Position numbers and translations under genes: made by a program
Origin: an uncultured delta proteobacterium
GTDB lineage: Bacteria > Desulfobacterota > Binatia > UBA9968
NCBI GenBank assembly: GCA_963840855.1
Contig: CAWJBB010000041.1
Location: 96,001-160,000, forward strand
Reading direction: 5' to 3'
Length of the DNA stretch: 64,000 nt
Notes under the pieces: generated by a model
Databases searched by the model: none
Seen by the model: the letters and a program-made list of their open reading frames with translations, nothing else
Told to the model about the DNA's origin: nothing
Part shown: one piece after another, positions 1 to 64,000 of the stretch
How the letters are laid out: each line of letters begins with the position of its first letter
Position numbering within the stretch: position 1 is the first letter of the stretch

Positions 1-1
1 G

Positions 2-553
2 CTCGCCGCCAGTTGGGTGGCGTGGAAGAATAAAATCCCATGGCTTCGCGCGGTGGATTGCGCTGCGCCCGCGCTTGCCGCGAGTTACGGCATCGGACGC
101 ATCGGCTGCCATGTAGCGGGGGATGGTGACTGGGGCGCCGTAACCGACGTTCCTTGGGGAGTTGCCTACACCAACGCCATCATCGGCTGGGTCGATCCGA
201 ATACCGGGATTCCCTATCCGCCCGGCACTCGCGTCCATCCGACGCCCATCTATGAGTTTATCCAGTCGGCGATCATTTTTGCCATTCTGTGGGCGCTAAG
301 AAAAAAAGGCTACCCGCCCGGGAGCATGTTCTGGTTGTATCTCATACTCGCCGGACTGGCGCGGGCGATGGTGGAAATTTGGCGCATCAATCCGCCAGTC
401 GCGTTAGGCATGAGCGAGGCTCAATGGTTTGGCTTGGCCCTTGCCGTTATTGGTTGCTGGCAGCTGCTGCGTGCGCAAGAGCCGCGTTGCTTGACACACC
501 GACAGGGCACCGAAAGTGGGATTGATCCGAGAACCGGGGAAGGCCGGTCATAA
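2..553 (+). CDS. lgt: Prolipoprotein diacylglyceryl transferase, 5' end outside window
   Basis: GIGRIGC..GDGDWG and HPTPIYE motifs; frame open from window start. Confidence 0.85.
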   Translation, partial: LAASWVAWKNKIPWLRAVDCAAPALAASYGIGRIGCHVAGDGDWGAVTDVPWGVAYTNAIIGWVDPNTGIPYPPGTRVHPTPIYEFIQSAIIFAILWALRKKGYPPGSMFWLYLILAGLARAMVEIWRINPPVALGMSEAQWFGLALAVIGCWQLLRAQEPRCLTHRQGTESGIDPRTGEGRS

Positions 554-1272
554 TGAAGAGTGGATCTCCGTGTAACCGGGACGAGAACAGCCTCCAACGA
601 TTCAGAGAGATCGCCGCCCATCGACGCGCCAACGGCACCTATAGCGAAGGATTAAGCGTGAACCAACGCCCCGATTGTGGTCCGCCATGCGAATCGGGCC
701 TAATGGCCCGTTACTCATTTTAGTTCAATAGTCAGGGCGATCTCGGGCAAACCAAAAGCACTTTCGTAAGGGCTCTTTTCCGGGGTCATCATGCACCTGA
801 GCTCCGTCTCTCAGGGCGCGAGGCTCCAGCTAGGCTCCAGTGGGATGAACATCAAGCTTTGGTGACCGGAAAATAGCCGGCGCATTTTCTCGTATATCCT
901 ACTCTCACGGCACAATCATTCGCTAGGACGCGAACGATTTCCAGCCTCGAAACTATAGCCTCTTTGAACCCGACAACTTGAGCGATCCCGCTTTCCTCGC
1001 CCAGGCGATCGCCTTAATTCGACTGGCCTCGAACAGCTTGACTGCGAGATGCGCACGAACCAGCCTGGGATAGGCGGCGCCCTGACGCAGGTGAGGTGTG
1101 GCATTCCAGTATCGTTCGTTGAACCGTCGCCGTTAATACCTACCATGGTCATAGCTTTGCGCTGCTAGCTTTTTGCCGCCGGACTGGCTTGATTTTTATT
1201 TATTTATCCTATGTAAACTGACTTTCATCCAGCGCTCAGCGCAACTTCGAAGGGAAAAGGAGAACCGCAACC

Positions 1273-2460
1273 ATGTGGAAAGGGTTCAAGGTGATCGATG
1301 CGGACGCGCATATGCATGAACCGGAGTATTTATGGGATCGTTACGTCGAAACCAAGTACCGCGACCGGGTGCCGAAGGTCGCTTTCATGGACGGAATCCG
1401 GATGGTTTATGAACCCGATGGCAAGATCATCACGAAGGCCGAGCCGCAGCGCCATGCACTCGAAAGCGAGAAGCGGGAGATGGAAAGAAAGTACGGCGAG
1501 GCCTACCGTACCTGGTGGTCAGCGGAAACACGCCTGATAGTGATGGACCAAAATGGTTGGGACATTCAGGTCTGTCTCCCGACGGCGAACAACGGCAACT
1601 TCGCCTATCGCGTCGCGTTAAAAGATGTCGAGCTTGGCGCCGCCATGTGCCGGGCCTACAATAACTGGTGCTATGATTATTGCAGCGCGGATCACAAGCG
1701 ACTGAAATTTGTCGCCGTCTTGCCCGGTGGAGACGCGGGTGAGATGGTCAAGGAGGCGCGCCGAGCGGTCGAGAAGCTGGGGGCCGTGTCGGTTAGAAAT
1801 CCGGTCCTGCGGGATGGCAAGTGGTTGCACGAGCCGGAGATCGATGCGCTCTGGGATCTCGCTTGCGAGCTCGATTTCCCGATCTCCATCCACGGAGAAT
1901 ACCGCCATCTACGTTTCCAACCTTTTGAATACAACAAGGACTGGCAGTTTGAGGGCAATGCCCAGCTCGGCAAGCAGCGCTTCGCGTTGCGCGGTTTGGA
2001 CCACGCGTTGGGATTTCCATTCGATAATATGACCACTCTCGGCTACTTTATCTTCACGGGAATCCTGGAGCGTTTCCCCAAGCTGCGCCTCGGACTGTTG
2101 GAATCCAATTGCGGCTGGTTGCCGTTCTGGCTCGGCCGCATGGACGATCACACCCATGGGCGCAACAGTGTGATGGGCAATGCGGTGGACCGGTTGCCGC
2201 TGCGCCCAACGGAATATTTTATTCGCCAATGCAGCCTGGCGTGCGACAGCGACGAGCGGGCGCTGAGAAGCGTAGTGGACTATTTGAACGGCGATAACTT
2301 GGTGTGGAATAGCGATTACCCGCACCCCGACGCCCCCGAGCCGGCCGAGGCTCTCCCTGATCTCGATGCTCAATCTATTTCCGAGGAAGCCAAACGCAAA
2401 ATCCTGTGGGACAATGCCGTGAAACTCTACGGAGAGCGGATTATTTCAAACCGTTCATAG
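1273..2460 (+). CDS. Amidohydrolase family 2 (ACMSD/LigW-like) metal-dependent enzyme
   Basis: IDADAH N-terminal motif, SIH, LESNCGWLP, WNSDYPHPD; GGAG RBS. Confidence 0.85.
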   Translation: MWKGFKVIDADAHMHEPEYLWDRYVETKYRDRVPKVAFMDGIRMVYEPDGKIITKAEPQRHALESEKREMERKYGEAYRTWWSAETRLIVMDQNGWDIQVCLPTANNGNFAYRVALKDVELGAAMCRAYNNWCYDYCSADHKRLKFVAVLPGGDAGEMVKEARRAVEKLGAVSVRNPVLRDGKWLHEPEIDALWDLACELDFPISIHGEYRHLRFQPFEYNKDWQFEGNAQLGKQRFALRGLDHALGFPFDNMTTLGYFIFTGILERFPKLRLGLLESNCGWLPFWLGRMDDHTHGRNSVMGNAVDRLPLRPTEYFIRQCSLACDSDERALRSVVDYLNGDNLVWNSDYPHPDAPEPAEALPDLDAQSISEEAKRKILWDNAVKLYGERIISNRS

Positions 2461-2521
2461 GCGCTGACGCCGCGTCGGCAAACCGCTGCCGCGGCGCGGA
2501 CGGGAGAAAGAGGAACAAGGG

Positions 2522-3553
2522 ATGCTCAATCGCAAGAGGTCTGCCGCTGGTTTTATCGTTCTGCTTCTATTGTTGGCCTTGAGTTCAGCCGCGCGAGGCG
2601 CCTCCGACGATCTCGTGAAAGCCGCAAATAAGGAAGCCTCGCTGCTTCTGTACGGCGGCGCCACGCTGCAGCATATGACCCTGTTGATCGCAAATTTTAA
2701 CCGCACGCATCCCGGCATAAAAGTCAACTATCTGCGCAAATCAGGATCGTCCCTGTTCGAATTAATTGTCCGAGAGCTGAGGGCCAAAACTTACAACGCC
2801 GACGCCTATGTTCCGATTACCATCGACCAAGCCATCTATTTGGCGGAACGGAAGCTTTTAACCCACCATGCTTCGCCGGAACGGGCGGCAATTCCAGAGC
2901 AGTCGAAAGACCGCGACGGCTATTGGACGACGCTTTACCAGACCGGGCATGTTTTCGCTCATAACACGCGCCAGGTGAATCCCAAGGATGCGCCTCGTTC
3001 GTACGATGATCTGCTCCAGCCCAGGTGGAAAGGAAAGATCATGATGGATGACGAGGAAGACCTGTGGTACGCATCCGTGCTGGAGATTTTGGGCAAAGAA
3101 AAGGGTCAGAGCTTCATGCGCGGCCTGGCGCAGCAACAACCAGTGTTTCAAGGGAGCAAAACGCTGATGATGCAGCTGCTCTGCGCCGGCGAGGTTGCTC
3201 TCGCTTTTCCGGTGAATTTCAATCAAGCCAACGATGCCAAAAAAAGAGGCTGTCCGAGCGACTGGGTGGTCATAGAGCCGCAAACCCAGCGCCCGCCCTT
3301 CGTCATCGCCATGGCGCAGAACGCGCCGCATCCGGCGGCGGCAAAGCTATTCATCGACTTTTTGCTATCCAAGGAGCCGCAAAGATTTATGCAGGAAAAT
3401 ATTTTTCGGCAATCACCGCGGCTGGACGTGGAACCGAGCGGGGATTTGGCCAAGCTCAAGGGCGTTCGCGTCTGGAAATCCGATTGGAATGCGATCTTCA
3501 AAGAACGCGCTGGCTACACTGACGCGTTTAAAAAGGTTTTCAAGCTCTCTTGA
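2522..3553 (+). CDS. ABC-type extracellular solute-binding protein (Fe3+/AfuA-like fold)
   Basis: Signal peptide; YDDLLQPRWKGKI and APHPAAAKLFIDFLLSKE motifs. Confidence 0.8.
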   Translation: MLNRKRSAAGFIVLLLLLALSSAARGASDDLVKAANKEASLLLYGGATLQHMTLLIANFNRTHPGIKVNYLRKSGSSLFELIVRELRAKTYNADAYVPITIDQAIYLAERKLLTHHASPERAAIPEQSKDRDGYWTTLYQTGHVFAHNTRQVNPKDAPRSYDDLLQPRWKGKIMMDDEEDLWYASVLEILGKEKGQSFMRGLAQQQPVFQGSKTLMMQLLCAGEVALAFPVNFNQANDAKKRGCPSDWVVIEPQTQRPPFVIAMAQNAPHPAAAKLFIDFLLSKEPQRFMQENIFRQSPRLDVEPSGDLAKLKGVRVWKSDWNAIFKERAGYTDAFKKVFKLS

Positions 3554-3796
3554 TGACTTTTCCCTATCCCGACAATCTCGGCCGGCATCTCTTCCTCTCT
3601 GTTCTGCGCATCTAGATCAGTCCGTCAATTTCGTCTGGTCTTTCCCTGATTCGTAGCCGGGTGTCTGTCCTGTCCCACATTTTCGGAACAATTTTTTCCG
3701 GCTGACTAGGTTGGTAAATTGCTTGGATGCATGACGCGAGTCTTATTGCGAAGAAGAAATAAAAGAGAAACACTAATAAGCCAAATGGAGGTTGTC

Positions 3797-4220
3797 ATGA
3801 AAAAAGTTGTTGCAGCGATGGTTCTATCGGGAGCGCTTGGTTTCTTGCCTGCTCTCGCCCAGGAGAAAAACGACTCCCGCGAAGGAAGGCATGCCGATGA
3901 AAAGGAGATGGGCATGAAAGAGGAGGGCATAATGATGGAACAGCTGAAGGGGATGCAGAGAGAGCATGGAGCGAAATGCGCAAAGCATGGGGGCGGAATG
4001 ATGAAGGGCAGGGACATGATGAAAAGCGAAGATATGCAAGGGATGGGAAAGTCGATGGGGGAGATGTCAGGAGATGATGGGGAATATGGCGCAGATGATG
4101 GGGAGCGGCAAGATGACGCCGGAAGAGTTGCGGAACATGTCGAAGATGATGAGCGACATGTCCGGCATGGTGAAGCAGATGTCGGAGCGGATGGCACGGG
4201 GAATGAAGAAGACTCAATGA
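3797..4220 (+). CDS. Secreted methionine-rich protein (about 140 aa), one-base frameshift near 4070
   Basis: GGAGG RBS and signal peptide ending ALA-Q; Met-rich pattern continues in the shifted frame (EMMGNMAQMMGSGKMTPEELRNMSKMMSDMSGM...KKTQ*). Confidence 0.7.
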
Positions 4221-4312
4221 ATAACAGCCGGCGAAGAAGACCACCAAAGCATAGAAAGCACATGGGCATATTAGCCGAATTTTGATAACGAAGTCAGAAA
4301 GAGGAAAACGAC

Positions 4313-4792
4313 ATGAAAACTCATCTGCGCGGACTGTTGGTTTTGGTTTTCTCAATCATGGCGATGGCGGGTTGCGAGCGCGCGGCTAAACTTGTTCAAG
4401 GATCCGATGGCCATCAGCATGGCACCCCGGTTAATTGGAAATTCACCTTGCCGGCGGGCAACGCCGCCGAAGGGCGCAAGTTATTCGTCGCGGCGGAATG
4501 TCATAAGTGCCATGAAGTCAAAGGCGAAACATTTCCAGCGGTGGCCAAAGAGCCAGGCGATGTCGGCCCTGAGTTGGCGCAGATGGCCGGGATGCACCCG
4601 CCGGAGTTTTTCGCCGAGTCGATTATCAATCCCAGCGCCGTAATCGACCACGATGCCAAGGAGAAGGGCTATGTCGGTGCAGACGGAAAGTCCAAGATGC
4701 CGGATTACAACGACACTCTTACCCTGCGCCAGCTTGCGGACATTACCGCCTATCTAATTTCACTCAAAGGGGACGGACACAAAGGTCACTAG
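4313..4792 (+). CDS. Monoheme c-type cytochrome lipoprotein
   Basis: Lipobox-like MAGC, CHKCH heme motif, GPELA, ESIINP, SKMPDY distal Met. Confidence 0.85.
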   Translation: MKTHLRGLLVLVFSIMAMAGCERAAKLVQGSDGHQHGTPVNWKFTLPAGNAAEGRKLFVAAECHKCHEVKGETFPAVAKEPGDVGPELAQMAGMHPPEFFAESIINPSAVIDHDAKEKGYVGADGKSKMPDYNDTLTLRQLADITAYLISLKGDGHKGH

Positions 4793-4873
4793 AGCAAAAG
4801 ATCCGCATGACAGACGAAGAGACGAAGGGCGGTGGCTGGCTCCACTGAAACCGCATGCTAAAGTAGGCGCAAA

Positions 4874-6326
4874 ATGTCTGCACAGACTGATCCTGAGTTG
4901 GCCAGACAAAGTCTTGTTTTGCGTTTGGTGGAACGGTTCTTCGGCCGTTTGCGACTGCGTTTCTTACCGGTGCTTCTGACTTATTTTTGTTACGGTGCCA
5001 GCGCCCTCACCGGCGTGGCCTTGGTCTTCTTTGAGAAGAATGTGCTCGGGCTCACGCCGGCTGAAGTGGCGGAGATCGGTTTCTGGTTGGGCCTGCCATG
5101 GAGCATGAAAATGGTCGCCGGGACGGCTTCGGACCACTATCCGATTTTCGGCAGTCGCCGCAGAGCCTATCTTTTGCTCGGCGCCTTTTGCTCTTTGCTG
5201 GGGTATGCCTGGCTCGCGAGCCGTGGTGGGCGTCAAAGAACAGTTTCTCCTCGCCATGTTGATGGTGACGGTGGGTTTTATGATTCAGGACGTGGTCGCC
5301 GACGCTCTCAGCGTGGAGGTGGCGGAAAACGAGGAAGAGCTTAAACAGATTCAGGCGCTGGGGCGAGTGGCGCTGCTCCTTGGCAGTATTAGCGTCGGCT
5401 ATCTCGGCGGCTGGCTGGCCGGACGAATCGGCGCCCGCAACGTGTTCGCCATGGCAATGTTCTTGCCGCTCCTGGTAGCCGCCAGTTCCTACCTCCTGCC
5501 CCCGGAGGAGCGGTCCCGGCAACCATCATTAGATGATACCCCGGGCGCCGGATGGAAGCCGGCTGTGATCATGGCGAGCGGGCTCGCTTACGCATTGTTG
5601 GGCGCGGCACTGCAACTCTTCGAGGTTGCCTACGCACAGGAAATCGTGCTGGTCGTTTCCGGCTTGTTGATAGCGTTTCTTCTCAAGCTGGTCGGTATCT
5701 CGCGCTCGGTCGTGATCGCCGCTCTGGTAATTTTTCTTTTTCGGTCGATTCCCGGCGTCGGTCAAGGCTACCAGTATTGGGCCATCGATCGGTTGGGTTT
5801 CGACGAGCGCTTTCTCGGGCTGCTCTCTCAAGTGAGCTCGGTGCTGAGTTTGGCGGGGCTTTTGATCTTCAGGAAAACCATCGTTGAGCGTCCAGTTAGT
5901 TTCACGCTGTTCTGGGTCGTGCTGGCCGGAAGTGTCCTCTATCTGCCGAGCATCGGGCTCTTTTATGGCGCCAACGAATGGCTCGGAATAACGCCGCGAA
6001 TGTTCGCCTTCATCGACACGACGATTTCCGCGCCTTTGGGTCAGTTGACGATGGTGCCCATTCTCGTGCTCATCGCCAAGTCGGCGAAACCGGGCGCCGA
6101 AGCGACGACGTTTGCCATCATGGCGTCCCTCATGAACCTGGCGCTATCCGCCAGCGAGCTTTTTACCAGGTATCTGAACGATTTTTTTTCGGTCAGCCAA
6201 CAGGACTATTCTAACTTGGGCCGATTGATGATCAGCGTCGGAGTCATCGGCCTATTGCCGCTCTGCGCGCTGCCGCTGTTAAGGCGGGAAGAGCGCGCCG
6301 GCAGCGGCAGTGAGCCTACCGGCTAA
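4874..6326 (+). CDS. BT1/folate-biopterin family MFS transporter, frameshift near 5220
   Basis: LPWSMKM..G..SD.YPIFGSRRRAYL; QDVVADAL; GAEATTFAIMASLMNL; split across ORFs 4874 and 5205. Confidence 0.75.
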
Positions 6327-6394
6327 CGGAATTATTCGCCAGCTCAGCATCCGAATGAGTCTTTCCGGTGGCGGGCAATAGCCGGTACCTTTTT

Positions 6395-6493
6395 GGTTCA
6401 ATGTTCAAGGTTCAATGTTCAACGTATGTCTGAGTAGTTGAACACCCAAACTGTTGTCCCTAACTTTGAACTTTGAACGTTGAACTTTGAACC
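6395..6493. repeat. Inverted heptamer arrays (GTTCAAn)x4 ... (nTTGAAC)x4 between convergent genes
   Basis: ggttcaatgttcaaggttcaatgttcaacg ... aactttgaactttgaacgttgaactttgaacc. Confidence 0.8.
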
Positions 6494-6536
6494 GACGCCG
6501 AGAGTTCCCCCGCCACGGGGCGCGCCGCCTAGCCGC

Positions 6537-7628
6537 CTACCAGGCATCGTGCATGGTCGCCAAAATCCGCCCGTAAATTTCAGAGCCGACCATGCCCCGC
6601 GCTTGCAGTTCGGCCCGGCAGATTCTGCTGCAAAAGGCGATGGCGGCCTGGCACACGATCATGGCCTTGCCGTTCATCGTCCGGTGGCCGGTATCACGGC
6701 CATGGCGCAAGAAGACCGTTTCCTCGGGATGGTAAATCAAATCGTAAAAGCGAACCGATCGGGGAATTGACGACGCCAGGTGTAGCGATGCTTCATTGTT
6801 GCGTCTGATATCAGCTTCGGCGGCACGCGTGCCCCTAGCGCCGGATTCGGCCTTGCCGGAGTCAGCTTGCCTTGCTAAGTCCGGCTCCGCCGGCGCAAGA
6901 GCGGAATAGGGTTCTAGTGAGAACGCGCCGCCCTGACCCTTGGTGGTGCTGTTGATGATGAGGATTACCTTCGGTGCCCAGCGCGGCAGTTCATTTTCGC
7001 CGATGGCTTCAGCGTGGCCGCCGGCCCTGCGGATTTCTTCGGCCAGGGCGAGCGCATGTTCCACGGTGCGATTGCAGATGATGAGCTTGCCGCCGCCCAA
7101 CAATTCGCTCACGTAAAAGGCCACGGCCCGGGCCGAACCGCCGGCGCCCAATAAAAGGACGCCGGTGCCGCTGAGCGAAGCGACAAAGCTCTCTGTCTGC
7201 CCGGGTTGGGGTTTCAAGATGCTCGCGCCGAAGCCTGCACCGTCGGTGTTGTAGCCGACGAGCCGGCCGTCGTGGGTTCGGACAACCGTGTTGACGGCCT
7301 GGATGCGCGCCGCACCAGGATCGACTTCGTCTAAGAAGTCCATGATGGCAAGCTTGTGCGGCACCGTGACATTCACGCCGAGCAGCCGCTCACAATTTCT
7401 AAACGCCGCCGCAAGCTCTTTGAGTTTCGCTGAGTCCACGTCCAACGGCACATAACGCGCGTGAATCGCCAAATCGGCAAACGCGGCGTTCCACAAAGCC
7501 GGACTTTTTGAATAGCGCGACGGCGCTTCGCCAATGACCCCGGCGATCCGTTTGTCGCCGATGATCTGTGCATCAATCCGGTTGGTGAGGCAGGCTTGAA
7601 TGGCCACGAGGTCTTTTGCGGTCGACAT
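6537..7628 (-). CDS. aroE: Shikimate dehydrogenase
   Basis: SKSP.LWN, NVTVPHK, AVNT, GYNTDG.GF, GAGGSARA, YDLIYHP. Confidence 0.9.
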   Translation of the reverse strand: MSTAKDLVAIQACLTNRIDAQIIGDKRIAGVIGEAPSRYSKSPALWNAAFADLAIHARYVPLDVDSAKLKELAAAFRNCERLLGVNVTVPHKLAIMDFLDEVDPGAARIQAVNTVVRTHDGRLVGYNTDGAGFGASILKPQPGQTESFVASLSGTGVLLLGAGGSARAVAFYVSELLGGGKLIICNRTVEHALALAEEIRRAGGHAEAIGENELPRWAPKVILIINSTTKGQGGAFSLEPYSALAPAEPDLARQADSGKAESGARGTRAAEADIRRNNEASLHLASSIPRSVRFYDLIYHPEETVFLRHGRDTGHRTMNGKAMIVCQAAIAFCSRICRAELQARGMVGSEIYGRILATMHDAW

Positions 7629-7722
7629 GGCGATTCAGAGTTGCACGGCGGAAACTTGTTGGCAACCCGGCGTTATTCAAAATTCAAGGTTCAACGTTTT
7701 GCCCGCTGAACCCTAAATTCGG

Positions 7723-9153
7723 CTAGGCCGGTTTGATCGAGAGCTTGTCGTCGGCGAATGTTAGCAGGCTAGGTTTCTCGTTGATGACGGTTTCCAAAAC
7801 AACGTCATGTTCCCACAACTGACGCAGGTAGCGCATGGTCTTTTCGGCGTACTCCAGCTGCAGGTCGCGGCCGTCATGTTCATGCTTGAGCAGCAGAGCG
7901 CGATTTTTGTTGTAGTCGGAGTCCACTACTTTAATGACCGGTATGGTGCCGGTGCCGACATTGTGTATCAAGGTTTCTTTGATTTCGCGCCAGCTGTCCT
8001 TGTCGGCCACGCGGCTGACCACTTGCTCGTCGCCCCGCGTGCGGTACTCGAACAGATTCAATTCCCGAAGTAAGTCTTCTGTCAGGTAGCGGCGCAGAAA
8101 CGAGGAGTCGCGCTCCACTTCGCGCACTTCGAAGAGTTTTTCTATGGCGGTTTTTGTTCGCGGACCGAATTCCTTCTCTTCCTCCGGCGAGGGGTGGTCC
8201 CAACGCTTCTCGATATCCTCCCAGATCTTCATGCCGACGTGATAGGGATTCAAACCGCCCGGGTGCGGGCGTAGGACCTGAGTGTGGCGCACGATGAATT
8301 CCAAGTGGAGGCTTTGCGGAAGATCCAGGGCCTCGAGGATGCGCTTGTGCCAGAAGCTCGCCCAGCCCTCGTTCATGATCTTGGTTTCCATCTGTGGAAT
8401 GAAATATTGAGTTTGATCGTAGACGATGGTGAGCAGATCTTTTTCCCAATCGGCGAAATGCGGATTGTGATCGCGAATGAACAGCAATAGATCCTCGTCC
8501 GGGTAGAGCGGCACTCGGGTGAGATCGGGTGGCGCGTACTCCTTGGCGCGGTGGATTGCGCGGAAGGGATCTTTGGCGGGCTCAGATTCTTGCAATTTGG
8601 ATTCGCGCTCTTCTTCGGCGCCACGCTTGCGGATCGCCAGATTGCGCCGGCACTGTAAAGAAAGGGCGTGGGCGGCGTCGAGGATACGCTCGACTTTTTC
8701 CAGCCCTATACTGGGGTCTTCGACATACCGGCGTACGCGGTCCGCATGGGTCTTGAACGTCTCGATGGTGTACTCGGCCCGGGTGGAACGAAAGGTGAAA
8801 TTATTTTTGAAAAAATCATTATGGCCGTAAACATGGGCGATGGTGAGAACTTGCAGCGCCAACGTGTTGTCGCGCATCAGATACGCGATGGCGGGATTGG
8901 AGTTGATGACCATTTCATAGGGCAGGCCGCTGACGCCGTACTCGTAAAGTGTTTTCAGCTTTTCGAAGCTTTTGCCGTAGGACCAGTGCGGGTAATGAGA
9001 GGGCATGCCGGAGTAGACCATGTAGGACAGCATGTCTTCATGGTCGCACACCTCGAACTCCTGTGTGTAGGTGTCGAGTCCAAAGCGCTCAACCAACGCG
9101 ACGATGCGCTCGTTCCAGCTCTCAAGGTCCTCAAGGTTATAGACAGCGCTCAC
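7723..9153 (-). CDS. spoVR: SpoVR/YcgB family protein
   Basis: GMPSHYPHWSYGK, YEMVINSNP, AHVYGHNDFFKNN, TKIMNEGWASFWH. Confidence 0.92.
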   Translation of the reverse strand: MSAVYNLEDLESWNERIVALVERFGLDTYTQEFEVCDHEDMLSYMVYSGMPSHYPHWSYGKSFEKLKTLYEYGVSGLPYEMVINSNPAIAYLMRDNTLALQVLTIAHVYGHNDFFKNNFTFRSTRAEYTIETFKTHADRVRRYVEDPSIGLEKVERILDAAHALSLQCRRNLAIRKRGAEEERESKLQESEPAKDPFRAIHRAKEYAPPDLTRVPLYPDEDLLLFIRDHNPHFADWEKDLLTIVYDQTQYFIPQMETKIMNEGWASFWHKRILEALDLPQSLHLEFIVRHTQVLRPHPGGLNPYHVGMKIWEDIEKRWDHPSPEEEKEFGPRTKTAIEKLFEVREVERDSSFLRRYLTEDLLRELNLFEYRTRGDEQVVSRVADKDSWREIKETLIHNVGTGTIPVIKVVDSDYNKNRALLLKHEHDGRDLQLEYAEKTMRYLRQLWEHDVVLETVINEKPSLLTFADDKLSIKPA

Positions 9154-9162
9154 CGTATGCCC

Positions 9163-10343
9163 CTAAGCCGCGTCTTCGCGGATGCGGTCCTTGGCTAAAA
9201 AAGTCTTGAAGGCAGGCCAGATATCTTCCTTGCGCTGGATCTGGACGGTCTGAAAATTGGGCTCGTGAATTTGCGAGAAGAACTGGATCAGGCTGCTGCC
9301 GTAATAGCCTTCGCCCAGGGGCTTGATTTCACCGTAGCCGAATAAATTAGCCACCTGCGCCAACTCGGTGGCGGACTTGAGCGCCGCCGGGTTGTCGGAA
9401 TCGAAATTATCGCCGTCCGAGCAATGAAACGCGTAGACGTTCCAAAGGGTTGGATGGTAGCGCTGGTTGATGATCTCCAGGGCCTTGACATAACCGGATG
9501 AAATAAATGTTCCACCGGACTCGCCTTTGTGAAAGAACTCCTCCTCGGTTACCTCCCGCGCCTCGGTGTGATGGGCGATGAAGACGATTTCGACGTTTTG
9601 GTAGCGAGTGCAGAGGAACCGATAAAGGATGAAGAAGAAACTCCGCGCCAGGTATTTCTTCATGGTATCCATGGAACCTGAAGTGTCCATAATGCAAAGC
9701 ACGACGGCATTAGATTCGCGGCGCGGCTCGACCACGGTGTGATGGTAGCGCAGATCGTCCTTGTGAAAGGGAAAGCGATTGCCTTCGGGTGCCGGGGGTT
9801 GGCGGTGCTGCGACGCCTTCTTGCGCCTGATACGCGAGAGAGCCGTGCGTTTCTTATCCAAGCGCACGCGGATGCCCTTGCGCCGAAAGCCTTTCTGCTT
9901 GAAGAGTTTTTCCACCTCCATCTGGCGCAGCCGCTTGCGGTCAATATCGGGCAATTCAAGATCCTCGAACATCACTTCGATGAGCTCATCGAGGGTAACT
10001 TCGGTTTCATAGTAGTCGGCGCCCGGACTGTCGCCGGCCTGCTGGCCCGCCGCTTTGTCTTTGCCTTTGCCGATGACCTGCCCGGCTGCGGTTGGCCGTC
10101 GCCGCCCTGGCCGACACCAGGCGCGTTTTCGCCGTAGACAAATCGGTATTCCTTCACGCCACGGATCGGCACCTTGACGATGTGGTCTTTATCCTTGCCG
10201 ATGATGGACTCTTCGGCGACGATGTCCGCGATGTTGTTGCGCACCGCTTCGCGGATTTTTTGGCGGTGGCGCAGCCGGTCGCTGGCGCTGCGGTCGCTGC
10301 GCTGTCCGGAAGAGGAATTATACGGACGAAAGATCGTGTCCAT
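9163..10343 (-). CDS. yeaH: YeaH/YhbH (DUF444, vWA) protein, one-base deletion near 10080
   Basis: DRLRHRQKIREA N-terminus; FEDLELP, MDTSGSM, ESGGT, SDGDN; lies between prkA and spoVR. Confidence 0.85.
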
Positions 10344-10391
10344 TTGATTCCTTCTAGCGATTCGTTTGAGTACGCGGCCCGCTGGCGCTAG

Positions 10392-12326
10392 CTAATCCTT
10401 CCACAGGTGGTTGGCCGCGTATTTGAGGACGACGTCCACGCAGGTCGCGCAATAGCCATTTTCCAAAAGATTTTTCACCATGGCGTTGTATTTTTCGGAT
10501 TGCTCCTCGTCGCGCATGCGCGATTTGGTAATCACCCGGCTTAGATCGCGCACCGAACTGATGAGCTTCTTCTCGATGGCCTCCTTAAGCGGCTCGTAGC
10601 TTCGGTAATCGATCTTTTCGCCGCGCCGGTTGGCCGCCCAGAGATATGCGATGACCTCCTGGCGGAAGCCATCCGCCGCGGAACCGATGATGGCGATCTG
10701 CTCTTCTATGGACTTCAGGAAACCTTCGTCGGGCGCCAATTCTTCCTTGGTATTGCGGTCTTTGACTTTGCTCTTATTGACATAGGCCTCGGCATGGTCG
10801 AGGTAGTTCTGGAAGAGCGATTCGGCCTGCTCCTGGTAGGAATAGACGAAGGCGCGCGTGATCTCTTTCTCCAATATCTCCAAATATTCCTTGTGCAAAG
10901 TATCCTGCAGAGATTCGAGATACTGTTTACGCGCATCGTCCGACAAATCGACCTCCTTGACCATGTTGATCAAGGCTTCGCGCACGTTGATGGGGTTGAT
11001 GCAATTGCCGCCGGCATTGTCGGATAACGCGTTGTCTAGGGCCTTCATGATGAAGCGCGTCGAAATGCCCGACATGCCTTCGCGTTTGGCGCCGTCGCGC
11101 AATTCTTGAATGTCTACTTTCTTGGTCCGGCCTTTTTCGATCACCTCTTCGCCGTTGTAGAGCTTGAGCTTGGTCATCAAATCGCACTTGTTGGTGGGCT
11201 CCAGGCGCGACAGGATGGCAAACATGGACGCAACCTCCAGCGTGTGCGGCGCGACATGCGCGCGGAAGTCAGAATTGCGGATGATCTTTTGATAGATTTT
11301 GACTTCTTCGGAAAGGCGCAAATTATACGGTACGCGAATCACCACGATGCGGTCCAAAATCGCCTCGTTGGTATGGTCGGATTTGAACTTCTGCCATTCG
11401 GCCTCGTTGGAATGGGCGACGATGACGGTGTCGACGTAGACCAAACCGTGGCGGCCCGGCGCTGGTACGACCTTTTCCTGGGTGGCGGTGATCATACAAT
11501 GCAGGTATTCGATCTCGTTTTTGAAGACTTCGATGAATTCGACGACGCCACGGTTGCCGACGTTCAGAGCGCCGTTTAACTCCAGAACCCGCGGATCGCC
11601 TTCGGAGTAAAGGTCCAGTTTCGAAATATCTTCGCTGCCGATGAGCACGGAAGTGTCCTGATTGTTGGGGTCCACCGGCGGGACTACACCGATGCCAACC
11701 CGTGCCCGCTTGGAAAATTCGACGGTGACGATGGGAAACTCTTCGTACTTGCCGTTGAATTCTTCTTTCAGGCGGAAGCGACACACTGGGCAGAGGTCGC
11801 CTTCGATATGCAGCCCCAGCATCTTCTCGAACTCTTTGCGCAGGTGGCGTGGAATCAGGTGCAGCGGCTCTTCAAACATCGGGCAGCCTTCGATCGTGTA
11901 GATCGGATCGGCCGCCTCCAAGCCGCGATGCACCTTCTCGGCTAGGGAGCTTTTGCCGGAGCCGACGGGGCCCATGAAATAGAGCACTTGCCGGCTCTCT
12001 TCGCCCTTCAAGGACGCGGCGTGAAAATAACGCACGATCTGCGAGACGGTCTTTTCGATGCCGAAAAATTCGTCGGCGAAGAAATCGAAGACCTTCAAGG
12101 TTTCGTCTTTATAGAGCCGCTTGACATGTGGATCGCCGCTTTCATGGATGTCGCGGCAGCCAGGTTTCATAATGATGTCATAAACCCGGGCGTGCGCCAG
12201 TTTGGTGATGGTCGGATCTTCCTTGATTTTTTCGATGTAGCCAAGTAGATTGCCGTGCCACGAACGAGCGTGGTGGCGGTCCCGATCCTGCCTGATCAGA
12301 GTTTCAAATTCCGTTGTGGTTGCCAT
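10392..12326 (-). CDS. prkA: PrkA/YeaG AAA+ serine protein kinase
   Basis: GPVGSGKS Walker A, CPMFEEPLHL, DPNNQDTS.L.G, GNRG..EFIE, AHSNEAEW. Confidence 0.93.
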   Translation of the reverse strand: MATTTEFETLIRQDRDRHHARSWHGNLLGYIEKIKEDPTITKLAHARVYDIIMKPGCRDIHESGDPHVKRLYKDETLKVFDFFADEFFGIEKTVSQIVRYFHAASLKGEESRQVLYFMGPVGSGKSSLAEKVHRGLEAADPIYTIEGCPMFEEPLHLIPRHLRKEFEKMLGLHIEGDLCPVCRFRLKEEFNGKYEEFPIVTVEFSKRARVGIGVVPPVDPNNQDTSVLIGSEDISKLDLYSEGDPRVLELNGALNVGNRGVVEFIEVFKNEIEYLHCMITATQEKVVPAPGRHGLVYVDTVIVAHSNEAEWQKFKSDHTNEAILDRIVVIRVPYNLRLSEEVKIYQKIIRNSDFRAHVAPHTLEVASMFAILSRLEPTNKCDLMTKLKLYNGEEVIEKGRTKKVDIQELRDGAKREGMSGISTRFIMKALDNALSDNAGGNCINPINVREALINMVKEVDLSDDARKQYLESLQDTLHKEYLEILEKEITRAFVYSYQEQAESLFQNYLDHAEAYVNKSKVKDRNTKEELAPDEGFLKSIEEQIAIIGSAADGFRQEVIAYLWAANRRGEKIDYRSYEPLKEAIEKKLISSVRDLSRVITKSRMRDEEQSEKYNAMVKNLLENGYCATCVDVVLKYAANHLWKD

Positions 12327-12703
12327 TCCAGCCTTCCCCCTTTTGCGGAACCAAAATTTGACTGTGTGATATGTGATTGCTTAGCGGCGCAGACGGAGCT
12401 GCCCGGTAACGAATAACCGACGGGCGGCGCAAGGTGTTTGCTTCCGTGAGACTAAGAAGTGTGCTTGTTGGGATTTTTCGCATCACCTTCAAGCGAACAA
12501 AAGCTCAAGCAGGAGGCGCTGCGGAGACGCGCATGGACCGGTATCTGGCTGTTGATGAAGAGCGGCTCACATCGAACTCCTGATCGGTCATTGCTGTTAA
12601 CCAGCCAAGACTTTTCGCCTTTGAAATAAGACGCAGGCGACTAACGGTTTCTTCAATTATCAACATTGAAACTTTATTTTACACGAATGTCAACAAAATG
12701 TAT

Positions 12704-12721
12704 ATGCAAGGAGTATGCCGT
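12704..12721 (-). promoter_or_regulatory. Sigma-54 (-24/-12) promoter for prkA-yeaH-spoVR
   Basis: Minus strand ACGGCATACTCCTTGCAT = GG-N10-GC with TTGCA; yeaGH is sigma-54/NtrC-regulated in E. coli. Confidence 0.6.
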
Positions 12722-12902
12722 GACAAACTGATCAATGATTTCACCGTCGGTGAGACACGTGCGTTCTGAATATCGATTTGCGCGCGCCATTTTTTTGACG
12801 CCCGTCAGAAAACCTCCGGATGGATAGGCCGAGTATTTCCCTTTCGAGTTACATTGCAAGGGATTCTTTGCTAAAGTCGGCGAGTACCTTTTCTTAGAAT
12901 TT

Positions 12903-13427
12903 ATGCGCGAAGTTGAAATTGAGATTGTACCTGGTGTTCGATGGTACGCCATACGGAGCAAGCCTAATCGCGAGAAAGAGGTTCAGAAACGGCTGAGCGA
13001 TCTCGGCGTCAAGGTGTTTCTGCCCTGGTTGCGCGCCCGGCGGCGGCGCCGCGGCCGTCGTCAGTGGGTTTTGGTTCCGCTTTTTCCCGGCTACCTGTTT
13101 TCCTGTCTGGACCTTGAGGTGTCCGGCAAGACGGTTCGGTACGTTCCCGGAGTGAAAGACTTTCTCAAGTTCGGCAGCCATGTGGCGGAAGTCTCCCAAG
13201 AGATCGTCGACGAACTACGTGAGCGCTGTCCGGGCGGAGTGGCAGAAATCGATCCATTTAAGATTAATCCCGGCGAAGTCGTTCGCATCCAAGAAGGCCC
13301 CTTTGCCGGCGTGGAGGCGATTTTCCAACGCGCATTGAAAGACAGCGAACGGGTTGCCGTCCTGCTGGAGATTCTCGGTCGCCAGACCAAACTCGAATTG
13401 CCAGCGGAGGCCATCGAAAAGCTGTAG
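12903..13427 (+). CDS. NusG paralogue (RfaH/UpxY-type antitermination factor)
   Basis: WYAIRSKPNRE, PLFPGYLF (NGN domain); GEVVRIQEGPFAG (KOW). Confidence 0.85.
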   Translation: MREVEIEIVPGVRWYAIRSKPNREKEVQKRLSDLGVKVFLPWLRARRRRRGRRQWVLVPLFPGYLFSCLDLEVSGKTVRYVPGVKDFLKFGSHVAEVSQEIVDELRERCPGGVAEIDPFKINPGEVVRIQEGPFAGVEAIFQRALKDSERVAVLLEILGRQTKLELPAEAIEKL

Positions 13428-13657
13428 GGGCCGTTCCGCGACGCGCCTCCGGTCCTTAGAGACCGCGTCGCAATTAGCCATTCGCCCCATCCGTTTGTAG
13501 TGATCTGGTCGAACCATGGACGGAATTGCCACATAGTCTCTCAGATAAACTCGAAATCCCTGGGTATTTTTCGCCTACCTTGACAAGGTACATCGCGCCT
13601 TGATAGATGCCGAGAACCTCAACGCGGTCTCAAGCGCGGCCGCGCCGAAGGAAAATC

Positions 13658-16171
13658 ATGGGCAATCAATTATGGCAACGGCGCGCCTTGTTTGCGGTCT
13701 TTGGACTTTTATCCGCCGCCCTTGTTTTCACGACCCTGACCGCCTCGCTTAGCTGGATTAACCGGCCGTTCCCGGGATTCTTCGTTCATGAGAATCTCAC
13801 CGTCGGACCTTATTTTCTGCCGGGCTGGAGTGGTGGCGCGGCGGGCGTAAAATCCTTGGACCGCGTCGTAGCCGTAGACGGACGGGAGCTACAGTCGCGG
13901 CAAGATTTCTACGAAATTGTTAAAGGGCGCCCGGCCGGCGCTCAGTTTCGTTACCGGATCGTTCGCAATGGAGATGCCGTCGAAATGCCGGTTTCCTCCA
14001 TGACGTTTACGTTTCATGACTGGTTTCTGAGCTTCGGCGTTTATATCGTAATCGGTCTTGCCTTTCTTATGATCGGCGTGGCCCCTTACTATTTCGGCGC
14101 GCCATCGCCGGCCGCTTTGCCGCTCTGTTTCATGGTGGTGGCGGTGTTCCTGTGGTTTCTCAGCACCTTCGACTTCATGACTACCGGCGCACTGCCGAAA
14201 GAGGTTCGTGTCTTCGGCCTGACCTTCACGCCCGCCGCCGCAATTCACCTGGCCCTGCTTTTCAAAGGCGGCAAACCATTGTGGCGCACCCGGCCCGCGG
14301 CTTTGCTGGCAAACTACGGCTGCGCTTTGCTGCTCGGCGGGCTCATCAGCGCGACCTTTTTTGGGCCTTTCGAGCTCTGGGTAGTGGCGTTTCGACTCGG
14401 CTATCTTTACACCTTGGGCGGCGCATTTTTGTTTTTTGCAATCACCTGGCAGGCGTCGCGGGTGACGACGTCGGACTTAGAGCGCTCGCGACTTCGTGTC
14501 ATGTTAGTCGGCGCTTTTCTCGGCTTCGTCATACCCACTCTTAGCACGGTTCTGACCAGCACTTTCCAGTTGCCCATACCGTATAATCTGGCGTTGGTTC
14601 CAACGGTCTTTTTCCCCATCTCGGTTGCTTACGCACTGCTCAAATATAGCCTGTTTGACCTCGGCAATGTGCTGCGTGTTGGTTTGAGCCGGATGGCGTT
14701 AACCGCATTCTTACTGGCGATCTATTCTCTCCTGGCGCTCTTCGCGGGGCCCTGGGCAGGAATCTATGGATCGGATCCGTTGGTGCCGATCTTCTTTTCC
14801 GTGTTCGTCGTCTTATTGTTCAATCCATTGTTGCGCTGGATCGAAGGAAAGGTGGATCGCTACCTTTATCGGCAAGACTACGACCCGGCATTGGTGCAGC
14901 AGGAGATCAGCCTTTTTCTCCGATCCCTGGCCGATACCGCGCCGCTGGCAGCGGGTTTCTTACAAAGGGTCTCGGAGCGCATGGGGATTTCGTTGGTGGC
15001 GCTGGCGTATCGGCCCAAGAACGCCGCGGAATATTTGACCGCCGGCAGCGCTGCGCCGAACTCCGCTGCGGTAGCGATCACTGAGGGCGCAGTGGCGTTG
15101 TCTGCGTTATGGGGCCGGGATTCGTATCGGGGGGTCTTTCTAGACGAAGTGTCGGCCAATCCGCTTTACCGGGCAGAACGGGAAAACCTGCTGCGGCTGT
15201 TCAAAAATTGGCGTGCAGAGCTTATCTTGCCATTGGTTTTCGAGCGCGAGGTGCGCGGCTTCGTTTCCTTCGGCGCCAAGCGTGCCGCCAGGGAATACAG
15301 CGCCGAAGATCTGCGCTTGCTTGAAACCTTGACCGAGCAATTGGCACTGTCGTTGGAAAACGGCAAACTCTACGAGGAATCGGTAAATGCCTATAACGAA
15401 GCGGCGGCGCTGAACCGGCGTTTGATCGAGATGGACCGCGTCAAAAAACAGTTTGTCGCCAATATCTGCCATGAGCTGAGAACGCCGGTGAGCACGATCA
15501 TCGGCTACGGCGAGATTCTGCGCGACGAGAACTTCAAGGGCGATGCGCGCGGTATTTTGAACAGGCTTGTGAACAATGGCCAGGAGTTGTCCCAGTTGAT
15601 GGATGATCTCATGAATTTCTCGCGCGTGGAGACGGACGTCTCAGTGGCGCGCTTCGAACCGGTGAAATTGACGGAAATTATGGCCGGCCTGGAGATGATG
15701 ACCCGCAGACTGATTCGCGAACGGCCCATCGAATTCTGCCTCAACGTCGAATCGCCCGTAGTTACCATCGAGAGCGACGCGCAAAGGCTGCAGCAAATTC
15801 TCGTGCAGGTGCTAACCAACGCGCTCAAGTTTACGGAGAAAGGCAAGATCGAAATGACCCTGCGCGCTGCGGATGTGAGCGGCGGCAAATTTATCGAGAT
15901 CGCCGTCGCCGACACCGGCATCGGTATCAAACGAGAAGACCACGAACTGATCTTCGAAGACTTTCGCCAGCTCGACGGCTCCTCAAGCCGGACTTACGGC
16001 GGCACCGGGCTGGGCCTCGGTCTATGCCGCAGGCTCGCCACCGCGCTAGGCGGCACCATCAATCTCTCCAGTGAACTGGGAGTGGGCAGTGTTTTTAGTT
16101 TAGTTTTGCCGGTGAACTATTCCGCCGACGGCGCGGGCCCAACCGGACAGCGAATGGCTCCCGCACATTGA
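13658..16171 (+). CDS. Membrane sensor histidine kinase (PDZ - multi-TM - GAF - HisKA - HATPase)
   Basis: AAGVKSLDRVVAVDG PDZ; EYSAEDLRLL..L.EQLALSLEN GAF end; HELRTP; NALKFT, DTGIGI, GGTGLGL. Confidence 0.88.
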   Translation: MGNQLWQRRALFAVFGLLSAALVFTTLTASLSWINRPFPGFFVHENLTVGPYFLPGWSGGAAGVKSLDRVVAVDGRELQSRQDFYEIVKGRPAGAQFRYRIVRNGDAVEMPVSSMTFTFHDWFLSFGVYIVIGLAFLMIGVAPYYFGAPSPAALPLCFMVVAVFLWFLSTFDFMTTGALPKEVRVFGLTFTPAAAIHLALLFKGGKPLWRTRPAALLANYGCALLLGGLISATFFGPFELWVVAFRLGYLYTLGGAFLFFAITWQASRVTTSDLERSRLRVMLVGAFLGFVIPTLSTVLTSTFQLPIPYNLALVPTVFFPISVAYALLKYSLFDLGNVLRVGLSRMALTAFLLAIYSLLALFAGPWAGIYGSDPLVPIFFSVFVVLLFNPLLRWIEGKVDRYLYRQDYDPALVQQEISLFLRSLADTAPLAAGFLQRVSERMGISLVALAYRPKNAAEYLTAGSAAPNSAAVAITEGAVALSALWGRDSYRGVFLDEVSANPLYRAERENLLRLFKNWRAELILPLVFEREVRGFVSFGAKRAAREYSAEDLRLLETLTEQLALSLENGKLYEESVNAYNEAAALNRRLIEMDRVKKQFVANICHELRTPVSTIIGYGEILRDENFKGDARGILNRLVNNGQELSQLMDDLMNFSRVETDVSVARFEPVKLTEIMAGLEMMTRRLIRERPIEFCLNVESPVVTIESDAQRLQQILVQVLTNALKFTEKGKIEMTLRAADVSGGKFIEIAVADTGIGIKREDHELIFEDFRQLDGSSSRTYGGTGLGLGLCRRLATALGGTINLSSELGVGSVFSLVLPVNYSADGAGPTGQRMAPAH

Positions 16172-16235
16172 TTTTGCGCCCATACCGGCGCATGGTACGG
16201 TAATTCCCTCACAATAAAAGACCAGGAGGCGCGTC

Positions 16236-16958
16236 ATGCCTGAACTGCGGCGATTGGGAATTTTGGCTGAAGAACCGGCCAGGCTCGGAGAATTTTACCG
16301 CAACGTATTCGACCTCGAGAAGATCGGTGAAGAAAGCGGTCATGTGATTCTTTCCGATGGTATTTTCAATCTTGCCTTGTTATCTGCGCCCAAAGGATTG
16401 AAAACGGGTTTGCGCTACCTGGGATTTGCTGCCGCGCGGATGGAATCGATCAGCAAGAAACTCGAACACTGGGAAGGCGGAGCGATTACGGTCAACGAAT
16501 GCCCCGCGGTTGCGGAAATCGATCATGAGACGCGCGATCCGGACGGGAATATTATCGGGCTTAATCGGCGCGCCTTCGATACGGCTTACCAAAAGACGCC
16601 GGTGCCGATTCGCCACATCGCGCTGTACACGCCGAACCCACGATGCATGGCGGATTTCTATTGTTCCATCCTCGATATGCGGGAAGTGGAGCGCACCGAC
16701 CGCGGGTCGATTTTCGTAACCGACGGCTACATTAACGTTGCGTTGCTGTTTCAGAGAAAAGAAGAACCATTGGGGCTCAATCACTTCGGCTTTCACGTTA
16801 AAAGCAATGAGGATATGCGCCTGCGCGCGGAACGAGCTGGCGTTCGCCCCGGCGCCAAGCGCCCCGCGCGCATTCCATTCGCCGAGTACCGCGTCCACGA
16901 TCCGGAGGGCAATGGTTTCGATATTTCGGAAAAGGGCTTTCGGGTAGAGCCCAAGTAA
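16236..16958 (+). CDS. Two-domain VOC/glyoxalase family protein
   Basis: Duplicated module: IRHIAL, FY..ILDM, GLNHFGFHV, DPDGN and DPEGN. Confidence 0.8.
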   Translation: MPELRRLGILAEEPARLGEFYRNVFDLEKIGEESGHVILSDGIFNLALLSAPKGLKTGLRYLGFAAARMESISKKLEHWEGGAITVNECPAVAEIDHETRDPDGNIIGLNRRAFDTAYQKTPVPIRHIALYTPNPRCMADFYCSILDMREVERTDRGSIFVTDGYINVALLFQRKEEPLGLNHFGFHVKSNEDMRLRAERAGVRPGAKRPARIPFAEYRVHDPEGNGFDISEKGFRVEPK

Positions 16959-16971
16959 TGCGGGATTACGC

Positions 16972-17619
16972 ATGGAGAGCGCGGCGTTTTTGCAAGAGAT
17001 TCTGGTTCCGGTCCGGGAGTTTTGCCGGACTCTCGACGCGCATCCGCCGGCGTATAGCTATATTCCATTGCGCACGGATGAAGAGCGGATTCGCGTGATG
17101 CAAAGCCGGCTCTTCAACGAGTTGCGCGCCGCGGATTTGTTCGGCACCTGGCTGCGCACCACGCCGGAACTGGATGTCAAAGCGACGATGGCGGAATCGG
17201 CCCATGAGGAAATGGTGCACGCGCAACTGCTGAGCAAAAGAATTCGCGATCTGGGCGCCGAGCCGTTCGATTACCAGCCGCTGCCTGCCCAGACCGCCAT
17301 GTTCAACGCCATGGAAGGGCTCAACGAGACCTGCGAGCGCATCGCGGCGCTGTCCGTGGCGGGGGAAACCGTAGCCAACTATTTAATTCAAATGTGCCTC
17401 AAATCGGCGGATGTGCCGGAATGGATCAAGCAGCCCTATCGTAGGATCACCGAAGACGAAGAAGGCCACGGCAGCGCCCCGCAAGAGTTCCTTAAACGCT
17501 ATGCCACGAGCGACCAGCGCCAGGATCGAGTTCGCCGCGCCGTCGCCATGCGCATGGTGCTTTTCCGCGAATATCTTGCCAGTCTGGACCGATGGGCCAT
17601 GGGCAAGGATCGCTGGTAG
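16972..17619 (+). CDS. Ferritin-like (di-iron four-helix) protein
   Basis: Paired ExxH motifs EEMVH and DEEGH plus NE and GE ligands. Confidence 0.7.
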   Translation: MESAAFLQEILVPVREFCRTLDAHPPAYSYIPLRTDEERIRVMQSRLFNELRAADLFGTWLRTTPELDVKATMAESAHEEMVHAQLLSKRIRDLGAEPFDYQPLPAQTAMFNAMEGLNETCERIAALSVAGETVANYLIQMCLKSADVPEWIKQPYRRITEDEEGHGSAPQEFLKRYATSDQRQDRVRRAVAMRMVLFREYLASLDRWAMGKDRW

Positions 17620-17761
17620 TTTTCTTCGCTTCGCTCCAACGGCTTGTACGATTTAAACTGCTGGAAATGTTTGAACGGATTGCTATGCTTTAACCGTTAC
17701 ACTTTGAACGGGCGTGGGCCTTGAACGTTTTGAACCTCAACATTTATTTAAGGAGGGCTAT

Positions 17762-18697
17762 ATGAAACTGCTGTATTTCGATGATTTCAAACTAGGTGTG
17801 CTAAAGGGCGATACTGTGGTGGACGTGTCGCAGGCGGTAAGCGACATCCCGCACACCGGGCCGCATAACTTGATCAGTGGACTGATCGAGCGTTTCGGGG
17901 ATTACCGCGGCGCCCTCGAGCGGGCCGCTGCCACCGGCACAGGAACGCCGCTCGACAAGGTGCGGATCAGGCCGCCGTTACCCAAGCCGGTCAATATCGA
18001 CTGCATGGCGGTGAACTACATGGAGGACGGCACGCGCAAGGAGCCGGCGCCGATCAACGCGTTCCACAAGTCGCCAGGCTGTGTTATCGGCGACGGCGAC
18101 ACCATGGTACTGCCCGATGTGCCCGCCACCATCTTCGAGGGTGAAGCGGAGTTGGCGCTGGTGATCGGCAAGCGCGCCGCCAACGTGCCCGCTGCTAGTG
18201 CGATGGAATATGTCTTTGGCTACGTGAACTTCATCGATGGATCGGCGCGCGGTCTGCCGCCCGCCGGCAACACGTTCTATCAGATGAAGTCGCGCGACAG
18301 CTTCGGGCCCATGGGCCCATTTCTCGTCACGGCCGACGAGATAAAGGACCCGCACAACCTCCAGGTCAGATTGTGGAATAACGGCACGCTGATGCAGAAC
18401 TACAACACCAGCGACATGGCGCATAAGATTCCCCGCTGCATCGAATGGGTTAGCTCGATCCATCCGCTTGAGCCGGGTGATGTCCTGGCGCTGGGAACCA
18501 ATCACCGCGGCCTAAACCCGTTCCAGGACGGCGACTTGATCGAGATCGAAACCGAGCCGCTGGGCCGGTTGCACTTTAAGATCCGTGACGATCTCAAGCG
18601 TACCTGGGCGAGGGAGACGCGGCTGCAACGGCATGAGAAGGGGCTGGAAGCGCACACCCCACAGCTCACCGGTAAGTACGCCAAGGCGAATCCTTAG
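17762..18697 (+). CDS. Fumarylacetoacetate (FAH) hydrolase family protein
   Basis: MAVNY, FEGEAELALVIGK, GYVNFIDGSAR, KSRDSFGPMGP, LEPGDVLALGT; AGGAGG RBS. Confidence 0.88.
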   Translation: MKLLYFDDFKLGVLKGDTVVDVSQAVSDIPHTGPHNLISGLIERFGDYRGALERAAATGTGTPLDKVRIRPPLPKPVNIDCMAVNYMEDGTRKEPAPINAFHKSPGCVIGDGDTMVLPDVPATIFEGEAELALVIGKRAANVPAASAMEYVFGYVNFIDGSARGLPPAGNTFYQMKSRDSFGPMGPFLVTADEIKDPHNLQVRLWNNGTLMQNYNTSDMAHKIPRCIEWVSSIHPLEPGDVLALGTNHRGLNPFQDGDLIEIETEPLGRLHFKIRDDLKRTWARETRLQRHEKGLEAHTPQLTGKYAKANP

Positions 18698-18838
18698 AAA
18701 CCGTGGGGCTCAAAGGCAGTATCTGTCATTCATTTGGATACACAATTGGATATACTATGACCGTTATTCGTGCGGCGGGGCTGAATACCGACGCTGACAG
18801 CCCATGAGCAAGCGCGGCGGCACAAAAGAGGAGATCCA

Positions 18839-20710
18839 GTGAAGACAACAATCGCGACGCGATCGTCACAGAGGAAAAATCGGCGGTCCAATAAGTCCCG
18901 GGTCGACATGCCAGAGCTGCTCGGAAAACCGCGCATGGGGTGGGGCAGCGATGTCGTTGCCGAAGTCACTCGCCGGCTCGACCTCAAATATATCGCGCTG
19001 GTACCCGGCGCCAGCTATCGCGGCTTTCACGACAGCGTCGTCAACTATCTCGGCAACGAAAATCCGCAGATGGTCATCTGCCTGCATGAAGAACATGCGG
19101 TCTCGATCGCCGACGGCTATGGCAAGGTGACCGAGGAGCCGATGGCCGTGGCATTGCATGCCAACGTTGGGCTTATGCATGCGAGCATGCCGATCTTCAA
19201 CGCGTGGTGCGATCGCACGCCGATGATCATCTTCGGCGCCACCGGGCCGGTGGATGCGCATCGGCGCCGTCCTTGGATCGACTGGATCCACACGTCGAAG
19301 GATCAAGCGTCCATCGTTCGCGATTACACCAAATGGGACGATCAGCCGGCCTCGCCCCAGGCGGCGGTCGAATCGGTCCTAAGAGCCAACCAGATTACGC
19401 GGACGGCGCCCTGTGGACCGGTCTATATCTGTCTCGATGTCGGTCTTCAGGAATCGCCGCTCACAGAGCGGATATCGATTCCCGATCCGGCCCGTTTCGC
19501 CCCGGCGCCTTCTCCTGCGGCGCCACAGGCATCGGTGCTGCAGGCTTTGCAGGCCATCGATAGGGCGAAGTTTCCGCTGATCCTCATGGGTCGCGTCTCG
19601 CGCAAGCAAGCGGACTGGGATCGCCGCGTGCGCTTTGCCGAGGCCATCGGCGCCGCGGTGTTGACCAGCAGCAACGATCCGGCGGCTTTTCCAACGACCC
19701 ATCCGCTACACTTCGCCGCGCCGTGCTTGCGCCCGAGCAAGGCTGCGACGGCGTTGATCGAAAAAGCCGACCTCATCATCAGCCTCGATTGGCTGGATCT
19801 CGCCGGCATATTTCGTATGAGTCTCGGCGCCGCGCAAACGCAGAACCCCGCGGAAAAGACCATCATCCATTGTTCTGTCGATAACGTTCGCACCAACGGC
19901 TGGAGTATGGATCATCAGGCGCTTGCGGCGGTGGACACTCCTATCTTTGCCGAGCCTGATCAATTCGTCGCGCAGATGCTCGACCAGTTGGGCGCCAAAA
20001 AGACGGCCAAAACAAAAACCAGGCCGGAGATGAAGAACCTGGCGCATTGGAACGATGCGACTATTAGCAAGTCGTCGCCGACACGCGGGCAGCCGATGTC
20101 GTTATGGGACATGGCGATGACCGTGAGAGAATTTGCCAAGAAATACCCGGTGACTTTTGCTCGTTTGCCGATCGGCTGGCCCGGGGAAGCCTATGAGTTC
20201 GACGGACCGTTGTCGTTCATGGGAAATGACGGCGGCGGCGCCGTCGGCACCGGGCCGGGGCATACCATTGGCGCCGCGCTGGCGCTCAAGGACACGGACC
20301 GGCTAACCATCGGCGTCCTCGGGGACGGCGACTATCTCATGGGAGTGAGCGCGCTCTGGACGGCGTCTCACTTTGAGATTCCCGTGATGATCGTGGTCGC
20401 CGATAACCGCTCTTACTTCAACGACGAAATGCATCAGGAGCGCGTCGCCCAGATGCGCAGCCGGCCCGCGCAAAATCGCTGGATCGGTCAGCGTATCGAC
20501 GATCCCCGGGTGGATTTGGTCGCGATGGCGCGGGCTCAAGGTTTTGCCAGCGAAGAGCCGGTCTCGACGGTTGAGGCTTTGGCAAAAGCGCTCAAGAGAG
20601 GCGCGGAGATTGTCGCCGATGGCGGGCGCTATTTCATCGATTCGGTGGTGCAGCCGGGCTACGCCGATAGCGGCCCGGACCAGCGCGCGGGCGACGGCAA
20701 GAAAGGGTGA
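18839..20710 (+). CDS. Thiamine diphosphate-dependent enzyme (ALS/benzoylformate decarboxylase-like)
   Basis: PGASYRGFHDS, HEEHAVSIADGY, GDGDYLM...N ThDP-binding motif. Confidence 0.85.
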   Translation: MKTTIATRSSQRKNRRSNKSRVDMPELLGKPRMGWGSDVVAEVTRRLDLKYIALVPGASYRGFHDSVVNYLGNENPQMVICLHEEHAVSIADGYGKVTEEPMAVALHANVGLMHASMPIFNAWCDRTPMIIFGATGPVDAHRRRPWIDWIHTSKDQASIVRDYTKWDDQPASPQAAVESVLRANQITRTAPCGPVYICLDVGLQESPLTERISIPDPARFAPAPSPAAPQASVLQALQAIDRAKFPLILMGRVSRKQADWDRRVRFAEAIGAAVLTSSNDPAAFPTTHPLHFAAPCLRPSKAATALIEKADLIISLDWLDLAGIFRMSLGAAQTQNPAEKTIIHCSVDNVRTNGWSMDHQALAAVDTPIFAEPDQFVAQMLDQLGAKKTAKTKTRPEMKNLAHWNDATISKSSPTRGQPMSLWDMAMTVREFAKKYPVTFARLPIGWPGEAYEFDGPLSFMGNDGGGAVGTGPGHTIGAALALKDTDRLTIGVLGDGDYLMGVSALWTASHFEIPVMIVVADNRSYFNDEMHQERVAQMRSRPAQNRWIGQRIDDPRVDLVAMARAQGFASEEPVSTVEALAKALKRGAEIVADGGRYFIDSVVQPGYADSGPDQRAGDGKKG

Positions 20711-20735
20711 GCGGGCGAGGGGTTAAACCGCGTGC

Positions 20736-21767
20736 TTACTTTCGGATAAACTGATTTGTGTAGACACTGGCGGCTGAGACCTTCCCGGCTACGTCAAAGA
20801 ACTCGTTTGTGATTTTCACGGTCTTTTCCATCACGTCAGGCTTCATGTAGCCATATCCGGACGCCATCGATTCTGCTGGAATGAAAACTTCCTCCACGCC
20901 GTTCTTAATTTGAACTCTCGTCAGTTCCTGGTCCAACTCAGGTTTGAGTTTCAATAAGACTCTCAGCGCCTCTTCCTGGTGGTCGCGAGCATACCTTAGA
21001 CCCTCCATCGTTCCCTCGACGTAGGCGCGAATCATTTCCGGACGGCGTTTTATATCCTCTTCCTTGACTATGAGAGCGCTGCCGTAAATATCGAGGCCGG
21101 CTTCCCGCATGTGGATGCGCTTTAATCGAATACCTTGTTTAGCGGCAGTCATCTCCGCCACTTCATCGTTGGAGGCACGGAACATAGTGATGAAGTCGGT
21201 TTTCTTAGCCAGCAATGCCGCCGGCTGCAGGGGCGGCGCGGTCTCTTCGATTTTGATGGACTTGAAGTTTAGATTGTTGATCCTGGCAAGGGCCGGCAGC
21301 AGAAACCATTGGGCCTGTCCTGGGCTGATCGCCCACGACTTCCCCTCGAGATCTTTGAGAGTCTTGATGTCGGTCTCCTCGCGCCAGAGAACCGTGACGG
21401 CTATGTAACCGAGCTGAGCAACCGTGACGATAGGCGTGCCCCGGGATCGGCCGACTATGGCCGTTGAAACATTGGCGAAGCCCACGTCAGCCCCGCCCGC
21501 AGCAATGGTGCGGATCGTATCGGCTGAACCTGTCCCAGGCTGAATGGTCACATTCAGTCCCCGCTTGGCGTAAAAGCCTTTCTCCGAGGCAACAAACCAA
21601 GGCGCATGATTTCCTCCGACAATGAAATCCAGCCGGATGGTAACCGGAGTCTCTTTGGCTTTCTCGGCGGCGCTCAGATCGGCGGGAAAAAAACTCAGGA
21701 TGCCAACGACGCCCAGCATAGTAAGCAGAGAGGCTGTCTTTAACCGCGTTAGACCAGTGAGTTTCAT
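20736..21767 (-). CDS. NMT1/THI5-like ABC substrate-binding protein
   Basis: HAPWFVA.EKGFY..RGLNV, GTGS, DIYG..L; AGGAG RBS. Confidence 0.8.
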   Translation of the reverse strand: MKLTGLTRLKTASLLTMLGVVGILSFFPADLSAAEKAKETPVTIRLDFIVGGNHAPWFVASEKGFYAKRGLNVTIQPGTGSADTIRTIAAGGADVGFANVSTAIVGRSRGTPIVTVAQLGYIAVTVLWREETDIKTLKDLEGKSWAISPGQAQWFLLPALARINNLNFKSIKIEETAPPLQPAALLAKKTDFITMFRASNDEVAEMTAAKQGIRLKRIHMREAGLDIYGSALIVKEEDIKRRPEMIRAYVEGTMEGLRYARDHQEEALRVLLKLKPELDQELTRVQIKNGVEEVFIPAESMASGYGYMKPDVMEKTVKITNEFFDVAGKVSAASVYTNQFIRK

Positions 21768-21807
21768 GATTGTCTCCTTCCAGGTGTTTTTGCCGCGCTT
21801 GGCGCGC

Positions 21808-22449
21808 TTAGCCGGGCCCATAGATGATAATGCCCATCGGCGTGGCCTTGAATCCGTTGCACGGGTTGCGCTCCTGCGGGCAGTTAGACACTGCTACAAG
21901 CAGGTTCATTTCGGCCCTGAGATCATAGAAGTCACCGGCGCGGCTTGTCGGCTCTTTGATCTCCATTGACCCGTCGGGCTCGACTTCCACCCGCATGAAC
22001 GGAACAAAAGCATTGGGGATTTGTCGCTGGTTGTACCCGCGGGGAGCCAGCGCCATGGCGAAGTTGTCGCGGCAGTTGCGAGTACCGGGCACGCCGTAAC
22101 GGATGCGGTTCAGCTCCTCGCTGCACATGGGGCCGTAGGCGTAGCTTTCTTCGTTGGAGTAGCCGGCGATGGTCATCATCGGATTACAGGTGACCGAGTA
22201 AAGCACGTTGCCCTGGCGCAGCTCGCGGCGCTTGTTCAGGAGCAGACTGTTGCCCATGTTGAGGTGTTCCGTCAGATCGCCCTCGTTGAAGCAAACCAGA
22301 TCCGGTACCTGTTTGCCTTCGATGTCTACGAAGCGCAGGGTCTGCCCGCATTGAATGGTGAAAGCAGAATACTCCTTAGCCGGGATGATCCATTCTTGCA
22401 CGATCGTGCCCGGTACGGGATAAAGCCGCATCGCTTGGTCGTTCGCCAT
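21808..22449 (-). CDS. DUF1989 / urea carboxylase-associated family protein
   Basis: GQTLRFVDIEGKQVPDL, NCRDNF, LRAEMNLLVAVSNCPQ..NPCNG. Confidence 0.85.
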   Translation of the reverse strand: MANDQAMRLYPVPGTIVQEWIIPAKEYSAFTIQCGQTLRFVDIEGKQVPDLVCFNEGDLTEHLNMGNSLLLNKRRELRQGNVLYSVTCNPMMTIAGYSNEESYAYGPMCSEELNRIRYGVPGTRNCRDNFAMALAPRGYNQRQIPNAFVPFMRVEVEPDGSMEIKEPTSRAGDFYDLRAEMNLLVAVSNCPQERNPCNGFKATPMGIIIYGPG

Positions 22450-22496
22450 TCTCCCCGCCTTTCTGTTATCTCGCGTGATCTCAAGCGCAGACAACT

Positions 22497-23561
22497 CTAT
22501 CGATTGGGCAGCGGATCGGCGCCGGAGAGCTTCTTGTACAGTTCTATGGTTTCTTTGTCGCGGGGAATCTCACGGATCGCGCCTTGATAATCTTCCGGAT
22601 TGATCGGGGAAGGTTCATCGCCGACGAGCTTGCGATAATCCTTTTCAAAATCAGGGTCCTCATAGGCCTTGCGAAATGCGGTTTGGAGTATTTGCACCCG
22701 GTCTCTGGGGGTCCCGGGACCGACGAAGTATGGCGATCCTGCGCCGCGCAGTATCCGGAACATAGCGATGAGTTTTCGCTCCTTTTCCGATCGAGCGAAT
22801 GTTTCCAGATCCGGAAGATGGGCAAATTGTGGAATTTTTTTTCCTTTCGGGACCTCGATGACAGCGTGGACATGCGCTGAGGCCTTCTCAAACAAGTCGG
22901 GTTGTCTTTTCAGAAGCGAAAGAGAAGACTCCGAGCGCGCGTCGATCTCACCCCGCGCCAGAGCGATGTCCTGTTCGGGTGATGAGTAACTGGCGATGAA
23001 CTTTGGATTCTTCAAGCCGAGGATATAGGCAAAAAAGCGCCCAGTGAGGTAAATCGGATGCCCGACTGCGTGGGAGCCAAGCCTGACGCCGTCGGCGGCG
23101 CGGAGCTTTTCCAAAGTGTCCCAACCGGCTTCGCGCCGGGTCAGAAAACTGTAATGAGTTTCGCTTTCCGAAGTGCCGAGAAAGGTGAACTTGTCCAGGT
23201 CATACAGGACGCCCGTTTCGCCCAGGATCGCGCTTGCCAGAATGCCGCCGGGCCCGCTGCCAAGGGTCAAACCATCGGATCGACCGTATACGTGATTGGC
23301 GGCTTTGCGCCCGCCGCCGCCTTCCATAAAATCGACCAAGATCGTTGGCTGTCCCGGAATGTGCTTCTTCAGATACGGGATCAACGCCCGCATTCGCGTC
23401 TCGCCAATTCCCCCCGGAGTGCTGCCGCGAGCTATAGTGATGGTCTTGCCCTGATAGAAGGGAGCCTGCCCGAAAGCTCTCCGGACCGGCGCCACCAAGA
23501 AAATTAGAATCAATAGCGCGACGACGTGCACCGAACGCGTCCATTCGATGTGGAGCTTCAT
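22497..23561 (-). CDS. Bug/TctC-like tripartite tricarboxylate transporter substrate-binding protein
   Basis: FYQGKTITI..G.TPGG, KHIPGQP.I.V.FM.GGGG, DGLTLG, GPGTP.DRV..L. Confidence 0.75.
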   Translation of the reverse strand: MKLHIEWTRSVHVVALLILIFLVAPVRRAFGQAPFYQGKTITIARGSTPGGIGETRMRALIPYLKKHIPGQPTILVDFMEGGGGRKAANHVYGRSDGLTLGSGPGGILASAILGETGVLYDLDKFTFLGTSESETHYSFLTRREAGWDTLEKLRAADGVRLGSHAVGHPIYLTGRFFAYILGLKNPKFIASYSSPEQDIALARGEIDARSESSLSLLKRQPDLFEKASAHVHAVIEVPKGKKIPQFAHLPDLETFARSEKERKLIAMFRILRGAGSPYFVGPGTPRDRVQILQTAFRKAYEDPDFEKDYRKLVGDEPSPINPEDYQGAIREIPRDKETIELYKKLSGADPLPNR

Positions 23562-23799
23562 TGTTTACCTCAACTACCATGTGGGAAGCTGGCCCGAATA
23601 TATAGCGAAGGTTGGGCGCGGACAAGAAGAAAAACGCCACGGATCTTTGAACGCGACCGCCGTGATCTCTGGTCTACGAAGTCAGTTTTTACCAGGGTAT
23701 CGCGGTCAGTCCTTTACTGCGCGTCGGCGGGAAATAATCACTGTCCGCAAACCGAGACAAAATTGACATACTGGCTCCATAGCGGTTACTGTTTACAGA

Positions 23800-24264
23800 A
23801 TGAACCTGCCCCTTCCGGAGGCCGATGCCGCGACCGCTGCCGAGGTGCGCGATTGGCTCGACCGCTTCGCCGCCTGCGTGCGGGACGTGGACTATGCGGC
23901 GGCGCGGCCGTTCTGGCACCCCGAGATCGTCATCTTCGGCACCTACCAGGAACTGGTGCGGAACCTGTCGGCCTGGACGGAGCGCCAATGGGACAATGTA
24001 TGGCCGCGCACGGCGGAGTTCCGTTTTGATCTGGCGAACGCCATGGTCATGGCCTCGCCGGACGGCGCGATGGCAGTCGCGATCGCGCCTTGGACCAGCA
24101 CAGGTTTCCACGCGGACGGAACGTCCTTCGACCGCCCGGGCCGCGCCACCATCGTGCTGGCGAGGCAGCCGGATCGGAGCTGGCTAGGCGTACATTCGCA
24201 CATGTCGCTGGCGCGCGGCGTGCCGCAGGATAGCCATGGAAAACGGCCGGTGAAGGCGTGGTAG
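23800..24264 (+). CDS. SnoaL/NTF2-like fold protein
   Basis: GRATIVL....W..VHSH.S C-terminal signature. Confidence 0.75.
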   Translation: MNLPLPEADAATAAEVRDWLDRFAACVRDVDYAAARPFWHPEIVIFGTYQELVRNLSAWTERQWDNVWPRTAEFRFDLANAMVMASPDGAMAVAIAPWTSTGFHADGTSFDRPGRATIVLARQPDRSWLGVHSHMSLARGVPQDSHGKRPVKAW

Positions 24265-24275
24265 GTGTGGGTGTT

Positions 24276-25391
24276 TCACTTCTTCTGGGTTTCTTCCAAC
24301 GCTTGACTAACAACTTTTTCCACCGGCTTCATATCCATCCACTCGGGATTCCACATGACGTGATATTTGACTCCTTCGCGCCGCCGCATCATCGGATGCA
24401 CGTCTGTCTTGGGGATGTCGGTCCTTAGCGAATCGGTTCGTCCGGCAAGCTCGGGGTCTCTTTGCACTGCCAATTGCCCATCTCGAGATAGCAACCAGTT
24501 GAGCAATACCTTGGCGGCATTGGGATGAGCCGGCTTATCCATCAGCGCGTACGCGCCGGCAATCGGGTCCAAGCCGGCGCCTTCCTTCCAGCCGGTGGTA
24601 TCAAGAACCTGCACAGGGAGTCCTTGTTGGCTCGCGGTCAAGGTGTCGTCCGACTGGCTGAAGAGAAACAGCGCATACTGCTTTTGCGCCAACCAATCCG
24701 TTGCTTGGCGGTAATCGCGCGATAATTTTAAGTCGGTCTCGCTTAACAGGCGGCGCAAGTACTGGGGCCCGAGCTCCGGATTATAAAAGAGGAAGCGCGA
24801 TCCATTACGGCCCTCTCCCGTGCGCGGATCCGTAGCGACGATTTTGCCCTTCCATCTGGGGTTGAGCAGATCCCAGAAAGACTTTAAATCGGCCGGATTT
24901 ACGAGATCCTTGTTGTAGCTGGCGAAACGTAAATAAGCGCTCGCGGCGGAGATAAAAAGATACCTGCCTTCGGGATCCGTATAGTGATGCTTACCTTGCC
25001 ACCATTTTGACGGGTCCTTGACTTCGGCAAGAATCAACGCCGGACTCACGGGCTGCAACGTTTTGGCTCGATGGAGCGAGTGCGCTGAAGTCAATCCGCA
25101 GCGCACCACATCGCCGAGATACTTCCCGGCCCGCCTTTCCGTCATGATGCGCGACACTATGTCACTGCAGGACGCCGAAACAACCACCGTTTTTATTTTA
25201 GGAAAGGCCTTGTGAAACTCTTCCAGAAATCGATGGCTGCCGCTGGCGGAATAGACCACCTGTCCTTCTTGCTCTGCGGCCTTGACGGTTTTTTCCCATT
25301 CGGCTTGCCCGGGCGCTTCCGCCGCCACCACCCTGCTCGGAGCGCTGAGCTGGCAGAGGAAAAAAACAACAGGGAAAACAATTTTAGCCAT
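24276..25391 (-). CDS. ABC-type extracellular solute-binding protein
   Basis: WEKTVKAAEQEG, WDLLNPRWKGKI, PAHPNAAKVLLNWLLS; listed N-terminal extension runs through a repeat and is excluded. Confidence 0.8.
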   Translation of the reverse strand: MAKIVFPVVFFLCQLSAPSRVVAAEAPGQAEWEKTVKAAEQEGQVVYSASGSHRFLEEFHKAFPKIKTVVVSASCSDIVSRIMTERRAGKYLGDVVRCGLTSAHSLHRAKTLQPVSPALILAEVKDPSKWWQGKHHYTDPEGRYLFISAASAYLRFASYNKDLVNPADLKSFWDLLNPRWKGKIVATDPRTGEGRNGSRFLFYNPELGPQYLRRLLSETDLKLSRDYRQATDWLAQKQYALFLFSQSDDTLTASQQGLPVQVLDTTGWKEGAGLDPIAGAYALMDKPAHPNAAKVLLNWLLSRDGQLAVQRDPELAGRTDSLRTDIPKTDVHPMMRRREGVKYHVMWNPEWMDMKPVEKVVSQALEETQKK

Positions 25392-25529
25392 GCTCTTTCC
25401 ATTCATCAGGGCTTTCCTCCTGTCCATTGCCAAAAATTCGCCGGCGATGTTGGAACCAAAGGGGAAAAGAGATTTAAGCACAAAGCGCAGAACGCGGCAA
25501 AGCCGCAACCAAAAGAATCGGAATATCTC

Positions 25530-25600
25530 GCGCAAAGACGCAAAGGCGCAAAGGTAAAAACTAAAAGTTTCCGAACTTGGCGTCTTGGCGACTTGGCGCG
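25530..25600. repeat. Octamer inverted arrays (CGCAAAGn)x3 ... (CTTGGCGn)x3
   Basis: cgcaaagacgcaaaggcgcaaagg ... cttggcgtcttggcgacttggcgcg between divergent genes. Confidence 0.7.
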
Positions 25601-25743
25601 AGTAAATCCCTGTCTTGGAGGTTACGGACAACGGAAAAATTTGCGCAACTAGATGCGAAGGAAGCGAAGAACAAACGCAAGAAGACTATCTTCGAGGTGA
25701 GACCATATTTTCTTGTCGATTCGCGTGCTATCTTGGAACGATT

Positions 25744-27036
25744 ATGAATGACAATCAGGCAGATGAATTCATCGCAAAGCCGGCGATGACGGGGGCGGCG
25801 GGTAAGAACGAGGCAAAACGCTTTAAGTTTGCAACATTTTCTTCCCTGAAACATAGAAACTTTCGATACCTTTGGAGCGGCACGTTGCTGATGGGCGCCG
25901 GCCAGTGGGTCCAGCAGGTAACCTTAGGATGGCTGCTCTATGATCTGACGGGCTCTTCGATCCTGCTCGGACTGCTCAACGGCGCGCGCTCGATACCCTT
26001 TCTGGTCGCGGGACCAATCGCAGGGGTTGTCGCAGACCGGGTGGACCGGCGCAATCTGCTGCTCCAGGCCGAGCAGTTCTTATTTGCAACCACCTTCGTC
26101 ATGGGGTGGTTAGCAGCGACGGGGTCTGTAGCGCCCTGGCATTTGTTCGTTTTTACCTTGGCGACTGGCATAGCATGGTCGTTTACGGATCCGGTGCGAC
26201 AGAGCCTGATTCCAAACGTCGTGCCCAAGGAAGACCTTATAAATGCCGTCGCGCTCAACTCCATAGCCAACAACGCGACTAAAGTCATGGGACCGGCTCT
26301 GGGTGGACTGCTTATCGCCATGTTCGGGGTGGCGGGAAACTTTTTCGTTCAATCCCTCGCTTATGCCGGCGTGCTGATCATGATCTACTGGATGGTGGTT
26401 CCACGGACACCAATCCAAGCGCGGCAGTCATCAATGTTCTCTAACATGAAAGAGGGGCTGGCGTACGTTTGGTCAAACTCATTGGTGTTGGCCCTGATCT
26501 TGATCGCGTTGGTGCCGCGCCTTTTAGCGGTGCCATATCAAACGTTGATGCCGATCTTCCAGAAGGACGTGCTCCGCGTCGGGCCTGCCGGCCTTGGCAT
26601 GTTGATGGCTGCTCCCGGAGTGGGCGGGTTGATCGCTTTGCTGACCTTGGCGACTATCGCCGGCGGGGTCAGACGACAAGGCATTTTGATGCTCACTTCA
26701 GTTATGTTGCTCGGTATCTTCCTGATGATATTTTCTCAAACCACATCCTTCCGTCTAGCGCTGGTGGCGCTCGTCGGTGTGGGCAGCTGCCAGGTTCTTT
26801 TTAATGCCACCGTCAATACCCTGCTGCATCTGACTATTCCCGATCGACTTCGAGGTAGGGTTATGAGCATCTACATGCTCGATCGTGGTTTGATGCCTGC
26901 CGGCGCGTTATTGGCCGGGGTCAGCGCCCATTTTATTGGCGCGCCGGCGACGACAGGGCTCATGGGGTTTGCCGTCTTTTTGCTGGCAATTTTTCTGGCG
27001 TGGCGCGTGCCCGTCATACGCCGGGTCGAAATATGA
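25744..27036 (+). CDS. MFS transporter (DUF894/MFS_3-like)
   Basis: SLKHRNFRYLW, GVVADRVDRR, P..LRGRVMS; about 12 TM segments. Confidence 0.85.
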   Translation: MNDNQADEFIAKPAMTGAAGKNEAKRFKFATFSSLKHRNFRYLWSGTLLMGAGQWVQQVTLGWLLYDLTGSSILLGLLNGARSIPFLVAGPIAGVVADRVDRRNLLLQAEQFLFATTFVMGWLAATGSVAPWHLFVFTLATGIAWSFTDPVRQSLIPNVVPKEDLINAVALNSIANNATKVMGPALGGLLIAMFGVAGNFFVQSLAYAGVLIMIYWMVVPRTPIQARQSSMFSNMKEGLAYVWSNSLVLALILIALVPRLLAVPYQTLMPIFQKDVLRVGPAGLGMLMAAPGVGGLIALLTLATIAGGVRRQGILMLTSVMLLGIFLMIFSQTTSFRLALVALVGVGSCQVLFNATVNTLLHLTIPDRLRGRVMSIYMLDRGLMPAGALLAGVSAHFIGAPATTGLMGFAVFLLAIFLAWRVPVIRRVEI

Positions 27037-27059
27037 CGTCGAGCACACTGCGTGTGCGC

Positions 27060-27110
27060 AGTTCAAAGTTCAAGGTTCAACGTGGGGATGGGTCTTTGAA
27101 CATTAAACCC
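27060..27110. repeat. Heptamer GTTCAAn inverted array (same family as 6395)
   Basis: agttcaaagttcaaggttcaacg ... ctttgaacattaaacc. Confidence 0.65.
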
Positions 27111-27211
27111 CGCGGGTTTCACCCGCGGCCGGAAGTTGACATGACGCTTCGTTATGGATACGCTCCGGCCCAAAAAGAAACTTCCTATCTTTCAGACAAA
27201 GGAGTTCTCAT

Positions 27212-28285
27212 ATGAAAACCCGTTTGGCGGCGGCGCTCTTCTTCTTCCTAGGGTGTTGGTTCTCAATCTCCTACGCCAGAGCGGCTTCGGATGGCTATCA
27301 AATGGTCGGCAGCCATGGGGAAATCGTCGCCAAAGCCAAAAAAGAAGCTAAACTCAACGTGATTTCCTCTTTGGATGCCGGAACCTTCAAGCCGATGATG
27401 CAATCTTTTGCGAAGAAATACCCGTTCATCGAAGTGCGTATGCAGGAGATTGGCGGGCCCGAAGCGTTGCAGCGCTTCCTCCTTGAATTGAAAGCGGGCA
27501 CCGTCAAGGACTTTGACACCTCGGAAGCGAGTTCGGAATTCTTTCTCGAATTCGCCGCTCATGCGATGAAAATGGATATTCTAAACATGGCGCAAAAGGG
27601 GATCCTCGGACTCGATCCCAAAATGGTCGATCCCGAGTCCCGCGCCGTTGTAGCAGTGGCCAGCTCCATCTGCTCGATTGCTTATAATAAGAACCGGCTG
27701 GCGCCGAACGCGGTTCCCGACAAGTGGGAGGATTTTCTTAAACCCGAATTCAAGGGACGAAAATTTATCGCGGATATCCGGCCCCAGTGCATGGCGTCCA
27801 TGATGGCGGGAATGGGCGAGGAGTGGGTGATAAAATATGCTCGTCAGATAAAGGAACAACAGCCCGTCTGGCTGCGCGGCAATGCGCGGGCCATGGGTGC
27901 CCTCGCAAGTGGAGAACAGGCTCTTCACCAGATGACTTTCTATAACAGCTGTGTCGAAGCGGCTAAAAAGGACCCCACTCAATCGTTGGTGTGCAAGATC
28001 CTGGAGCCAACGCCGGTGTACTTGCGTGAGAACCAGTTTATTCTCAAGAACGCTCCACATCCACACACGGCGCTCCTGTTCATCGAGCATATGGGGAGCC
28101 GCGAAGGTCAAAAAGTGATCGACGATTTTGAGCCGATCAAATCCAGCATATACGCGGACGGAGAAGTGTCAAAGCTAACCAAAGGCAAGAAGCTCGCGGT
28201 CAACGACCACCGGACATTCCAGAATACGCCGAAATGGATGAATATGGTCGTGGACGCGTATGGCCTGCCGCGCGCGGAAAAGTAA
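27212..28285 (+). CDS. ABC-type extracellular solute-binding protein
   Basis: Signal peptide, AKKEAKL, WEDFLKPEFKGRK, NAPHPHTALLF. Confidence 0.8.
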   Translation: MKTRLAAALFFFLGCWFSISYARAASDGYQMVGSHGEIVAKAKKEAKLNVISSLDAGTFKPMMQSFAKKYPFIEVRMQEIGGPEALQRFLLELKAGTVKDFDTSEASSEFFLEFAAHAMKMDILNMAQKGILGLDPKMVDPESRAVVAVASSICSIAYNKNRLAPNAVPDKWEDFLKPEFKGRKFIADIRPQCMASMMAGMGEEWVIKYARQIKEQQPVWLRGNARAMGALASGEQALHQMTFYNSCVEAAKKDPTQSLVCKILEPTPVYLRENQFILKNAPHPHTALLFIEHMGSREGQKVIDDFEPIKSSIYADGEVSKLTKGKKLAVNDHRTFQNTPKWMNMVVDAYGLPRAEK

Positions 28286-28342
28286 AAATGGGGGTCGGTA
28301 ACCGCCCATTCGCCTTAGCTCGTCCGTCAATACTCCGAGCAC

Positions 28343-29195
28343 TCAAGGGTGGCCGGCAGAAGGGCATGCCGAAGGGGCCAGCTCTTTAAGAAATTTCATG
28401 GTTTGTTCTCTGACGCTTGCCCTTGGCAGGAAATGGCCATGCTCCGGATAGAGCACAAGCTGGTGGCGGGTTCCCGCTGCCTTTAGTTGGTCGCGCAGCA
28501 AAAGGGACTGGTTGACAGGGATCAGCTTGTCCTGCTCGCCGTGCAAGATGAGGGTCGGCGTGCGCCAGCGCGATTCTGCGCCAAGAAAACTCACCAGTTT
28601 CGGATTGACGTCGCCGTTGGGGTTGAGCATCTTGCGCACCCAGAAGCTCGGCGTTTCGCGGTAAAGCCGCGCCAGGTCGTAGGCGCCGGCATAAAGCACC
28701 GCGCCGCTCACGTCTTTGACCTCGTTGATCATCGCCGCCGCGACGGTAGCGCCGCGCGAAACTCCATAAAACATCAGCCGCTGTTGATCGATCCAGGTGA
28801 TTTGCTTTGCGACCGAAAGACCGTCCTTCACGACCTGCCGGGTGGTCTCTTCGATTGAGCCGTCGGCAACTTGCGTCGAGCCGTAACCCGGAAGCGATAT
28901 GGCAACGCTGGCAAAGCAAAGCTCGTTGGCTAAAGCCTGGGCAGTCCCGAGAACCTGTTCAGCGCCCCTACCGGCTGAGGCTATGCCCATGCAATAGAAT
29001 CACCAACGGGAAAGGACCGGCACCGCGCGGTCGGGCGACGTAAGCCTCCACTTTTCCGCCGGCGCTGGGATAAAAGAAACGGGCCGTTTGCTCCCCTTGG
29101 AGGGTTGCCAGTTGCTTATACGGTACGACCCGAACCGCGTTACAGGCAAATAGAAATAACAAGCTGATGGCGACGAGTCCGGATTTTTTGACCAT
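28343..29195 (-). CDS. Alpha/beta hydrolase (S9 peptidase-like) lipoprotein, frameshift near 28980
   Basis: Lipobox LFAC, PLVILLHG, GVSRG nucleophile elbow, LILHGEQD, GH; split across ORFs 28968 and 28343. Confidence 0.75.
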
Positions 29196-29275
29196 GGCTG
29201 ATTCTAACGGCCTCGCGGAAAAAAACAATGCCGTCAAACTGCGCAGGTCCTTAAAACAGCCTGAGAAGAGTGTGG

Positions 29276-29304
29276 TTGAAAAATATATGCCTGTAAGTTT
29301 TAAT
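29276..29304 (+). promoter_or_regulatory. Sigma-70 promoter of the tRNA-Ser locus, copy 1
   Basis: TTGAAA-N17-TTTAAT; homologous to promoters at 31305 and 32490. Confidence 0.65.
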
Positions 29305-29337
29305 GACCGTGTCCCGCGTAAATCACTCAATTTCATT

Positions 29338-29354
29338 ATTGCGGAGGGGTGGGA
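29338..29354 (+). repeat. 5' stub of tRNA-Ser (17-bp direct repeat)
   Basis: ATTGCGGAGGGGTGGGA, identical to the start of the tRNA copies at 31372 and 32557. Confidence 0.75.
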
Positions 29355-29363
29355 AATTCTGAA

Positions 29364-29657
29364 ATGGACAAACTGACAGCGGAAGAGCGCCAGGAAATGT
29401 TACACCTCAAGAGATTTTTATCAAAAAATCCGTACGGCGGTCTTCTATCCGATGAACAGGTCTTGGCAATAATCCGCGATGCGGATGAACTGGTCAAAAT
29501 TCCTAGCTTCGTTGATGAAGGATTGCGCAAGGAAAAAGCACAATCACGGTCGGATCGCGAAAGGCTGAAACATCTATTGACACAAGGGAGGATGACAACT
29601 GAAGAATGGGGAGAGATGGCCGAACTCCTCGATCAGCGTTACCCGAAAGGATCCTAA
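29364..29657 (+). CDS. Hypothetical protein (97 aa)
   Basis: ORF starting just after the tRNA stub; helical charged composition. Confidence 0.45.
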   Translation: MDKLTAEERQEMLHLKRFLSKNPYGGLLSDEQVLAIIRDADELVKIPSFVDEGLRKEKAQSRSDRERLKHLLTQGRMTTEEWGEMAELLDQRYPKGS

Positions 29658-29685
29658 GCAAAGCACAAAGTAGACTGAAATTATG

Positions 29686-31065
29686 CGATCATCGCGTCTT
29701 TGTGTGGGTGATTTCAGGTCATTTTAGAGGGCAGACAGCATGCACGTGAGAATCTTCAGTCGCAGATATTCTTCATCGCGCAGGCCGTACGCGCGTCGTT
29801 GGATGACGCGGATCTTGTTGTTCAGTCCCTCCACGAAGCCAAGTGCGACCTTGTTCTCTGGCTTGCAATAAGCTGCAATCCCATCCCAATGACGATCAAT
29901 CATCTGAGCGAATTTCTCATAAGGTTTGAGCCGCTGCCATTTCAGAGAAGCGCGCCAGTTCTCGAAGAAGCGTCGCGCCCAGCCCTCGTGCTCGTAGCTC
30001 CACAGCTGACCGAAAGACTCCCGAAGCAGATAAGCGGTGTTGAGCCGCTTGTTAGCCGCGAGCAAGGTCTTGAGCGCTTGGCGTCCTTCCAAGGTCAGGT
30101 TCTCCCGGCGCGAAAGCAGGTTGTATTTCTGCCCTTTGATGTAGCGGCGCTGTTTACCAGTGAGCCGGGCATACTCGCTCTTTCGGACCTTGTCCAGCGC
30201 TTCACCCAGATGACGCAGCACATGGAACTTATCGAACAAAATGGCTGCTTGAGGGGCGTGGGCTTGAGTGGCGTTGCGAAATGGCTTCCACATGTCCATC
30301 ACCGCCAAGCGAATACGGCGCCGCTTGCTCGCTCCAAGCCAGTTATAAAATTCACCCATACTGGCCTCCGAGCGGTCCTGGCCACCAAACCAGATCGGCC
30401 GGCGACGAATGAGATCGCTGACCACGATGCGGTAGGTGTGCCGCTTTCTGATCGAGATTTCATCAATGCCAATCACCTTCGGTCCCGGCCTGCCCGCCTT
30501 TGCGAGCTGCGCAGTCATGTATTGTTTGTCGAGCTCCTTGACCGCGTGCCAGTCGAGCTTGAGCTCCTCGGCGATATCCTTGATCGTGGTAGAGCGACAG
30601 CGCCGCCCCACGTAATAGGCAAAGCGCTTGGTGTAAAACGGGTTGTCGGCCAAAAACTCCAACCGCTCGCGCTTCACTTTGCCGCAACTGCGGCACTCGA
30701 CACGGCGCACTTCGAAATTGAGATAAATGCGCATGTCGCCGCACGACAGATCGCGAACCTGCCGCCTGGTGCGGTCGTAGACAGCTCCAGTGAAGGGTGG
30801 CGCACAAACCGCAAAGCGTTTTTTTGAGCGTCGGGTAAGTGTAATGACACGCGCCTTGGGGTCACCGAAGACACCACGAAGACGAGTCCGGGGACAACAA
30901 CCCGGGAAACGATATGCGTCCAGCAAACCTTTGCGTTTGGTAGAAGTGGCCATCGAGAAATCATGCCAACTTTTCGCTCCACTTCAAACTCTGCAAAGCC
31001 AGTACTGGTGCGACTTTCAACCATGCTCAGCATCAAAAAACGCCCATACTCTTATGCGAAGATCG
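29686..31065 (-). mobile_element. ISL3-family insertion sequence (1380 bp)
   Basis: Imperfect IRs cgatcatcgcgtctttgtgtgggtg / cgatcttcgcataagagtatgggcg; 8-bp DR AAATTATG at 29678-29685 and 31066-31073. Confidence 0.88.
29724..30953 (-). CDS. ISL3-family transposase
   Basis: IGIDE, MDMWKPF, DKFH, EGLNNKIRVIQRRAYG. Confidence 0.92.
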   Translation of the reverse strand: MATSTKRKGLLDAYRFPGCCPRTRLRGVFGDPKARVITLTRRSKKRFAVCAPPFTGAVYDRTRRQVRDLSCGDMRIYLNFEVRRVECRSCGKVKRERLEFLADNPFYTKRFAYYVGRRCRSTTIKDIAEELKLDWHAVKELDKQYMTAQLAKAGRPGPKVIGIDEISIRKRHTYRIVVSDLIRRRPIWFGGQDRSEASMGEFYNWLGASKRRRIRLAVMDMWKPFRNATQAHAPQAAILFDKFHVLRHLGEALDKVRKSEYARLTGKQRRYIKGQKYNLLSRRENLTLEGRQALKTLLAANKRLNTAYLLRESFGQLWSYEHEGWARRFFENWRASLKWQRLKPYEKFAQMIDRHWDGIAAYCKPENKVALGFVEGLNNKIRVIQRRAYGLRDEEYLRLKILTCMLSAL

Positions 31066-31070
31066 AAATT

Positions 31071-31271
31071 ATGAAGCACCATTATAAAAAGTACGAGATA
31101 GAAACTTCAGCAAGGCAGCAGTCGAATAGCTGGTGGACAGGGAAAGCGGACATCAAGCCTTCGGTTGCTCGTGTCCGTGCCGTTCAAGTTATTGGGGACT
31201 TTATGAGCCAAATTAGTGCCGAGACTGCGGCGTTCGATCTAGCCAAGCACCAGATTGATAATGCACATTAA
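31071..31271 (+). CDS. Small hypothetical protein (66 aa); ATG lies in the ISL3 target duplication
   Basis: MKHHYKKYEIE...AETAAFDLAKHQID. Confidence 0.5.
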   Translation: MKHHYKKYEIETSARQQSNSWWTGKADIKPSVARVRAVQVIGDFMSQISAETAAFDLAKHQIDNAH

Positions 31272-31304
31272 GGCGAGCGCGAAGGTGGTGCGTGTGATTG
31301 CTGG

Positions 31305-31333
31305 TTGAAAAAGTTCCCGCCGTAAGTTTTAAT
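31305..31333 (+). promoter_or_regulatory. tRNA-Ser promoter, copy 2
   Basis: TTGAAA-N17-TTTAAT. Confidence 0.65.
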
Positions 31334-31371
31334 GCTCCTGTCCTGCCGAAGTCGTTGAAATCAAACATTGC

Positions 31372-31459
31372 GGAGGGGTGGGAGAGCGGTTTAATCCACC
31401 GGTCTTGAAAACCGGCGTCCATTCGTGGACCGCGAGTTCAAATCTCGCCCACCTCGCCA
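31372..31459 (+). pseudogene. Full-length tRNA-Ser(TGA) copy with disrupted acceptor stem
   Basis: Identical to 32557-32644 except the 3' acceptor strand CCACCTC instead of CCCCTCC (two mismatches plus one G-U against GGAGGGG). Confidence 0.8.
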
Positions 31460-31574
31460 ACACACAAAGGTCAGGAAAAAATAAATCCGTCGAGGATCTA
31501 GGCAAAGAATGAGCCGGACAGGTTCGTACCGATGCCGACCACCCAACCACTGCCTTCGGCTTGAAGGTCAAGTT

Positions 31575-31631
31575 GTTTAACGCCAAGCTCGGCGTGTGTG
31601 GCGAGCGTCGGGCTCGAGCGCAAAGTTAAGC
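31575..31631 (-). other. attC-like integron recombination site (57 bp)
   Basis: Minus strand GCTTAAC-TTTGC-GCTCGAGC ... GCCGAGC-TTGGC-GTTAAAC; antitoxin stop TAA lies inside RYYYAAC. Confidence 0.6.
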
Positions 31632-31811
31632 GGCTGACTGGTCAGTAGGTTCGGCGGTTTTCTCTGTCTTAATCAGCCGGTCCTGGTGCTGTTTCTGGAT
31701 CTCTATGTAGTAGGCCACTAACCGTGCAGGATCGTGATCAAAGCGCGCAGAGATGCGATGGCGCACTTCCCGGATCTCGTCGATTACTGGATCACTCTGA
31801 CTCTGTTTCAT
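31626..31811 (-). CDS. Small putative antitoxin partner of the PIN toxin
   Basis: DPVIDEIREVRHRIS.RFDHD motif typical of genes downstream of this PIN subfamily; overlaps toxin end. Confidence 0.65.
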   Translation of the reverse strand: MKQSQSDPVIDEIREVRHRISARFDHDPARLVAYYIEIQKQHQDRLIKTEKTAEPTDQSAA

Positions 31812-32286
31812 CACTACCTCCAAGCAGTTCCAAGGGCGTCACCAGCGCCGGCACAAAGAGACCAAGCAACACGTTCACGCGGTGAATGTGGCCGAATTTG
31901 TTCGCATTTGCCAAGTGCCGGCAATTCCATGTCACCAGAAAGTCGCATTTGTGATAGGACGCCAGCGCCAAGTGCAGCGCATCACCAGCGGGATTGGCAG
32001 GCATCACCCTGTGCCGGATATATGCCTGTACGATCTCGGCGATGGCCGGCTCAATGGGCAAGAGCGGCAGGTCACGAACGAGGGCAAGTCGCTGCGCACT
32101 GCGCTCCGGTATACCGCCGGTTAGCTCGTCCAGCACGGCTGGGCTGGTAACCAGCTCATAGCGGTCGGGCGCGCCTTCCCACCACTGCCGCGTCCACTCC
32201 CGGCGCGCCACGATATCAGGAGCGGACCGCGCTTCGTGGTAAAAGCTAGGGATCGTCGTCTCAACGTAAACGCGAGGTTTAGGCAT
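31792..32286 (-). CDS. PIN-domain (VapC-like) toxin
   Basis: VYVETTIPSF, S..VLDE, DALHLALA, DFLVTWNCRHLAN. Confidence 0.85.
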   Translation of the reverse strand: MPKPRVYVETTIPSFYHEARSAPDIVARREWTRQWWEGAPDRYELVTSPAVLDELTGGIPERSAQRLALVRDLPLLPIEPAIAEIVQAYIRHRVMPANPAGDALHLALASYHKCDFLVTWNCRHLANANKFGHIHRVNVLLGLFVPALVTPLELLGGSDETESE

Positions 32287-32489
32287 TGTTGATAAGATAC
32301 CGCACTTAATCTGCAAGGAACAGGGCTAATAAGCCGGAAAAATCATAGAGCGCGCATAGATGAATAATCGGAGGTGTCGCTGTGAGAGGCTGGCCGGTTA
32401 TCCACTTTGGGGCAGATGCTTTCGCTCATGAGGAAACCTTATTCGTCACACCCAAAATGCGCGCGCAAGATTGAGATTCCGGTTATTGG

Positions 32490-32518
32490 TTGTAAAAGTT
32501 TCCGCCGTAAGTTTTAAT
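32490..32518 (+). promoter_or_regulatory. tRNA-Ser promoter, copy 3
   Basis: TTGTAA-N17-TTTAAT directly upstream of the intact tRNA. Confidence 0.65.
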
Positions 32519-32556
32519 ACTCGTGTCCTGCCGAAGTTGTTGAAATCAAACATTGC

Positions 32557-32644
32557 GGAGGGGTGGGAGAGCGGTTTAATCCACCGGTCTTGAAAACCGG
32601 CGTCCATTCGTGGACCGCGAGTTCAAATCTCGCCCCCTCCGCCA
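32557..32644 (+). tRNA. tRNA-Ser(TGA), intact
   Basis: Acceptor GGAGGGG/CCCCTCC, anticodon arm CCGGT-CTTGAAA-ACCGG, long variable arm GTCCA-TTCG-TGGAC, T arm GCGAG-TTCAAAT-CTCGC, G73, encoded CCA. Confidence 0.95.
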
Positions 32645-32870
32645 ATTTTCAATACTGTCGCCCGTTGAATGCTACTTCCGGCAGAAGCGGTTTTCCGGAG
32701 AAGCCTTTCCGTTTGCATTCTGCGTAGCTCGCCTGAAACCGAGTTTCGGGTACCCAGCACCCGCGGCTTATCTTAATGCGATCTTCTCCTCAGTTTCCTC
32801 GCATGCCTCCCGTAGCGGTTTTCCTGTTACGAATGTAAAGAAACAAGACTTGACCCTCGGCGGCCATTTT
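32645..32870 (+). repeat. Conserved 226-bp left arm, copy 1
   Basis: Near-identical to 34528-34753 (about 8 substitutions by eye). Confidence 0.9.
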
Positions 32871-33042
32871 TAGCGATAACTCCCTGTTTTTTTGGCTTTT
32901 GCGTTTTTTCACTCCCTGAATTATTTTTCATGAATTGCAGAAAAGCGGTCTTTTTGCAGGCGAATTGATAAATGAATTGATAAATGGGACGGGTCAACGT
33001 GTCCACGAGCGCCGTCTAACCATCTCTAGAGAGAGGGCAAAC

Positions 33043-33669
33043 ATGCTTAAACAGTTTTGGCAATGGCTCAAGGGAAACCTAGCCTATGACGTCACCAAGT
33101 ACGTACTGGAGTCGAAACTAATCATGTCGGCGATTAGTGCGGGCGTCGCTGGATTTATTGTTGTCTGGAATAACTATGGTCCTTTGGTTCTTTTTTTTGC
33201 CATTCTTCTTGCCGCTAGCCTGGCAGCTAACCTCGCTAGTGATATTAGCGCCTGGCGAAAGGCCATAGTGCGTGGCAAGCGTCACTATTTAGTTCCGGCG
33301 ATACTGCTCGGAATCGGCTTGATAGGTTTGTGGTATTGGGGCGGCGGTTATGAAGTCACTCTTGACCAGGCAATGCCTAATCATTCGGCGCTTTTCAGAC
33401 AGTGGAATGCCATACCGCTGACGGAGGTCGACCAGAGAGTCTTCCATAAGACCACGGTCGTTCTTGACGGTAAGCGTTTCAAGAAAGATTGCGTCTTCGA
33501 CAATGTGCAGTTTGTTTTCAACGGTACCGCGCCATACAAGGTCGGTGGCTGTAGGATCATGGGTAAAAACTCCATCTCGACAGGGAATCCCTCGTTGGAG
33601 CAATTTGCAATTTTGTTTTTGCAATTACGTTTTTACAACCCAGGGGTTTCGCGCGAATTACTCAAGTAG
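33043..33669 (+). CDS. Hypothetical membrane protein (about 3 TM plus soluble C-terminal domain)
   Basis: Low-GC ORF with GAGGG RBS; hydrophobic segments. Confidence 0.55.
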   Translation: MLKQFWQWLKGNLAYDVTKYVLESKLIMSAISAGVAGFIVVWNNYGPLVLFFAILLAASLAANLASDISAWRKAIVRGKRHYLVPAILLGIGLIGLWYWGGGYEVTLDQAMPNHSALFRQWNAIPLTEVDQRVFHKTTVVLDGKRFKKDCVFDNVQFVFNGTAPYKVGGCRIMGKNSISTGNPSLEQFAILFLQLRFYNPGVSRELLK

Positions 33670-34180
33670 GGTGTTTCATCGAAACAAACGCCACGCCACG
33701 GAACGAAGCGCCGATAAGCAGCAACCGCACTTCGCGCAAGTAGGCTGGCTTTTCAGGAATTTTTCTTTGGAAATTCTGTTCATATCGTGGGTGGATTGGT
33801 GCATCTATATCGCCAGGCAAGGCGACCGGTCAAGCGAAAAAGTGGATGGTGCTCGGCGGGTCATTCGGACCTGCTGCTGGCTGAGGGCTAGTATGCTTCC
33901 TGACTTCCGGTCTATATCGTCCAGCGGGCGAACGGTCAAGGGACTCCTGCGCTTTCGGCCTCTTCCATGGTAAAATTATAGAATCTTTGCTGCGGGCGGA
34001 GGAGGTTGGGGATGAGTAACAACGTGGAAATAATTGGGTTGCCGCTTCAGTCGATTCTGGTGATGGGCGAGGCGATACGATGAGCAGCATCAAGGCAACC
34101 TGCAAAGCAGCCACCAGCATCGAGCTGGCAGAACTTCAGCCGCTCCAAGGAAACCTGAAGGAATTGTCCCTCGCGGCGAC

Positions 34181-34297
34181 GTGAACCTTTGCCCCGACAT
34201 CGACCGACTGTGCTATGAGTGTCTCGTCAAAGCATTCAGCGCCCGACTTATCGTGCATCCAGCCGAGCCGTCAGGCGAGCCTACGTGTTGCCGTTAG
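34181..34297 (+). CDS. Cys-rich micro-ORF, copy a (38 aa)
   Basis: VNLCPDIDRLCYECLVKAFSARLIVHPAEPSGEPTCCR; many synonymous differences versus copies at 41473 and 42986. Confidence 0.45.
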   Translation: MNLCPDIDRLCYECLVKAFSARLIVHPAEPSGEPTCCR

Positions 34298-34299
34298 CT

Positions 34300-34467
34300 C
34301 AAAAGCTGCTTGGTTTCGGCAGTACAACCGTAGTACAAAACGCGTGTTGGAATGAGCCTATCTGTGGCGGAATGGGGAAACATGAAAGCGAAGGGAAAGC
34401 GCAAGAAAAACAGACGTTTAGAGCTTAAATCGTTATTTCTCATGCGCTTACGATACCCCTAGATAAG
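34300..34467 (+). repeat. Conserved right arm, copy 1, with AGTACAA x2 at 11-bp period
   Basis: Homologous to 44485-44648; AGTACAA at 34321 and 34332. Confidence 0.75.
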
Positions 34468-34527
34468 CGGTCTTGAAAACCGGCGTCCATTCGTGGACCG
34501 CGAGTTCAAATCTCGCCCCCTCCGCCA
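34468..34527 (+). repeat. tRNA-Ser 3' fragment (anticodon arm to CCA), att-like
   Basis: Identical to 32585-32644. Confidence 0.92.
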
Positions 34528-34753
34528 ATTTTCAATACTGTCACCCGTTCAATGCTACATCCGGCAGAAGCGGTTTTCCGGCGAAGCCTTTCCGTTTGCA
34601 TTCTGCGTAGCTCGCCTGAAACCGAGTTTCGGGTACCCAGCAGCCGCGGCTTATCTTAATGCGATCTTCTCCTCAGTTTCCTAGCATGCCTCCCGTAGTG
34701 GTTTTCCTGTTACGAATGTAAAGAAACAGGACTTGACCCTCGGCGGCCATTTT
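34528..34753 (+). repeat. Conserved 226-bp left arm, copy 2
   Basis: See 32645-32870. Confidence 0.9.
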
Positions 34754-34968
34754 GTCGGAAGCGCGACCTTTCGTTACCGCATGGGCGTCGACTCCGGCAA
34801 CTACCAGGTGACATCGAGCGTTGTCATCAATTCAGGCCCGTCTATCGTCGATGTATTGAACTACGGGCGGTTCACCGACTTTTCCTTCAGCGCTGCTAAC
34901 TCCCAAGTGCCGACGTACTATATATTTGGAGAACCGATACGGTAATTAACCGACAAACATGAAAATGT

Positions 34969-35388
34969 CTAGCTGACCAATTCTAAGAAGTGTGGCCCTT
35001 CTTTGAACCGAGGATTGTTCCTAATCATATCGCGAGCTACGTCAAAAAAATCGCTCGGCCCGTAAACGAACCTATGCGAAAAGGCGACCTGGAGTGAATT
35101 GAGATTAAGCACGTTGTCAGGATTCATATTTATCGGTGTTCCATCTGTCATCCCAGCAATGAACTGTTCAATTAGAGCATCTCGTTGACCGAGCATTGTT
35201 TTAACTTCTGGACGAACTCCCCGCAATTCGACGTAGCGCTCATAGGCTTTAGTGAACTCTTCTTCATGACTTGGGCAAAGAATTCCAAGAGAGAACTTAG
35301 CACTAAGCGGCATGTAAATTTCGATACCTTCAACACCCAAACCAAGATTTCCGGCGAGCCCAAACGTTTTTTTGTTGGTGCCGAACAT
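34969..35388 (-). pseudogene. C-terminal fragment resembling DUF4238 proteins
   Basis: G.EIYMPLS.KFSL and V..LN.LQ..FS.RFVY; no N-terminal half present. Confidence 0.5.
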
Positions 35389-35491
35389 TATGGTGGGAAA
35401 TGTTCATCGGTTCCCTGTGGATCAGGTGATTACTTGGCTGCAAGGTGCGTGCGGTTAGGCACTTCTAAGGTAAGTTCCCGGCAGCTCGTGA

Positions 35492-36184
35492 TTACTGGAG
35501 TGCGCGGTTTGAGGTTCTCGTAGTGCCACTCTTACCGGGAAAGTCTTCAAACAATGTCTTGATCATTGTAGGTAACACAACCGACACCTGCTCGCTTGAA
35601 CCGCTGCTAACGACTTTCCCTTCATAAAGTTTCTTCATCTTGCTCTCAGCGAGCGCGTTCTTATCAAGCAGTTCAAACGTCAAAAACCGCGTGTAATGAG
35701 TTTGGGAAGTGACGCCGCTACCGACAACGCCGTACGTAGGCGTATAGGTGGTGCTTCCAGAATAGGTGCCAAAAGTCCCGTAGTTTTGAACAGTTCCGTA
35801 GGTTGTGCTTGAGGATACGCCGGTTTGGCCAAATATCGGATAGGACGAAACGACCTGCTTACCCGTATCAATCCCATAGGAAAAGACAACGATCAAGTCA
35901 GCCTCTGCTGATGGGGTCTCCTTGAAACCTTTTGCATCTAGTTCTTGCCTGACAACATTTTCGTAGGATCGATGTTCAAGACTATGCTCCTGTTCTTTCA
36001 ACGGAATCATTGCATAAGTGGTTCCAGCAAAGCCCTGTGGAAGATCATGAAAGACCACAACTTGAGAGCGTACCATCGTACAACCCGATTGCACTACTAT
36101 CAGAAATATCGCTACTAACAGAGTCCTCGCAGTGGCACTCTGCTGGCCGGAGCAGTCCAGCGTGATTCCGGGTAGTTTTCTCAT
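35492..36184 (-). CDS. DUF4136-like lipoprotein
   Basis: Lipobox QSGC, SLEHRSYE..VRQEL..KGF, ADLIV.FSY, YEGKVVSSG, MIKTLFEDFPG. Confidence 0.7.
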   Translation of the reverse strand: MRKLPGITLDCSGQQSATARTLLVAIFLIVVQSGCTMVRSQVVVFHDLPQGFAGTTYAMIPLKEQEHSLEHRSYENVVRQELDAKGFKETPSAEADLIVVFSYGIDTGKQVVSSYPIFGQTGVSSSTTYGTVQNYGTFGTYSGSTTYTPTYGVVGSGVTSQTHYTRFLTFELLDKNALAESKMKKLYEGKVVSSGSSEQVSVVLPTMIKTLFEDFPGKSGTTRTSNRALQ

Positions 36185-36396
36185 AGTCTCCTCTAGGGTG
36201 AAAACTGGAAACCTTCTATCACTACACCGTAGCGGCGGTCAATTGCATAATGAATAAGAGACAGAGGGGTGCGACCGCGATGTCATCTGCAACCAGCCAC
36301 GCAGTAGCACCCACAACCCGCCTGCGACAGTGAGAATTCCGACAGTAATGATTTCTTTATAGTCCAGCCATGTCTCCATTTGTGGGACTGATGCTT

Positions 36397-36797
36397 TCAC
36401 CTAACCATATCCACCGCGCGTGCTACGAGGCGCGTTTTGTCTTCGCCGCCTTTCAGACATTCCTTGTTCCAGATTCGAGCGAATCCAGGGTTGTTTTCAC
36501 TCGTGCTCATTTTGTCCTTGGTGATGACGGCGTTACCGCGCGTCATGCCTCCAAAGCCGTTTTGACTCCGATACTGATAGCAAACGACTTTCTCTTTAGG
36601 CATGATGTTGACGCTTTCAAGTTTGAAACTGTCAGGGTTTCGCATTGCATCGCGCAGGGTGAGCGCACCTGCTGTAGCCCATTGGAAGTCCTCATTTTCC
36701 TTGATCTGAGCCTGGTTTTAGGCTGTTGCCGCTCTGAGCAATTTCCGACGATCACGAGCAACACCACGACGCCGAATAAAAACGCCAATAACTTCAT
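36397..36797 (-). CDS. Small secreted hypothetical protein, frameshift near 36710
   Basis: Signal peptide in ORF 36543-36797 continues into MRNPDSF...VCYQYRSQNGFGG in ORF 36397-36645. Confidence 0.5.
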
Positions 36798-37033
36798 AAT
36801 TCACCGCTTTCTAGTGGGAGAGGGACTCTAGGCTTATTGTGCGGTGGCTTTGCCCTCCAATTCTCCGACCCTACCACAGCGCCAAAAAATTCCTCCGCGA
36901 GCCTGGCGAGGTCTCGCAGCGGGGTTCCAGCGGCGATCTCTTTTTGAATTCGGCGGCCCGCTTGTGGATCACCCTTAGAGTAGGCCGCGTAGTCCAACGC
37001 GGCGATTTGCTCGCTGTTGTAAGTTTTCAACAT
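36794..37033 (-). CDS. Hypothetical protein (79 aa)
   Basis: GGAG RBS; stop overlaps start of the next gene. Confidence 0.4.
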   Translation of the reverse strand: MLKTYNSEQIAALDYAAYSKGDPQAGRRIQKEIAAGTPLRDLARLAEEFFGAVVGSENWRAKPPHNKPRVPLPLESGEL

Positions 37034-37184
37034 CGGTTTTACTCCTCCTCGTCGGCTTCGTCGGCTTCAAGTTTAGCTAGTTTCTGTCGCGAAACTCGCA
37101 ACTCACTGCTAAATCAAGAAGTTTTTACTTCTTAGCTTCATTTTTTACTTGACAAGCATGTATGCCTTATGGCACACATAGAAC

Positions 37185-37565
37185 ATGTCGCGCAAAACTG
37201 AAACTGCCGCCGATGTCGAGCAATGGTTCCAAAAACAAGCCGCAGGGCTGTGGCCGGCTGCGCTGGGGTCGTTGAGCCTGCGGCGAAGTCCCTGCGTGCG
37301 CGAACACTGCGCAGCCTGCCGCTCGGGCGAACAGCACCCCAGTCATATCCTATACGTGCGCATTAAAGGACGCCGCTTTGCGGTTTACATCCCAGAGCCA
37401 TTGGTCCCAGAGATACGGCTTAGCCTCGACAACGGCCGTGTTCTTCAGGAGCTGCTGCATCAAACCGCTCTTCGATATACCAAAGCCCTCAAGCATCAAA
37501 GGACCACAAAGATTCAAAAGATCAACCATGACAAGAGTCGTCGAACCGCAAGTCAGCTTCGCTGA
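37185..37565 (+). CDS. IS accessory ORF (Zn-ribbon, DUF6788-like)
   Basis: GSLSLRRSPC...C.AC..GEQH; C-terminus extended by a 1-nt difference versus copy 2. Confidence 0.7.
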   Translation: MSRKTETAADVEQWFQKQAAGLWPAALGSLSLRRSPCVREHCAACRSGEQHPSHILYVRIKGRRFAVYIPEPLVPEIRLSLDNGRVLQELLHQTALRYTKALKHQRTTKIQKINHDKSRRTASQLR

Positions 37566-38946
37566 TCTGGAATTTCTCACTCAGGGGATCGATCTCGACC
37601 CGATTCTCAAGAGGATGTCCGACTTCCTCGATTATCGGCCACAGATCATCGAGCCGGTGCGCCAAGATCTTCAGCTGGGTCTGAAAAAGCCTGCCACCGG
37701 CCGCACAGCCATGACCCCGGCGCAGGTGCTTCGGTCGCTGATCCTGATGCGAGTGAAGAACTGGGACTATCGGGAACTCAGCGAACGAATCGCTGACGGA
37801 TACACGTTGCGCCGATTCACGGGTTTTTACAGCCGGCGCGTACCCAAGCATGACGCTTTCAATCGGGCCTTTAATAAACTGCACCCCAAAACCATACAAG
37901 CCATCAATGACTTGGTCCTTAAAGCTGCCGTCGATCTGGGACTGGAGGACGGCAAGAGACTGCGCGTCGATACGACGGTCACCGAAACCGATATCCATCA
38001 TCCAACCGATAATACTTTGCTCTGGGATGTAGTGCGCGTCCTGACGCGGCTCATCGATCGTCTCGGAAAACTTCTTCCCAATGGGATCGATAACTTTACT
38101 AACCGCACACGCTGTGCACGCCGTCGCATGCAAGAGATCCAACGCATGACAGCGAGGCAACGCCACACCCAGCAAAAGGGTAAATATCGCCAACTCATCG
38201 GGACCACCGAGCAGGTCGTCCAAAATGCCCGAGGGGTGCTCGAAAAGACCAAAGATCAATGCGCTGTTGACCTGCTGGACGACATTATCATTAGCGAGCT
38301 TCGAAGAAAGATCGATCACTACTGCCAACTCGGCACCCGCGTCATCGATCAGAGCAGCCGGCGCGTGCTCAAGGGAGAGCAGGTTCCAACCGAGGAGAAA
38401 ATCTACTCGATCTTTGAACCCCACAGTGATCTGATCAAGCGGGGGAAAGTACAAAAGCCGATGGAGTTTGGCCACAAGATCTTTCTCGCTGAAAGTGCCC
38501 GCGGTTTGATCACCCAGTACCGCGTGCTTGAAGGTAATCCCTCCGATCACATCCACGTCACGCCGTCGCTGAAGCGTCATCAGGAGACTTTCGGTTTGGC
38601 TCCCGATTGGTACACTGGTGACCGCGGCTTTTTCAGCGCTGCGAACATCAAAGCATGCCAGGATAGCACTGTGAAGCTCGTCTGCATTCCGCAGTGCGGT
38701 GGCAAAAGGACCTCCCAACGCGAAGCGCTCGAAAAGAGCTCAGAGTTCAAGAAAGGACAACGCTTCCGCGCAGGCATTGAGGGCCGCATATCCGTGCTCT
38801 TTCGCGGCCGCGGCATGAAGCGCTGTTTGGCCGAGGGACCTGAGCGCTTTGAGATGTTGGTCGGCGCCGCTGTGCTTACCAACAACCTCATGAACATCGC
38901 TCACCTGTTAAACCAAAAGAACAAACGGCTACGACGAGCGGCGTAG
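37528..38946 (+). CDS. DDE transposase (IS5-like/ISNCY)
   Basis: RVDTTVTETDIHHPTD, EFGHK, GDRGF, RFRAGIEGRIS. Confidence 0.9.
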   Translation: MTRVVEPQVSFADLEFLTQGIDLDPILKRMSDFLDYRPQIIEPVRQDLQLGLKKPATGRTAMTPAQVLRSLILMRVKNWDYRELSERIADGYTLRRFTGFYSRRVPKHDAFNRAFNKLHPKTIQAINDLVLKAAVDLGLEDGKRLRVDTTVTETDIHHPTDNTLLWDVVRVLTRLIDRLGKLLPNGIDNFTNRTRCARRRMQEIQRMTARQRHTQQKGKYRQLIGTTEQVVQNARGVLEKTKDQCAVDLLDDIIISELRRKIDHYCQLGTRVIDQSSRRVLKGEQVPTEEKIYSIFEPHSDLIKRGKVQKPMEFGHKIFLAESARGLITQYRVLEGNPSDHIHVTPSLKRHQETFGLAPDWYTGDRGFFSAANIKACQDSTVKLVCIPQCGGKRTSQREALEKSSEFKKGQRFRAGIEGRISVLFRGRGMKRCLAEGPERFEMLVGAAVLTNNLMNIAHLLNQKNKRLRRAA

Positions 38947-39248
38947 CCACTGTCGCTCTCAAACGTTCATTCGACGCTCCCTGGGCGTAGTCTTTTCTGC
39001 CATCACTGCGCGGTCCATCGAACACCCCACACGACTCTTTGCTGTCCACTTTCAGCTCAAAATGATAGAACTATGTCAGAGAAAAAACTTGGCCCATGTC
39101 GCACCCGTAAGATTTTTGCGAGTTTCGCGACAGAAACTAGCTAGTTTCTGTCGCGAAACTCGCAACTCACTGCTAAATCAAGAATTTTTTACTTCTTAGT
39201 TTCATTTTTTACTTGACAAGCATGTATGCCTTATGGCACACATAGAAC

Positions 39249-39596
39249 ATGTCGCGCAAAACTGAAACTGCCGCCGATGTCGAGCAATGGTTCCAAAAAC
39301 AAGCCGCAGGGCTGTGGCCGGCTGCGCTGGGGTCGTTGAGCCTGCGGCGAAGTCCCTGCGTGCGCGAACACTGCGCAGCCTGCCGTTCGGGCGAACAGCA
39401 CCCCAGTCATATCCTATACGTGCGCATTAAAGGACGCCGCTTTGCGATTTACATCCCAGAGCCATTGGTCCCAGAGATACGGCTTAGCCTCGACAACGGC
39501 CGTGTTCTTCAGGAGCTGCTGCATCAAACCGCTCTTCGATATACCAAAGCCCTCAAGCATCAAAGGACCACAAAGATTCAAAAGATCAAACCATGA
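39249..39596 (+). CDS. IS accessory ORF (DUF6788-like)
   Basis: ATGA overlap with the transposase. Confidence 0.7.
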   Translation: MSRKTETAADVEQWFQKQAAGLWPAALGSLSLRRSPCVREHCAACRSGEQHPSHILYVRIKGRRFAIYIPEPLVPEIRLSLDNGRVLQELLHQTALRYTKALKHQRTTKIQKIKP

Positions 39597-41011
39597 CAAG
39601 AGTCGTCGAGCCGCAAGTCAGCTTCGCTGATCTGGAATTTCTCACTCAGGGGATCGATCTCGACCCGATTCTCAAGAGGATGTCCGACTTCCTCGATTAT
39701 CGGCCACAGATCATCGAGCCGGTGCGCCAAGATCTTCAGCGGGGTCTGAAAAAGCCTGCCACCGGCCGCACAGCCATGACCCCGGCGCAGGTGCTTCGGT
39801 CGCTGATCCTGATGCGAGTGAAGAACTGGGACTATCGGGAACTCAGCGAACGAATCGCTGACGGATACACGCTGCGCCGATTCACGGGTTTTTACAGCCG
39901 GCGCGTACCCAAGCATGACGCTTTCAATCGGGCCTTTAATAAACTTCACCCCAAAACCATACAAGCCATCAATGACTTGGTCCTTAAAGCTGCCGTCGAT
40001 CTGGGACTGGAGGACGGCAAGAGACTGCGCGTCGATACGACGGTCACCGAAACCGATATCCATCATCCAACCGATAATACTTTGCTCTGGGATATAGTGC
40101 GCGTCCTGACGCGGCTCATCGATCGTCTCGGAAAACTTCTTCCCAATGGGATCGATAACTTTACTAACCGCACACGCTGTGCACGGCGTCGCATGCAAGA
40201 GATCCAACGCATGACAGCGAGGCAACGCCACACCCAGCAAAAGGGTAAATATCGCCAACTCATCGGGACCACCGAGCAGGTCGTCCAAAATGCCCGAGGG
40301 GTGCTCGAAAAGACCAAAGATCAATGCGCTGTTGACCTGATGGACGACATTATCATTAACGAGCTTCGAAGAAAGATCGATCACTACTGCCAACTCGGCA
40401 CCCGCGTCATCGATCAGAGCAGCCGACGCGTGCTCAAGGGAGAGCAGGTTCCAACCGAGGAGAAAATCTACTCGATCTTTGAACCCCACAGTGATCTGAT
40501 CAAGCGGGGGAAAGTACAAAAACCGATGGAGTTCGGCCACAAGATCTTTCTCGCTGAAAGTGCCCGCGGTTTGATCACCCAGTACCGCGTGCTTGAAGGT
40601 AATCCCTCCGATCACATCCACGTCACACCGTCGCTGAAGCGTCATCAGGAGACTTTCGGTTTGGCTCCCGATTGGTACAGTGGTGACCGCGGCTTTTTCA
40701 GCGCTGAGAACATCAAAGCATGCCAGGATAGCACTGTGAAGCTCGTCTGCATTCCGCAGTGCGGTGGCAAAAGAACCTCCCAACGCGAAGCGCTCGAAAA
40801 GAGCTCAGAGTTCAAGAAAGGACAACGCTTCCGCGCAGGCATTGAGGGCCGCATATCCGTGCTCTTTCGCGGCCGCGGCATGAAGCGCTGTCTGGCCGAG
40901 GGACCTGAGCGCTTTGAGGTGTTGGTCGGCGCCGCTGTGCTTACCAACAACCTCATGAACATCGCTCACCTGTTAAACCAAAAGAACAAACGGCTACGAC
41001 GAGCGGCGTAG
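39593..41011 (+). CDS. DDE transposase (IS5-like/ISNCY)
   Basis: As copy 1 with a few substitutions. Confidence 0.9.
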   Translation: MTRVVEPQVSFADLEFLTQGIDLDPILKRMSDFLDYRPQIIEPVRQDLQRGLKKPATGRTAMTPAQVLRSLILMRVKNWDYRELSERIADGYTLRRFTGFYSRRVPKHDAFNRAFNKLHPKTIQAINDLVLKAAVDLGLEDGKRLRVDTTVTETDIHHPTDNTLLWDIVRVLTRLIDRLGKLLPNGIDNFTNRTRCARRRMQEIQRMTARQRHTQQKGKYRQLIGTTEQVVQNARGVLEKTKDQCAVDLMDDIIINELRRKIDHYCQLGTRVIDQSSRRVLKGEQVPTEEKIYSIFEPHSDLIKRGKVQKPMEFGHKIFLAESARGLITQYRVLEGNPSDHIHVTPSLKRHQETFGLAPDWYSGDRGFFSAENIKACQDSTVKLVCIPQCGGKRTSQREALEKSSEFKKGQRFRAGIEGRISVLFRGRGMKRCLAEGPERFEVLVGAAVLTNNLMNIAHLLNQKNKRLRRAA

Positions 41012-41472
41012 CCACTGTCGCTCTCAAACGTTCATTCGACGCTCCCTGGGCGTAGTCTTTTCTGCCATCACTGCGCGGTCCATCGAACACCCCACACGAC
41101 TCTTTGCTGTCCACTTTCAGCTCAAAATGATACAACTATGTCAGAGAAAAAACTTGACCCATGTCGCACCCGTAAGATTTTTTGCGAGTTTCGCGACAGA
41201 AACTAGCTAGGGCGTGCGCCATCCACGTGTTGCTTTCCGCGTCCAGCGCTTCTGCGATGGTCCCATTTTAAATTTTTGCTTTCTGAGCGTAGTTGAGCAA
41301 TTCAGGTGCCAGTTTTTTGCGCAACGGGTTTTTACAGGCAAATATGAAAACTGCGGGGCTACCACTATCGCCGCGCGGCTATAGCAAACTGGAAGGTCGT
41401 CGTAATCAACGCAGGAATGAGAAAGGGTTTTTCGTATCGCCGCACGGCGATAGCATTGTCCCTCGCGGCGAC

Positions 41473-41580
41473 GTGAACCTCTGCCCCGACATTGAGCGTC
41501 TCTGCCACCGGTGCCTGGTGAAAGCATTCAGCAGCCGCGTGGTCGTGCGTCCGCCCGTGCCGGACGACGAGCCGACGTGA
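41473..41580 (+). CDS. Cys-rich micro-ORF, copy b (may start further upstream)
   Basis: VNLCPDIERLCHRCLVKAFSSRVVVRPPVPDDEPT. Confidence 0.45.
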   Translation: MNLCPDIERLCHRCLVKAFSSRVVVRPPVPDDEPT

Positions 41581-41830
41581 AAGTTCGAGCCGATTATCCA
41601 CATCTTTTCGACACGAGTCCGAAACCTGCCGGTCCCCTCGAAGGTATGATGAAGGCGGCGTAATTATTATTGACTTCTGAATCTGACGGCTTGGCGCGGG
41701 TGTGTCTGGCTCTGACGAAAACTAACTCTGAAGCCCCATGGCGGTGTCCCAGCCACATGAAAACTATCGGTTCAGTTGCAGCGAGTTCGGGTCCGAACCG
41801 GTCATTAGGCAGGCCGATGGCTGATGTAAT

Positions 41831-42238
41831 CTATAAGCCCGGAAGAAACAATAAAACGACAATGAGCACGCTCTCCCCAACGAGTAACAAAAGCGCTGCT
41901 TTCTCTCTGCAGCGAACATTGCGGTGCTTACGGCTCTCAGTTTCGATATTCGCTTTTCTCTGCTCTTCAGTCAGTTCAGGCCCAGAAAACATCCTGCCAA
42001 TGTCGAGGTAGCGTTCCTTCGTGACCCAGAAATTCCATATCATGAGCAAAAGCGATACAAGGCAACAAGCGACAAGAAGCAAGGAAATCGGCCTGTTTAC
42101 GGCTGGAGAGAGCAACAACAAAATCGAAAACGCGGTTAACATGATGCCGTTAACAGTCAGGAGAGCGTTCCAAAGTTGGAAGTTGGATTCGCCAGCCTTG
42201 TTTACGAAATGCTGCAGAACCGGACTGAAGTTCGCCAT
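41831..42238 (-). CDS. Hypothetical 3-TM membrane protein
   Basis: Two N-terminal and one C-terminal hydrophobic helices. Confidence 0.55.
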   Translation of the reverse strand: MANFSPVLQHFVNKAGESNFQLWNALLTVNGIMLTAFSILLLLSPAVNRPISLLLVACCLVSLLLMIWNFWVTKERYLDIGRMFSGPELTEEQRKANIETESRKHRNVRCREKAALLLLVGESVLIVVLLFLPGL

Positions 42239-42284
42239 ACTAACTTGGGTAACGCCTCAACGGTTCGGTCAGTCATGCGGCGGC

Positions 42285-42683
42285 CTATTTCCGCCCTACG
42301 CATGGAAAAGCGTTCCCCAGGCTTTCGAGAGCGACATGGAAGAAATCCGCGTGAAGACGTTGCGGATTTTTCTCCGCATAGGCCACATAGATAGAGATAA
42401 GTTGTGTTAGTTTGCTGTTTGATGGGGCACAGACCCCATGAATTGGGCCAGTGTCGTCGGCTTGCACGATTACCTTCTGAATAACACCGAACGCTCCCCA
42501 ACAAATTCCAGTTTCGTAATTCGTTGGGAACCTCACATAATCACCCGTAACTTCGGCCTTCGCTATCAGTCTACATGCTGAGAGCAGCTCTTCCGCAGAA
42601 AAGGCAAGAGCGGATTTGGAACCGCTTGCGAAAAAAAAGACGAGCAAGAACAGTCGAAGCGCTGTTGCCACTCGCATTTCCAT
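42285..42683 (-). CDS. Rap1a/Tai-like immunity protein
   Basis: Signal peptide, ELLSAC, C.G....I, VCAP, YAEKNPQRLH, AL...FPC pattern. Confidence 0.7.
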   Translation of the reverse strand: MEMRVATALRLFLLVFFFASGSKSALAFSAEELLSACRLIAKAEVTGDYVRFPTNYETGICWGAFGVIQKVIVQADDTGPIHGVCAPSNSKLTQLISIYVAYAEKNPQRLHADFFHVALESLGNAFPCVGRK

Positions 42684-42985
42684 GATCTTTTTTTGGGCCA
42701 AACCCAGTGAGTATTACTGACCAGTAATATTACCCGATCCCAAGAATCAAGGTTCAGGCAAGATTTAACTTTTTAGTCAACGAGTTGTCAATCATTTTTC
42801 GTTCGCGTCCATTCGGGTGCGTTTGACGGCACCGGAGGTCCTCGTCGTGGGTTTCTGCGAACCGACGCGCCAGGGGGTCGATCTTGTTTCCCAGGCCATG
42901 CTGCCTCGTCCTTCGTCCCCGCGACAACACTTTTTCCATTGACCTCCGCCCTGAGGAAACCTGAAGAATTGTCCCTCGCGGCGAC

Positions 42986-43102
42986 GTGAACCTTTGCCCC
43001 GATGTCGAGCGTCTGTGCCATGAGTGCCTCGTCAAAGCGTTCAGCGCCAGCTTGGTCGTGCTTCCGCCTGAGCCGGACGACGCGCCGACGTGCAGCTGTT
43101 GA
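42986..43102 (+). CDS. Cys-rich micro-ORF, copy c (38 aa)
   Basis: VNLCPDVERLCHECLVKAFSASLVVLPPEPDDAPTCSC. Confidence 0.45.
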   Translation: MNLCPDVERLCHECLVKAFSASLVVLPPEPDDAPTCSC

Positions 43103-43668
43103 ATCTCGGTTTAAAAAGGCACTCTCCTCGTAAAATCACCAAAACTGCCGTCATAACGTGGTTATAAATGGCGTTGGAGCGCGGAAAAAAAATTCTTGGT
43201 GCGCGCGCAACAACGGACCCAGGATCGCAACTGCCCTTTGGGCCGGACATCAGCCCCGAGAAAACGAGAAGTCTTTACCGGGCAAAATCAAAAAACGGTG
43301 GACGATGTTCGGGCCGATAAGGTGGGCGAGTCGCGATGGGGCTGTCGCAGGCGCAACTGGGACGCCTGCTGAAGTATGCGGGGCCTAACACCATCTCAAG
43401 AAAAGAGCGCGGTGAGCACTCGGTTCAGCATGTCGAGGCGATTGCAGTGATGTACCTGGCGACGCTCGCGCTGTGCAGAGAGGAGGTAAAAATGGAGTGG
43501 CCTTGAGGAACGCCGTGCGTCTTGAGCGGCGTCACACCACGCATATTCCGCTGCTCACCTGGCGCACGACGCAATGACAACGCAAACTCAACGGCGCGGC
43601 TCTTGATGATTTCGTGGTCGTACCCTTCATTTTTTCCCGTTCGTTCACGTCTTTCTCCTTTTCTTTTG

Positions 43669-44100
43669 TCACGGGCTTTCACGGTCTGGTTTCTGCCTCA
43701 GTTCCACGACCCAAAAGCCTGTAATGTTCACAGCAAGCCAAACAAGCCCCCCGAGCAGCTTGCTTCCCGTGAAGTATGCGAGGATTTCAGCCGCCACACC
43801 ACCCAAGATGGAGAAAGCGACCAACTCCAACATTGCGACCGCGAGCCATTTGAGAAAGGTCAAACCCCGCTTCCAACAGAACCAAATCACGAAAGCGTAA
43901 GAGGCGCTCATCACAGCGAACAGCTGTACGCGGATTAATGGGTCCCACCCTGATGGGTCCCGCCACACGACAATGATGAGGGGGGGCATGAGGAAACACC
44001 ACCATCCGACCACCCCCGCTCCATACCTCTTCGCAGCTCTGCCAAGCGCGTTAAATACCCGCCGAGAACCTCGCCAGTGGGAACTGCCTAATGCGTCCAT
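43669..44100 (-). CDS. Hypothetical 4-TM membrane protein
   Basis: GGAGG RBS; hydrophobic helices. Confidence 0.45.
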   Translation of the reverse strand: MDALGSSHWRGSRRVFNALGRAAKRYGAGVVGWWCFLMPPLIIVVWRDPSGWDPLIRVQLFAVMSASYAFVIWFCWKRGLTFLKWLAVAMLELVAFSILGGVAAEILAYFTGSKLLGGLVWLAVNITGFWVVELRQKPDRESP

Positions 44101-44175
44101 CTCGCCTCCCTCTGCTTCGCCTCTCGCTTTCACCCATAGCGCATCAATCAGTTTTTTGTCTGTCCTCGGTTTCGG

Positions 44176-44379
44176 TTACTTCCTCTCCTTTTTGCCCTGG
44201 CTGCGGCTTTGGGGGTGTCTATCACGGATGATTTTTTGGGCCTTGTCCACAAATGCCTTCTCCGCTTTGTCTTTTGTGGGAAATGGCTCGGTTTCCAACT
44301 TGACGCTTGGGTTAGATTCGAGGTAGCCCCGAGCGACCCAACTTTCAGTCCCTGCGACCCGTACCACATCATACATAAA
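44176..44379 (-). CDS. Small hypothetical protein
   Basis: GGAG RBS before MYDVVRV; plausible composition. Confidence 0.35.
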   Translation of the reverse strand, partial: FMYDVVRVAGTESWVARGYLESNPSVKLETEPFPTKDKAEKAFVDKAQKIIRDRHPQSRSQGKKERK

Positions 44380-44484
44380 TGTTTCTCCCCTGTGTTTGTA
44401 GGGGATTTGCGTGTGTGAATCTCTAGCCATAATACACCCTTTATAGTATAGCGCTCCGAGAAAAAAACCTCTTTGGTCCTATCC

Positions 44485-44648
44485 AAAGGCTGTGGTTTCC
44501 GCAGTACAATCACAGTACAAAACGCGTGTTGTAATGTGCCTATTTGTGGCGAAATGTGGTGGAATGAGGAAATACGAAAAGCGAGGAAAAGCGCAGGGAA
44601 ACAGAGCGTAACTCATGTTTTCCCTGCGCCGATGCCCTCCTAGGCAAG
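44485..44648 (+). repeat. Conserved right arm, copy 2, AGTACAA x2 at 11-bp period
   Basis: AGTACAA at 44503 and 44514 followed by aacgcgtgttg.aatg.gcctat.tgtggcg, as at 34321. Confidence 0.75.
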
Positions 44649-44707
44649 CGGTCTTGAAAACCGGCGTCCATTCGTGGACCGCGAGTTCAAATCTCGTCCC
44701 CTCCGCC
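44649..44707 (+). repeat. tRNA-Ser 3' fragment, outer att-like boundary
   Basis: One mismatch to 32585-32643; ends CCG rather than CCA. Confidence 0.9.
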
Positions 44708-44850
44708 GATTCTGACCGACACCTATCCTTCCCCTCGCCGAAGTTGGAGTAATGGAGTGGTAGAGTAATGGGTAGGACGTGCATCAGCGCGGTTGCGCAT
44801 GGGGGCGCGCTCTGTTTACCTATCTTCAAAAGGATGGAGGGTAATTCACG

Positions 44851-46254
44851 ATGGCGAGTTCGGCAGCGCCGACATTGCAGTTTCTCGGGGCCGCGGGCGG
44901 GGTGACCGGTTCGAAGTTTTTGTTCGCCAGGAACTCCGATCTAGGTACTGATCGATTGCGGGTTATTCCAGGGGCTTAAGGAACTGCGCTTGAAAAACTG
45001 GGCGCCCGTGCCCATCGACCTGGCGCGGCTGCGCGCGGTGGTGTTGACCCACGCGCACATCGATCACTCCGGCTATCTGCCGCGGCTCGTCGCCAAGGGC
45101 TATCGCGGTCCCATCTTCGCGACCCCCGGAACTTGCGATCTGCTGGGAGTCATGTTGCCCGACGCGGCGCACTTGCAGGAAGAAGAAGCGCGCTACGCCA
45201 ACCAGAAGGGTTATTCGAAGCATGCCCCGGCGTTGCCGCTTTATACGGTGGAAGACGCCGAGCTCGCCCTGCGGCTTTTGCGGCCAACGAAAAATAGCGA
45301 AGCCGTCGAAGTGGCCAAAGGCGTGTTCGTCGATTTCGGCCGGGTCGGTCATATACTCGGCGCGGGCTCGGTGCGGCTCTCCTTCGAGGACAACGGCGGA
45401 AAAAAATATTTGCTGGATTCCGGCGATCTGGGGCGTTACCAGAGGCCCATTCTCAAAGATCCCGAACCGGCCAAGCCCGCCGACTGGCTGCTAATCGAAT
45501 CGACTTATGGCAATCGCTTGCACCCCCAGGAATCGGAACAAGAGCTGGGAAATATTATCACGGAGGTTGCGGATCAGCACGGCTGCTTGATAATTCCAGC
45601 ATTTGCCATCGGCCGAACCCAAGAACTGCTCTACACGATTCGCAAGCTGGAGGATGAAGGCGCGATCCCGGCGCTCCCGGTGCATGTCGATAGCCCGATG
45701 GGCATCGAAGCAACAGAAATTTATTGCCGGCATACCGACGAGCACGATTTCGAGATGGCGTCGTTGTGCAATCACGCGCGCTCCCCGCTCAGCTCGCGGC
45801 ATTTGACCGTGCACAGAACGCCGAACAGTCGAAGTCGATTAATAAGCTCAAAGGTCCGCTGATCATTGTTTCGGCGAGCGGCATGGCGACGGGCGGGCGC
45901 GTTCTGCATCATCTCAAGCAACGCCTACCCGATCCCAATACCACGGTGCTCTTGGCCGGCTACCAAGCCGAAGGCACGCGCGGCCGGCTGCTGCAAGACG
46001 GCGCCAAAGAGATCAAGCTGCTCGGCGAAGTCGTTCCCGTGCGCGCTAAGACAAAACTGCTCGATGGTTTTTCCGCCCATGCGGATCAAGGTGAAATCCT
46101 GCGCTGGCTTGGGACCTTTCAAAAAGCGCCGCGCAAAACTTACATCGTTCACGGCGAGCCGGCGGCGGCTTCGGCCTTGGCGGATGTCATCGGTGAACGG
46201 CTCAAGTGGCCCGTGGAGATCGCCAAATTTAATCAAAAGGTATCGCTGGCATGA
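44851..46254 (+). CDS. Metallo-beta-lactamase beta-CASP family ribonuclease, frameshifts near 44940 and 45820
   Basis: FLGAAGGVTGS, IDCGLFQG, THAHIDH, GHILG, ESTYG, SASGMATGGR, FSAHAD. Confidence 0.85.
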
Positions 46255-46455
46255 TTCAAGGGGCTCGTTCAAACAGTTCAAGCCGTTCAAGTAGTTCAAG
46301 CCGTTACAGATAGCAGAAAGCATTTTGAACCGTTTGCATGTTCTTATTAGCGGGCACAAAAATTAACTGCACTCAGCCGGTTCGAGTAGTCCAAGGCGTT
46401 ACAAACATCCGGAAACGATTTGAACGACTTGAACGTCTTGAACGATTGGAACGTA
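46255..46455. repeat. Nonamer GTTCAAnnn / TTGAACnnn inverted arrays
   Basis: gttcaaacagttcaagccgttcaagtagttcaagcc ... ttgaacgacttgaacgtcttgaacgattggaacg. Confidence 0.75.
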
Positions 46456-46465
46456 GAGGAAAATC

Positions 46466-48901
46466 GTGACCGATCCAATCTGCGATATGAAGGTGGAGCC
46501 GGAAAGCGCCGCCGGCAAGTTCGATTACGAACGGGAGACTTATTATTTTTGCAGTGTCCACTGCCAAAAGCTCTTCGCCAGCGATCCGGCAAAGTATCTG
46601 AGCGCCGCAAAGGCGCGCCAAAAAACTTCAGCAGTTCAGCACCATCACGCGCCGGCCCAGCCTGAAGTTCCAGGCGGCATATACACTTGTCCCATGGACC
46701 CGGAAGTGCGCCAGGTGGGCGCCGGCGCTTGCCCCAAGTGCGGCATGGCGCTCGAACCGCTCGAAGTCACCGCACCGTCAACCAAGACCGAATATGTTTG
46801 TCCCATGCACCCCGAAGTCGTGCGCGACGCGCCCGGCTCATGTCCAATTTGCGGCATGGCGTTGGAACCCCGCGTCGTAACGCTGGCGGAAGAGAAAAAT
46901 CCGGAATTGGAAAATATGACCCGCCGCTTCTGGGTGGGCGTTATTTTATCTGCGCCAGTTTTTCTCGTCGCCATGTCGGATATGATTCCAGGCCAACCAT
47001 TGCATCAGATATTTTCATCGAGATGGCTAACCTGGTTTCAATTCGCCCTGGCGACGCCGGTGGTGTTGTGGTGCGGCTGGCCGTTTTTCGAGCGCGCCTG
47101 GGCCTCGGTCGTCAATCGAAGCCTCAACATGTTCACCTTGATCGGCATCGGCGTAGGCACCGCCTATCTGTACAGCGTTGCGGCGGTGCTGTTTCCCGGC
47201 GCTTTTCCGGATTCGCTTCGCGGCCACGGCGGCCAAATCGGCGTCTACTTCGAAGCCGCCGCCGTCATCACGACTTTGGTTCTTCTCGGTCAGGTGCTGG
47301 AACTGCGCGCGCGCAGCCGCACCAGCGGCGCCATCAAGGCTTTGCTTGGACTTGCGCCCAAAACGGCGCGCCGTGTCGCTGCGGACGGAAGCGAAGAGGA
47401 CGTCCCCTTGGAGCAGGTAAGGGTTGGCGATCTGTTGCGCGTGCGTCCCGGCGAAAAGATACCCGTCGATGGGATCGTCGTCGATGGGCAGAGCGCCGTC
47501 GATGAATCAATGGTCACCGGCGAGCCGATTCCCGTCGAGAAACTTCCGAACAGCAAAGTCATCGGCGGCACGGTCAACGGCACCGGAAGTTTTTTGATAC
47601 GCGCCGAGCGGGTTGGCGCTGATACCTTGCTGGCGCAGATTGTGCGCATGGTGAGCGAGGCGCAGCGCAGCCGTGCGCCGATCCAAAAATTAGCCGACCG
47701 GGTATCCGCCTATTTCGTGCCCGCGGTGGTCGCGGTCGCGGTTGTGACTTTTATCATCTGGGCGACAGCGGGGCCGGAACCGCGCTTAGCCTACGCTTTG
47801 GTCAATGCCGTAGCGGTGCTCATCATCGCCTGTCCCTGCGCTCTCGGCTTGGCTACGCCGATGTCGATCATGGTCGGCACCGGGCGTGGCGCCACGGCCG
47901 GGGTACTTATCAAAAACGCGGAGGCCCTCGAAGTGCTGGAAAAAGTGGATACGTTGGTCGTCGATAAGACCGGCACCCTCACGGAGGGAAAACCGCGGCT
48001 TGCCGCCGTCGTTGCCGTGGAGGGCGTCGATGAAGCCGAGCTACTAAGACTGGCCGCGAGTCTGGAAAAGGCCAGCGAGCATCCACTGGCGGGCGCCATT
48101 GTTGCGGGTGCCCAGGAGCGTAAATTGGCGCTCGCTCGCGACCAGGGTTTTCAGTCGTATACTGGCAAAGGTGTCGTCGGCATGGTCGATGGCAAGCGTA
48201 TGGCCCTGGGCAATTCGCAGTTGTTCGACGAACTAAAAATAAACACCGACGCGTTGCGCGCTCGCGCCGAAGCGCTGCGCGCCGAGGGCCAGACGGTGAT
48301 GTTCGTGGCGATCGAAAAAAAGCTGGCGGGTTTGATCGGCGTAGCTGACCCCATCAAGGCGTCGACGCCCGATGCGATCCGCCAGTTGCACGACGACGGC
48401 GTGCGCATCGTGATGCTCACGGGAGATAGCCGGGCGACGGCCGGAGCAGTGGCGCGCAAGCTCGGCATCGACGAGGTCCACGCCGAAGTGCTGCCAAGCC
48501 GGAAAGGGGAGATCGTCAAACAACTTCAGTCCGAAGGACGAATCGTCGCCATGGCTGGCGACGGCGTCAATGATGCTCCCGCGCTGGCGCAAGCTCACGT
48601 CGGCATCGCCATGGGCACGGGCACGGACATCGCCATCGAAAGCGCCGCAGTGACGTTGATCAAAGGCGACTTGAACGGCATCGTTAAAGTCCGCAAACTC
48701 AGCCGCGCCACGATGCGCAATATCCGGCAAAATCTTTTTTTCGCATTCTTTTACAACCTGCTCGGCGTGCCGATTGCAGCCGGTATTCTTTATCCCTTCT
48801 TTGGACTGCTTTTAAACCCGATGATCGCCAGCGCCGCGATGACCTTCAGTTCGGTGTCGGTCATTACTAATGCGCTACGGCTGAACAAGGTCGAACTGTA
48901 A
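46466..48901 (+). CDS. copA: Cu(I)/Ag-translocating P1B ATPase with YHS and two CPM(H/D)P metal-binding domains
   Basis: DPICDM/YYFCS, YTCPMDP and [28 protein letters not shown] and MxxSS. Confidence 0.92.
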
Positions 48902-49047
48902 GCGAAATCATCGCCGGGCGGCCGAAATCAAACCCGTTGGGTGGGTAAGTTTGCTTTCCGGCGCAATTGAGATAGATAAACATCCGTATGTGGGCGAGTC
49001 ATCGTCCCGGCGTATCTCTCGCGGGCGTCTCCGAGTGACCGTAACTT

Positions 49048-50152
49048 ATGTCAATTTTAAAGGTCGAAGGCGTTACCAAACGGTTCAAAGATCTCACCGC
49101 CTTAGACAACGTATCATTCGAGTTCGATAGGGGAATTCTTTCCTTCCTCGGGCCTTCGGGTTGCGGCAAGACGACGTTATTAAGATCCATCGCCGGCCTC
49201 GAAATTCCCGACGCGGGGGCGATTTCCATCGCCGATCAATTGCAGACCTCCATTGAGGAAGGCGTGCTGGTGCCGCCGTATTCCCGCGAAATCGGGTTCG
49301 TATTTCAAAACTATGCGCTGTGGCCGCATATGACGGTCTTCAAAAACGTCGCCTTTGGCCTCAAGTTGCGAAAGCTGGCGGAGGTAGAAATTCGGCGCAA
49401 AGTCCTCGACCGCCCTGGACCTGGTGGGCTTGCAGGGAAGGGAAGAGCGCTACCCTGCGCAGCTAAGCGGCGGGCAGCAACAGCGGGTTGCGCTGGCGCG
49501 GAGCCTGGCGTTGGAGCCGAGATTGATTTTGCTCGATGAACCGCTGAGCAACCTCGACGCCAAGCTGCGCGAAGAGATGCGCGTCGAAATCCGCAAGCTG
49601 ATTAAAAAGGTTGGCATCAGCGCGCTCTACGTCACCCATGATCAGGAGGAAGCTTTTACGATTTCCGACGCGGTCATCGTGATGGAAAGCGGCCGTATCC
49701 TCCAGTACGCCACGCCGGATGAAATCTATAACCGCCCGGCGCATCCGTTCGTTGCATCCTTTATCGGCCATTCGACGTTGATCGACGGCAAGGTTGTCAA
49801 GGTCGAAAGCGGGCTATGCGAAGTTGCCGTTCCTGAACTCAGCAACGTCACCTTGGTCTCGCCGGTGTCGGGGCCGGTGGCGGCTGGGGACCTCTGCAAA
49901 GTTGTAATTCGGATGAGTGAGATTCATTTGAGCCATGAGCGATTTCCCGACGGGACGGTCAACGTGTTGGAAGGGCAGATGACCAGCCGCGAGTTTCGCG
50001 GCGGTCTTACTGACCACCGGGTTCAGGTCGGGTCGCGCGAACTCGTGGTGACGTCACACAAGCTCTGTCCGATGATTCGGCTCGACGGCGAATCTGGCAA
50101 GACTTTCCTATCCATCGATAAATCCGCTATTAGCGTAATTATCGGCCATTAG
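49048..50152 (+). CDS. ABC transporter ATP-binding protein (PotA/FbpC-like), frameshift near 49410
   Basis: GPSGCGKT, FQNYALWPH, LSGGQQQR, LLDEP, VTHDQEEA. Confidence 0.85.
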
Positions 50153-50249
50153 ACATCCCCACCGGATATTTCACTCTTAAACTGAAAAATTAAGGAGTAC
50201 GGGTACGGCAAGCTGGAAGTCGATAAAGCTCGGATTTGGCCAGGGCTCG

Positions 50250-51905
50250 ATGATGCCGCTGCTGGCGAGCAGCATCGCCGGCGCGGCGATTATCACGCCG
50301 GTCATCATCGTTTTCTGGAGGAGCTTTACCTCCGGCAAGCTCGGCTTCACGGTCGGCTTCAATGTGGCCAATTACGCCCGCGTGTTGGGCGACAAAGACA
50401 TTTGGGCGATGCTCAATAACTCGGTTATCTACGCCGCGGGTTCGGCGTTGCTGGGAACCGGGCTGGGCGGGTTGCTCGCCTGGATCGTGGCGCGGACGAA
50501 TACGCCCGGCAAAGGTTTGGTTGAGTTGTTGCCGCTCTATCCGATCTTGATGCCGCCGATCATGAAAAATATCGCCTGGATCCTTCTCCTGGCGCCGAAG
50601 TCGGGGATCTTAAACGGTATGCTCGATCAATATCTGGGTATCTCTACACCTGTCTTCAATGCCTTCAGCATGGCCGGCATGATCTGGGTATTTGGTTTGG
50701 CCTGCGTGCCGCTGGGCTATCTGTTTCTCTTGCCGGTTTTCTTGTCTTTCGACCCTTCGCTGGAAGAAAGCGCATATATCGCCGGCAGCAAGCCGATGCA
50801 TACGATGATGAAGATTACTTTTCCGCTGGCGCTGCCGGCATTCCTTTCCGCTTTTGTGTTGAACTTTCTGCGCGGGCTGAGGTCCTTTGAGACACCCGTC
50901 CTCCAAGGGACGCCGGGCAACATCAAGGTTTTCGTCAGCCGGGTGTACGATTCGATGGCTCTCGAATTCAACACCGGACTGGCTACGGCGTACAGCGTTA
51001 TCTTGGTCGTTATGTCGATCGTAACGCTGTATTTTTACGTGCGCACGACCCGTTTTTCCGAGCGCTACGCGACCATCACCGGCAAAGGCTATCGCGTTAA
51101 GGTGATCGATATCGGCCCGTGGAAGTATGTCACCTTCATGGCCGTGTTCTTCTACTTTCTCGCGGGTATCTTGATTCCGTTCATCGTCCTCATAGTCGTT
51201 TCGATGATTCCGTACTACGACTACGAGACCTTCATGAACTTTCCCAACAACGCGGTGCTGAAAAACTATTTCACGGTTATGAAACATCCCAGCTTTGTCA
51301 ACGGACTTTATAATTCGCTAATACTGTCCATCGGTATTGCGCTGGTGACCGTGTTCTTCGGCATCATCATGGCCTTCGCGATTTATCGCACCCGGGCATT
51401 CGGCACGCAGCTGTTCGAATTTATCGGCACCCTGCCGCTGGCGTTCCCGCCTTTGGTCTTGTCCGTCGGTCTCGTGATCATTTTTCTCGGTACGCCCTTA
51501 TATAATAGTCTATGGGCTCTCGGCCTGGGGCTATTTGTCGCGTACTTTCCCTACGCGTTCCGGAACGCTTCCGGTTCCATCGTGAATATCCACAAGGAAC
51601 TCGACGAAGCGGCGTGGGTGCACGGTGCCAGGTGGCGGCATGTGTTTTTCAAAATTACCCTGCCGATCCTCAAGCCCTCGGTGGGTGGCGCGCTGTTCTA
51701 TATCTTTATTGAAGCGATCCGCAACGTCGATGTGGCGGTGCTGCTCACCGCGCCGGGAATGGAATACGGCCCGGTGACTTTATTCGAATACTTCAGAGTC
51801 GGCCAGTGGGCCGAAGCCGCGGCCGGCGGGGTCATCTATCTGGTCATACTGGCCCTTGCCGTGTCCATCGCGAAGTTTGCGTTTAACATGAAGTTCAGTC
51901 TATGA
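50250..51905 (+). CDS. ABC transporter permease (FbpB-like, two repeats)
   Basis: Two EAA loops (SLEESAYIAG, ELDEAAWVHGA); true start may be slightly upstream. Confidence 0.85.
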   Translation: MMPLLASSIAGAAIITPVIIVFWRSFTSGKLGFTVGFNVANYARVLGDKDIWAMLNNSVIYAAGSALLGTGLGGLLAWIVARTNTPGKGLVELLPLYPILMPPIMKNIAWILLLAPKSGILNGMLDQYLGISTPVFNAFSMAGMIWVFGLACVPLGYLFLLPVFLSFDPSLEESAYIAGSKPMHTMMKITFPLALPAFLSAFVLNFLRGLRSFETPVLQGTPGNIKVFVSRVYDSMALEFNTGLATAYSVILVVMSIVTLYFYVRTTRFSERYATITGKGYRVKVIDIGPWKYVTFMAVFFYFLAGILIPFIVLIVVSMIPYYDYETFMNFPNNAVLKNYFTVMKHPSFVNGLYNSLILSIGIALVTVFFGIIMAFAIYRTRAFGTQLFEFIGTLPLAFPPLVLSVGLVIIFLGTPLYNSLWALGLGLFVAYFPYAFRNASGSIVNIHKELDEAAWVHGARWRHVFFKITLPILKPSVGGALFYIFIEAIRNVDVAVLLTAPGMEYGPVTLFEYFRVGQWAEAAAGGVIYLVILALAVSIAKFAFNMKFSL

Positions 51906-51949
51906 ATGATTAACATTAGGCGTTTATTTCAACAAAGGGGGATATTGGA

Positions 51950-53098
51950 ATGATGCGAAAAACTGTGATGGCATGGGTTCTCGTTCTCGCGCCTGTCTTT
52001 CTCGTCTCGGGCCGGGGCATGGCGGCCGACGATACGAAGAAAGCGGCCGGCGAGGCTCAAAAGGCGGCCCAGAAGGCCGCTCCGGCGACCGCAAAGCCGG
52101 CCGGACAGAACCAAACAGCGGCTGCGGAAGCGGCGTTTCAAAAGCTCGCCAAGGAACTCTATCCGAAAGCGCAAAAGGAAGGGGCGTTGATCGTTTACTC
52201 GGTGTGGGATGTAGAACATCTCCGGGTCGTCACCGAGGCTTTCACCAAGCGTTTTCCCGGTATCAAAGCGACCTACTGGCAGGCGAGAAATCCTGAAATC
52301 GTCACCCGCGTCCTGACTGAATTTCAGGGCGGCCAAGCGAGCGTGGATGTAATTTTGTCGGACAATGCGCCGTCCGTGTTGCGCGCCGCCGGGGCGATGG
52401 CGAGCTACGAGACGATTCAGAAGGACGTATTGGTCTTGCACGACTCCACCCTGCCGACTGTGAGCCTTCAGGTACAAGCGCTGACTTTCAATACCAAGAA
52501 AATCAAGCCCGCCGAAATGCCGAAGAGCTGGGAGGAAGTCGCCAACCCGAAATTCAAGGGAATGGTGGCGTTGGATGACCCGATGAGAGCCGGGCCGCTC
52601 AGCTCTATGCTTGCGGGCCTAAAGGAGCAATGGAAAGACGACAACCGCTTCAACCATTTCCTCAGGGGGCTTAAGGCGCTGAACGTTCCCGTCCACAAGA
52701 GCACCAGCGCGATGTTTCGTCTGGTGATCGCCGGCGAGTACGCCATCTGCATGCCCGCGCTGCTGCACGACGTGATTGAAGAGAAGGAAAAGGGAACTCC
52801 AGTCGATTACCTCAAAACCGTCGCGCCCATTGTCTTCCCGCGCCAGGCGGGCATTTACGCTAAAGCGCCCAATCCTAATGCGGCGAAACTGTTCGCGGAA
52901 TGGGCTATCTCTCTGGAGGGACAGAAAGTGATCGATTCCGTCGGCAGAGAATCCTCACGCAAGGATTTCAAGTCAAAGACGGCGATCGAATCGGCGTTCC
53001 CCAAAGGTACCAAGGCCGTGCCGGTGAACGATAAGCTTTTTCTCGAAGATCCCAAAAAATGGTTGGATACTCACGTAAAGCCGATTTGGGAAGGGTAG
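51950..53098 (+). CDS. ABC transporter substrate-binding protein
   Basis: Signal peptide, AQKEGAL, APNPNAAKLFAEW. Confidence 0.85.
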   Translation: MMRKTVMAWVLVLAPVFLVSGRGMAADDTKKAAGEAQKAAQKAAPATAKPAGQNQTAAAEAAFQKLAKELYPKAQKEGALIVYSVWDVEHLRVVTEAFTKRFPGIKATYWQARNPEIVTRVLTEFQGGQASVDVILSDNAPSVLRAAGAMASYETIQKDVLVLHDSTLPTVSLQVQALTFNTKKIKPAEMPKSWEEVANPKFKGMVALDDPMRAGPLSSMLAGLKEQWKDDNRFNHFLRGLKALNVPVHKSTSAMFRLVIAGEYAICMPALLHDVIEEKEKGTPVDYLKTVAPIVFPRQAGIYAKAPNPNAAKLFAEWAISLEGQKVIDSVGRESSRKDFKSKTAIESAFPKGTKAVPVNDKLFLEDPKKWLDTHVKPIWEG

Positions 53099-53246
53099 TA
53101 TCCAGGACAAATGATAAGCGAGGCGAGAGGTCCGGCAAACATCAACATGCCTCGCCCATTTACTGCTCAAGCAATCTACCTGTATGGCTAGGGTACCGGA
53201 TTAATTAGCTGTAAAAGAAATTAACAAAACATTCTCAAAATAGCGC

Positions 53247-53275
53247 TTGACAAGAAAAACGGTTTTAAATAGTAT
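53247..53275 (+). promoter_or_regulatory. Sigma-70 promoter for rho
   Basis: TTGACA-N17-TAGTAT. Confidence 0.7.
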
Positions 53276-53577
53276 ATAGATAATCGCTCAGCGGTCTTAT
53301 TAACAAAACCCCCACTAGCGAAGCATCGTCCAGTTTGACCCGTTCCTAATTTGATTTGGTTTTCAGCAAAAACCTTCGAAAATCGTCTTGATGCTTGTCG
53401 TAATGACATGCCCGATGCCTAAATTGTGCCATAGCTAAATTTCCGCTGCAGGGGTTCGTCGGATATCCCGAGCCGGTATCGACTGTCCGGGCGAATTAGT
53501 TCCTATTTCAAGATCGACTCACGGGACGGAAAAATTCTTTAGCGCTCTTACCCAGTTTGAAAGGAGAATGATCGTTT

Positions 53578-54879
53578 ATGGTGCGTGGCAGAATGCGGGC
53601 CGCCGAACCGGAAGGTACTGACGACAACGGGCTAAACCTCAAAGCTCTCAAGGAAAAGAAGATCAGCGATCTCGCGTTGATTGGCAAGGGCTTCAACATC
53701 GAAGGCGCGGCTAATATGCGCAAGCAGGAGCTGATTTTCGCGATCCTGCAAGCGCAAACCGACCAGAACGGCCATGTTTATGGCGAGGGCGTTTTGGAAA
53801 CGCTCCCTGATGGATTCGGTTTTCTCCGGGCTCCAGACTACAATTATTTGCCTGGTCCGGATGACATCTATGTGTCTCCCAGCCAAATACGGAGATTTAG
53901 CTTGCGCACGGGGGACATTATTTCCGGCCACATCCGGCCGCCTAAGGAAGGGGAGCGTTATTTTGCGCTGCTGAAGGTCGAGTCTATTAATTACGAAGAC
54001 CCCGAAAAGGCGCGGGAGAAAATCCTTTTCGACAACCTGACTCCGTTATATCCCAACGAGCGACTCCAGCTCGAATCTCAACCCGACAACTACACCACGC
54101 GCATCGTGGACCTGCTTACGCCCATCGGCAAAGGCCAACGCGGCTTAATTGTTGCCGCTCCCCGAACGGGCAAAACCATGATGCTGCAAAATATCGCCAA
54201 AGCGATTGCGCACAATCATAAGGAAGTGATCTTGATCGTGCTGTTGATCGACGAACGGCCCGAAGAAGTCACCGATATGCAGCGGTCCGTAGACGGCGAA
54301 GTCATCAGTTCCACCTTCGACGAACCGGCCACGCGCCATGTGCAGGTGGCGGAGATGGTTATTGAAAAGGCCAAGCGGCTGGTAGAACATGGAAAAGACG
54401 TCGTGATATTGCTCGACAGTATCACGCGATTGGCCCGGGCCTATAATACCGTCGTCCCGCCCAGTGGTAAGATACTCTCCGGCGGTGTCGACTCCAACGC
54501 TCTTCACAAGCCAAAAAAGTTCTTCGGCGCGGCGCGCAATATTGAGGACGGCGGCAGCTTGACCATTTTGGCCACCGCGCTCATCGATACCGGCAGCCGC
54601 ATGGACGAGGTGATCTTCGAGGAATTCAAAGGCACGGGCAATATGGAGGTCAATCTGGACCGCCGATTGATGGATAAGCGCGTCTTTCCTGCCATCGACA
54701 TCAACAAGTCGGGAACCAGAAAGGAAGAATTACTGATCGCCAGAGAAGATCTCAACCGCATCTGGATATTGCGCAAGGTTTTGTCACAGCTGAGCGTCGT
54801 CGAGGCGATGGAATTTTTGCTCGATAAGATGCGCGGCACCAAGAACAATAAAGAGTTTTTGGAATCCATGAGCCAGTGA
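53578..54879 (+). CDS. rho: Transcription termination factor Rho
   Basis: [49 protein letters not shown]. Confidence 0.98.
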
Positions 54880-55024
54880 CCTCTTCGAGTCTTGCCAGCC
54901 TGCCTTGCGTGATCACTCGATCTTTGTTAAAAACGCTCAGGTTGCTAGCTGTCTCTAACTCGTCATAGTTCAATCAGGGGTCCCTCGCCGGGCGTATGTG
55001 CGTCGCGAGGGCTAATCTATCACC

Positions 55025-55117
55025 TATTACACACCCTCACGGATCTCAATCGGGGTGCCGGGTAAGGTTCGGTTGGGAATTGAAGTGAAGAGAGGATAAG
55101 ACCAAAGGAGTAACTGC
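55025..55117 (+). ncRNA. rpsB leader (t44/S2 autoregulatory element)
   Basis: ACACAC ... CGGGGTGCC ... GAGG-ATAA layout directly upstream of rpsB. Confidence 0.55.
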
Positions 55118-55903
55118 ATGGCGGATATCGCAATGAAACAACTCTTGGAGGCGGGGGTGCATTTTGGGCACCAAACCAGCCGCTGGAATCCAAAGATGAA
55201 ACCCTATATCTTTGGCGCCCGTAACGGGATTCATATCATTGATCTTCAACAGACAGTGTCCATGTTTAAAGACATGGAGAACGCTGTGCGCAATTTAGCG
55301 GCCGCGGGCGGGCATATTCTTTTTGTCGGCACCAAGAAGCAGGCGCAGGACGCGATCAGAGAAGAAGCGGAACGCTGCGGCATGTTTCATGTGCACAACC
55401 GCTGGCTCGGTGGTACGCTCACCAACTTTTCAACGATTCGCCAGAGCATCGAGCGGCTGCGCAAACTGGAAGAGATGGAAAACGATCCGAGAATCGCCGA
55501 GGCGCTCACCAAAAAAGAAATGCTCGGCCTCAAACGCGAAAAGGAAAAACTCGAACAGTCACTGGGCGGGATAAAAGCCATGCGCAAACTCCCGGACGCA
55601 ATTTTTGTCGTGGATCCCAAGCAGGAAGAGATTGCGGTTAAAGAGGCAAGAAAGCTTGGCATCCCGGTGGTCGCGGTTCTCGACACCAACTGCGATCCGG
55701 ATATGGTGGATATTAAAGTCCCTGGTAACGACGATGCGATTCGCGCCATTAGGCTGTTTTGCGCCGCTATTGCCGACGCCGTACTCGAAGGCAAGACCGC
55801 GTATGAACAATCCCTCGTAAAAGAAAAAGAGCGTGAAAAAACGCCGGAAACGGCGGCGGATGGCCGGCCGGGGGCGGAGAGTTCCATGGCGGGAGGGGTA
55901 TGA
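55118..55903 (+). CDS. rpsB: 30S ribosomal protein S2
   Basis: [28 protein letters not shown]. Confidence 0.98.
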
Positions 55904-55907
55904 GACG

Positions 55908-56522
55908 ATGGAAGTCAGCGCTAACATTGTCAAACAGTTGCGGGAAAAAACCGGCGCGGGATTCATGGATTGTAAGAAGGCCCTTGCCGAAACCGGCGGA
56001 GACATAGAAAAAGCGGTGGATTACTTGAGGAAGCGAGGGGTGGCGGCGGCGGCGAAAAAGGCCGGCCGAGTTGTCACCGATGGCGCGGTCGGCGCTTACG
56101 TCCATCCGGGCGGCAAGGTCGGTGTGCTCTTGGAAATTAATTGCGAAAGCGATTTCGTCGCGCGAAACGCGGAGTTTCAAGCTCTGTTGAAGGATATGGC
56201 AATGCAGGTGGCCGCGGCCAATCCCCGCTATGTGAGGCGCGAAGAGGTCTCTGCCGAGGAGTCTGAAAGGGAAAAATCGATCTACCACCAGCAAGCCCTG
56301 GAAACTGGCAAGCCGGAAAAGGTCATTGAGAAAATCGTCGAAGGCAAGATGGAACGATTTTACTCCGAGGTTTGTTTGCTGGAGCAACCTTTCATTAAAG
56401 ATCCGGACCGTAAAGTATCAGCGGTTATCAACGACGCTATCGCGCGTTTAGGGGAGAATATTCAAGTTCGCCGTTTCGCGCGCTATCATCTCGGTGAAGG
56501 GACGTCCTCCGCCAAGGAATAG
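55908..56522 (+). CDS. tsf: Elongation factor Ts
   Basis: [24 protein letters not shown]. Confidence 0.97.
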
Positions 56523-56541
56523 TTGCATAGCCTGGATAGCC

Positions 56542-57273
56542 ATGGATAACGGAACCCTCAAGTACAAACGCATTATCCTTAAAGTCACCGGTGAAGTCTT
56601 TGCAGGGCCGCAAAAGTACGGTATCGACGGGAAGACCGTAAAAGCCTTCGCCCAGGAAATCCAAGAAGTCAAAGAATTAGGTTGCGAGCTTGCGCTGGTC
56701 ATCGGCGGCGGAAACATATTTCGTGGCGCGGTGGCGAGCGAGATCGGTATGGACCGCGCCAGCGCCGATACGATGGGCATGTTGGCGACGGTAATCAACA
56801 GCCTGGCGCTGCAAGACGCTCTGGAGAAACTCGGGGTTTCGACTCGGGTCTTATCTGCCATAGAAATGCGCCAGGTCGCCGAGCCTTATATCCGGCGGCG
56901 CGCGACGCGCCATTTGGAGAAGGGCAGAGTCGTGATCTTCGCCGGCGGTACCGGCAACCCCTTTTTTACGACCGACACCACCGCTAGCCTCCGGGCGATG
57001 GAAATAGGCGCTGAAGTTCTTCTAAAGGCGACCAAGGTCGAAGGCGTCTACGATGCTGATCCCTTCAAAAATGAAAGCGCCACCAAGTTTGAAGAGTTGA
57101 CCTACATCGAGGTCCTGAACCGCGAGCTCAAAGTGATGGATTCTACGGCCATATCCTTATGTATGGATAATCATGTGCCGATCATCGTCTTCAACATCAT
57201 GGAAAAAGGCAACATCTTGCGCGTCGTATCGGGAGAACCCATCGGCACTCTAGTCAGCGGGGGAAAGCGATGA
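56542..57273 (+). CDS. pyrH: UMP kinase
   Basis: [24 protein letters not shown]. Confidence 0.97.
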
Positions 57274-57827
57274 ACGAAGTAATTTTTGCACAGGTGCAAA
57301 AAGAGATGGACGAATCGGTGGGCGCGTTGCGCAAGGAGTTGGCCAAGCTTCGTACCGGAAGAGCTTCCACCGCGCTGTTGGAACATATCGTGGTGGAATA
57401 CTACGGTGCCACCACTCCTTTAAATCAGCTGGCGACATTGAGCGCACCGGAAACGCGGCTCTTGGTGATTCAGCCCTATGACCGTAGCGCGATGGTGAAT
57501 ATAGAAAAGGCCCTCTTGAAATCGGATTTGGGGCTCACGCCAAACAATGATGGGAAAATCATTCGCGTGCCGATTCCCCAGCTCACGGAGGAGCGGCGCA
57601 AGGATCTGGTGAAGCATGTTAAAAGGATCGGCGAAGAGTTTCGCGTTTCCGTTCGCAATCACCGCCGGGTAGCCATTGAACGCCTGAAAGAGGCTGAGAA
57701 AAAGAAAGAGATCACGGCAGATGATTTTAAGCATGGCCAGGATCGGGTGCAGAAAACCACCGATGATTTCATTGGCAAAATTGATCAAGTCATCAAAGCC
57801 AAGGAAGCGGAGGTCATGGAGGTGTGA
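57270..57827 (+). CDS. frr: Ribosome recycling factor
   Basis: [23 protein letters not shown]. Confidence 0.97.
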
Positions 57828-57936
57828 TCCGCCGTTGACCCGCCGCTTCACCATGTGTTTCCTGCGCTATTGTCGCGGAATCTCGCTCCACCCGCCGCTT
57901 ACGCAAGTGCAAGCGCTACCGCGCGTTTAAAGAATC

Positions 57937-58716
57937 ATGGAGCTCAACGGTCTGGACAAGAGCCGTTTGCCCCAGCATGTGGCCATTATTATGGACGGCA
58001 ATGGGCGCTGGGCGAAGTTGCGTGGCAAGAGCCGGATCGAGGGCCACCGCCGCGGCAAGACATCGGTGCGCGTGATCGTCGAAATGAGCCGCAAGATCGG
58101 CATTCGCTATCTGTCATTGTACGCGTTTTCCACCGAGAATTGGTTGCGCCCGAGAGAGGAAGTGCATGCCTTGATGGGCCTGCTGGAGCATTATCTTGCC
58201 GTGGAGCAAGCGAAACTGATGCGCTACGGTATCCGGCTTCTCGCGGTCGGCGACCGGGAGCGTCTTCCTGCGCGGGTGCGGCGCGCCCTTGAACAAGTGA
58301 TAGCGCGGACGCAGGATAACCGGCGCATGACCGTGATTCTGGCCCTGAGTTACAGCGGGCGCGACGACATTGTCCGCATGGCCAGACATCTGGCGCGTGA
58401 AGCGCGCGCGGGCAGATTAGATCCCGAGACCGTCAACGAAGAAATCATCTCGGCGCAGCTCGATACGGCGGGGGTGCCCGACCCGGATCTGTTGATTCGT
58501 ACCAGCGGCGAGCAACGCATCAGCAATTTCTTCTTGTGGCAAATCGCCTACAGCGAGCTCTACGTGACCCCGACGCTCTGGCCCGACTTTCGTGAGCGCG
58601 AGTATGTCGCGGCCCTTACTGAATATCAGAGCCGGCGCAGAAGGTTCGGCCGAACCGACGAGCAACTCGACCAAACGCCGCCCCAGTCCGTGCAGGCCAG
58701 TGGAAGCGAATCTTAA
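57937..58716 (+). CDS. uppS: Undecaprenyl diphosphate synthase
   Basis: IMDGNGRWA, FSTENW, RTSGEQRISNF. Confidence 0.97.
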   Translation: MELNGLDKSRLPQHVAIIMDGNGRWAKLRGKSRIEGHRRGKTSVRVIVEMSRKIGIRYLSLYAFSTENWLRPREEVHALMGLLEHYLAVEQAKLMRYGIRLLAVGDRERLPARVRRALEQVIARTQDNRRMTVILALSYSGRDDIVRMARHLAREARAGRLDPETVNEEIISAQLDTAGVPDPDLLIRTSGEQRISNFFLWQIAYSELYVTPTLWPDFREREYVAALTEYQSRRRRFGRTDEQLDQTPPQSVQASGSES

Positions 58717-59506
58717 GCGGCGAGTTCTCACCGCGCTGGTTGCCATCTCGCTTGTGGCTATGATCGTCGGTTGGGCACCGCCGTGGATTTTTACCGCTCT
58801 GGTTCTGAGCGTGACAGCGCTGGCGCTCTATGAATATTTCGCTATGGCGCTACCGGGACACCCCGGCGAGCAATTTCTGGGGGTTTTATTCGGCATCACG
58901 GTGTCGCTCTTGTTGGTGATCCCCGACCTCGCTCAAAGGGAGCTATGGCTTTCGCTGTTGTTGGTGCTAAGTTTTACGGGTTACGTGTTTGTCGGCGGCA
59001 AACTACAGGAGAAATTTACCAGGCTGGCCTGGACCGTGCTTGGCGGTTTTTATATCGGTTTGTTGATGCCGAACTGGATTTTCTTGTTTCGATTTCCCGA
59101 CGGTCGAAGCTGGGTATTTTTCGTTCTCAGCGTGATTGTGGCGGGCGATACAGCGGCGTATTTTACGGGAAAGCGGTTTGGCGTCAAGACGCTCGCCCCG
59201 GAAATCAGCCCGGCTAAGACCGTGGCGGGCGCTTGGGGCTACCTATGTGGCAGCGTCGTCGCGGGCGCCATCGCAGCGCCATTGTTCCTAGGTAAGTATC
59301 CGTTTTTGGCGATCACCGGATTGGCGCTGATTCTGGCGGCGCTGGGTCAGCTCGGCGATTTGTTTGAGTCTTTGCTTAAGCGTGTTTTCGCCGTAAAGGA
59401 TTCAAGCGCGCTACTGCCGGGACATGGCGGAGTCTTGGACCGCCTCGATAGTTTGATATTTCCTGCGGTGTTTGCGAACGCCTATTTGAGAGTCTTCCAT
59501 TCATGA
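58700..59506 (+). CDS. cdsA: Phosphatidate cytidylyltransferase
   Basis: ISP.KT..G, GDLFESLLKR...VKDS...PGHGGVLDRLDS. Confidence 0.95.
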   Translation: MEANLKRRVLTALVAISLVAMIVGWAPPWIFTALVLSVTALALYEYFAMALPGHPGEQFLGVLFGITVSLLLVIPDLAQRELWLSLLLVLSFTGYVFVGGKLQEKFTRLAWTVLGGFYIGLLMPNWIFLFRFPDGRSWVFFVLSVIVAGDTAAYFTGKRFGVKTLAPEISPAKTVAGAWGYLCGSVVAGAIAAPLFLGKYPFLAITGLALILAALGQLGDLFESLLKRVFAVKDSSALLPGHGGVLDRLDSLIFPAVFANAYLRVFHS

Positions 59507-60684
59507 AAACCATCGCGCTCTTAGGCTCCACTGGGTCCATCGGCATGAGCACTTTGGATTTGGTGCGCCAATTTCCCGAGCGTTTCAAAATTCATGGCAT
59601 GGCGGCGGGAGTGAATCTCAAACGACTCGCGGCTCAGGTAAAAGAGTTTTCTCCGCGCGTCGTGTCGATCAAACATGAAAAAGACGTGCCGCGCATGCGG
59701 CAGTTATTGAACGGGCAGCGGGTGGAAGTACTTTGGGGCGAAGCGGGTGCCGCCGAAATCGCCAGCGCTAACGAGGTAGACGTTGTATTGGCCGCCATCG
59801 TCGGCGGGGCGGGGTTAATGCCGACTTTCAAGGCGCTCAACGCCGGTAAGGAGATCGCTCTCGCCAACAAAGAGGCGCTGGTGATGGCGGGCGAGCTTTT
59901 GGTCAGCGCCGCGGAGAAAAAGGGCGTAAGGCTGTTCCCCGTGGACAGCGAGCACAGCGCCATTTTTCAATGCCTGCAAGGCAACTTGCGCGACGAGGTG
60001 GACAAGCTCATTTTGACCGCGTCGGGGGGGCCGTTCCTGCGCATGCCGCTGAAGCGATTGGGCAGCGTGACGGTGGCCCAGGCGCTCAAGCATCCCAATT
60101 GGAAAATGGGACGCAAAATCACCATCGACTCGGCAACCATGATGAATAAGGGATTAGAGGTGGTGGAGGCGCGCTGGGAATTCCAAATGGTACCTGAATG
60201 TATAGAAGTAGTAATTCATCCCCAGAGCGTCGTGCACTCCATGGTCCGGTACCAGGACGGCGCGGTCATTGCCCAGTTAGGCGTTCCCGACATGCGAATT
60301 CCGATTGCCTACGCCTTGGCTTACCCGCATCGTTTAAAAGGAAAGTGGCAGGCTCTGGAACTCACCCGGCATGGTGAGTTAAACTTTCTCCCGGTGGATC
60401 ATAAGCGATACCCTGCCCTCGGGCTTGCCTACGGGGCGTTACGCGAAGGTGGCACGATGCCGACGGTACTCAACGCGGCCAATGAAGTGGCGGTGGAGGC
60501 ATTTCTCGAAGGGAGGATCGGATTTCGCGATATTCATCGCGTTATTGATAAGACGATGCAGCGCCATGCGGCGACGCGTCCAAAAGATATAGGCGAGATT
60601 CTCAGCGTGGACCGCTGGGCGCGTGAGAACGCATCTTCGTTAGTGAACCGGACTTACGGAAGGATAAAAGCATGGAAAGCGTAA
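59503..60684 (+). CDS. dxr: 1-deoxy-D-xylulose 5-phosphate reductoisomerase
   Basis: LGSTGSIG, ANKE, PVDSEH, HPNWKMG, NAANE. Confidence 0.97.
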   Translation: MKTIALLGSTGSIGMSTLDLVRQFPERFKIHGMAAGVNLKRLAAQVKEFSPRVVSIKHEKDVPRMRQLLNGQRVEVLWGEAGAAEIASANEVDVVLAAIVGGAGLMPTFKALNAGKEIALANKEALVMAGELLVSAAEKKGVRLFPVDSEHSAIFQCLQGNLRDEVDKLILTASGGPFLRMPLKRLGSVTVAQALKHPNWKMGRKITIDSATMMNKGLEVVEARWEFQMVPECIEVVIHPQSVVHSMVRYQDGAVIAQLGVPDMRIPIAYALAYPHRLKGKWQALELTRHGELNFLPVDHKRYPALGLAYGALREGGTMPTVLNAANEVAVEAFLEGRIGFRDIHRVIDKTMQRHAATRPKDIGEILSVDRWARENASSLVNRTYGRIKAWKA

Positions 60685-61754
60685 TTTATTCGATCGTCGC
60701 GGCTATCATAGGACTTGGGGTTTTAATCGTATTCCACGAATTCGGCCACTTCCTGGTCGCCAAGCTGTGTGGCGTGGGCGTGCTGACTTTTTCCGTGGGT
60801 TTCGGACCCAAGCTTCTCGTCAAGAAAAAAGGTGAGACTGAATACGCCTTGAGCGCATTTCCTCTCGGTGGCTACGTCAAGATGGTCGGCGAAGATCCCG
60901 CGGACGAGGTCTCACAAGCTGATGTCCAACGCTCCTTTGCTCATAAGGGACTTCTCCAGCGCGTGGCCATCGTTGGCGCCGGACCGGGGTTCAATCTTTT
61001 GCTCGCGGTTATTCTCCTCATGGTTGTTTTTTTGTTCTACGGTGTTCCTGTCGTTTCGACCCAGATTGGCAGCGTCGAAAAGGGCTCTCCCGCGGAATTG
61101 GGGGGAATCCAAAAGGGCGACCGTATTGTCGCCATCGATGGCCGGAGCGTCGACAGCTGGGAGACGCTTTCCGGCGCGATCAAGGAAAGCCAGGGGAAAC
61201 CCTTAAACGTTCAAGTACGGCGGGGAGCCGAGGAAGTCATGGTCACGGTGGTGCCGCGCAAGAAAGAGGCGCGCAACATTTTCGGCGAGCGGCGCGATGA
61301 GTGGATGATCGGCATTGGCAGCCAAGTGACCATTGAAAAAGGCAACGCCGGTCTGTCCATCGTGAAAGCTTTTACGCAAACCTATGACTACGCCAAGCTA
61401 ACGCTGGTGGCTCTCTATAAAATGGTTACGGGCGAAGTGTCGCCACGCAATCTTGGCGGGCCGATTCTCATAGCTCAAATGGCAGGGCAGCAGGCCCAGG
61501 AAGGATTCGCCAGTTTTTTGGCTTTCGTTGCGGTGTTGAGTATCAATCTTGGTGTACTCAACTTATTGCCCATTCCGGTGCTGGATGGCGGCCATCTATT
61601 GTTTTTTATGGTGGAAGCGGTAATCGGGCGGCCGGTGGCCGTGCGCCACCGCGAAGTCGCCCAACAAGTCGGCATATTTCTTTTGATGCTCCTGATGGTT
61701 TACGCCTTCTATAACGACATCGCGCGTTTCTTTGAAAAACAGGTGGGAGGATGA
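60672..61754 (+). CDS. rseP: RseP intramembrane metalloprotease
   Basis: HEFGH, PDZ domain, NLLPIPVLDGG. Confidence 0.95.
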   Translation: MESVIYSIVAAIIGLGVLIVFHEFGHFLVAKLCGVGVLTFSVGFGPKLLVKKKGETEYALSAFPLGGYVKMVGEDPADEVSQADVQRSFAHKGLLQRVAIVGAGPGFNLLLAVILLMVVFLFYGVPVVSTQIGSVEKGSPAELGGIQKGDRIVAIDGRSVDSWETLSGAIKESQGKPLNVQVRRGAEEVMVTVVPRKKEARNIFGERRDEWMIGIGSQVTIEKGNAGLSIVKAFTQTYDYAKLTLVALYKMVTGEVSPRNLGGPILIAQMAGQQAQEGFASFLAFVAVLSINLGVLNLLPIPVLDGGHLLFFMVEAVIGRPVAVRHREVAQQVGIFLLMLLMVYAFYNDIARFFEKQVGG

Positions 61755-62488
61755 GGCTACTTGGTGTCGACACCTCATCCTCCCATGCCAGTGTGGCCAT
61801 CGTTGAAAATGGCCGGCTTATCAGCGAGAAATGGCATCGCCCCGACGCAGCGATTACCACGAGTACGGCCCGCTCGAGAAATAACCACGCGGCGATTCTC
61901 CTGCCCCTGATTGACTCGGCGCTAGGAGGAGCGGCTCTTACCCTGAGCGATATTTCGGGATTCGCCGTCGCCATCGGTCCCGGCTCTTTTACCGGCCTGC
62001 GTATCGGCTTGAGCACGGTACAGGGCCTTGCGTACGGTTCCGGCATATCCGTTATCGGTGTTTCCACGCTTCATGCCATTGCGGCGCGAATCAATGATTT
62101 TAACGGTATCATTTGCGCCATTTTGGATGCGCGCAAAAAAGAAGTGTACGGGGCGCTTTTTCGCCGGAGCGGCTGCTCTCTCAAGCGGCTCACGGATGAT
62201 GCAGTGGTGTCGTGCGAGAGGCTCGGCGAGCTTCTCCGTGAATTCAATCCTGCGCAACCCATTTTGCTCACCGGCGATGGGACGACCACTTACGGAGAGC
62301 GCCTCGTTGTGTCTCTTGGCGGTCAGGTTCGGGTTTGCCAGAATGAAATTGCGCCGACCGTTGCGGCTGCGGTTGCGCTTCTTGGTGAGGCCCATGTTGC
62401 CCGCGGCGCGGCACTTCCGCAGGCTTCGCTGTCGCCCCATTATGTGCGCCCGGCCGAGGCTGAGTTAGGCTCACGAAAGCCGGCCTAA
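61751..62488 (+). CDS. tsaB: tRNA t6A biosynthesis protein TsaB
   Basis: LGVDTS, GPGSFTGLRIG, DARKKEVY. Confidence 0.93.
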   Translation: MRLLGVDTSSSHASVAIVENGRLISEKWHRPDAAITTSTARSRNNHAAILLPLIDSALGGAALTLSDISGFAVAIGPGSFTGLRIGLSTVQGLAYGSGISVIGVSTLHAIAARINDFNGIICAILDARKKEVYGALFRRSGCSLKRLTDDAVVSCERLGELLREFNPAQPILLTGDGTTTYGERLVVSLGGQVRVCQNEIAPTVAAAVALLGEAHVARGAALPQASLSPHYVRPAEAELGSRKPA

Positions 62489-62517
62489 CTCGTTGAAACT
62501 ATTCCGATAAACCTACG

Positions 62518-62546
62518 TTGACAAAAAAAACATCGTACGTTAAATT
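62518..62546 (+). promoter_or_regulatory. Sigma-70 promoter for DUF465-ilvB
   Basis: TTGACA-N17-TAAATT. Confidence 0.6.
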
Positions 62547-62597
62547 AAGCCCTCGCGAAAAAATCTTTAGCAAATTAGAAATAGGAGGCTGACCCCT

Positions 62598-62834
62598 ATG
62601 GAACATAGAGAAGAGCAGGCGATCGTCTCCCTTTTGGACAAGGACCAGGAGCTGAAAAGATTTTACGATGAGCACCAGGAGTTGGAAAAGCAATTGGCTG
62701 TCTTTCAACGCAAACACCATTTATCACCTGAAGAAGAAATAGAAATGAAAAGAATTCAGAAACTCAAACTCGTGGGCAAAGACAAGATCATGGAGATACT
62801 GGGCAAGCATCGGCAGAACGGCGACATCAAATAG
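62598..62834 (+). CDS. DUF465 (YdcH-like) coiled-coil protein
   Basis: EH..LE..L ... KLKL.GKD pattern; AGGAGG RBS. Confidence 0.75.
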   Translation: MEHREEQAIVSLLDKDQELKRFYDEHQELEKQLAVFQRKHHLSPEEEIEMKRIQKLKLVGKDKIMEILGKHRQNGDIK

Positions 62835-62842
62835 GGGCAGCC

Positions 62843-64000
62843 ATGAAAAAGACCGGCGCTGAGATATTTTGTGAATCGCTAAGGCATGAAGGCGTTAAGA
62901 CCGTCTTTGGACTGCCCGGCGGCGTCGTTCTAAAAATCTTTGACGTTCTCTGCCAGCAAAAAGACATCGAACTAGTCCTGACCCGCCATGAGCAAGGGGC
63001 GGCCCATATGGCCGAAGGTTATGCCAAAGCAACCGGCAACCCTGGGGTGGTGTTGGTGACGTCCGGGCCAGGGATGACCAACATAGTGACCGGACTTGCC
63101 GACGCTTATATGGATTCCGTGCCGCTGGTCGCATTTACCGGCCAAGTGTCCACCGACTTGATTGGTAACGACGCGTTTCAAGAAGCAGACAATGTCGGCA
63201 TCAGCCGGCCCTGTACGAAACATAACGTGCTGGTCAAGGACGTGAACGAACTGGCGCAGATTATCAAAGAGGCTTTTTATATCGCCACCAGCGGGCGCCC
63301 GGGGCCGGTACTCGTGGATATTCCCAAAGACGTGAGCATGGCGAAGACGGATTTTAAATATCCGGATAAGGTTAACTTGCGCGGCTATAACCCGACGGTG
63401 GTGGGGAATAAAATTCAAATACGCCAGGCCGCGGAAGAAATAATGAAGGCCAGAAAGCCGATCATTTATGTCGGCGGCGGGGCGGTTTTTTCCGATGCCG
63501 CGGATGAGGTGCGCGAGCTGGCCGAGCTTACGCAGATACCCGTAACCATGACGCTAATGGGACTGGGGAGTTTTCCTGGCACCCACCCTTTGTCGTTGGG
63601 CATGCTCGGCATGCATGGCGCCTACTGCACGAATATGGCGATGCACCACGCCGACTTGTTAATCGCCGTCGGCGCCCGTTTCGATGACCGGGTCACCGGC
63701 AAGCTCTCGGCTTTTTGTCCCGAGGCCCGGGTGATTCACATTGACATCGATCCGACTTCGATCAAGAAAACCTTTCATGCCCATATTCCAATCGTCGGCG
63801 ACGTCAAAACGGTTCTGCGACAGATCAACGTTATCCTGCGCTCCATGGACGGCAACGCTGCCGAAACGAAAGCGCTTAGAAGCCCATGGCTGAAGCAAAT
63901 CAATACATGGCAGACGACGCATCCGTTGACTTACAAACAGGACGACAAGGTCATCAAGCCGCAATACGTGGTGCAAAAACTATACGAACTGACCAAGCAT
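62843..64000 (+). CDS. ilvB: Acetolactate synthase large subunit, 3' end outside window
   Basis: FGLPGG, RHEQGAAHMAEGY, TSGPG, MLGMHG, GARFDDRVTG. Confidence 0.95.
   Translation, partial: MKKTGAEIFCESLRHEGVKTVFGLPGGVVLKIFDVLCQQKDIELVLTRHEQGAAHMAEGYAKATGNPGVVLVTSGPGMTNIVTGLADAYMDSVPLVAFTGQVSTDLIGNDAFQEADNVGISRPCTKHNVLVKDVNELAQIIKEAFYIATSGRPGPVLVDIPKDVSMAKTDFKYPDKVNLRGYNPTVVGNKIQIRQAAEEIMKARKPIIYVGGGAVFSDAADEVRELAELTQIPVTMTLMGLGSFPGTHPLSLGMLGMHGAYCTNMAMHHADLLIAVGARFDDRVTGKLSAFCPEARVIHIDIDPTSIKKTFHAHIPIVGDVKTVLRQINVILRSMDGNAAETKALRSPWLKQINTWQTTHPLTYKQDDKVIKPQYVVQKLYELTKH

What the first reader, a model, noticed from the sequence alone, without database searches (positions are those of the whole stretch)
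29276..44707. Integrase-free cassette array growing on both sides of a single tRNA-Ser gene
Seen: five tRNA-Ser-derived segments, all co-oriented (5' stub 29338, damaged full copy 31372, intact 32557, 3' fragments 34468 and 44649). They delimit four cargo units of about 2.0, 1.1, 1.9 and 10.2 kb. Upstream units end in promoter plus tRNA; downstream units are framed by shared left and right arms. Cargo is small toxin-antitoxin, immunity, membrane and secreted genes, and no tyrosine or serine recombinase ORF is present. Established: tRNA 3' duplications mark integrase att sites and tandem islands are known. Inference: a family of miniature non-autonomous integrative elements mobilised in trans, acting as an integron-like gene-capture platform. 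This is the best candidate for an undescribed system here.
Basis: partly seen in the sequence, partly recalled or inferred. Interest (0 to 1): 0.85.

Follow-up and report, generated by a model that had tools for sequence, protein, structure and literature searches.

The report
Decayed island array at tRNA-Ser
A serine tRNA gene in a soil bacterium is flanked on both sides by leftovers of several mobile islands that inserted there one after another and then lost their integrase genes, which is a known way for genomes to collect foreign DNA.

Summary
One intact tRNA-Ser(tga) gene (32557-32644) sits among four co-oriented derivatives: a promoter+12-nt stub, a full copy with a damaged acceptor stem, and two 61-63-nt 3' fragments. 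No tyrosine or serine recombinase lies in the array. The "cassettes" are not uniform, though. Unit 1 is about 0.5 kb plus an ISL3 element, which contigs from four other metagenomes lack. The 10.2-kb unit holds a head-to-tail ISNCY dimer, two internal right-arm remnants, and a backbone gene cut off exactly at the left arm. Its relatives lie in a second locus (contig C44) beside a truncated integrase. In related genomes the same tRNA carries islands on either side. Their fragments end or start at the anticodon loop, and a tyrosine integrase usually lies next to the tRNA. One relative has the empty site. Best reading: tandem accretion of islands of both polarities, followed by decay into integrase-less, att-flanked remnants like CIMEs. 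Trans-mobilisation is untested, and no matching helper integrase was found in this genome. The integron analogy fails. This is a new member of a known kind and of modest interest.

The parts
29273..29354 (+). Displaced native 5' end: about 70 nt of tRNA promoter region plus tRNA nt 1-12 (stub)
   Evidence: 73% identity to the two other promoter arms, with the same left boundary at TGGTTGAAAA. Soil-run contigs cover 29197-29363.
29355..31269 (.). Upstream unit A: about 0.5 kb of remnant cargo (ORF 29349-29657, no family) interrupted by an ISL3 element
   Evidence: Contigs from 4 of 4 runs laid join 29676 to 31065.
29677..31064 (-). ISL3-family insertion sequence (transposase 29724-30953), flanked by a 9-nt direct repeat GAAATTATG
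   Evidence: DDE_Tnp_ISL3 at 1.5e-68; empty site seen in 4 of 4 runs; the repeat read from the sequence.
31270..31460 (+). Promoter arm plus full tRNA-Ser(tga) copy 2, with a damaged acceptor stem
31461..32455 (-). Upstream unit B: PIN-domain ORF 31792-32316 and a 65-aa ORF 31626-31823 (toxin-antitoxin-like pair)
   Evidence: PIN at 1.4e-7, 32.5 bits.. Contigs of runs X1 and X5 cover it at about 95-100%.
32456..32644 (+). Promoter arm plus the intact, presumably functional tRNA-Ser(tga) (32557-32644)
   Evidence: (58.1 bits). The second tga-anticodon copy in the assembly (31372-31459) has a damaged acceptor stem.
32645..32870 (+). Left arm copy 1 (element-derived DNA directly 3' of the tRNA). 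It has a + strand terminator-like hairpin at 32696-32711 and a - strand one at 32851-32866.
   Evidence: 91% to metagenome contig L027. No significant RNA fold.
32871..34139 (+). Cargo of downstream unit E1: one 244-aa ORF with hydrophobic segments (32935-33669), no family
   Evidence: 33907-34017 is 81% identical to C46:110409-110529.
34140..34297 (+). Right arm part R-a, copy 1: conserved Cys-rich micro-ORF (34181-34297, 38 aa)
   Evidence: (codon-position bias 58/31/83).
34300..34467 (+). Right arm part R-b, copy 1 (contains the direct motif AGTACAA twice)
34468..34530 (+). tRNA-Ser 3' fragment 1 (anticodon stem-loop to 3' end), 63/63 identical to the gene
34531..34753 (+). Left arm copy 2
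34754..34945 (+). 5'-truncated backbone gene (last 63 codons of a roughly 109-aa family) fused to the end of the left arm
   Evidence: (63% to C44 ORF 12042-12371). Of 8 database homologues, 6 keep the conserved N-terminal 46 residues that are missing here.
34969..36184 (-). E2 cargo: 139-aa ORF (weak DUF4238 match) and a DUF4136 protein (35492-36184)
36887..37033 (-). Inverted remnant (first 49 codons) of the ORF that lies head-to-head with the decayed integrase on C44. It abuts the IS dimer.
   Evidence: 88% amino-acid identity.
37074..41210 (+). Two ISNCY-family IS copies head to tail (37074-39144 and 39138-41210, 99% identical)
   Evidence: (NF033593, 410 bits against a cut-off of 325). 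Other copies lie on C65, C72 and C30.
41267..41455 (.). 189-nt dispersed repeat (95% to C50:117710-117896, 94% to C46:110021-110191)
41452..41580 (+). R-a copy 2 (internal; no R-b or tRNA fragment follows)
41831..42701 (-). Cargo: 135-aa hydrophobic ORF and a Rap1a-like immunity protein with an N-terminal hydrophobic segment (42285-42701)
   Evidence: Rap1a at 1.4e-9, 38.7 bits against a cut-off of 27.7..
42946..43102 (+). R-a copy 3 (internal)
43669..44430 (-). Cargo: 154-aa hydrophobic ORF and an 84-aa ORF, no family
44484..44648 (+). R-b copy 2 (78% to copy 1)
44649..44711 (+). tRNA-Ser 3' fragment 2: the displaced native 3' half, followed by the native neighbour
   Evidence: In relatives the tRNA or its fragment lies 6-170 nt from the beta-CASP gene.
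44869..46254 (+). Native right flank: beta-CASP metallo-hydrolase gene, here readable only across at least two frame changes

Best explanation
The anticodon loop of tRNA-Ser(tga) serves as an attachment site for two kinds of tyrosine-integrase islands.

- 3'-type islands bring a replacement 3' half of the tRNA. They push the old 3' half downstream.
- 5'-type islands bring a promoter plus a replacement 5' half. They push the old promoter and 5' half upstream.

In this genome several such islands inserted one after another on both sides (tandem accretion). They then decayed. Integrase genes were deleted, an ISL3 element and an ISNCY dimer moved in, and segments were inverted or lost.

What remains is 15.3 kb (29355-44648) of att-flanked, integrase-less remnants. 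These are equivalent to CIMEs (cis-mobilizable elements). Small, hard-to-lose genes such as a toxin-antitoxin-like pair, an immunity-like gene and membrane proteins persist in them.

Shown here: the repeats, the anticodon-loop boundaries, integrase-bearing equivalents and an empty site in relatives, and the truncated backbone gene. Inferred: the order of events, the loss of integrases, and that these units are not moving at present.
For: 1. The repeats are real, co-oriented and correctly placed: 5' pieces upstream and 3' pieces downstream.

2. The 3' fragments begin at the anticodon stem. In relatives every 5' fragment examined ends at tRNA position 38-41, in or just after the anticodon loop (5 of 5 aligned: G016, G018, G024, G027, G002).

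3. The native frame is known. G007 has the tRNA 171 nt from the beta-CASP gene, which is the empty site. In G082 and G013 a fragment lies next to that gene.

4. Integrase-bearing equivalents exist.
   - A tyrosine integrase abuts the tRNA 5' end in 8 of the 10 other genomes where I examined that DNA. Yes: G016, G018, G024, G027 (fragment), G087, G121, G117, G082. No: G002, G093.
   - G019 has a 6.9-kb 3'-type island with an integrase converging on the tRNA.

5. In this same genome, tRNA-Ser(gga) and tRNA-Ser(cga) carry 10-kb and 65-kb 3'-type islands with integrases. tRNA-Arg(cct) has a 5' fragment 19 kb upstream with an integrase abutting the gene, and also a 3' fragment 11 kb downstream.

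6. There is direct evidence of decay in E2.
   - The gene at 34754-34945 lacks the conserved N-terminal 46 residues of its family, and the cut falls exactly at the end of the left arm.
   - 36887-37033 is an inverted 49-codon remnant that abuts the IS dimer.
   - Intact versions of both lie on C44 beside a truncated, frame-broken integrase, in an element that ends in R-a, R-b and a tRNA fragment.
   - Two orphan R-a copies inside E2 suggest that further units have collapsed.

7. The ISL3 insertion is secondary. Its empty site is seen in contigs of 4 of 4 runs laid.

8. The process is documented in print.
   - CIME definition and accretion: PMC5704250, passages read.
   - Arrays separated by partial tRNAs with degenerate remnants: bioRxiv 10.1101/2020.12.28.424599, passages read.
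   - 159 of 3919 Islander islands have 5' fragments, and 125 tandem arrays are listed: PMC4383910, passages including Table 1.
Against: - No integrase remnant at all is detectable inside the array (best tblastn E 0.04). Loss of integrases is therefore inferred, except for the indirect E2-C44 link.
- Upstream unit B is flanked by a complete promoter+tRNA repeat, not by a half tRNA ending at the anticodon loop. The stub holds only 12 tRNA nt. Neither is the textbook product of an anticodon-loop crossover. Both need an extra assumption: an element carrying a whole tRNA copy, or a later deletion.
- The left arm ends at the same place (within 10-20 nt) before three unrelated cargoes: E1, E2 and L027. 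Run X10 also holds a contig that leaves the window at 34750. This fits modular ends with variable cargo at least as well as random decay does.
- Integrase-less short units between the tRNA and a 3' fragment recur in G082 (2.1 kb) and G054 (0.8 kb). Small units without an integrase may therefore be more than accidents.
- The C44 element is not at a tRNA gene, and its left end was not found.
Confidence: 0.68

Rival explanations
1. The units are a family of miniature non-autonomous integrative elements: conserved attP-like arms, 1-3 cargo genes and no integrase. An integrase encoded elsewhere inserts and excises them, so the tRNA acts as a gene-capture platform.
For: - The left arm is 96-97% conserved between E1 and E2, and 91% conserved in metagenome contig L027. 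Unrelated cargo starts at the same boundary each time. One further contig, in run X10, diverges at 34750.
- E1 is just arm, one gene, then R-a, R-b and the fragment, and its flanking 63-nt repeats are identical.
- R-a behaves as a conserved coding micro-ORF at the right end of cargo blocks. Differences by codon position are 58/31/83. Synonymous versus non-synonymous codon changes are 58/72, against 24/109 and 21/104 in the control frames.
- Integrase-less short units also occur at this tRNA in G082 and G054.
- G002 has a 108-nt 5'-type repeat at 100% identity with no integrase on either of the two contigs that carry it.
Against: - No integrase in the genome lies beside similar arms. Arm matches are confined to the array and to C44, whose integrase is truncated.
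- The integrases at the other two tRNA-Ser genes face different anticodon stem-loops.
- Arms and the R-a peptide occur in 0 of 122 other genomes of the order. An R-b pattern scan found 0 hits in the metagenome and genome collections. An exact left-arm pattern found 1 metagenome contig and 0 genome contigs.
- The E2 arm junction truncates a gene.
- No integron hallmarks are present.
Confidence: 0.17
2. The repeats come from RecA-dependent events and not from site-specific recombination. Either circles carrying a tRNA/arm copy inserted Campbell-style, or unequal crossing-over occurred between tRNA copies, followed by divergence.
For: - Unit B is flanked by a 191-nt repeat that covers the promoter and the whole tRNA.
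- The E1/E2 repeat is 286 nt long and runs far beyond any core site.
- No integrase is present.
Against: - Fragment ends in relatives cluster at the anticodon loop and lie beside integrases.
- The two 3' fragments here start at the anticodon stem, with the first stem base changed. That is typical of attR sites.
- Cargo between the repeats is unrelated, so simple duplication is excluded.
Confidence: 0.1
3. Assembly artefact: repeats or strain mixtures in a metagenome-assembled genome were stitched into a false array.
For: - The genome is a 93-contig assembly with 8.3% estimated contamination.
- C44 and C45 are 98% identical haplotypes.
Against: - The array lies inside a 333-kb contig.
- The repeats differ by diagnostic substitutions and each has unique flanks.
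- Parts of units A and B and the junction 29197-29363 are reproduced by independent contigs from other runs.
- Relatives show the same kinds of structure.
Confidence: 0.04

Closest known systems
CIMEs and tandem accretion of ICE/IME-type islands (ICESt1/ICESt3 relatives in streptococci; reviewed in PMC5704250, passages read)
   Same: Elements that have lost their integration genes but keep attL and attR. They stack in tandem at the end of a target gene through successive site-specific integrations. The composite arrays contain decayed members.
   Different: - No functional partner element, and no integrase of any kind, is left in this array, so cis-mobilisation has no visible engine.
- The target is the anticodon loop of a tRNA, and growth is on both sides.
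- No conjugation or mobilisation genes were seen.
- Excision was not tested.
Tycheposon-filled genomic islands of Prochlorococcus (bioRxiv 10.1101/2020.12.28.424599, passages read)
   Same: [quoted passage not shown] A figure legend there uses tRNA-Ser(TGA) as its example of tRNA gene labels.
- Older integrations are pushed away from the gene.
- Remnants such as fragmented integrases and extra partial tRNAs are scattered in the island.
   Different: - No integrase or replication module is present in this array.
- The arms and the R-a micro-ORF have no relatives outside this lineage.
- The host is a large-genome soil bacterium carrying many IS elements.
tDNA islands with 5' fragments in the Islander database (PMC4383910, passages including Table 1 read)
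   Same: The regenerated gene plus a displaced 5' fragment marks islands that supply the 5' part of the tRNA. Crossover is centred on the anticodon.
   Different: - Islander counts only 159 of 3919 islands as 5'-type, and it requires an integrase in every island of a tandem array. An array like this one would be filtered out.
- In this order, 5' fragments of tRNA-Ser(tga) seem commoner than 3' ones: about 14 genomes against about 5-7, out of 122.
Integrons
   Same: Only the idea of a fixed site that accumulates small cargo units.
   Different: - No intI-type integrase and no attI/attC sites. The boundaries are tRNA fragments plus arms of 160-330 nt.
- Cargo lies on both strands with no common promoter.

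Membership tests
tDNA-integrated genomic island (Islander criteria) | An intact tRNA gene plus cognate end fragments in the same orientation, with 5' fragments upstream and 3' fragments downstream | tested here: met
tDNA-integrated genomic island (Islander criteria) | Crossover at a canonical sublocation (here the anticodon loop) | tested here: inconclusive
   Met for both 3' fragments, which start at the anticodon stem, and for 5 of 5 relatives' 5' fragments aligned. Not met for the 12-nt stub or for the full-length copy 2.
tDNA-integrated genomic island (Islander criteria) | An integrase gene in each island of a tandem array | tested here: not met
   Searches find no tyrosine or serine recombinase in 29273-44711.
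CIME (cis-mobilizable element) | attL and attR retained | tested here: met
   Each unit is bounded by tRNA-derived direct repeats.
CIME (cis-mobilizable element) | Derived from an integrase-bearing element by loss of its integration and transfer genes | tested here: inconclusive
   E2 holds a truncated and an inverted remnant of a backbone that on C44 accompanies a decayed integrase. There is no such evidence for E1 or for units A and B.
CIME (cis-mobilizable element) | Can be excised or moved by the integrase of an adjacent or incoming related element | not testable with these tools
   No raw reads of the source sample were available. The runs laid were contigs from other samples.
Integron | A resident intI tyrosine recombinase next to attI | tested here: not met
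Integron | Co-oriented, mostly promoterless cassettes, each ending in an attC site | tested here: not met
   Cargo ORFs lie on both strands. Boundaries are tRNA fragments and long arms. No dedicated attC search was run.
ISL3-family insertion sequence (29677-31064) | ISL3 DDE transposase, short target duplication, and an empty site elsewhere | tested here: met
   (231.6 bits). (9-nt direct repeat). (joint 29676>31065 in 4 of 4 runs).
ISNCY-family insertion sequence (37074-41210, two copies) | Transposase above the NCBIfam cut-off, terminal inverted repeats, and other copies in the genome | tested here: met
   (410 bits against 325). (28-29-nt inverted ends). (copies on C65, C72, C30).

The most novel reading that the evidence does not exclude
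E1-type units are genuine miniature integrative cassettes. Each would consist of a left arm, one cargo gene, the Cys-rich R-a micro-protein and R-b, with the tRNA half serving as attP. They would hijack a helper integrase. R-a would be the element's own small recombination or adaptor factor. Together with promoter-carrying 5'-type units, they would let a single essential tRNA gene collect cargo from both ends.
Probability: 0.12. Interest if true: 0.6.

Novelty: new member of a known kind. Interest (0 to 1): 0.3.

Why it matters
The array is a clear, well-bounded example of how a single tRNA gene in a large soil genome gathers and then erodes foreign DNA from both directions. It also shows that island finders which demand an integrase per island, such as Islander (PMC4383910), will miss arrays of this kind.

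Two points may deserve follow-up by people who study integrative elements. First, islands that supply a promoter and the 5' half of the tRNA predominate at tRNA-Ser(tga) in this order. Second, very small integrase-less units recur between the tRNA and its displaced 3' half. Neither changes current understanding unless mobility in trans is shown.

Tried and rejected
- **Arms in other genomes.** A BLAST of R-a+R-b+fragment+left arm against 123 genomes of the order matched only the tRNA part outside G000. The R-a peptide was found in 1 of 123 genomes, G000 itself. Protein searches with it returned only short ORFs over a dispersed repeat, or itself.
- **Exact-pattern scans.** The R-b motif gave 0 hits in the metagenome and genome contig collections. 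A left-arm 26-mer gave 1 metagenome contig and 0 genome contigs.
- **Plasmid and phage collections.** Only the tRNA matched.
- **Sequencing runs.** No run held more than 0.20 of the sampled words, and all were contigs. When laid, the E1 and E2 cargo had no cover. That says nothing about absence or mobility.
- **Left arm as a structured RNA.** z-scores were -0.9 and -0.1, and no Rfam family matched beyond the tRNA.
- **Left-arm homologue beside the C44 integrase.** Local alignment scored no better than shuffles.
- **Promoter scan.** The tool did not call the TTGAAA-N17-TTTAAT that I read in the promoter arms, because its rule needs an A at position 2 of the second hexamer.
- **Cargo annotation.** Most cargo ORFs have no Pfam or NCBIfam family. 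The ESM Atlas gave only weak hits to unnamed clusters for the E1 protein. The two small ORFs in the G054 mini-unit and those on L027 looked toxin-antitoxin-like to me but have no Pfam match, so I make no such claim.

Full report
**Observation**

The window is contig C41:96001-160000 of a 7.1-Mb, 93-contig assembly. ARAGORN finds two tRNA genes in it, both tRNA-Ser(tga), at 31372-31459 and 32557-32644. They are the only tga-anticodon tRNA-Ser genes among 39 tRNA genes in the assembly.

- A stub at 29273-29354: 70 nt of upstream DNA at about 73% identity, plus tRNA nt 1-12.
- A near-complete duplicate of promoter plus tRNA: 31270-31460 against 32456-32645, 89% over 191 nt. tRNA nt 1-78 are identical.
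- Two 3' fragments: 34468-34530 (63/63 identical) and 44649-44711 (61/63).
- A 226-nt left arm present twice at 96-97%.

Copy 2 has a damaged acceptor stem. It scores 44.9 bits in Rfam against 58.1 for the intact gene.

The right arm has two parts. R-b (34300-34467) recurs at 44484-44648 at 78%. R-a (34140-34295) does not recur there, but it occurs twice inside the 10.2-kb unit (alignment).

**No recombinase, but three transposases**

- None of the 21 PF00589 matches in the genome lies in the window.
- Neither of the 2 PF00239 matches is on C41.
- None of 41 ORFs scanned is a recombinase.
- Eight integrase queries taken from relatives and from C44 give no tblastn hit better than E = 0.04.

The array does hold an ISL3 transposase (29724-30953) and two ISNCY transposases. 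Contigs from four soil or bog runs of four different studies join 29676 directly to 31065. The ISL3 element is therefore a late insertion, and "unit 1" is only about 0.5 kb of other DNA. The two ISNCY copies (37074-39144 and 39138-41210) account for 4.1 kb of the "10.2-kb unit".

**What relatives show**

In the family, the usual context is serS, then tRNA-Ser(tga), sometimes one gene, then a beta-CASP hydrolase. G007 has the tRNA 171 nt from that gene, which is an empty site.

Upstream islands flanked by a displaced 5' fragment occur in G016, G018, G024 and G027. The fragment ends at tRNA position 38-41, in or just after the anticodon loop. A tyrosine integrase gene ends within about 10-60 nt of the tRNA 5' end.

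Taking all the genomes where I looked at that DNA, an integrase abuts the tRNA in 8 of 10. It does in G016, G018, G024, G027, G087, G121, G117 and G082. It does not in G002 and G093. I chose these ten because one search showed extra tRNA pieces in them.

G019 has a 6.9-kb downstream island with a 3' fragment (positions 33-88) and an integrase converging on the tRNA.

Across the order, the tRNA query matched 98 of 123 genomes. Extra 5' fragments occur in about 14 other genomes. Two of these, G063 and G084, are unpublished, and the count without them is 12. A further 5'-like piece in G052 lies on the wrong side and was dropped. Extra 3' fragments occur in about 5-7 genomes, some at contig ends. 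G000 has the most pieces of any genome in the set.

**The same genome shows the intact process elsewhere**

- tRNA-Ser(gga) has a 3' fragment 10 kb away and tRNA-Ser(cga) has one 65 kb away. Each has an integrase next to the tRNA.
- tRNA-Arg(cct) has a 5' fragment 19 kb upstream with an integrase abutting the gene, and also a 3' fragment 11 kb downstream.

Two-sided growth is therefore not unique to tRNA-Ser(tga).

**Evidence of decay**

The arms R-a, R-b and a 59-nt tRNA fragment also occur on contig C44 (73-75% identity). There they end an element that carries an N-terminally truncated, frame-broken tyrosine integrase.

Two pieces of that element's backbone are present in E2:
- The last 63 codons of a roughly 109-aa protein sit at 34754-34945, starting exactly where the left arm ends (63% identity). 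Six of eight database homologues keep the conserved N-terminal 46 residues that are missing here.
- The first 49 codons of the ORF next to the C44 integrase lie inverted at 36887-37033, against the IS dimer (88% identity).

Together with the two orphan R-a copies, this marks E2 as a collapsed, rearranged descendant of integrase-bearing islands.

**What still favours modular elements**

- The left arm is followed by unrelated DNA at the same boundary in E1, in E2 and in a 1.2-kb metagenome contig. That contig (L027) is 90.6% identical over promoter, tRNA and arm.
- E1 is minimal: arm, one gene, R-a, R-b.
- R-a shows the substitution pattern of a coding sequence. Differences by codon position are 58/31/83. 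Synonymous versus non-synonymous codon changes are 58/72, against 24/109 and 21/104 in the other frames. These figures come from six non-independent pairs of four copies.
- Short integrase-less units lie between the tRNA and a 3' fragment in G082 (2.1 kb) and G054 (0.8 kb).
- G002 has a 108-nt promoter+5' repeat at 100% identity, with no integrase on the two contigs that carry it. The island is split by a contig break.

**Against current mobility**

- Arms match nothing else in the genome.
- Arms and the R-a peptide match none of the 122 other genomes of the order.
- They match no plasmid or phage record.
- The integrases at the other tRNA-Ser genes face different anticodon stem-loops.
- Excision could not be tested. 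No run held more than a fifth of the sampled words, and all runs were stored as contigs.

**Comparison and verdict**

The structure fits what the literature describes:
- Tandem accretion and CIMEs: PMC5704250, passages.
- Arrays of elements separated by partial tRNAs, with degenerate remnants: bioRxiv 10.1101/2020.12.28.424599, passages.
- 5'-fragment islands, a minority in Islander at 159 of 3919: PMC4383910, passages including Table 1.

It fails the integrase criterion of an Islander island, and it fails every integron criterion tested. I did not search the literature for other cases of both polarities at one tRNA gene, so I make no claim about that.

The array is real and tidy. It is a new member of a known kind. 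I put the probability that its units are actively trans-mobilised cassettes at about 0.12-0.17.

Noticed in passing
G000 contig C44 (locus L001) 10079-14956: A second element ends in R-a, R-b and a 59-nt tRNA-Ser 3' fragment, but it lies among metabolic genes and not at a tRNA gene. Its tyrosine integrase is truncated and frame-broken. From 15962 onward, C44 is 97-98% identical to the start of contig C45, so two strains are mixed in the assembly.
   Followed up: partly
G000 contig C46 99372-130159 (locus L035 covers 104000-120000): tRNA-Arg(cct) at 118687-118762 has a 5' fragment 19 kb upstream, with an integrase and an HTH_17 gene abutting the tRNA. It also has a 3' fragment 11 kb downstream near another integrase. 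This is two-sided island growth with the integrases still present.
   Followed up: partly
window 37074-41210: Two 99%-identical ISNCY-family elements lie head to tail with no spacer; their ends overlap by 7 nt. Further copies are on C65, C72 and C30.
   Followed up: partly
window 44869-46254: The beta-CASP metallo-hydrolase gene next to the native 3' fragment can only be read across at least two frame changes, whereas relatives have one ORF of 467-483 aa. This is either a pseudogene or assembly indels.
   Followed up: partly
window 41267-41455; also C50:117710-117896 and C46:110021-110191: A 189-nt dispersed repeat (94-95% identity) is also picked up as short 'proteins' on metagenome contigs (P0003-P0009). 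It may be a small non-coding mobile repeat.
   Followed up: no
G000 C41:218983-229177 and C50:48087-113220 (outside the window): Classic 3'-type islands of 10 kb and 65 kb lie at tRNA-Ser(gga) and tRNA-Ser(cga). Each has an integrase converging on the tRNA and a fragment starting at position 32-33.
   Followed up: partly
Loci L038 (G082:C621) and L037 (G054:C1): These are integrase-less mini-units between tRNA-Ser(tga) and a displaced 3' fragment. G082 has 2.1 kb with a VanZ-like gene, plus an integrase on the 5' side. G054 has 0.8 kb with two small ORFs of no known family.
   Followed up: partly
Locus L032/L021 (G002:C256): The DNA upstream of the G002 tRNA-Ser holds a terminase-nuclease fragment, a TIR/ThsB-like gene, WD40, SRAP and CinA genes, and a 785-aa ORF. 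It looks like a defence-flavoured island with no integrase on the contig.
   Followed up: no
window 29273-29342, 31302-31371, 32487-32556: All three promoter arms begin at the same TGGTTG(A/T)AAA and read TTG(A/T)AA-N17-TTTAAT about 38 nt before the mature tRNA 5' end. Conservation therefore starts exactly at a likely -35 box. This is my own reading; the scan tool did not call it.
   Followed up: partly

Follow-up and report, generated by a model that had tools for sequence, protein, structure and literature searches.

Organization of the locus

The analyzed window is a 64,000-nucleotide stretch of a metagenome-assembled genome that is 94% complete with 8.27% contamination. In it, a left-hand hydrolase gene and a right-hand beta-CASP gene enclose three copies of a promoter-like site with tRNA-Ser(UGA) sequence, together with four units, A to D (Table 1). 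The hydrolase is read in two frames in the window, whereas tblastn recovered it in one frame in the metagenome contigs L043 and L044. This flank is syntenic with both contigs and with the genus-mate G002 (L026, 6751-7702). On the other side, the beta-CASP gene is the co-oriented downstream neighbor of tRNA-Ser(UGA) in G070 (L062:409-1812) and G065 (L064:1054-2505).

Table 1. Features of the tRNA-Ser(UGA) locus and its flanks (window coordinates).
Feature	Coordinates	Strand	Description
Left host flank	28343..29195	-	alpha/beta-hydrolase gene; Pfam Peptidase_S9/DLH; frameshifted in this assembly
Copy 1	29273..29354	+	type-I promoter-like site (TTGAAA 29276 to TTTAAT 29304), 38-nt leader, 12-nt tRNA stub
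ORF1 (unit A)	29364..29657	+	97 aa, no family; cargo gene of mirror-type element, 9 nt behind stub
XRE-type regulator remnant (unit A)	29658..29685	+	gene 3' end; second deletion joint, directly after ORF1 stop
ISL3-family insertion sequence (unit A)	29686..31064	-	transposase 29724-30953; Pfam DDE_Tnp_ISL3 1.5e-68
ORF2 (unit A)	31071..31271	+	66 aa; second cargo gene, same element family as ORF1
Copy 2	31302..31460	+	type-II promoter-like site (31305-31333), leader, full-length tRNA-Ser(UGA) 31372-31459
Unit B	31626..32286	-	PIN-domain toxin (31792-32286; Pfam PIN 1.4e-07) and overlapping small upstream ORF (31626-31823, putative antitoxin)
Copy 3	32487..32645	+	type-II promoter-like site (32490-32518), leader, intact tRNA-Ser(UGA) 32557-32644
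Downstream unit C	32645..34527	+	ends in classical displaced 3' half (tRNA 29-88) at 34468-34527
Downstream unit D	34528..44707	+	ends in decayed 3' half 44649-44707
Right host flank	44990..45862	+	beta-CASP/metallo-beta-lactamase RNase-type gene (Pfam); short here

Downstream of the intact tRNA gene, positions 32585-32870 are repeated at 34468-34753 with 97% identity. The three ORFs of unit C that were scanned gave no Pfam match, and the unit has no integrase. Unit D contains DUF4136, two tandem IS copies, and a Rap1a immunity gene, likewise with no integrase. The two tRNA 3' halves that close these units, both covering tRNA positions 29-88, had been missed in an earlier reading made from the sequence alone (the sequence-only reading).

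That reading had treated the upstream units as integrative elements. The Pfam search returned no integrase in 24000-49000, and the window contained neither arm-type motifs nor a terminator hairpin of the element family described below; its upstream units consist of deletion remnants and an ISL3 insertion. Therefore, the units are tied to site-specific elements through homology of cargo and repeat structure only.

Three promoter-tRNA copies

The motif TTGWAA-N17-TTTAAT gave exactly three matches in the 64-kb window, all on the forward strand (29276-29304, 31305-31333, and 32490-32518). The expectation from 100 shuffles was 0.01, and none of the shuffles reached three. An 82-nt direct-repeat family (29273-29354, 31302-31383, and 32487-32568) holds the three sites, and in every copy 38 nt separate the end of the second hexamer from GGAGGGG, the tRNA 5' end. 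Both the threefold occurrence and a constant distance of about 38 bp had been reported previously, and the counts agree. In alignments, copy 1 was 71-73% identical to copies 2 and 3, which share 95% identity over 159 nt and a common identical core of 103 nt. The DNA 3' of the three copies showed no mutual relatedness.

None of the three sites was flagged by a consensus sigma-70 scanner, because TTTAAT has no A at position 2 of the -10 hexamer, where an A is usually essential. The sites are therefore candidate promoters, a label suggested by their conservation. Two leader types were distinguished. Type I adjoins the hydrolase gene in the window, and the same type-I block lies beside that gene in L043 and L044, whereas type II is the leader type of window copies 2 and 3, of L045, and of both G002 copies. 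The nine aligned g1-type copies all share one start base of the repeat (GTTGAAAA), and the DNA upstream of the type-II copies is unrelated. Copy 1 can be read as the resident (host) candidate promoter, now stranded; its hexamers are intact in the window, L043, L044, and L046.

ARAGORN recognized copy 2 as a full-length tRNA-Ser(tga). However, its acceptor 3' strand is CCACCTC and not CCCCTCC, and Infernal scored it at 44.9 bits with two non-canonical acceptor pairs, compared with 58.1 bits for the intact copy 3. The broken acceptor stem of the second tRNA and the intactness of the third, as described before, were thus recovered. The copy 2 tRNA is probably disabled, judging from its acceptor pairs. 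Its 3' tip variant was found in one of the 90 family genomes, namely its own. That genome has no full tRNA-Ser(UGA) besides copies 2 and 3, and copy 3 is its only intact one.

Deletion joints and an insertion sequence in unit A

The stub after copy 1 comprises 12 exact tRNA letters (29343-29354, GGAGGGGTGGGA; 13 of 14 positions match), close to the 13 nt first given, and the ORF1 ATG comes 9 nt, not 10 bp, after its end. At the stub joint, GGGA followed by AATTCTGAAATG, the GGGA is common to the sequence upstream of ORF1 in L046; the stub ends in a secondary deletion joint at this microhomology, not at a crossover. The joint in L046 differs, with a stub of 7-9 nt fused inside the XRE gene, and L045 retains a normal anticodon-loop half.

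ORF1 had no Pfam or NCBIfam match; eight homologues were 85-99% identical to it, and in L045 and L046 it lies behind the XRE gene and ORF2. Window positions 29656-29685 match L045 513-542, where the HTH gene L045:350-535 ends. The ISL3 element is bordered by the target duplication GAAATTATG (29677-29685 and 31065-31073), and its insertion is proven because L043 and L044 have the empty site, with 29685 joined straight to 31065. This insertion inside the first unit was also missed by the sequence-only reading. ORF2 is 93-97% identical at the DNA level in L043-L046 and had a weak NCBIfam CV_2116 domain match under the cut-off.

L043 and L044, as independent metagenome contigs, both confirm the arrangement copy 1 - ORF1 - ORF2 and part from the window directly after ORF2. 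The metagenome contig L045 presents a type-II promoter-like site with tRNA positions 1-42, a hairpin with a U-run, the XRE gene, ORF2, ORF1, and a C-terminal fragment of a tyrosine recombinase. This gene order behind an anticodon-loop half indicates that the unit A genes belong to a mirror-type element. Strains differ in the order of ORF1 and ORF2. The small ORFs of L043-L046 all point the same way, and at five of seven AWTAAGCGG sites a hairpin repeat (GGCCGGG..CCGGCC) comes next, with compensatory changes in its inner stem; this repeat is absent from the window and from its own genome.

Unit B and assembly support

The candidate promoter of copy 2 faces the toxin-antitoxin pair of unit B, which is on the opposite strand. 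PIN homologues occurred at many dispersed loci in 26 of 123 genomes, and no listed place was on a contig with a tRNA-Ser match in the 123-genome tRNA-Ser survey. The path from copy 2 through unit B to copy 3 was seen only in this metagenome-assembled genome; it runs through the 103-nt core, and no contig bridged it in the four runs searched. Both outer joints of unit B are in unique sequence.

Mirror-type elements in relatives

In six genomes of the same bacterial order (G016, G018, G024, G027, G070, and G104), the intact tRNA is preceded, at a distance of 3.3 to 16 kb, by a tRNA 5' half that stops in the anticodon loop (CTTGAAA). A PF00589 tyrosine integrase, a fragment in G027, is encoded 2-114 nt before the intact tRNA and on its strand. 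In the genus-mate G002, a 108-nt repeat runs from GTTGAAAAAG (-35 hexamer) to the anticodon loop, and both outer sides are unrelated DNA. The crossover of the relatives lies in the anticodon loop. The proposed mirror-image mode, in which an element carries the upstream region and the tRNA 5' part and displaces the resident ones, is borne out in this lineage by these relatives. The outer flank of the mirror elements is serS in G016, G018, G071, and G104, and serS also adjoins unoccupied tRNAs in G008, G011, G012, and G017.

The order-wide survey of 123 genomes, with G117 (1-47 plus 56-88, a degenerate full copy) and G106:C128 (13-87) left out, counted 15 5'-only tRNA fragments in 14 genomes, or 12 in 12 genomes without the unpublished G046 and G067, and nine 3'-only fragments in seven genomes. 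Arrays like that of the window also occur in complete genomes of the order, such as G027 and G037 (each one or two contigs). In G037, two full tRNA copies with homologous upstream regions flank a type I restriction island without an integrase; therefore, full-copy duplications are possible with no visible integrase.

A terminator (hairpin plus U-run) stands 35-45 nt after the crossover in L045, L030, L031, L032, and L036 (z -2.5 to -5.2). L026 has a weaker hairpin and L029 none, and the window stub has no comparable structure behind it. With a terminator behind the displaced half, reading into the cargo is not the design of the intact elements, contrary to the earlier analogy with an integron Pc promoter.

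A probable two-sided integration hotspot

We consider, with a probability of about 0.7, that window 29273-44707 is a two-sided integration hotspot with decayed mirror-image elements at a single working tRNA-Ser(UGA), bounded by the two host genes. From the observed anatomy, relatives, and deletion joints, we infer promoter activity and an order of events as follows. A tyrosine-integrase element family of the order would recombine in the anticodon loop and carry the 5' side of its target, its attP comprising the element's own upstream region, the leader, and tRNA positions 1 to ~40. At each integration, the tRNA would be rebuilt, its front half coming from the element and its back half from the host, and the previous promoter and 5' half would be displaced upstream. 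Copies 1 and 2 would be such displaced copies, and copy 3 the gene in use.

Unit A (ORF1, XRE tail, and ORF2) would have undergone at least two illegitimate deletions and then the ISL3 insertion, and the PIN toxin-antitoxin pair of unit B would be an element leftover. One deletion would have taken the rest of the displaced 5' half and the element's terminator, which placed the old host promoter, with 12 nt of tRNA, next to the ORF1 ribosome-binding region; this fusion of a predicted promoter to ORF1 would be an accident of deletion. All integrases and att arms would have been lost from the window units, which therefore would not be self-mobile any more. Downstream, classical elements carrying the 3' half would have used the same anticodon-loop site and left the two 3' halves.

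The full-length copy 2 is not predicted by a simple anticodon-loop mirror integration, and its origin with unit B is a presumptive part of this explanation. Unit B could instead be an element or circle with a whole promoter-bearing tRNA as attachment site (5' part plus faulty 3' part), or its crossover could have occurred at the tRNA 3' tip and not in the anticodon loop. We hold this as a tentative possibility: copy 2 looks like the resident promoter and body with a foreign 3' tip (CCACCTCGCCA) attached, copy 3 like another promoter variant with an intact tip, and phages are described in which a complete tRNA with its promoter adjoins the att site. However, no relative among the 90 family genomes has the copy 2 tip, there is no integrase, no independent contig supports the arrangement, and the PIN homologues in the places listed elsewhere lie on contigs without a tRNA-Ser match. 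Another reading is that unequal homologous recombination simply duplicated the promoter-tRNA segment in tandem and that the copies then decayed, with no site-specific element at least for copies 2 and 3; this appears unlikely. There is no duplicated spacer, because the DNA following the three copies is mutually unrelated. The common start base (GTTGAAAA) of the nine g1-type copies with unrelated DNA upstream of the type-II copies, the unit A genes behind an anticodon-loop half in L045, and the commonness of integrase-bearing mirror elements in the order also argue against it, whereas the integrase-free interval 24000-49000, the full-length copy 2 with its 103-nt core, and the two full copies in G037 fit it. 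The sequence-only reading had set tandem duplication and decay against the mirror-image mode; the decay part applies, since the window units are decayed and integrase-less.

It is improbable that assembly falsely strung variants of one tRNA locus, from different strains, together as a tandem array. The contamination level, an identical core able to mislead an assembler, and the lack of independent support for the path through unit B would allow it, but the outer joints of unit B are in unique sequence, two independent contigs confirm copy 1 - ORF1 - ORF2, and like arrays occur in the complete genomes G027 and G037. Also improbable is an integron-like platform, with the stranded tRNA promoter as a fixed Pc-type promoter for promoterless cassettes inserted and shuffled behind it. 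ORF1 does follow the stub on the same strand after 9 nt, the candidate hexamers are intact in the four sequences, and L043-L046 show co-oriented ORFs, permuted order, and hairpin repeats. Nevertheless, there is no integron integrase or attI, the hairpin repeat is missing from the window and its genome, and the joints resemble microhomology deletions that leave a gene remnant (the XRE tail), unlike cassette boundaries. Moreover, intact relatives have a terminator between promoter and cargo, and the toxin-antitoxin pair after the copy 2 promoter is on the opposite strand.

Comparison with known systems

Sublocations in tRNA-gene integration were reportedly treated by Williams in 2002. Integration that restores the 5' part is rare and already described, and the mirror-image mode is not new here; precedents are found in two accounts. 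In HTVC019P-type pelagiphages of SAR11, a phage-borne 5' end complements the host tRNA, and, as in G016, G018, G024, G070, and G104, a tyrosine integrase recombines inside the host tRNA gene (10.1101/410191). These are podoviruses of an alphaproteobacterium that target tRNA-Cys, -Leu, and -Arg, and the part of the account considered mentions no carried promoter or attL-side terminator (10.1101/410191), whereas the elements of this order are small islands or prophages at tRNA-Ser(UGA), of which the window has remnants only. The Klebsiella arg2A-VII islands, with clade I.d integrases, integrate upstream of the arg2 target, "in contrast to all other" islands, and the account also names the D-loop as a 5'-proximal sublocation (10.1101/2020.11.02.365908). 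The crossover in the present lineage is in the anticodon loop, and the window stub ends at the D-arm by deletion and not by crossover.

In the Islander account, classical islands split the target and restore the gene with their own sequence, the far end is recognizable by the displaced fragment, tandem arrays occur, and the configuration filter also permits a 5' fragment upstream (PMC4383910). Units C and D fit this type, with 3' halves downstream, whereas the upstream units have displaced the 5' part, together with a candidate promoter, and lack integrases. In tRNA-dependent lysogeny of mycobacteriophages, a complete tRNA with its own tested promoter is brought in and the host copy is left non-functional, which resembles the faulty copy 2 beside copy 3; the att core is ~10 bp, the phage carries its tRNA gene at another genomic position, and the host gene is not reconstituted (PMC10865867). 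In the window, by contrast, the functional gene stands right at the junction, as a hybrid or a carried copy.

An integron Pc likewise is a promoter fixed at the end of a row of small genes that share its orientation. The window differs in having no IntI, attI, or attC consensus, in its fusion by deletion, and in that the cargo of intact relatives is insulated by a terminator. SXT integrates in the 5' end of the protein gene prfC and supplies a new 5' end. The dusA-specific islands do likewise in the 5' end of their protein gene (PMC4482086). Both resemble the mirror elements in carrying the 5' part of the target and, by implication, the promoter, but their targets are protein genes and not tRNA genes. 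Finally, in the model for the Tycheposon islands of Prochlorococcus, degenerated elements, fragmented integrases, and partial tRNAs accumulate beside a tRNA and build an island; in the passages considered, the growth is described on one side, whereas the tRNA of the window shows growth on both sides (10.1101/2020.12.28.424599).

Probable 5'-restoring elements at tRNA-Ser(UGA)

In textbooks and most island-finding practice, an element that targets a tRNA is taken to bring the 3' part of the gene, with the host promoter staying in charge. For tRNA-Ser(UGA), we searched 41 relatives and then all 123 genomes of the same bacterial order (G-numbers denote these genomes, C-numbers their contigs, and L-numbers extracted loci). 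The search shows that the 5'-restoring arrangement is at least as frequent at this tRNA: 5'-only fragments (positions 1 to 39-44) numbered 15 in 14 of the 123 genomes, versus nine 3'-only fragments in seven genomes, own genome included. These counts leave out G117, which has a degenerate full copy, and G106:C128 (13-87). They include the unpublished G046 and G067, which also enter the PIN hit list; without these two, 12 5'-only fragments in 12 genomes are counted.

The sequence-only reading had proposed a mirror-image mode, in which the element brings the promoter and the tRNA 5' part and pushes the old ones upstream. This mode is real. In G016, G018, G024, G027, G070, and G104, a 5' half of 39-44 nt lies upstream of the intact tRNA and is co-oriented with it, the order being judged where both pieces share one contig. 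In all six genomes, a same-strand PF00589 tyrosine integrase gene stops 2-114 nt short of the intact tRNA; in G027 only a fragment of it is present. The comparison of junctions suggested earlier also yielded the crossover point, as every displaced half ends in the anticodon loop (CTTGAAA), where the 3' halves start. The outer neighbor of the displaced half is serS in G016, G018, G071, and G104, and serS also adjoins the unoccupied tRNAs of G008, G011, G012, and G017.

The classical layout occurs at the same gene in G019, with the integrase facing the intact tRNA and the 3' half downstream, and in G065 an integrase fragment precedes the tRNA and a 3' half follows it. The anticodon-loop site is usable from both sides, and islands therefore grow both ways. 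Two contigs of G013, C665 and C688 (L034 and L035), end exactly at the anticodon loop, one with a 5' half and the other with a 3' half, which is the picture that a population with both occupied and empty sites would give.

Three tRNA copies with putative promoters in the window

The reported threefold occurrence of TTGWAA-N17-TTTAAT was borne out: the pattern lies at 29276, 31305, and 32490, all on the plus strand, with 0.01 matches expected in the 64 kb. The direct-repeat block around the sites starts at the identical base, (TG)GTTGAAAA, in all three copies, and the distance from the end of the second hexamer to GGAGGGG, the 5' end of tRNA-Ser(UGA), is 38 nt in each. The displaced pieces, namely copy 1 with its putative promoter and 12 nt of tRNA as well as copy 2, both precede copy 3 and are co-oriented with it on the plus strand. 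Copies 2 and 3 are 100% identical from position -24 to tRNA position 79, and the acceptor 3' strand of copy 2 reads CCACCTC where CCCCTCC is expected. The 7.1-Mb assembly contains no full tRNA-Ser(UGA) beyond these two; copy 3 is the sole intact gene of the genome and is probably functional. The features are collected in the table.

Features of the window and hairpin repeats of its metagenome relatives
Feature	Position	Strand	Description
Alpha/beta-hydrolase gene	28343-29195	-	Left flank
Copy 1	29273-29354	+	Leader 71-73% like copies 2 and 3; stops after 12 tRNA letters
Unit A	29355-31301		ORF1 29364-29657, ISL3 insertion sequence 29686-31064, ORF2 31071-31271
Copy 2	31302-31460	+	Full tRNA, 44.9 bits, two non-canonical acceptor pairs
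Unit B	31460-32486	-	PIN toxin gene and small partner
Copy 3	32487-32645	+	58.1 bits, full acceptor stem
Classical 3' halves	34468-34527; 44649-44707		tRNA 29-88, downstream of the working tRNA, co-oriented
Tandem IS copies	37074-41210		DUF772/DDE_Tnp_1 transposase
Rap1a-type immunity gene	42285-42701	-	Orphan, within unit D; Pfam 1.4e-09
Beta-CASP gene	44990-46294	+	Right flank, including the 142-aa ORF that follows
Hairpin repeat, metagenome contigs	L043:4704-4760; L044:1713-1775, 2085-2150; L045:1125-1190; L046:838-900

A sigma-70 consensus scan of 29100-32900 did not list the three sites, because TTTAAT has no A at position 2 of the -10 hexamer; conservation only is what marks them as putative promoters. 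A further motif, G(C/T)AAGT-N2-3-TTGA(A/T)(A/T)T, was observed about 12-27 nt before the tRNA-Ser(UGA) start across genera, in native and element-borne copies (L009, L010, L014, L015, L016, L031, L036, and window positions 31345-31361 and 32530-32546). The window's genus has it twice, the second time as GTAAGTTTTAAT in the proposed -10 region, and the motif could be either the actual core promoter or a site for an integrase.

In the genus-mate G002, two copies share 108 nt, from the -35 hexamer GTTGAAAAAG to the anticodon loop, and the DNA outside is unrelated on both sides. Two leader types were drawn from an alignment of ten copies, across which the hexamers and GTAAGTTTTAAT are kept and the spacer is variable. 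The type I leader stands beside the hydrolase gene in the window and in the metagenome contigs L043 and L044; it is also present in L046, where no flank is visible. The type II leader is found in window copies 2 and 3, in the metagenome contig L045, and in both G002 copies. These two types, with type I beside the hydrolase, are in keeping with the earlier proposal, in which the promoter arrives with the incoming units and the resident copy is the leftmost. This proposal probably holds.

Remnants on both sides of one tRNA

The claim that mirror-type units lie in the window stood in part. The configuration of 5' fragments is present, and neither PF00589 nor any other integrase was detected among the 31 ORFs of 24000-49000 in a Pfam scan. 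Because of this absence, the units are regarded as decayed remnants, not elements. The window also has no defined crossover end at the anticodon loop, as copy 1 breaks off at tRNA position 12 and copy 2 spans the whole tRNA. Downstream of the intact tRNA, units C and D likewise gave no integrase in the Pfam scan; here, 32585-32870 recurs at 34468-34753 with 97% identity, and a third tRNA 3' half lies on contig C44 of the own genome. A homologue of the integrase on own-genome contig C27 (36% identity to that of G016) was set aside, with no tRNA in its 4-kb locus.

The left flank, the hydrolase gene, is syntenic with G002, L043, and L044, and the right flank, the beta-CASP gene, is the native downstream neighbor of tRNA-Ser(UGA) in G070 and G065. 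With copies and units upstream, 3' halves downstream, and host flanks outermost, 29273-44707 is most probably a hotspot where islands have built up to either side of a single tRNA.

Several further observations concern this region. Units C and D open with a common 226 nt after the tRNA 3' end (97% identical), and their right ends are related (34311-34377 versus 44493-44559, 87%). These right ends are also related (75% over 351 nt) to the end of C44 bearing the 3' half, G000:C44:14615-14957 in the own genome (L039 7615-7957). The shared ends point to a putative family of classical elements with long common ends. The tandem IS copies are 99% identical at a spacing of 2064-2065 nt, with terminal inverted repeats of 28-29 nt and a perfect 25+25 nt palindrome at their joint, 39116-39165. 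The hydrolase gene is split into two frames near residue 84-88 and is in one frame in L043, L044, and G002, so it is either a pseudogene or an assembly error. The beta-CASP gene encodes 290 aa in the window versus 467-483 aa in G070 and G065; a 142-aa ORF in another frame follows it, and a frameshift is therefore possible. For the neighboring ATPase, comparison with a protein atlas indicated no firm phylum.

The stub as a deletion joint

ORF1 has eight close homologues and four metagenome loci, with no relatives among the genome contigs. L043 and L044 show the window's order without the IS, namely hydrolase, type I promoter, stub, ORF1, and ORF2, which proves the IS insertion with target duplication GAAATTATG. 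L045 represents an undamaged left end: the type II promoter and tRNA 1-42 come first, then a hairpin with a U-run and CATTGTCCACATTGTCC, and thereafter an XRE-type HTH gene, ORF2, ORF1, and a C-terminal fragment of a tyrosine recombinase. The left-end motifs of the L045 and G002 elements (CATTGTCCACATTGTCC and AAATTGTTCCCGAGGTGTT) are not found in the window. What separates the ORF1 stop from ORF2 in the window is a 28-nt tail of an L045-type XRE gene.

The stub joint, between GGAGGGGTGGGA and AATTCTGAAATG, has GGGA in common with the stretch that directly precedes ORF1 in L046 (gcgaGGGAAATTCTGAAATG). The joint of L046 itself differs, a stub of 7-9 nt being joined to the XRE gene midway along its length. 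Given this microhomology, the XRE tail, and the other joint in L046, the stub is best read as the endpoint of an illegitimate deletion, and its earlier interpretation as a crossover product is not sustained. A crossover in the D-loop, comparable to the Klebsiella arg2 islands, was rejected on the same three grounds. This deletion took out everything else of the displaced half, as well as the terminator and some of the element. At least one further deletion is needed for the order ORF1, XRE tail, ORF2; the simplest setting for it would be two related elements in tandem.

Origin of copy 2 and unit B

The full length of copy 2 was unexpected, because mirror integration at the anticodon loop should leave a half. 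A tentative but possible explanation is that an element or circle had as its attachment site an entire tRNA copy bearing a defective 3' tip, or that the crossover took place at the 3' tip. The 3'-tip variant of copy 2 occurs in none of the 89 other family genomes and is unique among 90, and in G037 two full tRNA copies surround a restriction island without integrase. The copies of this locus (L038, G037:C1) lie at 3561-3653 and 17264-17356, with about 95 nt homologous upstream; the 13.6-kb island encodes type I restriction-modification, DUF1828/1829, and an AbiEii-like AAA protein, and none of the eight ORFs scanned between the copies is an integrase. Plain duplication of copy 2 and unit B by unequal recombination is unlikely, as the spacers are unlike each other and no repeat family joins 29355-31301, 31460-32486, and the sequence from 32645 onward. 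Tandem duplication followed by decay, which the sequence-only reading had set against its own model, is thus half right: the unlike spacers speak against duplication, and the integrase-less remnants agree with decay.

The order copy 2, unit B, copy 3 is seen only in this metagenome-assembled genome, where its path runs via a 103-nt identical core; no contig bridging copy 2 to copy 3 was found among the contigs of the four runs compared. PIN homologues were detected in 26 of the 123 genomes at many loci, and among the loci listed none is on a contig with a tRNA-Ser match, giving no clue to the origin of unit B. A kinship between the trailer of copy 2 (AACACACAAAGG) and the native trailer of G017 was dismissed as chance, since the likeness stops there.

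Predicted terminators and possible cargo expression

When the 80-95 nt after the crossover were folded, a strong hairpin with a U-run behind it emerged in L045, L030, L031, L032, and L036 (z from -2.5 to -5.2). G002 (L026) has a weaker version and G027 (L029) has none, and the same folding found no comparable hairpin after the window stub or copy 2. The elements appear to have a recognizable design: the integrase gene reads into the 5' half that the element brings, and a predicted terminator insulates the cargo from the host promoter left behind. Since the predicted hairpin and U-run follow the crossover, intact elements would shield their cargo, the opposite of the integron Pc promoter to which the stranded promoter had been likened.

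In the window lineage, the shield is gone, and the old promoter, its 38-nt leader, and the purine-rich stub precede ORF1 at ribosome-binding distance. Of the 23 sequencing runs listed, none reached half of the sampled words. In the four runs compared, all of them contigs, 29406-29548 within ORF1 is matched by one metatranscriptome contig, and others cover the IS and ORF2; such contigs show neither a start nor a strand, and the library may contain DNA.

In the metagenome relatives, a hairpin repeat of about 55 nt (AATTAAGCGGCCGGG..CCGGCCATGAAAGG) was observed after small co-oriented ORFs. The hairpin is formed at five of the seven motif-bearing sites, its inner stem shows compensatory changes, and the order of ORF1 and ORF2 is permuted between the contigs. 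The repeat appears to lack the attC end consensus. The window has no match to it at fewer than three mismatches; a single three-mismatch match at 55292, outside the feature, is within chance (1.11 expected). The hairpin repeat AATTAAGCGGSCCGGG was discarded as a genome-wide REP, with no occurrence at up to one mismatch in the own genome and one each at one mismatch in G002 and G003, not above the reversed control.

It is very unlikely, in our estimate, that a mirror-stranded tRNA promoter became a cargo expression signal in this soil and sediment lineage, with a cassette-like array behind it. Such an integron-like platform would arise when deletions join the G-rich start of the tRNA (GGAGGGGTGGGA) to purine runs resembling a Shine-Dalgarno sequence, fusing the tRNA promoter to small genes at ribosome-binding distance. 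Co-oriented small ORFs, followed by hairpin repeats with compensatory changes, would then stand in a strain-dependent order. An IntI-type integrase with attI and Pc is not seen, as there is no tyrosine recombinase in 24000-49000. If this reading were true, the result would be a platform resembling an integron, built on a tRNA promoter.

Comparison with known systems

With mirror-type integration, the element takes over the expression of an essential tRNA, and the stranded promoters would be raw material for later gene fusions. For annotation, tRNA 5' fragments or faulty full copies upstream would mark island borders, as 3' fragments do downstream.

The mirror mode is not new in kind, because precedents are in print. 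Pelagiphages complete the host tRNA with a phage-borne 5' end, attP lying just downstream of int (10.1101/410191); Klebsiella islands integrate upstream of arg2, at a D-loop sublocation (10.1101/2020.11.02.365908); and the configuration filter of Islander admits upstream 5' fragments (PMC4383910). What this analysis appears to add is the frequency of the mode in one order at one tRNA, the use of one site from both sides, for one genus a delimited promoter block that opens with the -35 hexamer, and a predicted terminator on the attL side. We found no paper stating these additions in a literature search that was blind to phrases with 5', so their absence from print is unproven.

Phages with tRNA-dependent lysogeny are a further precedent and bring a whole tRNA with a tested promoter (PMC10865867). 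There, the host tRNA is not rebuilt, and the complete tRNA of the element complements it; the window has a faulty copy 2 and a complete copy 3 with its own promoter variant, a pair that may or may not be of this kind.
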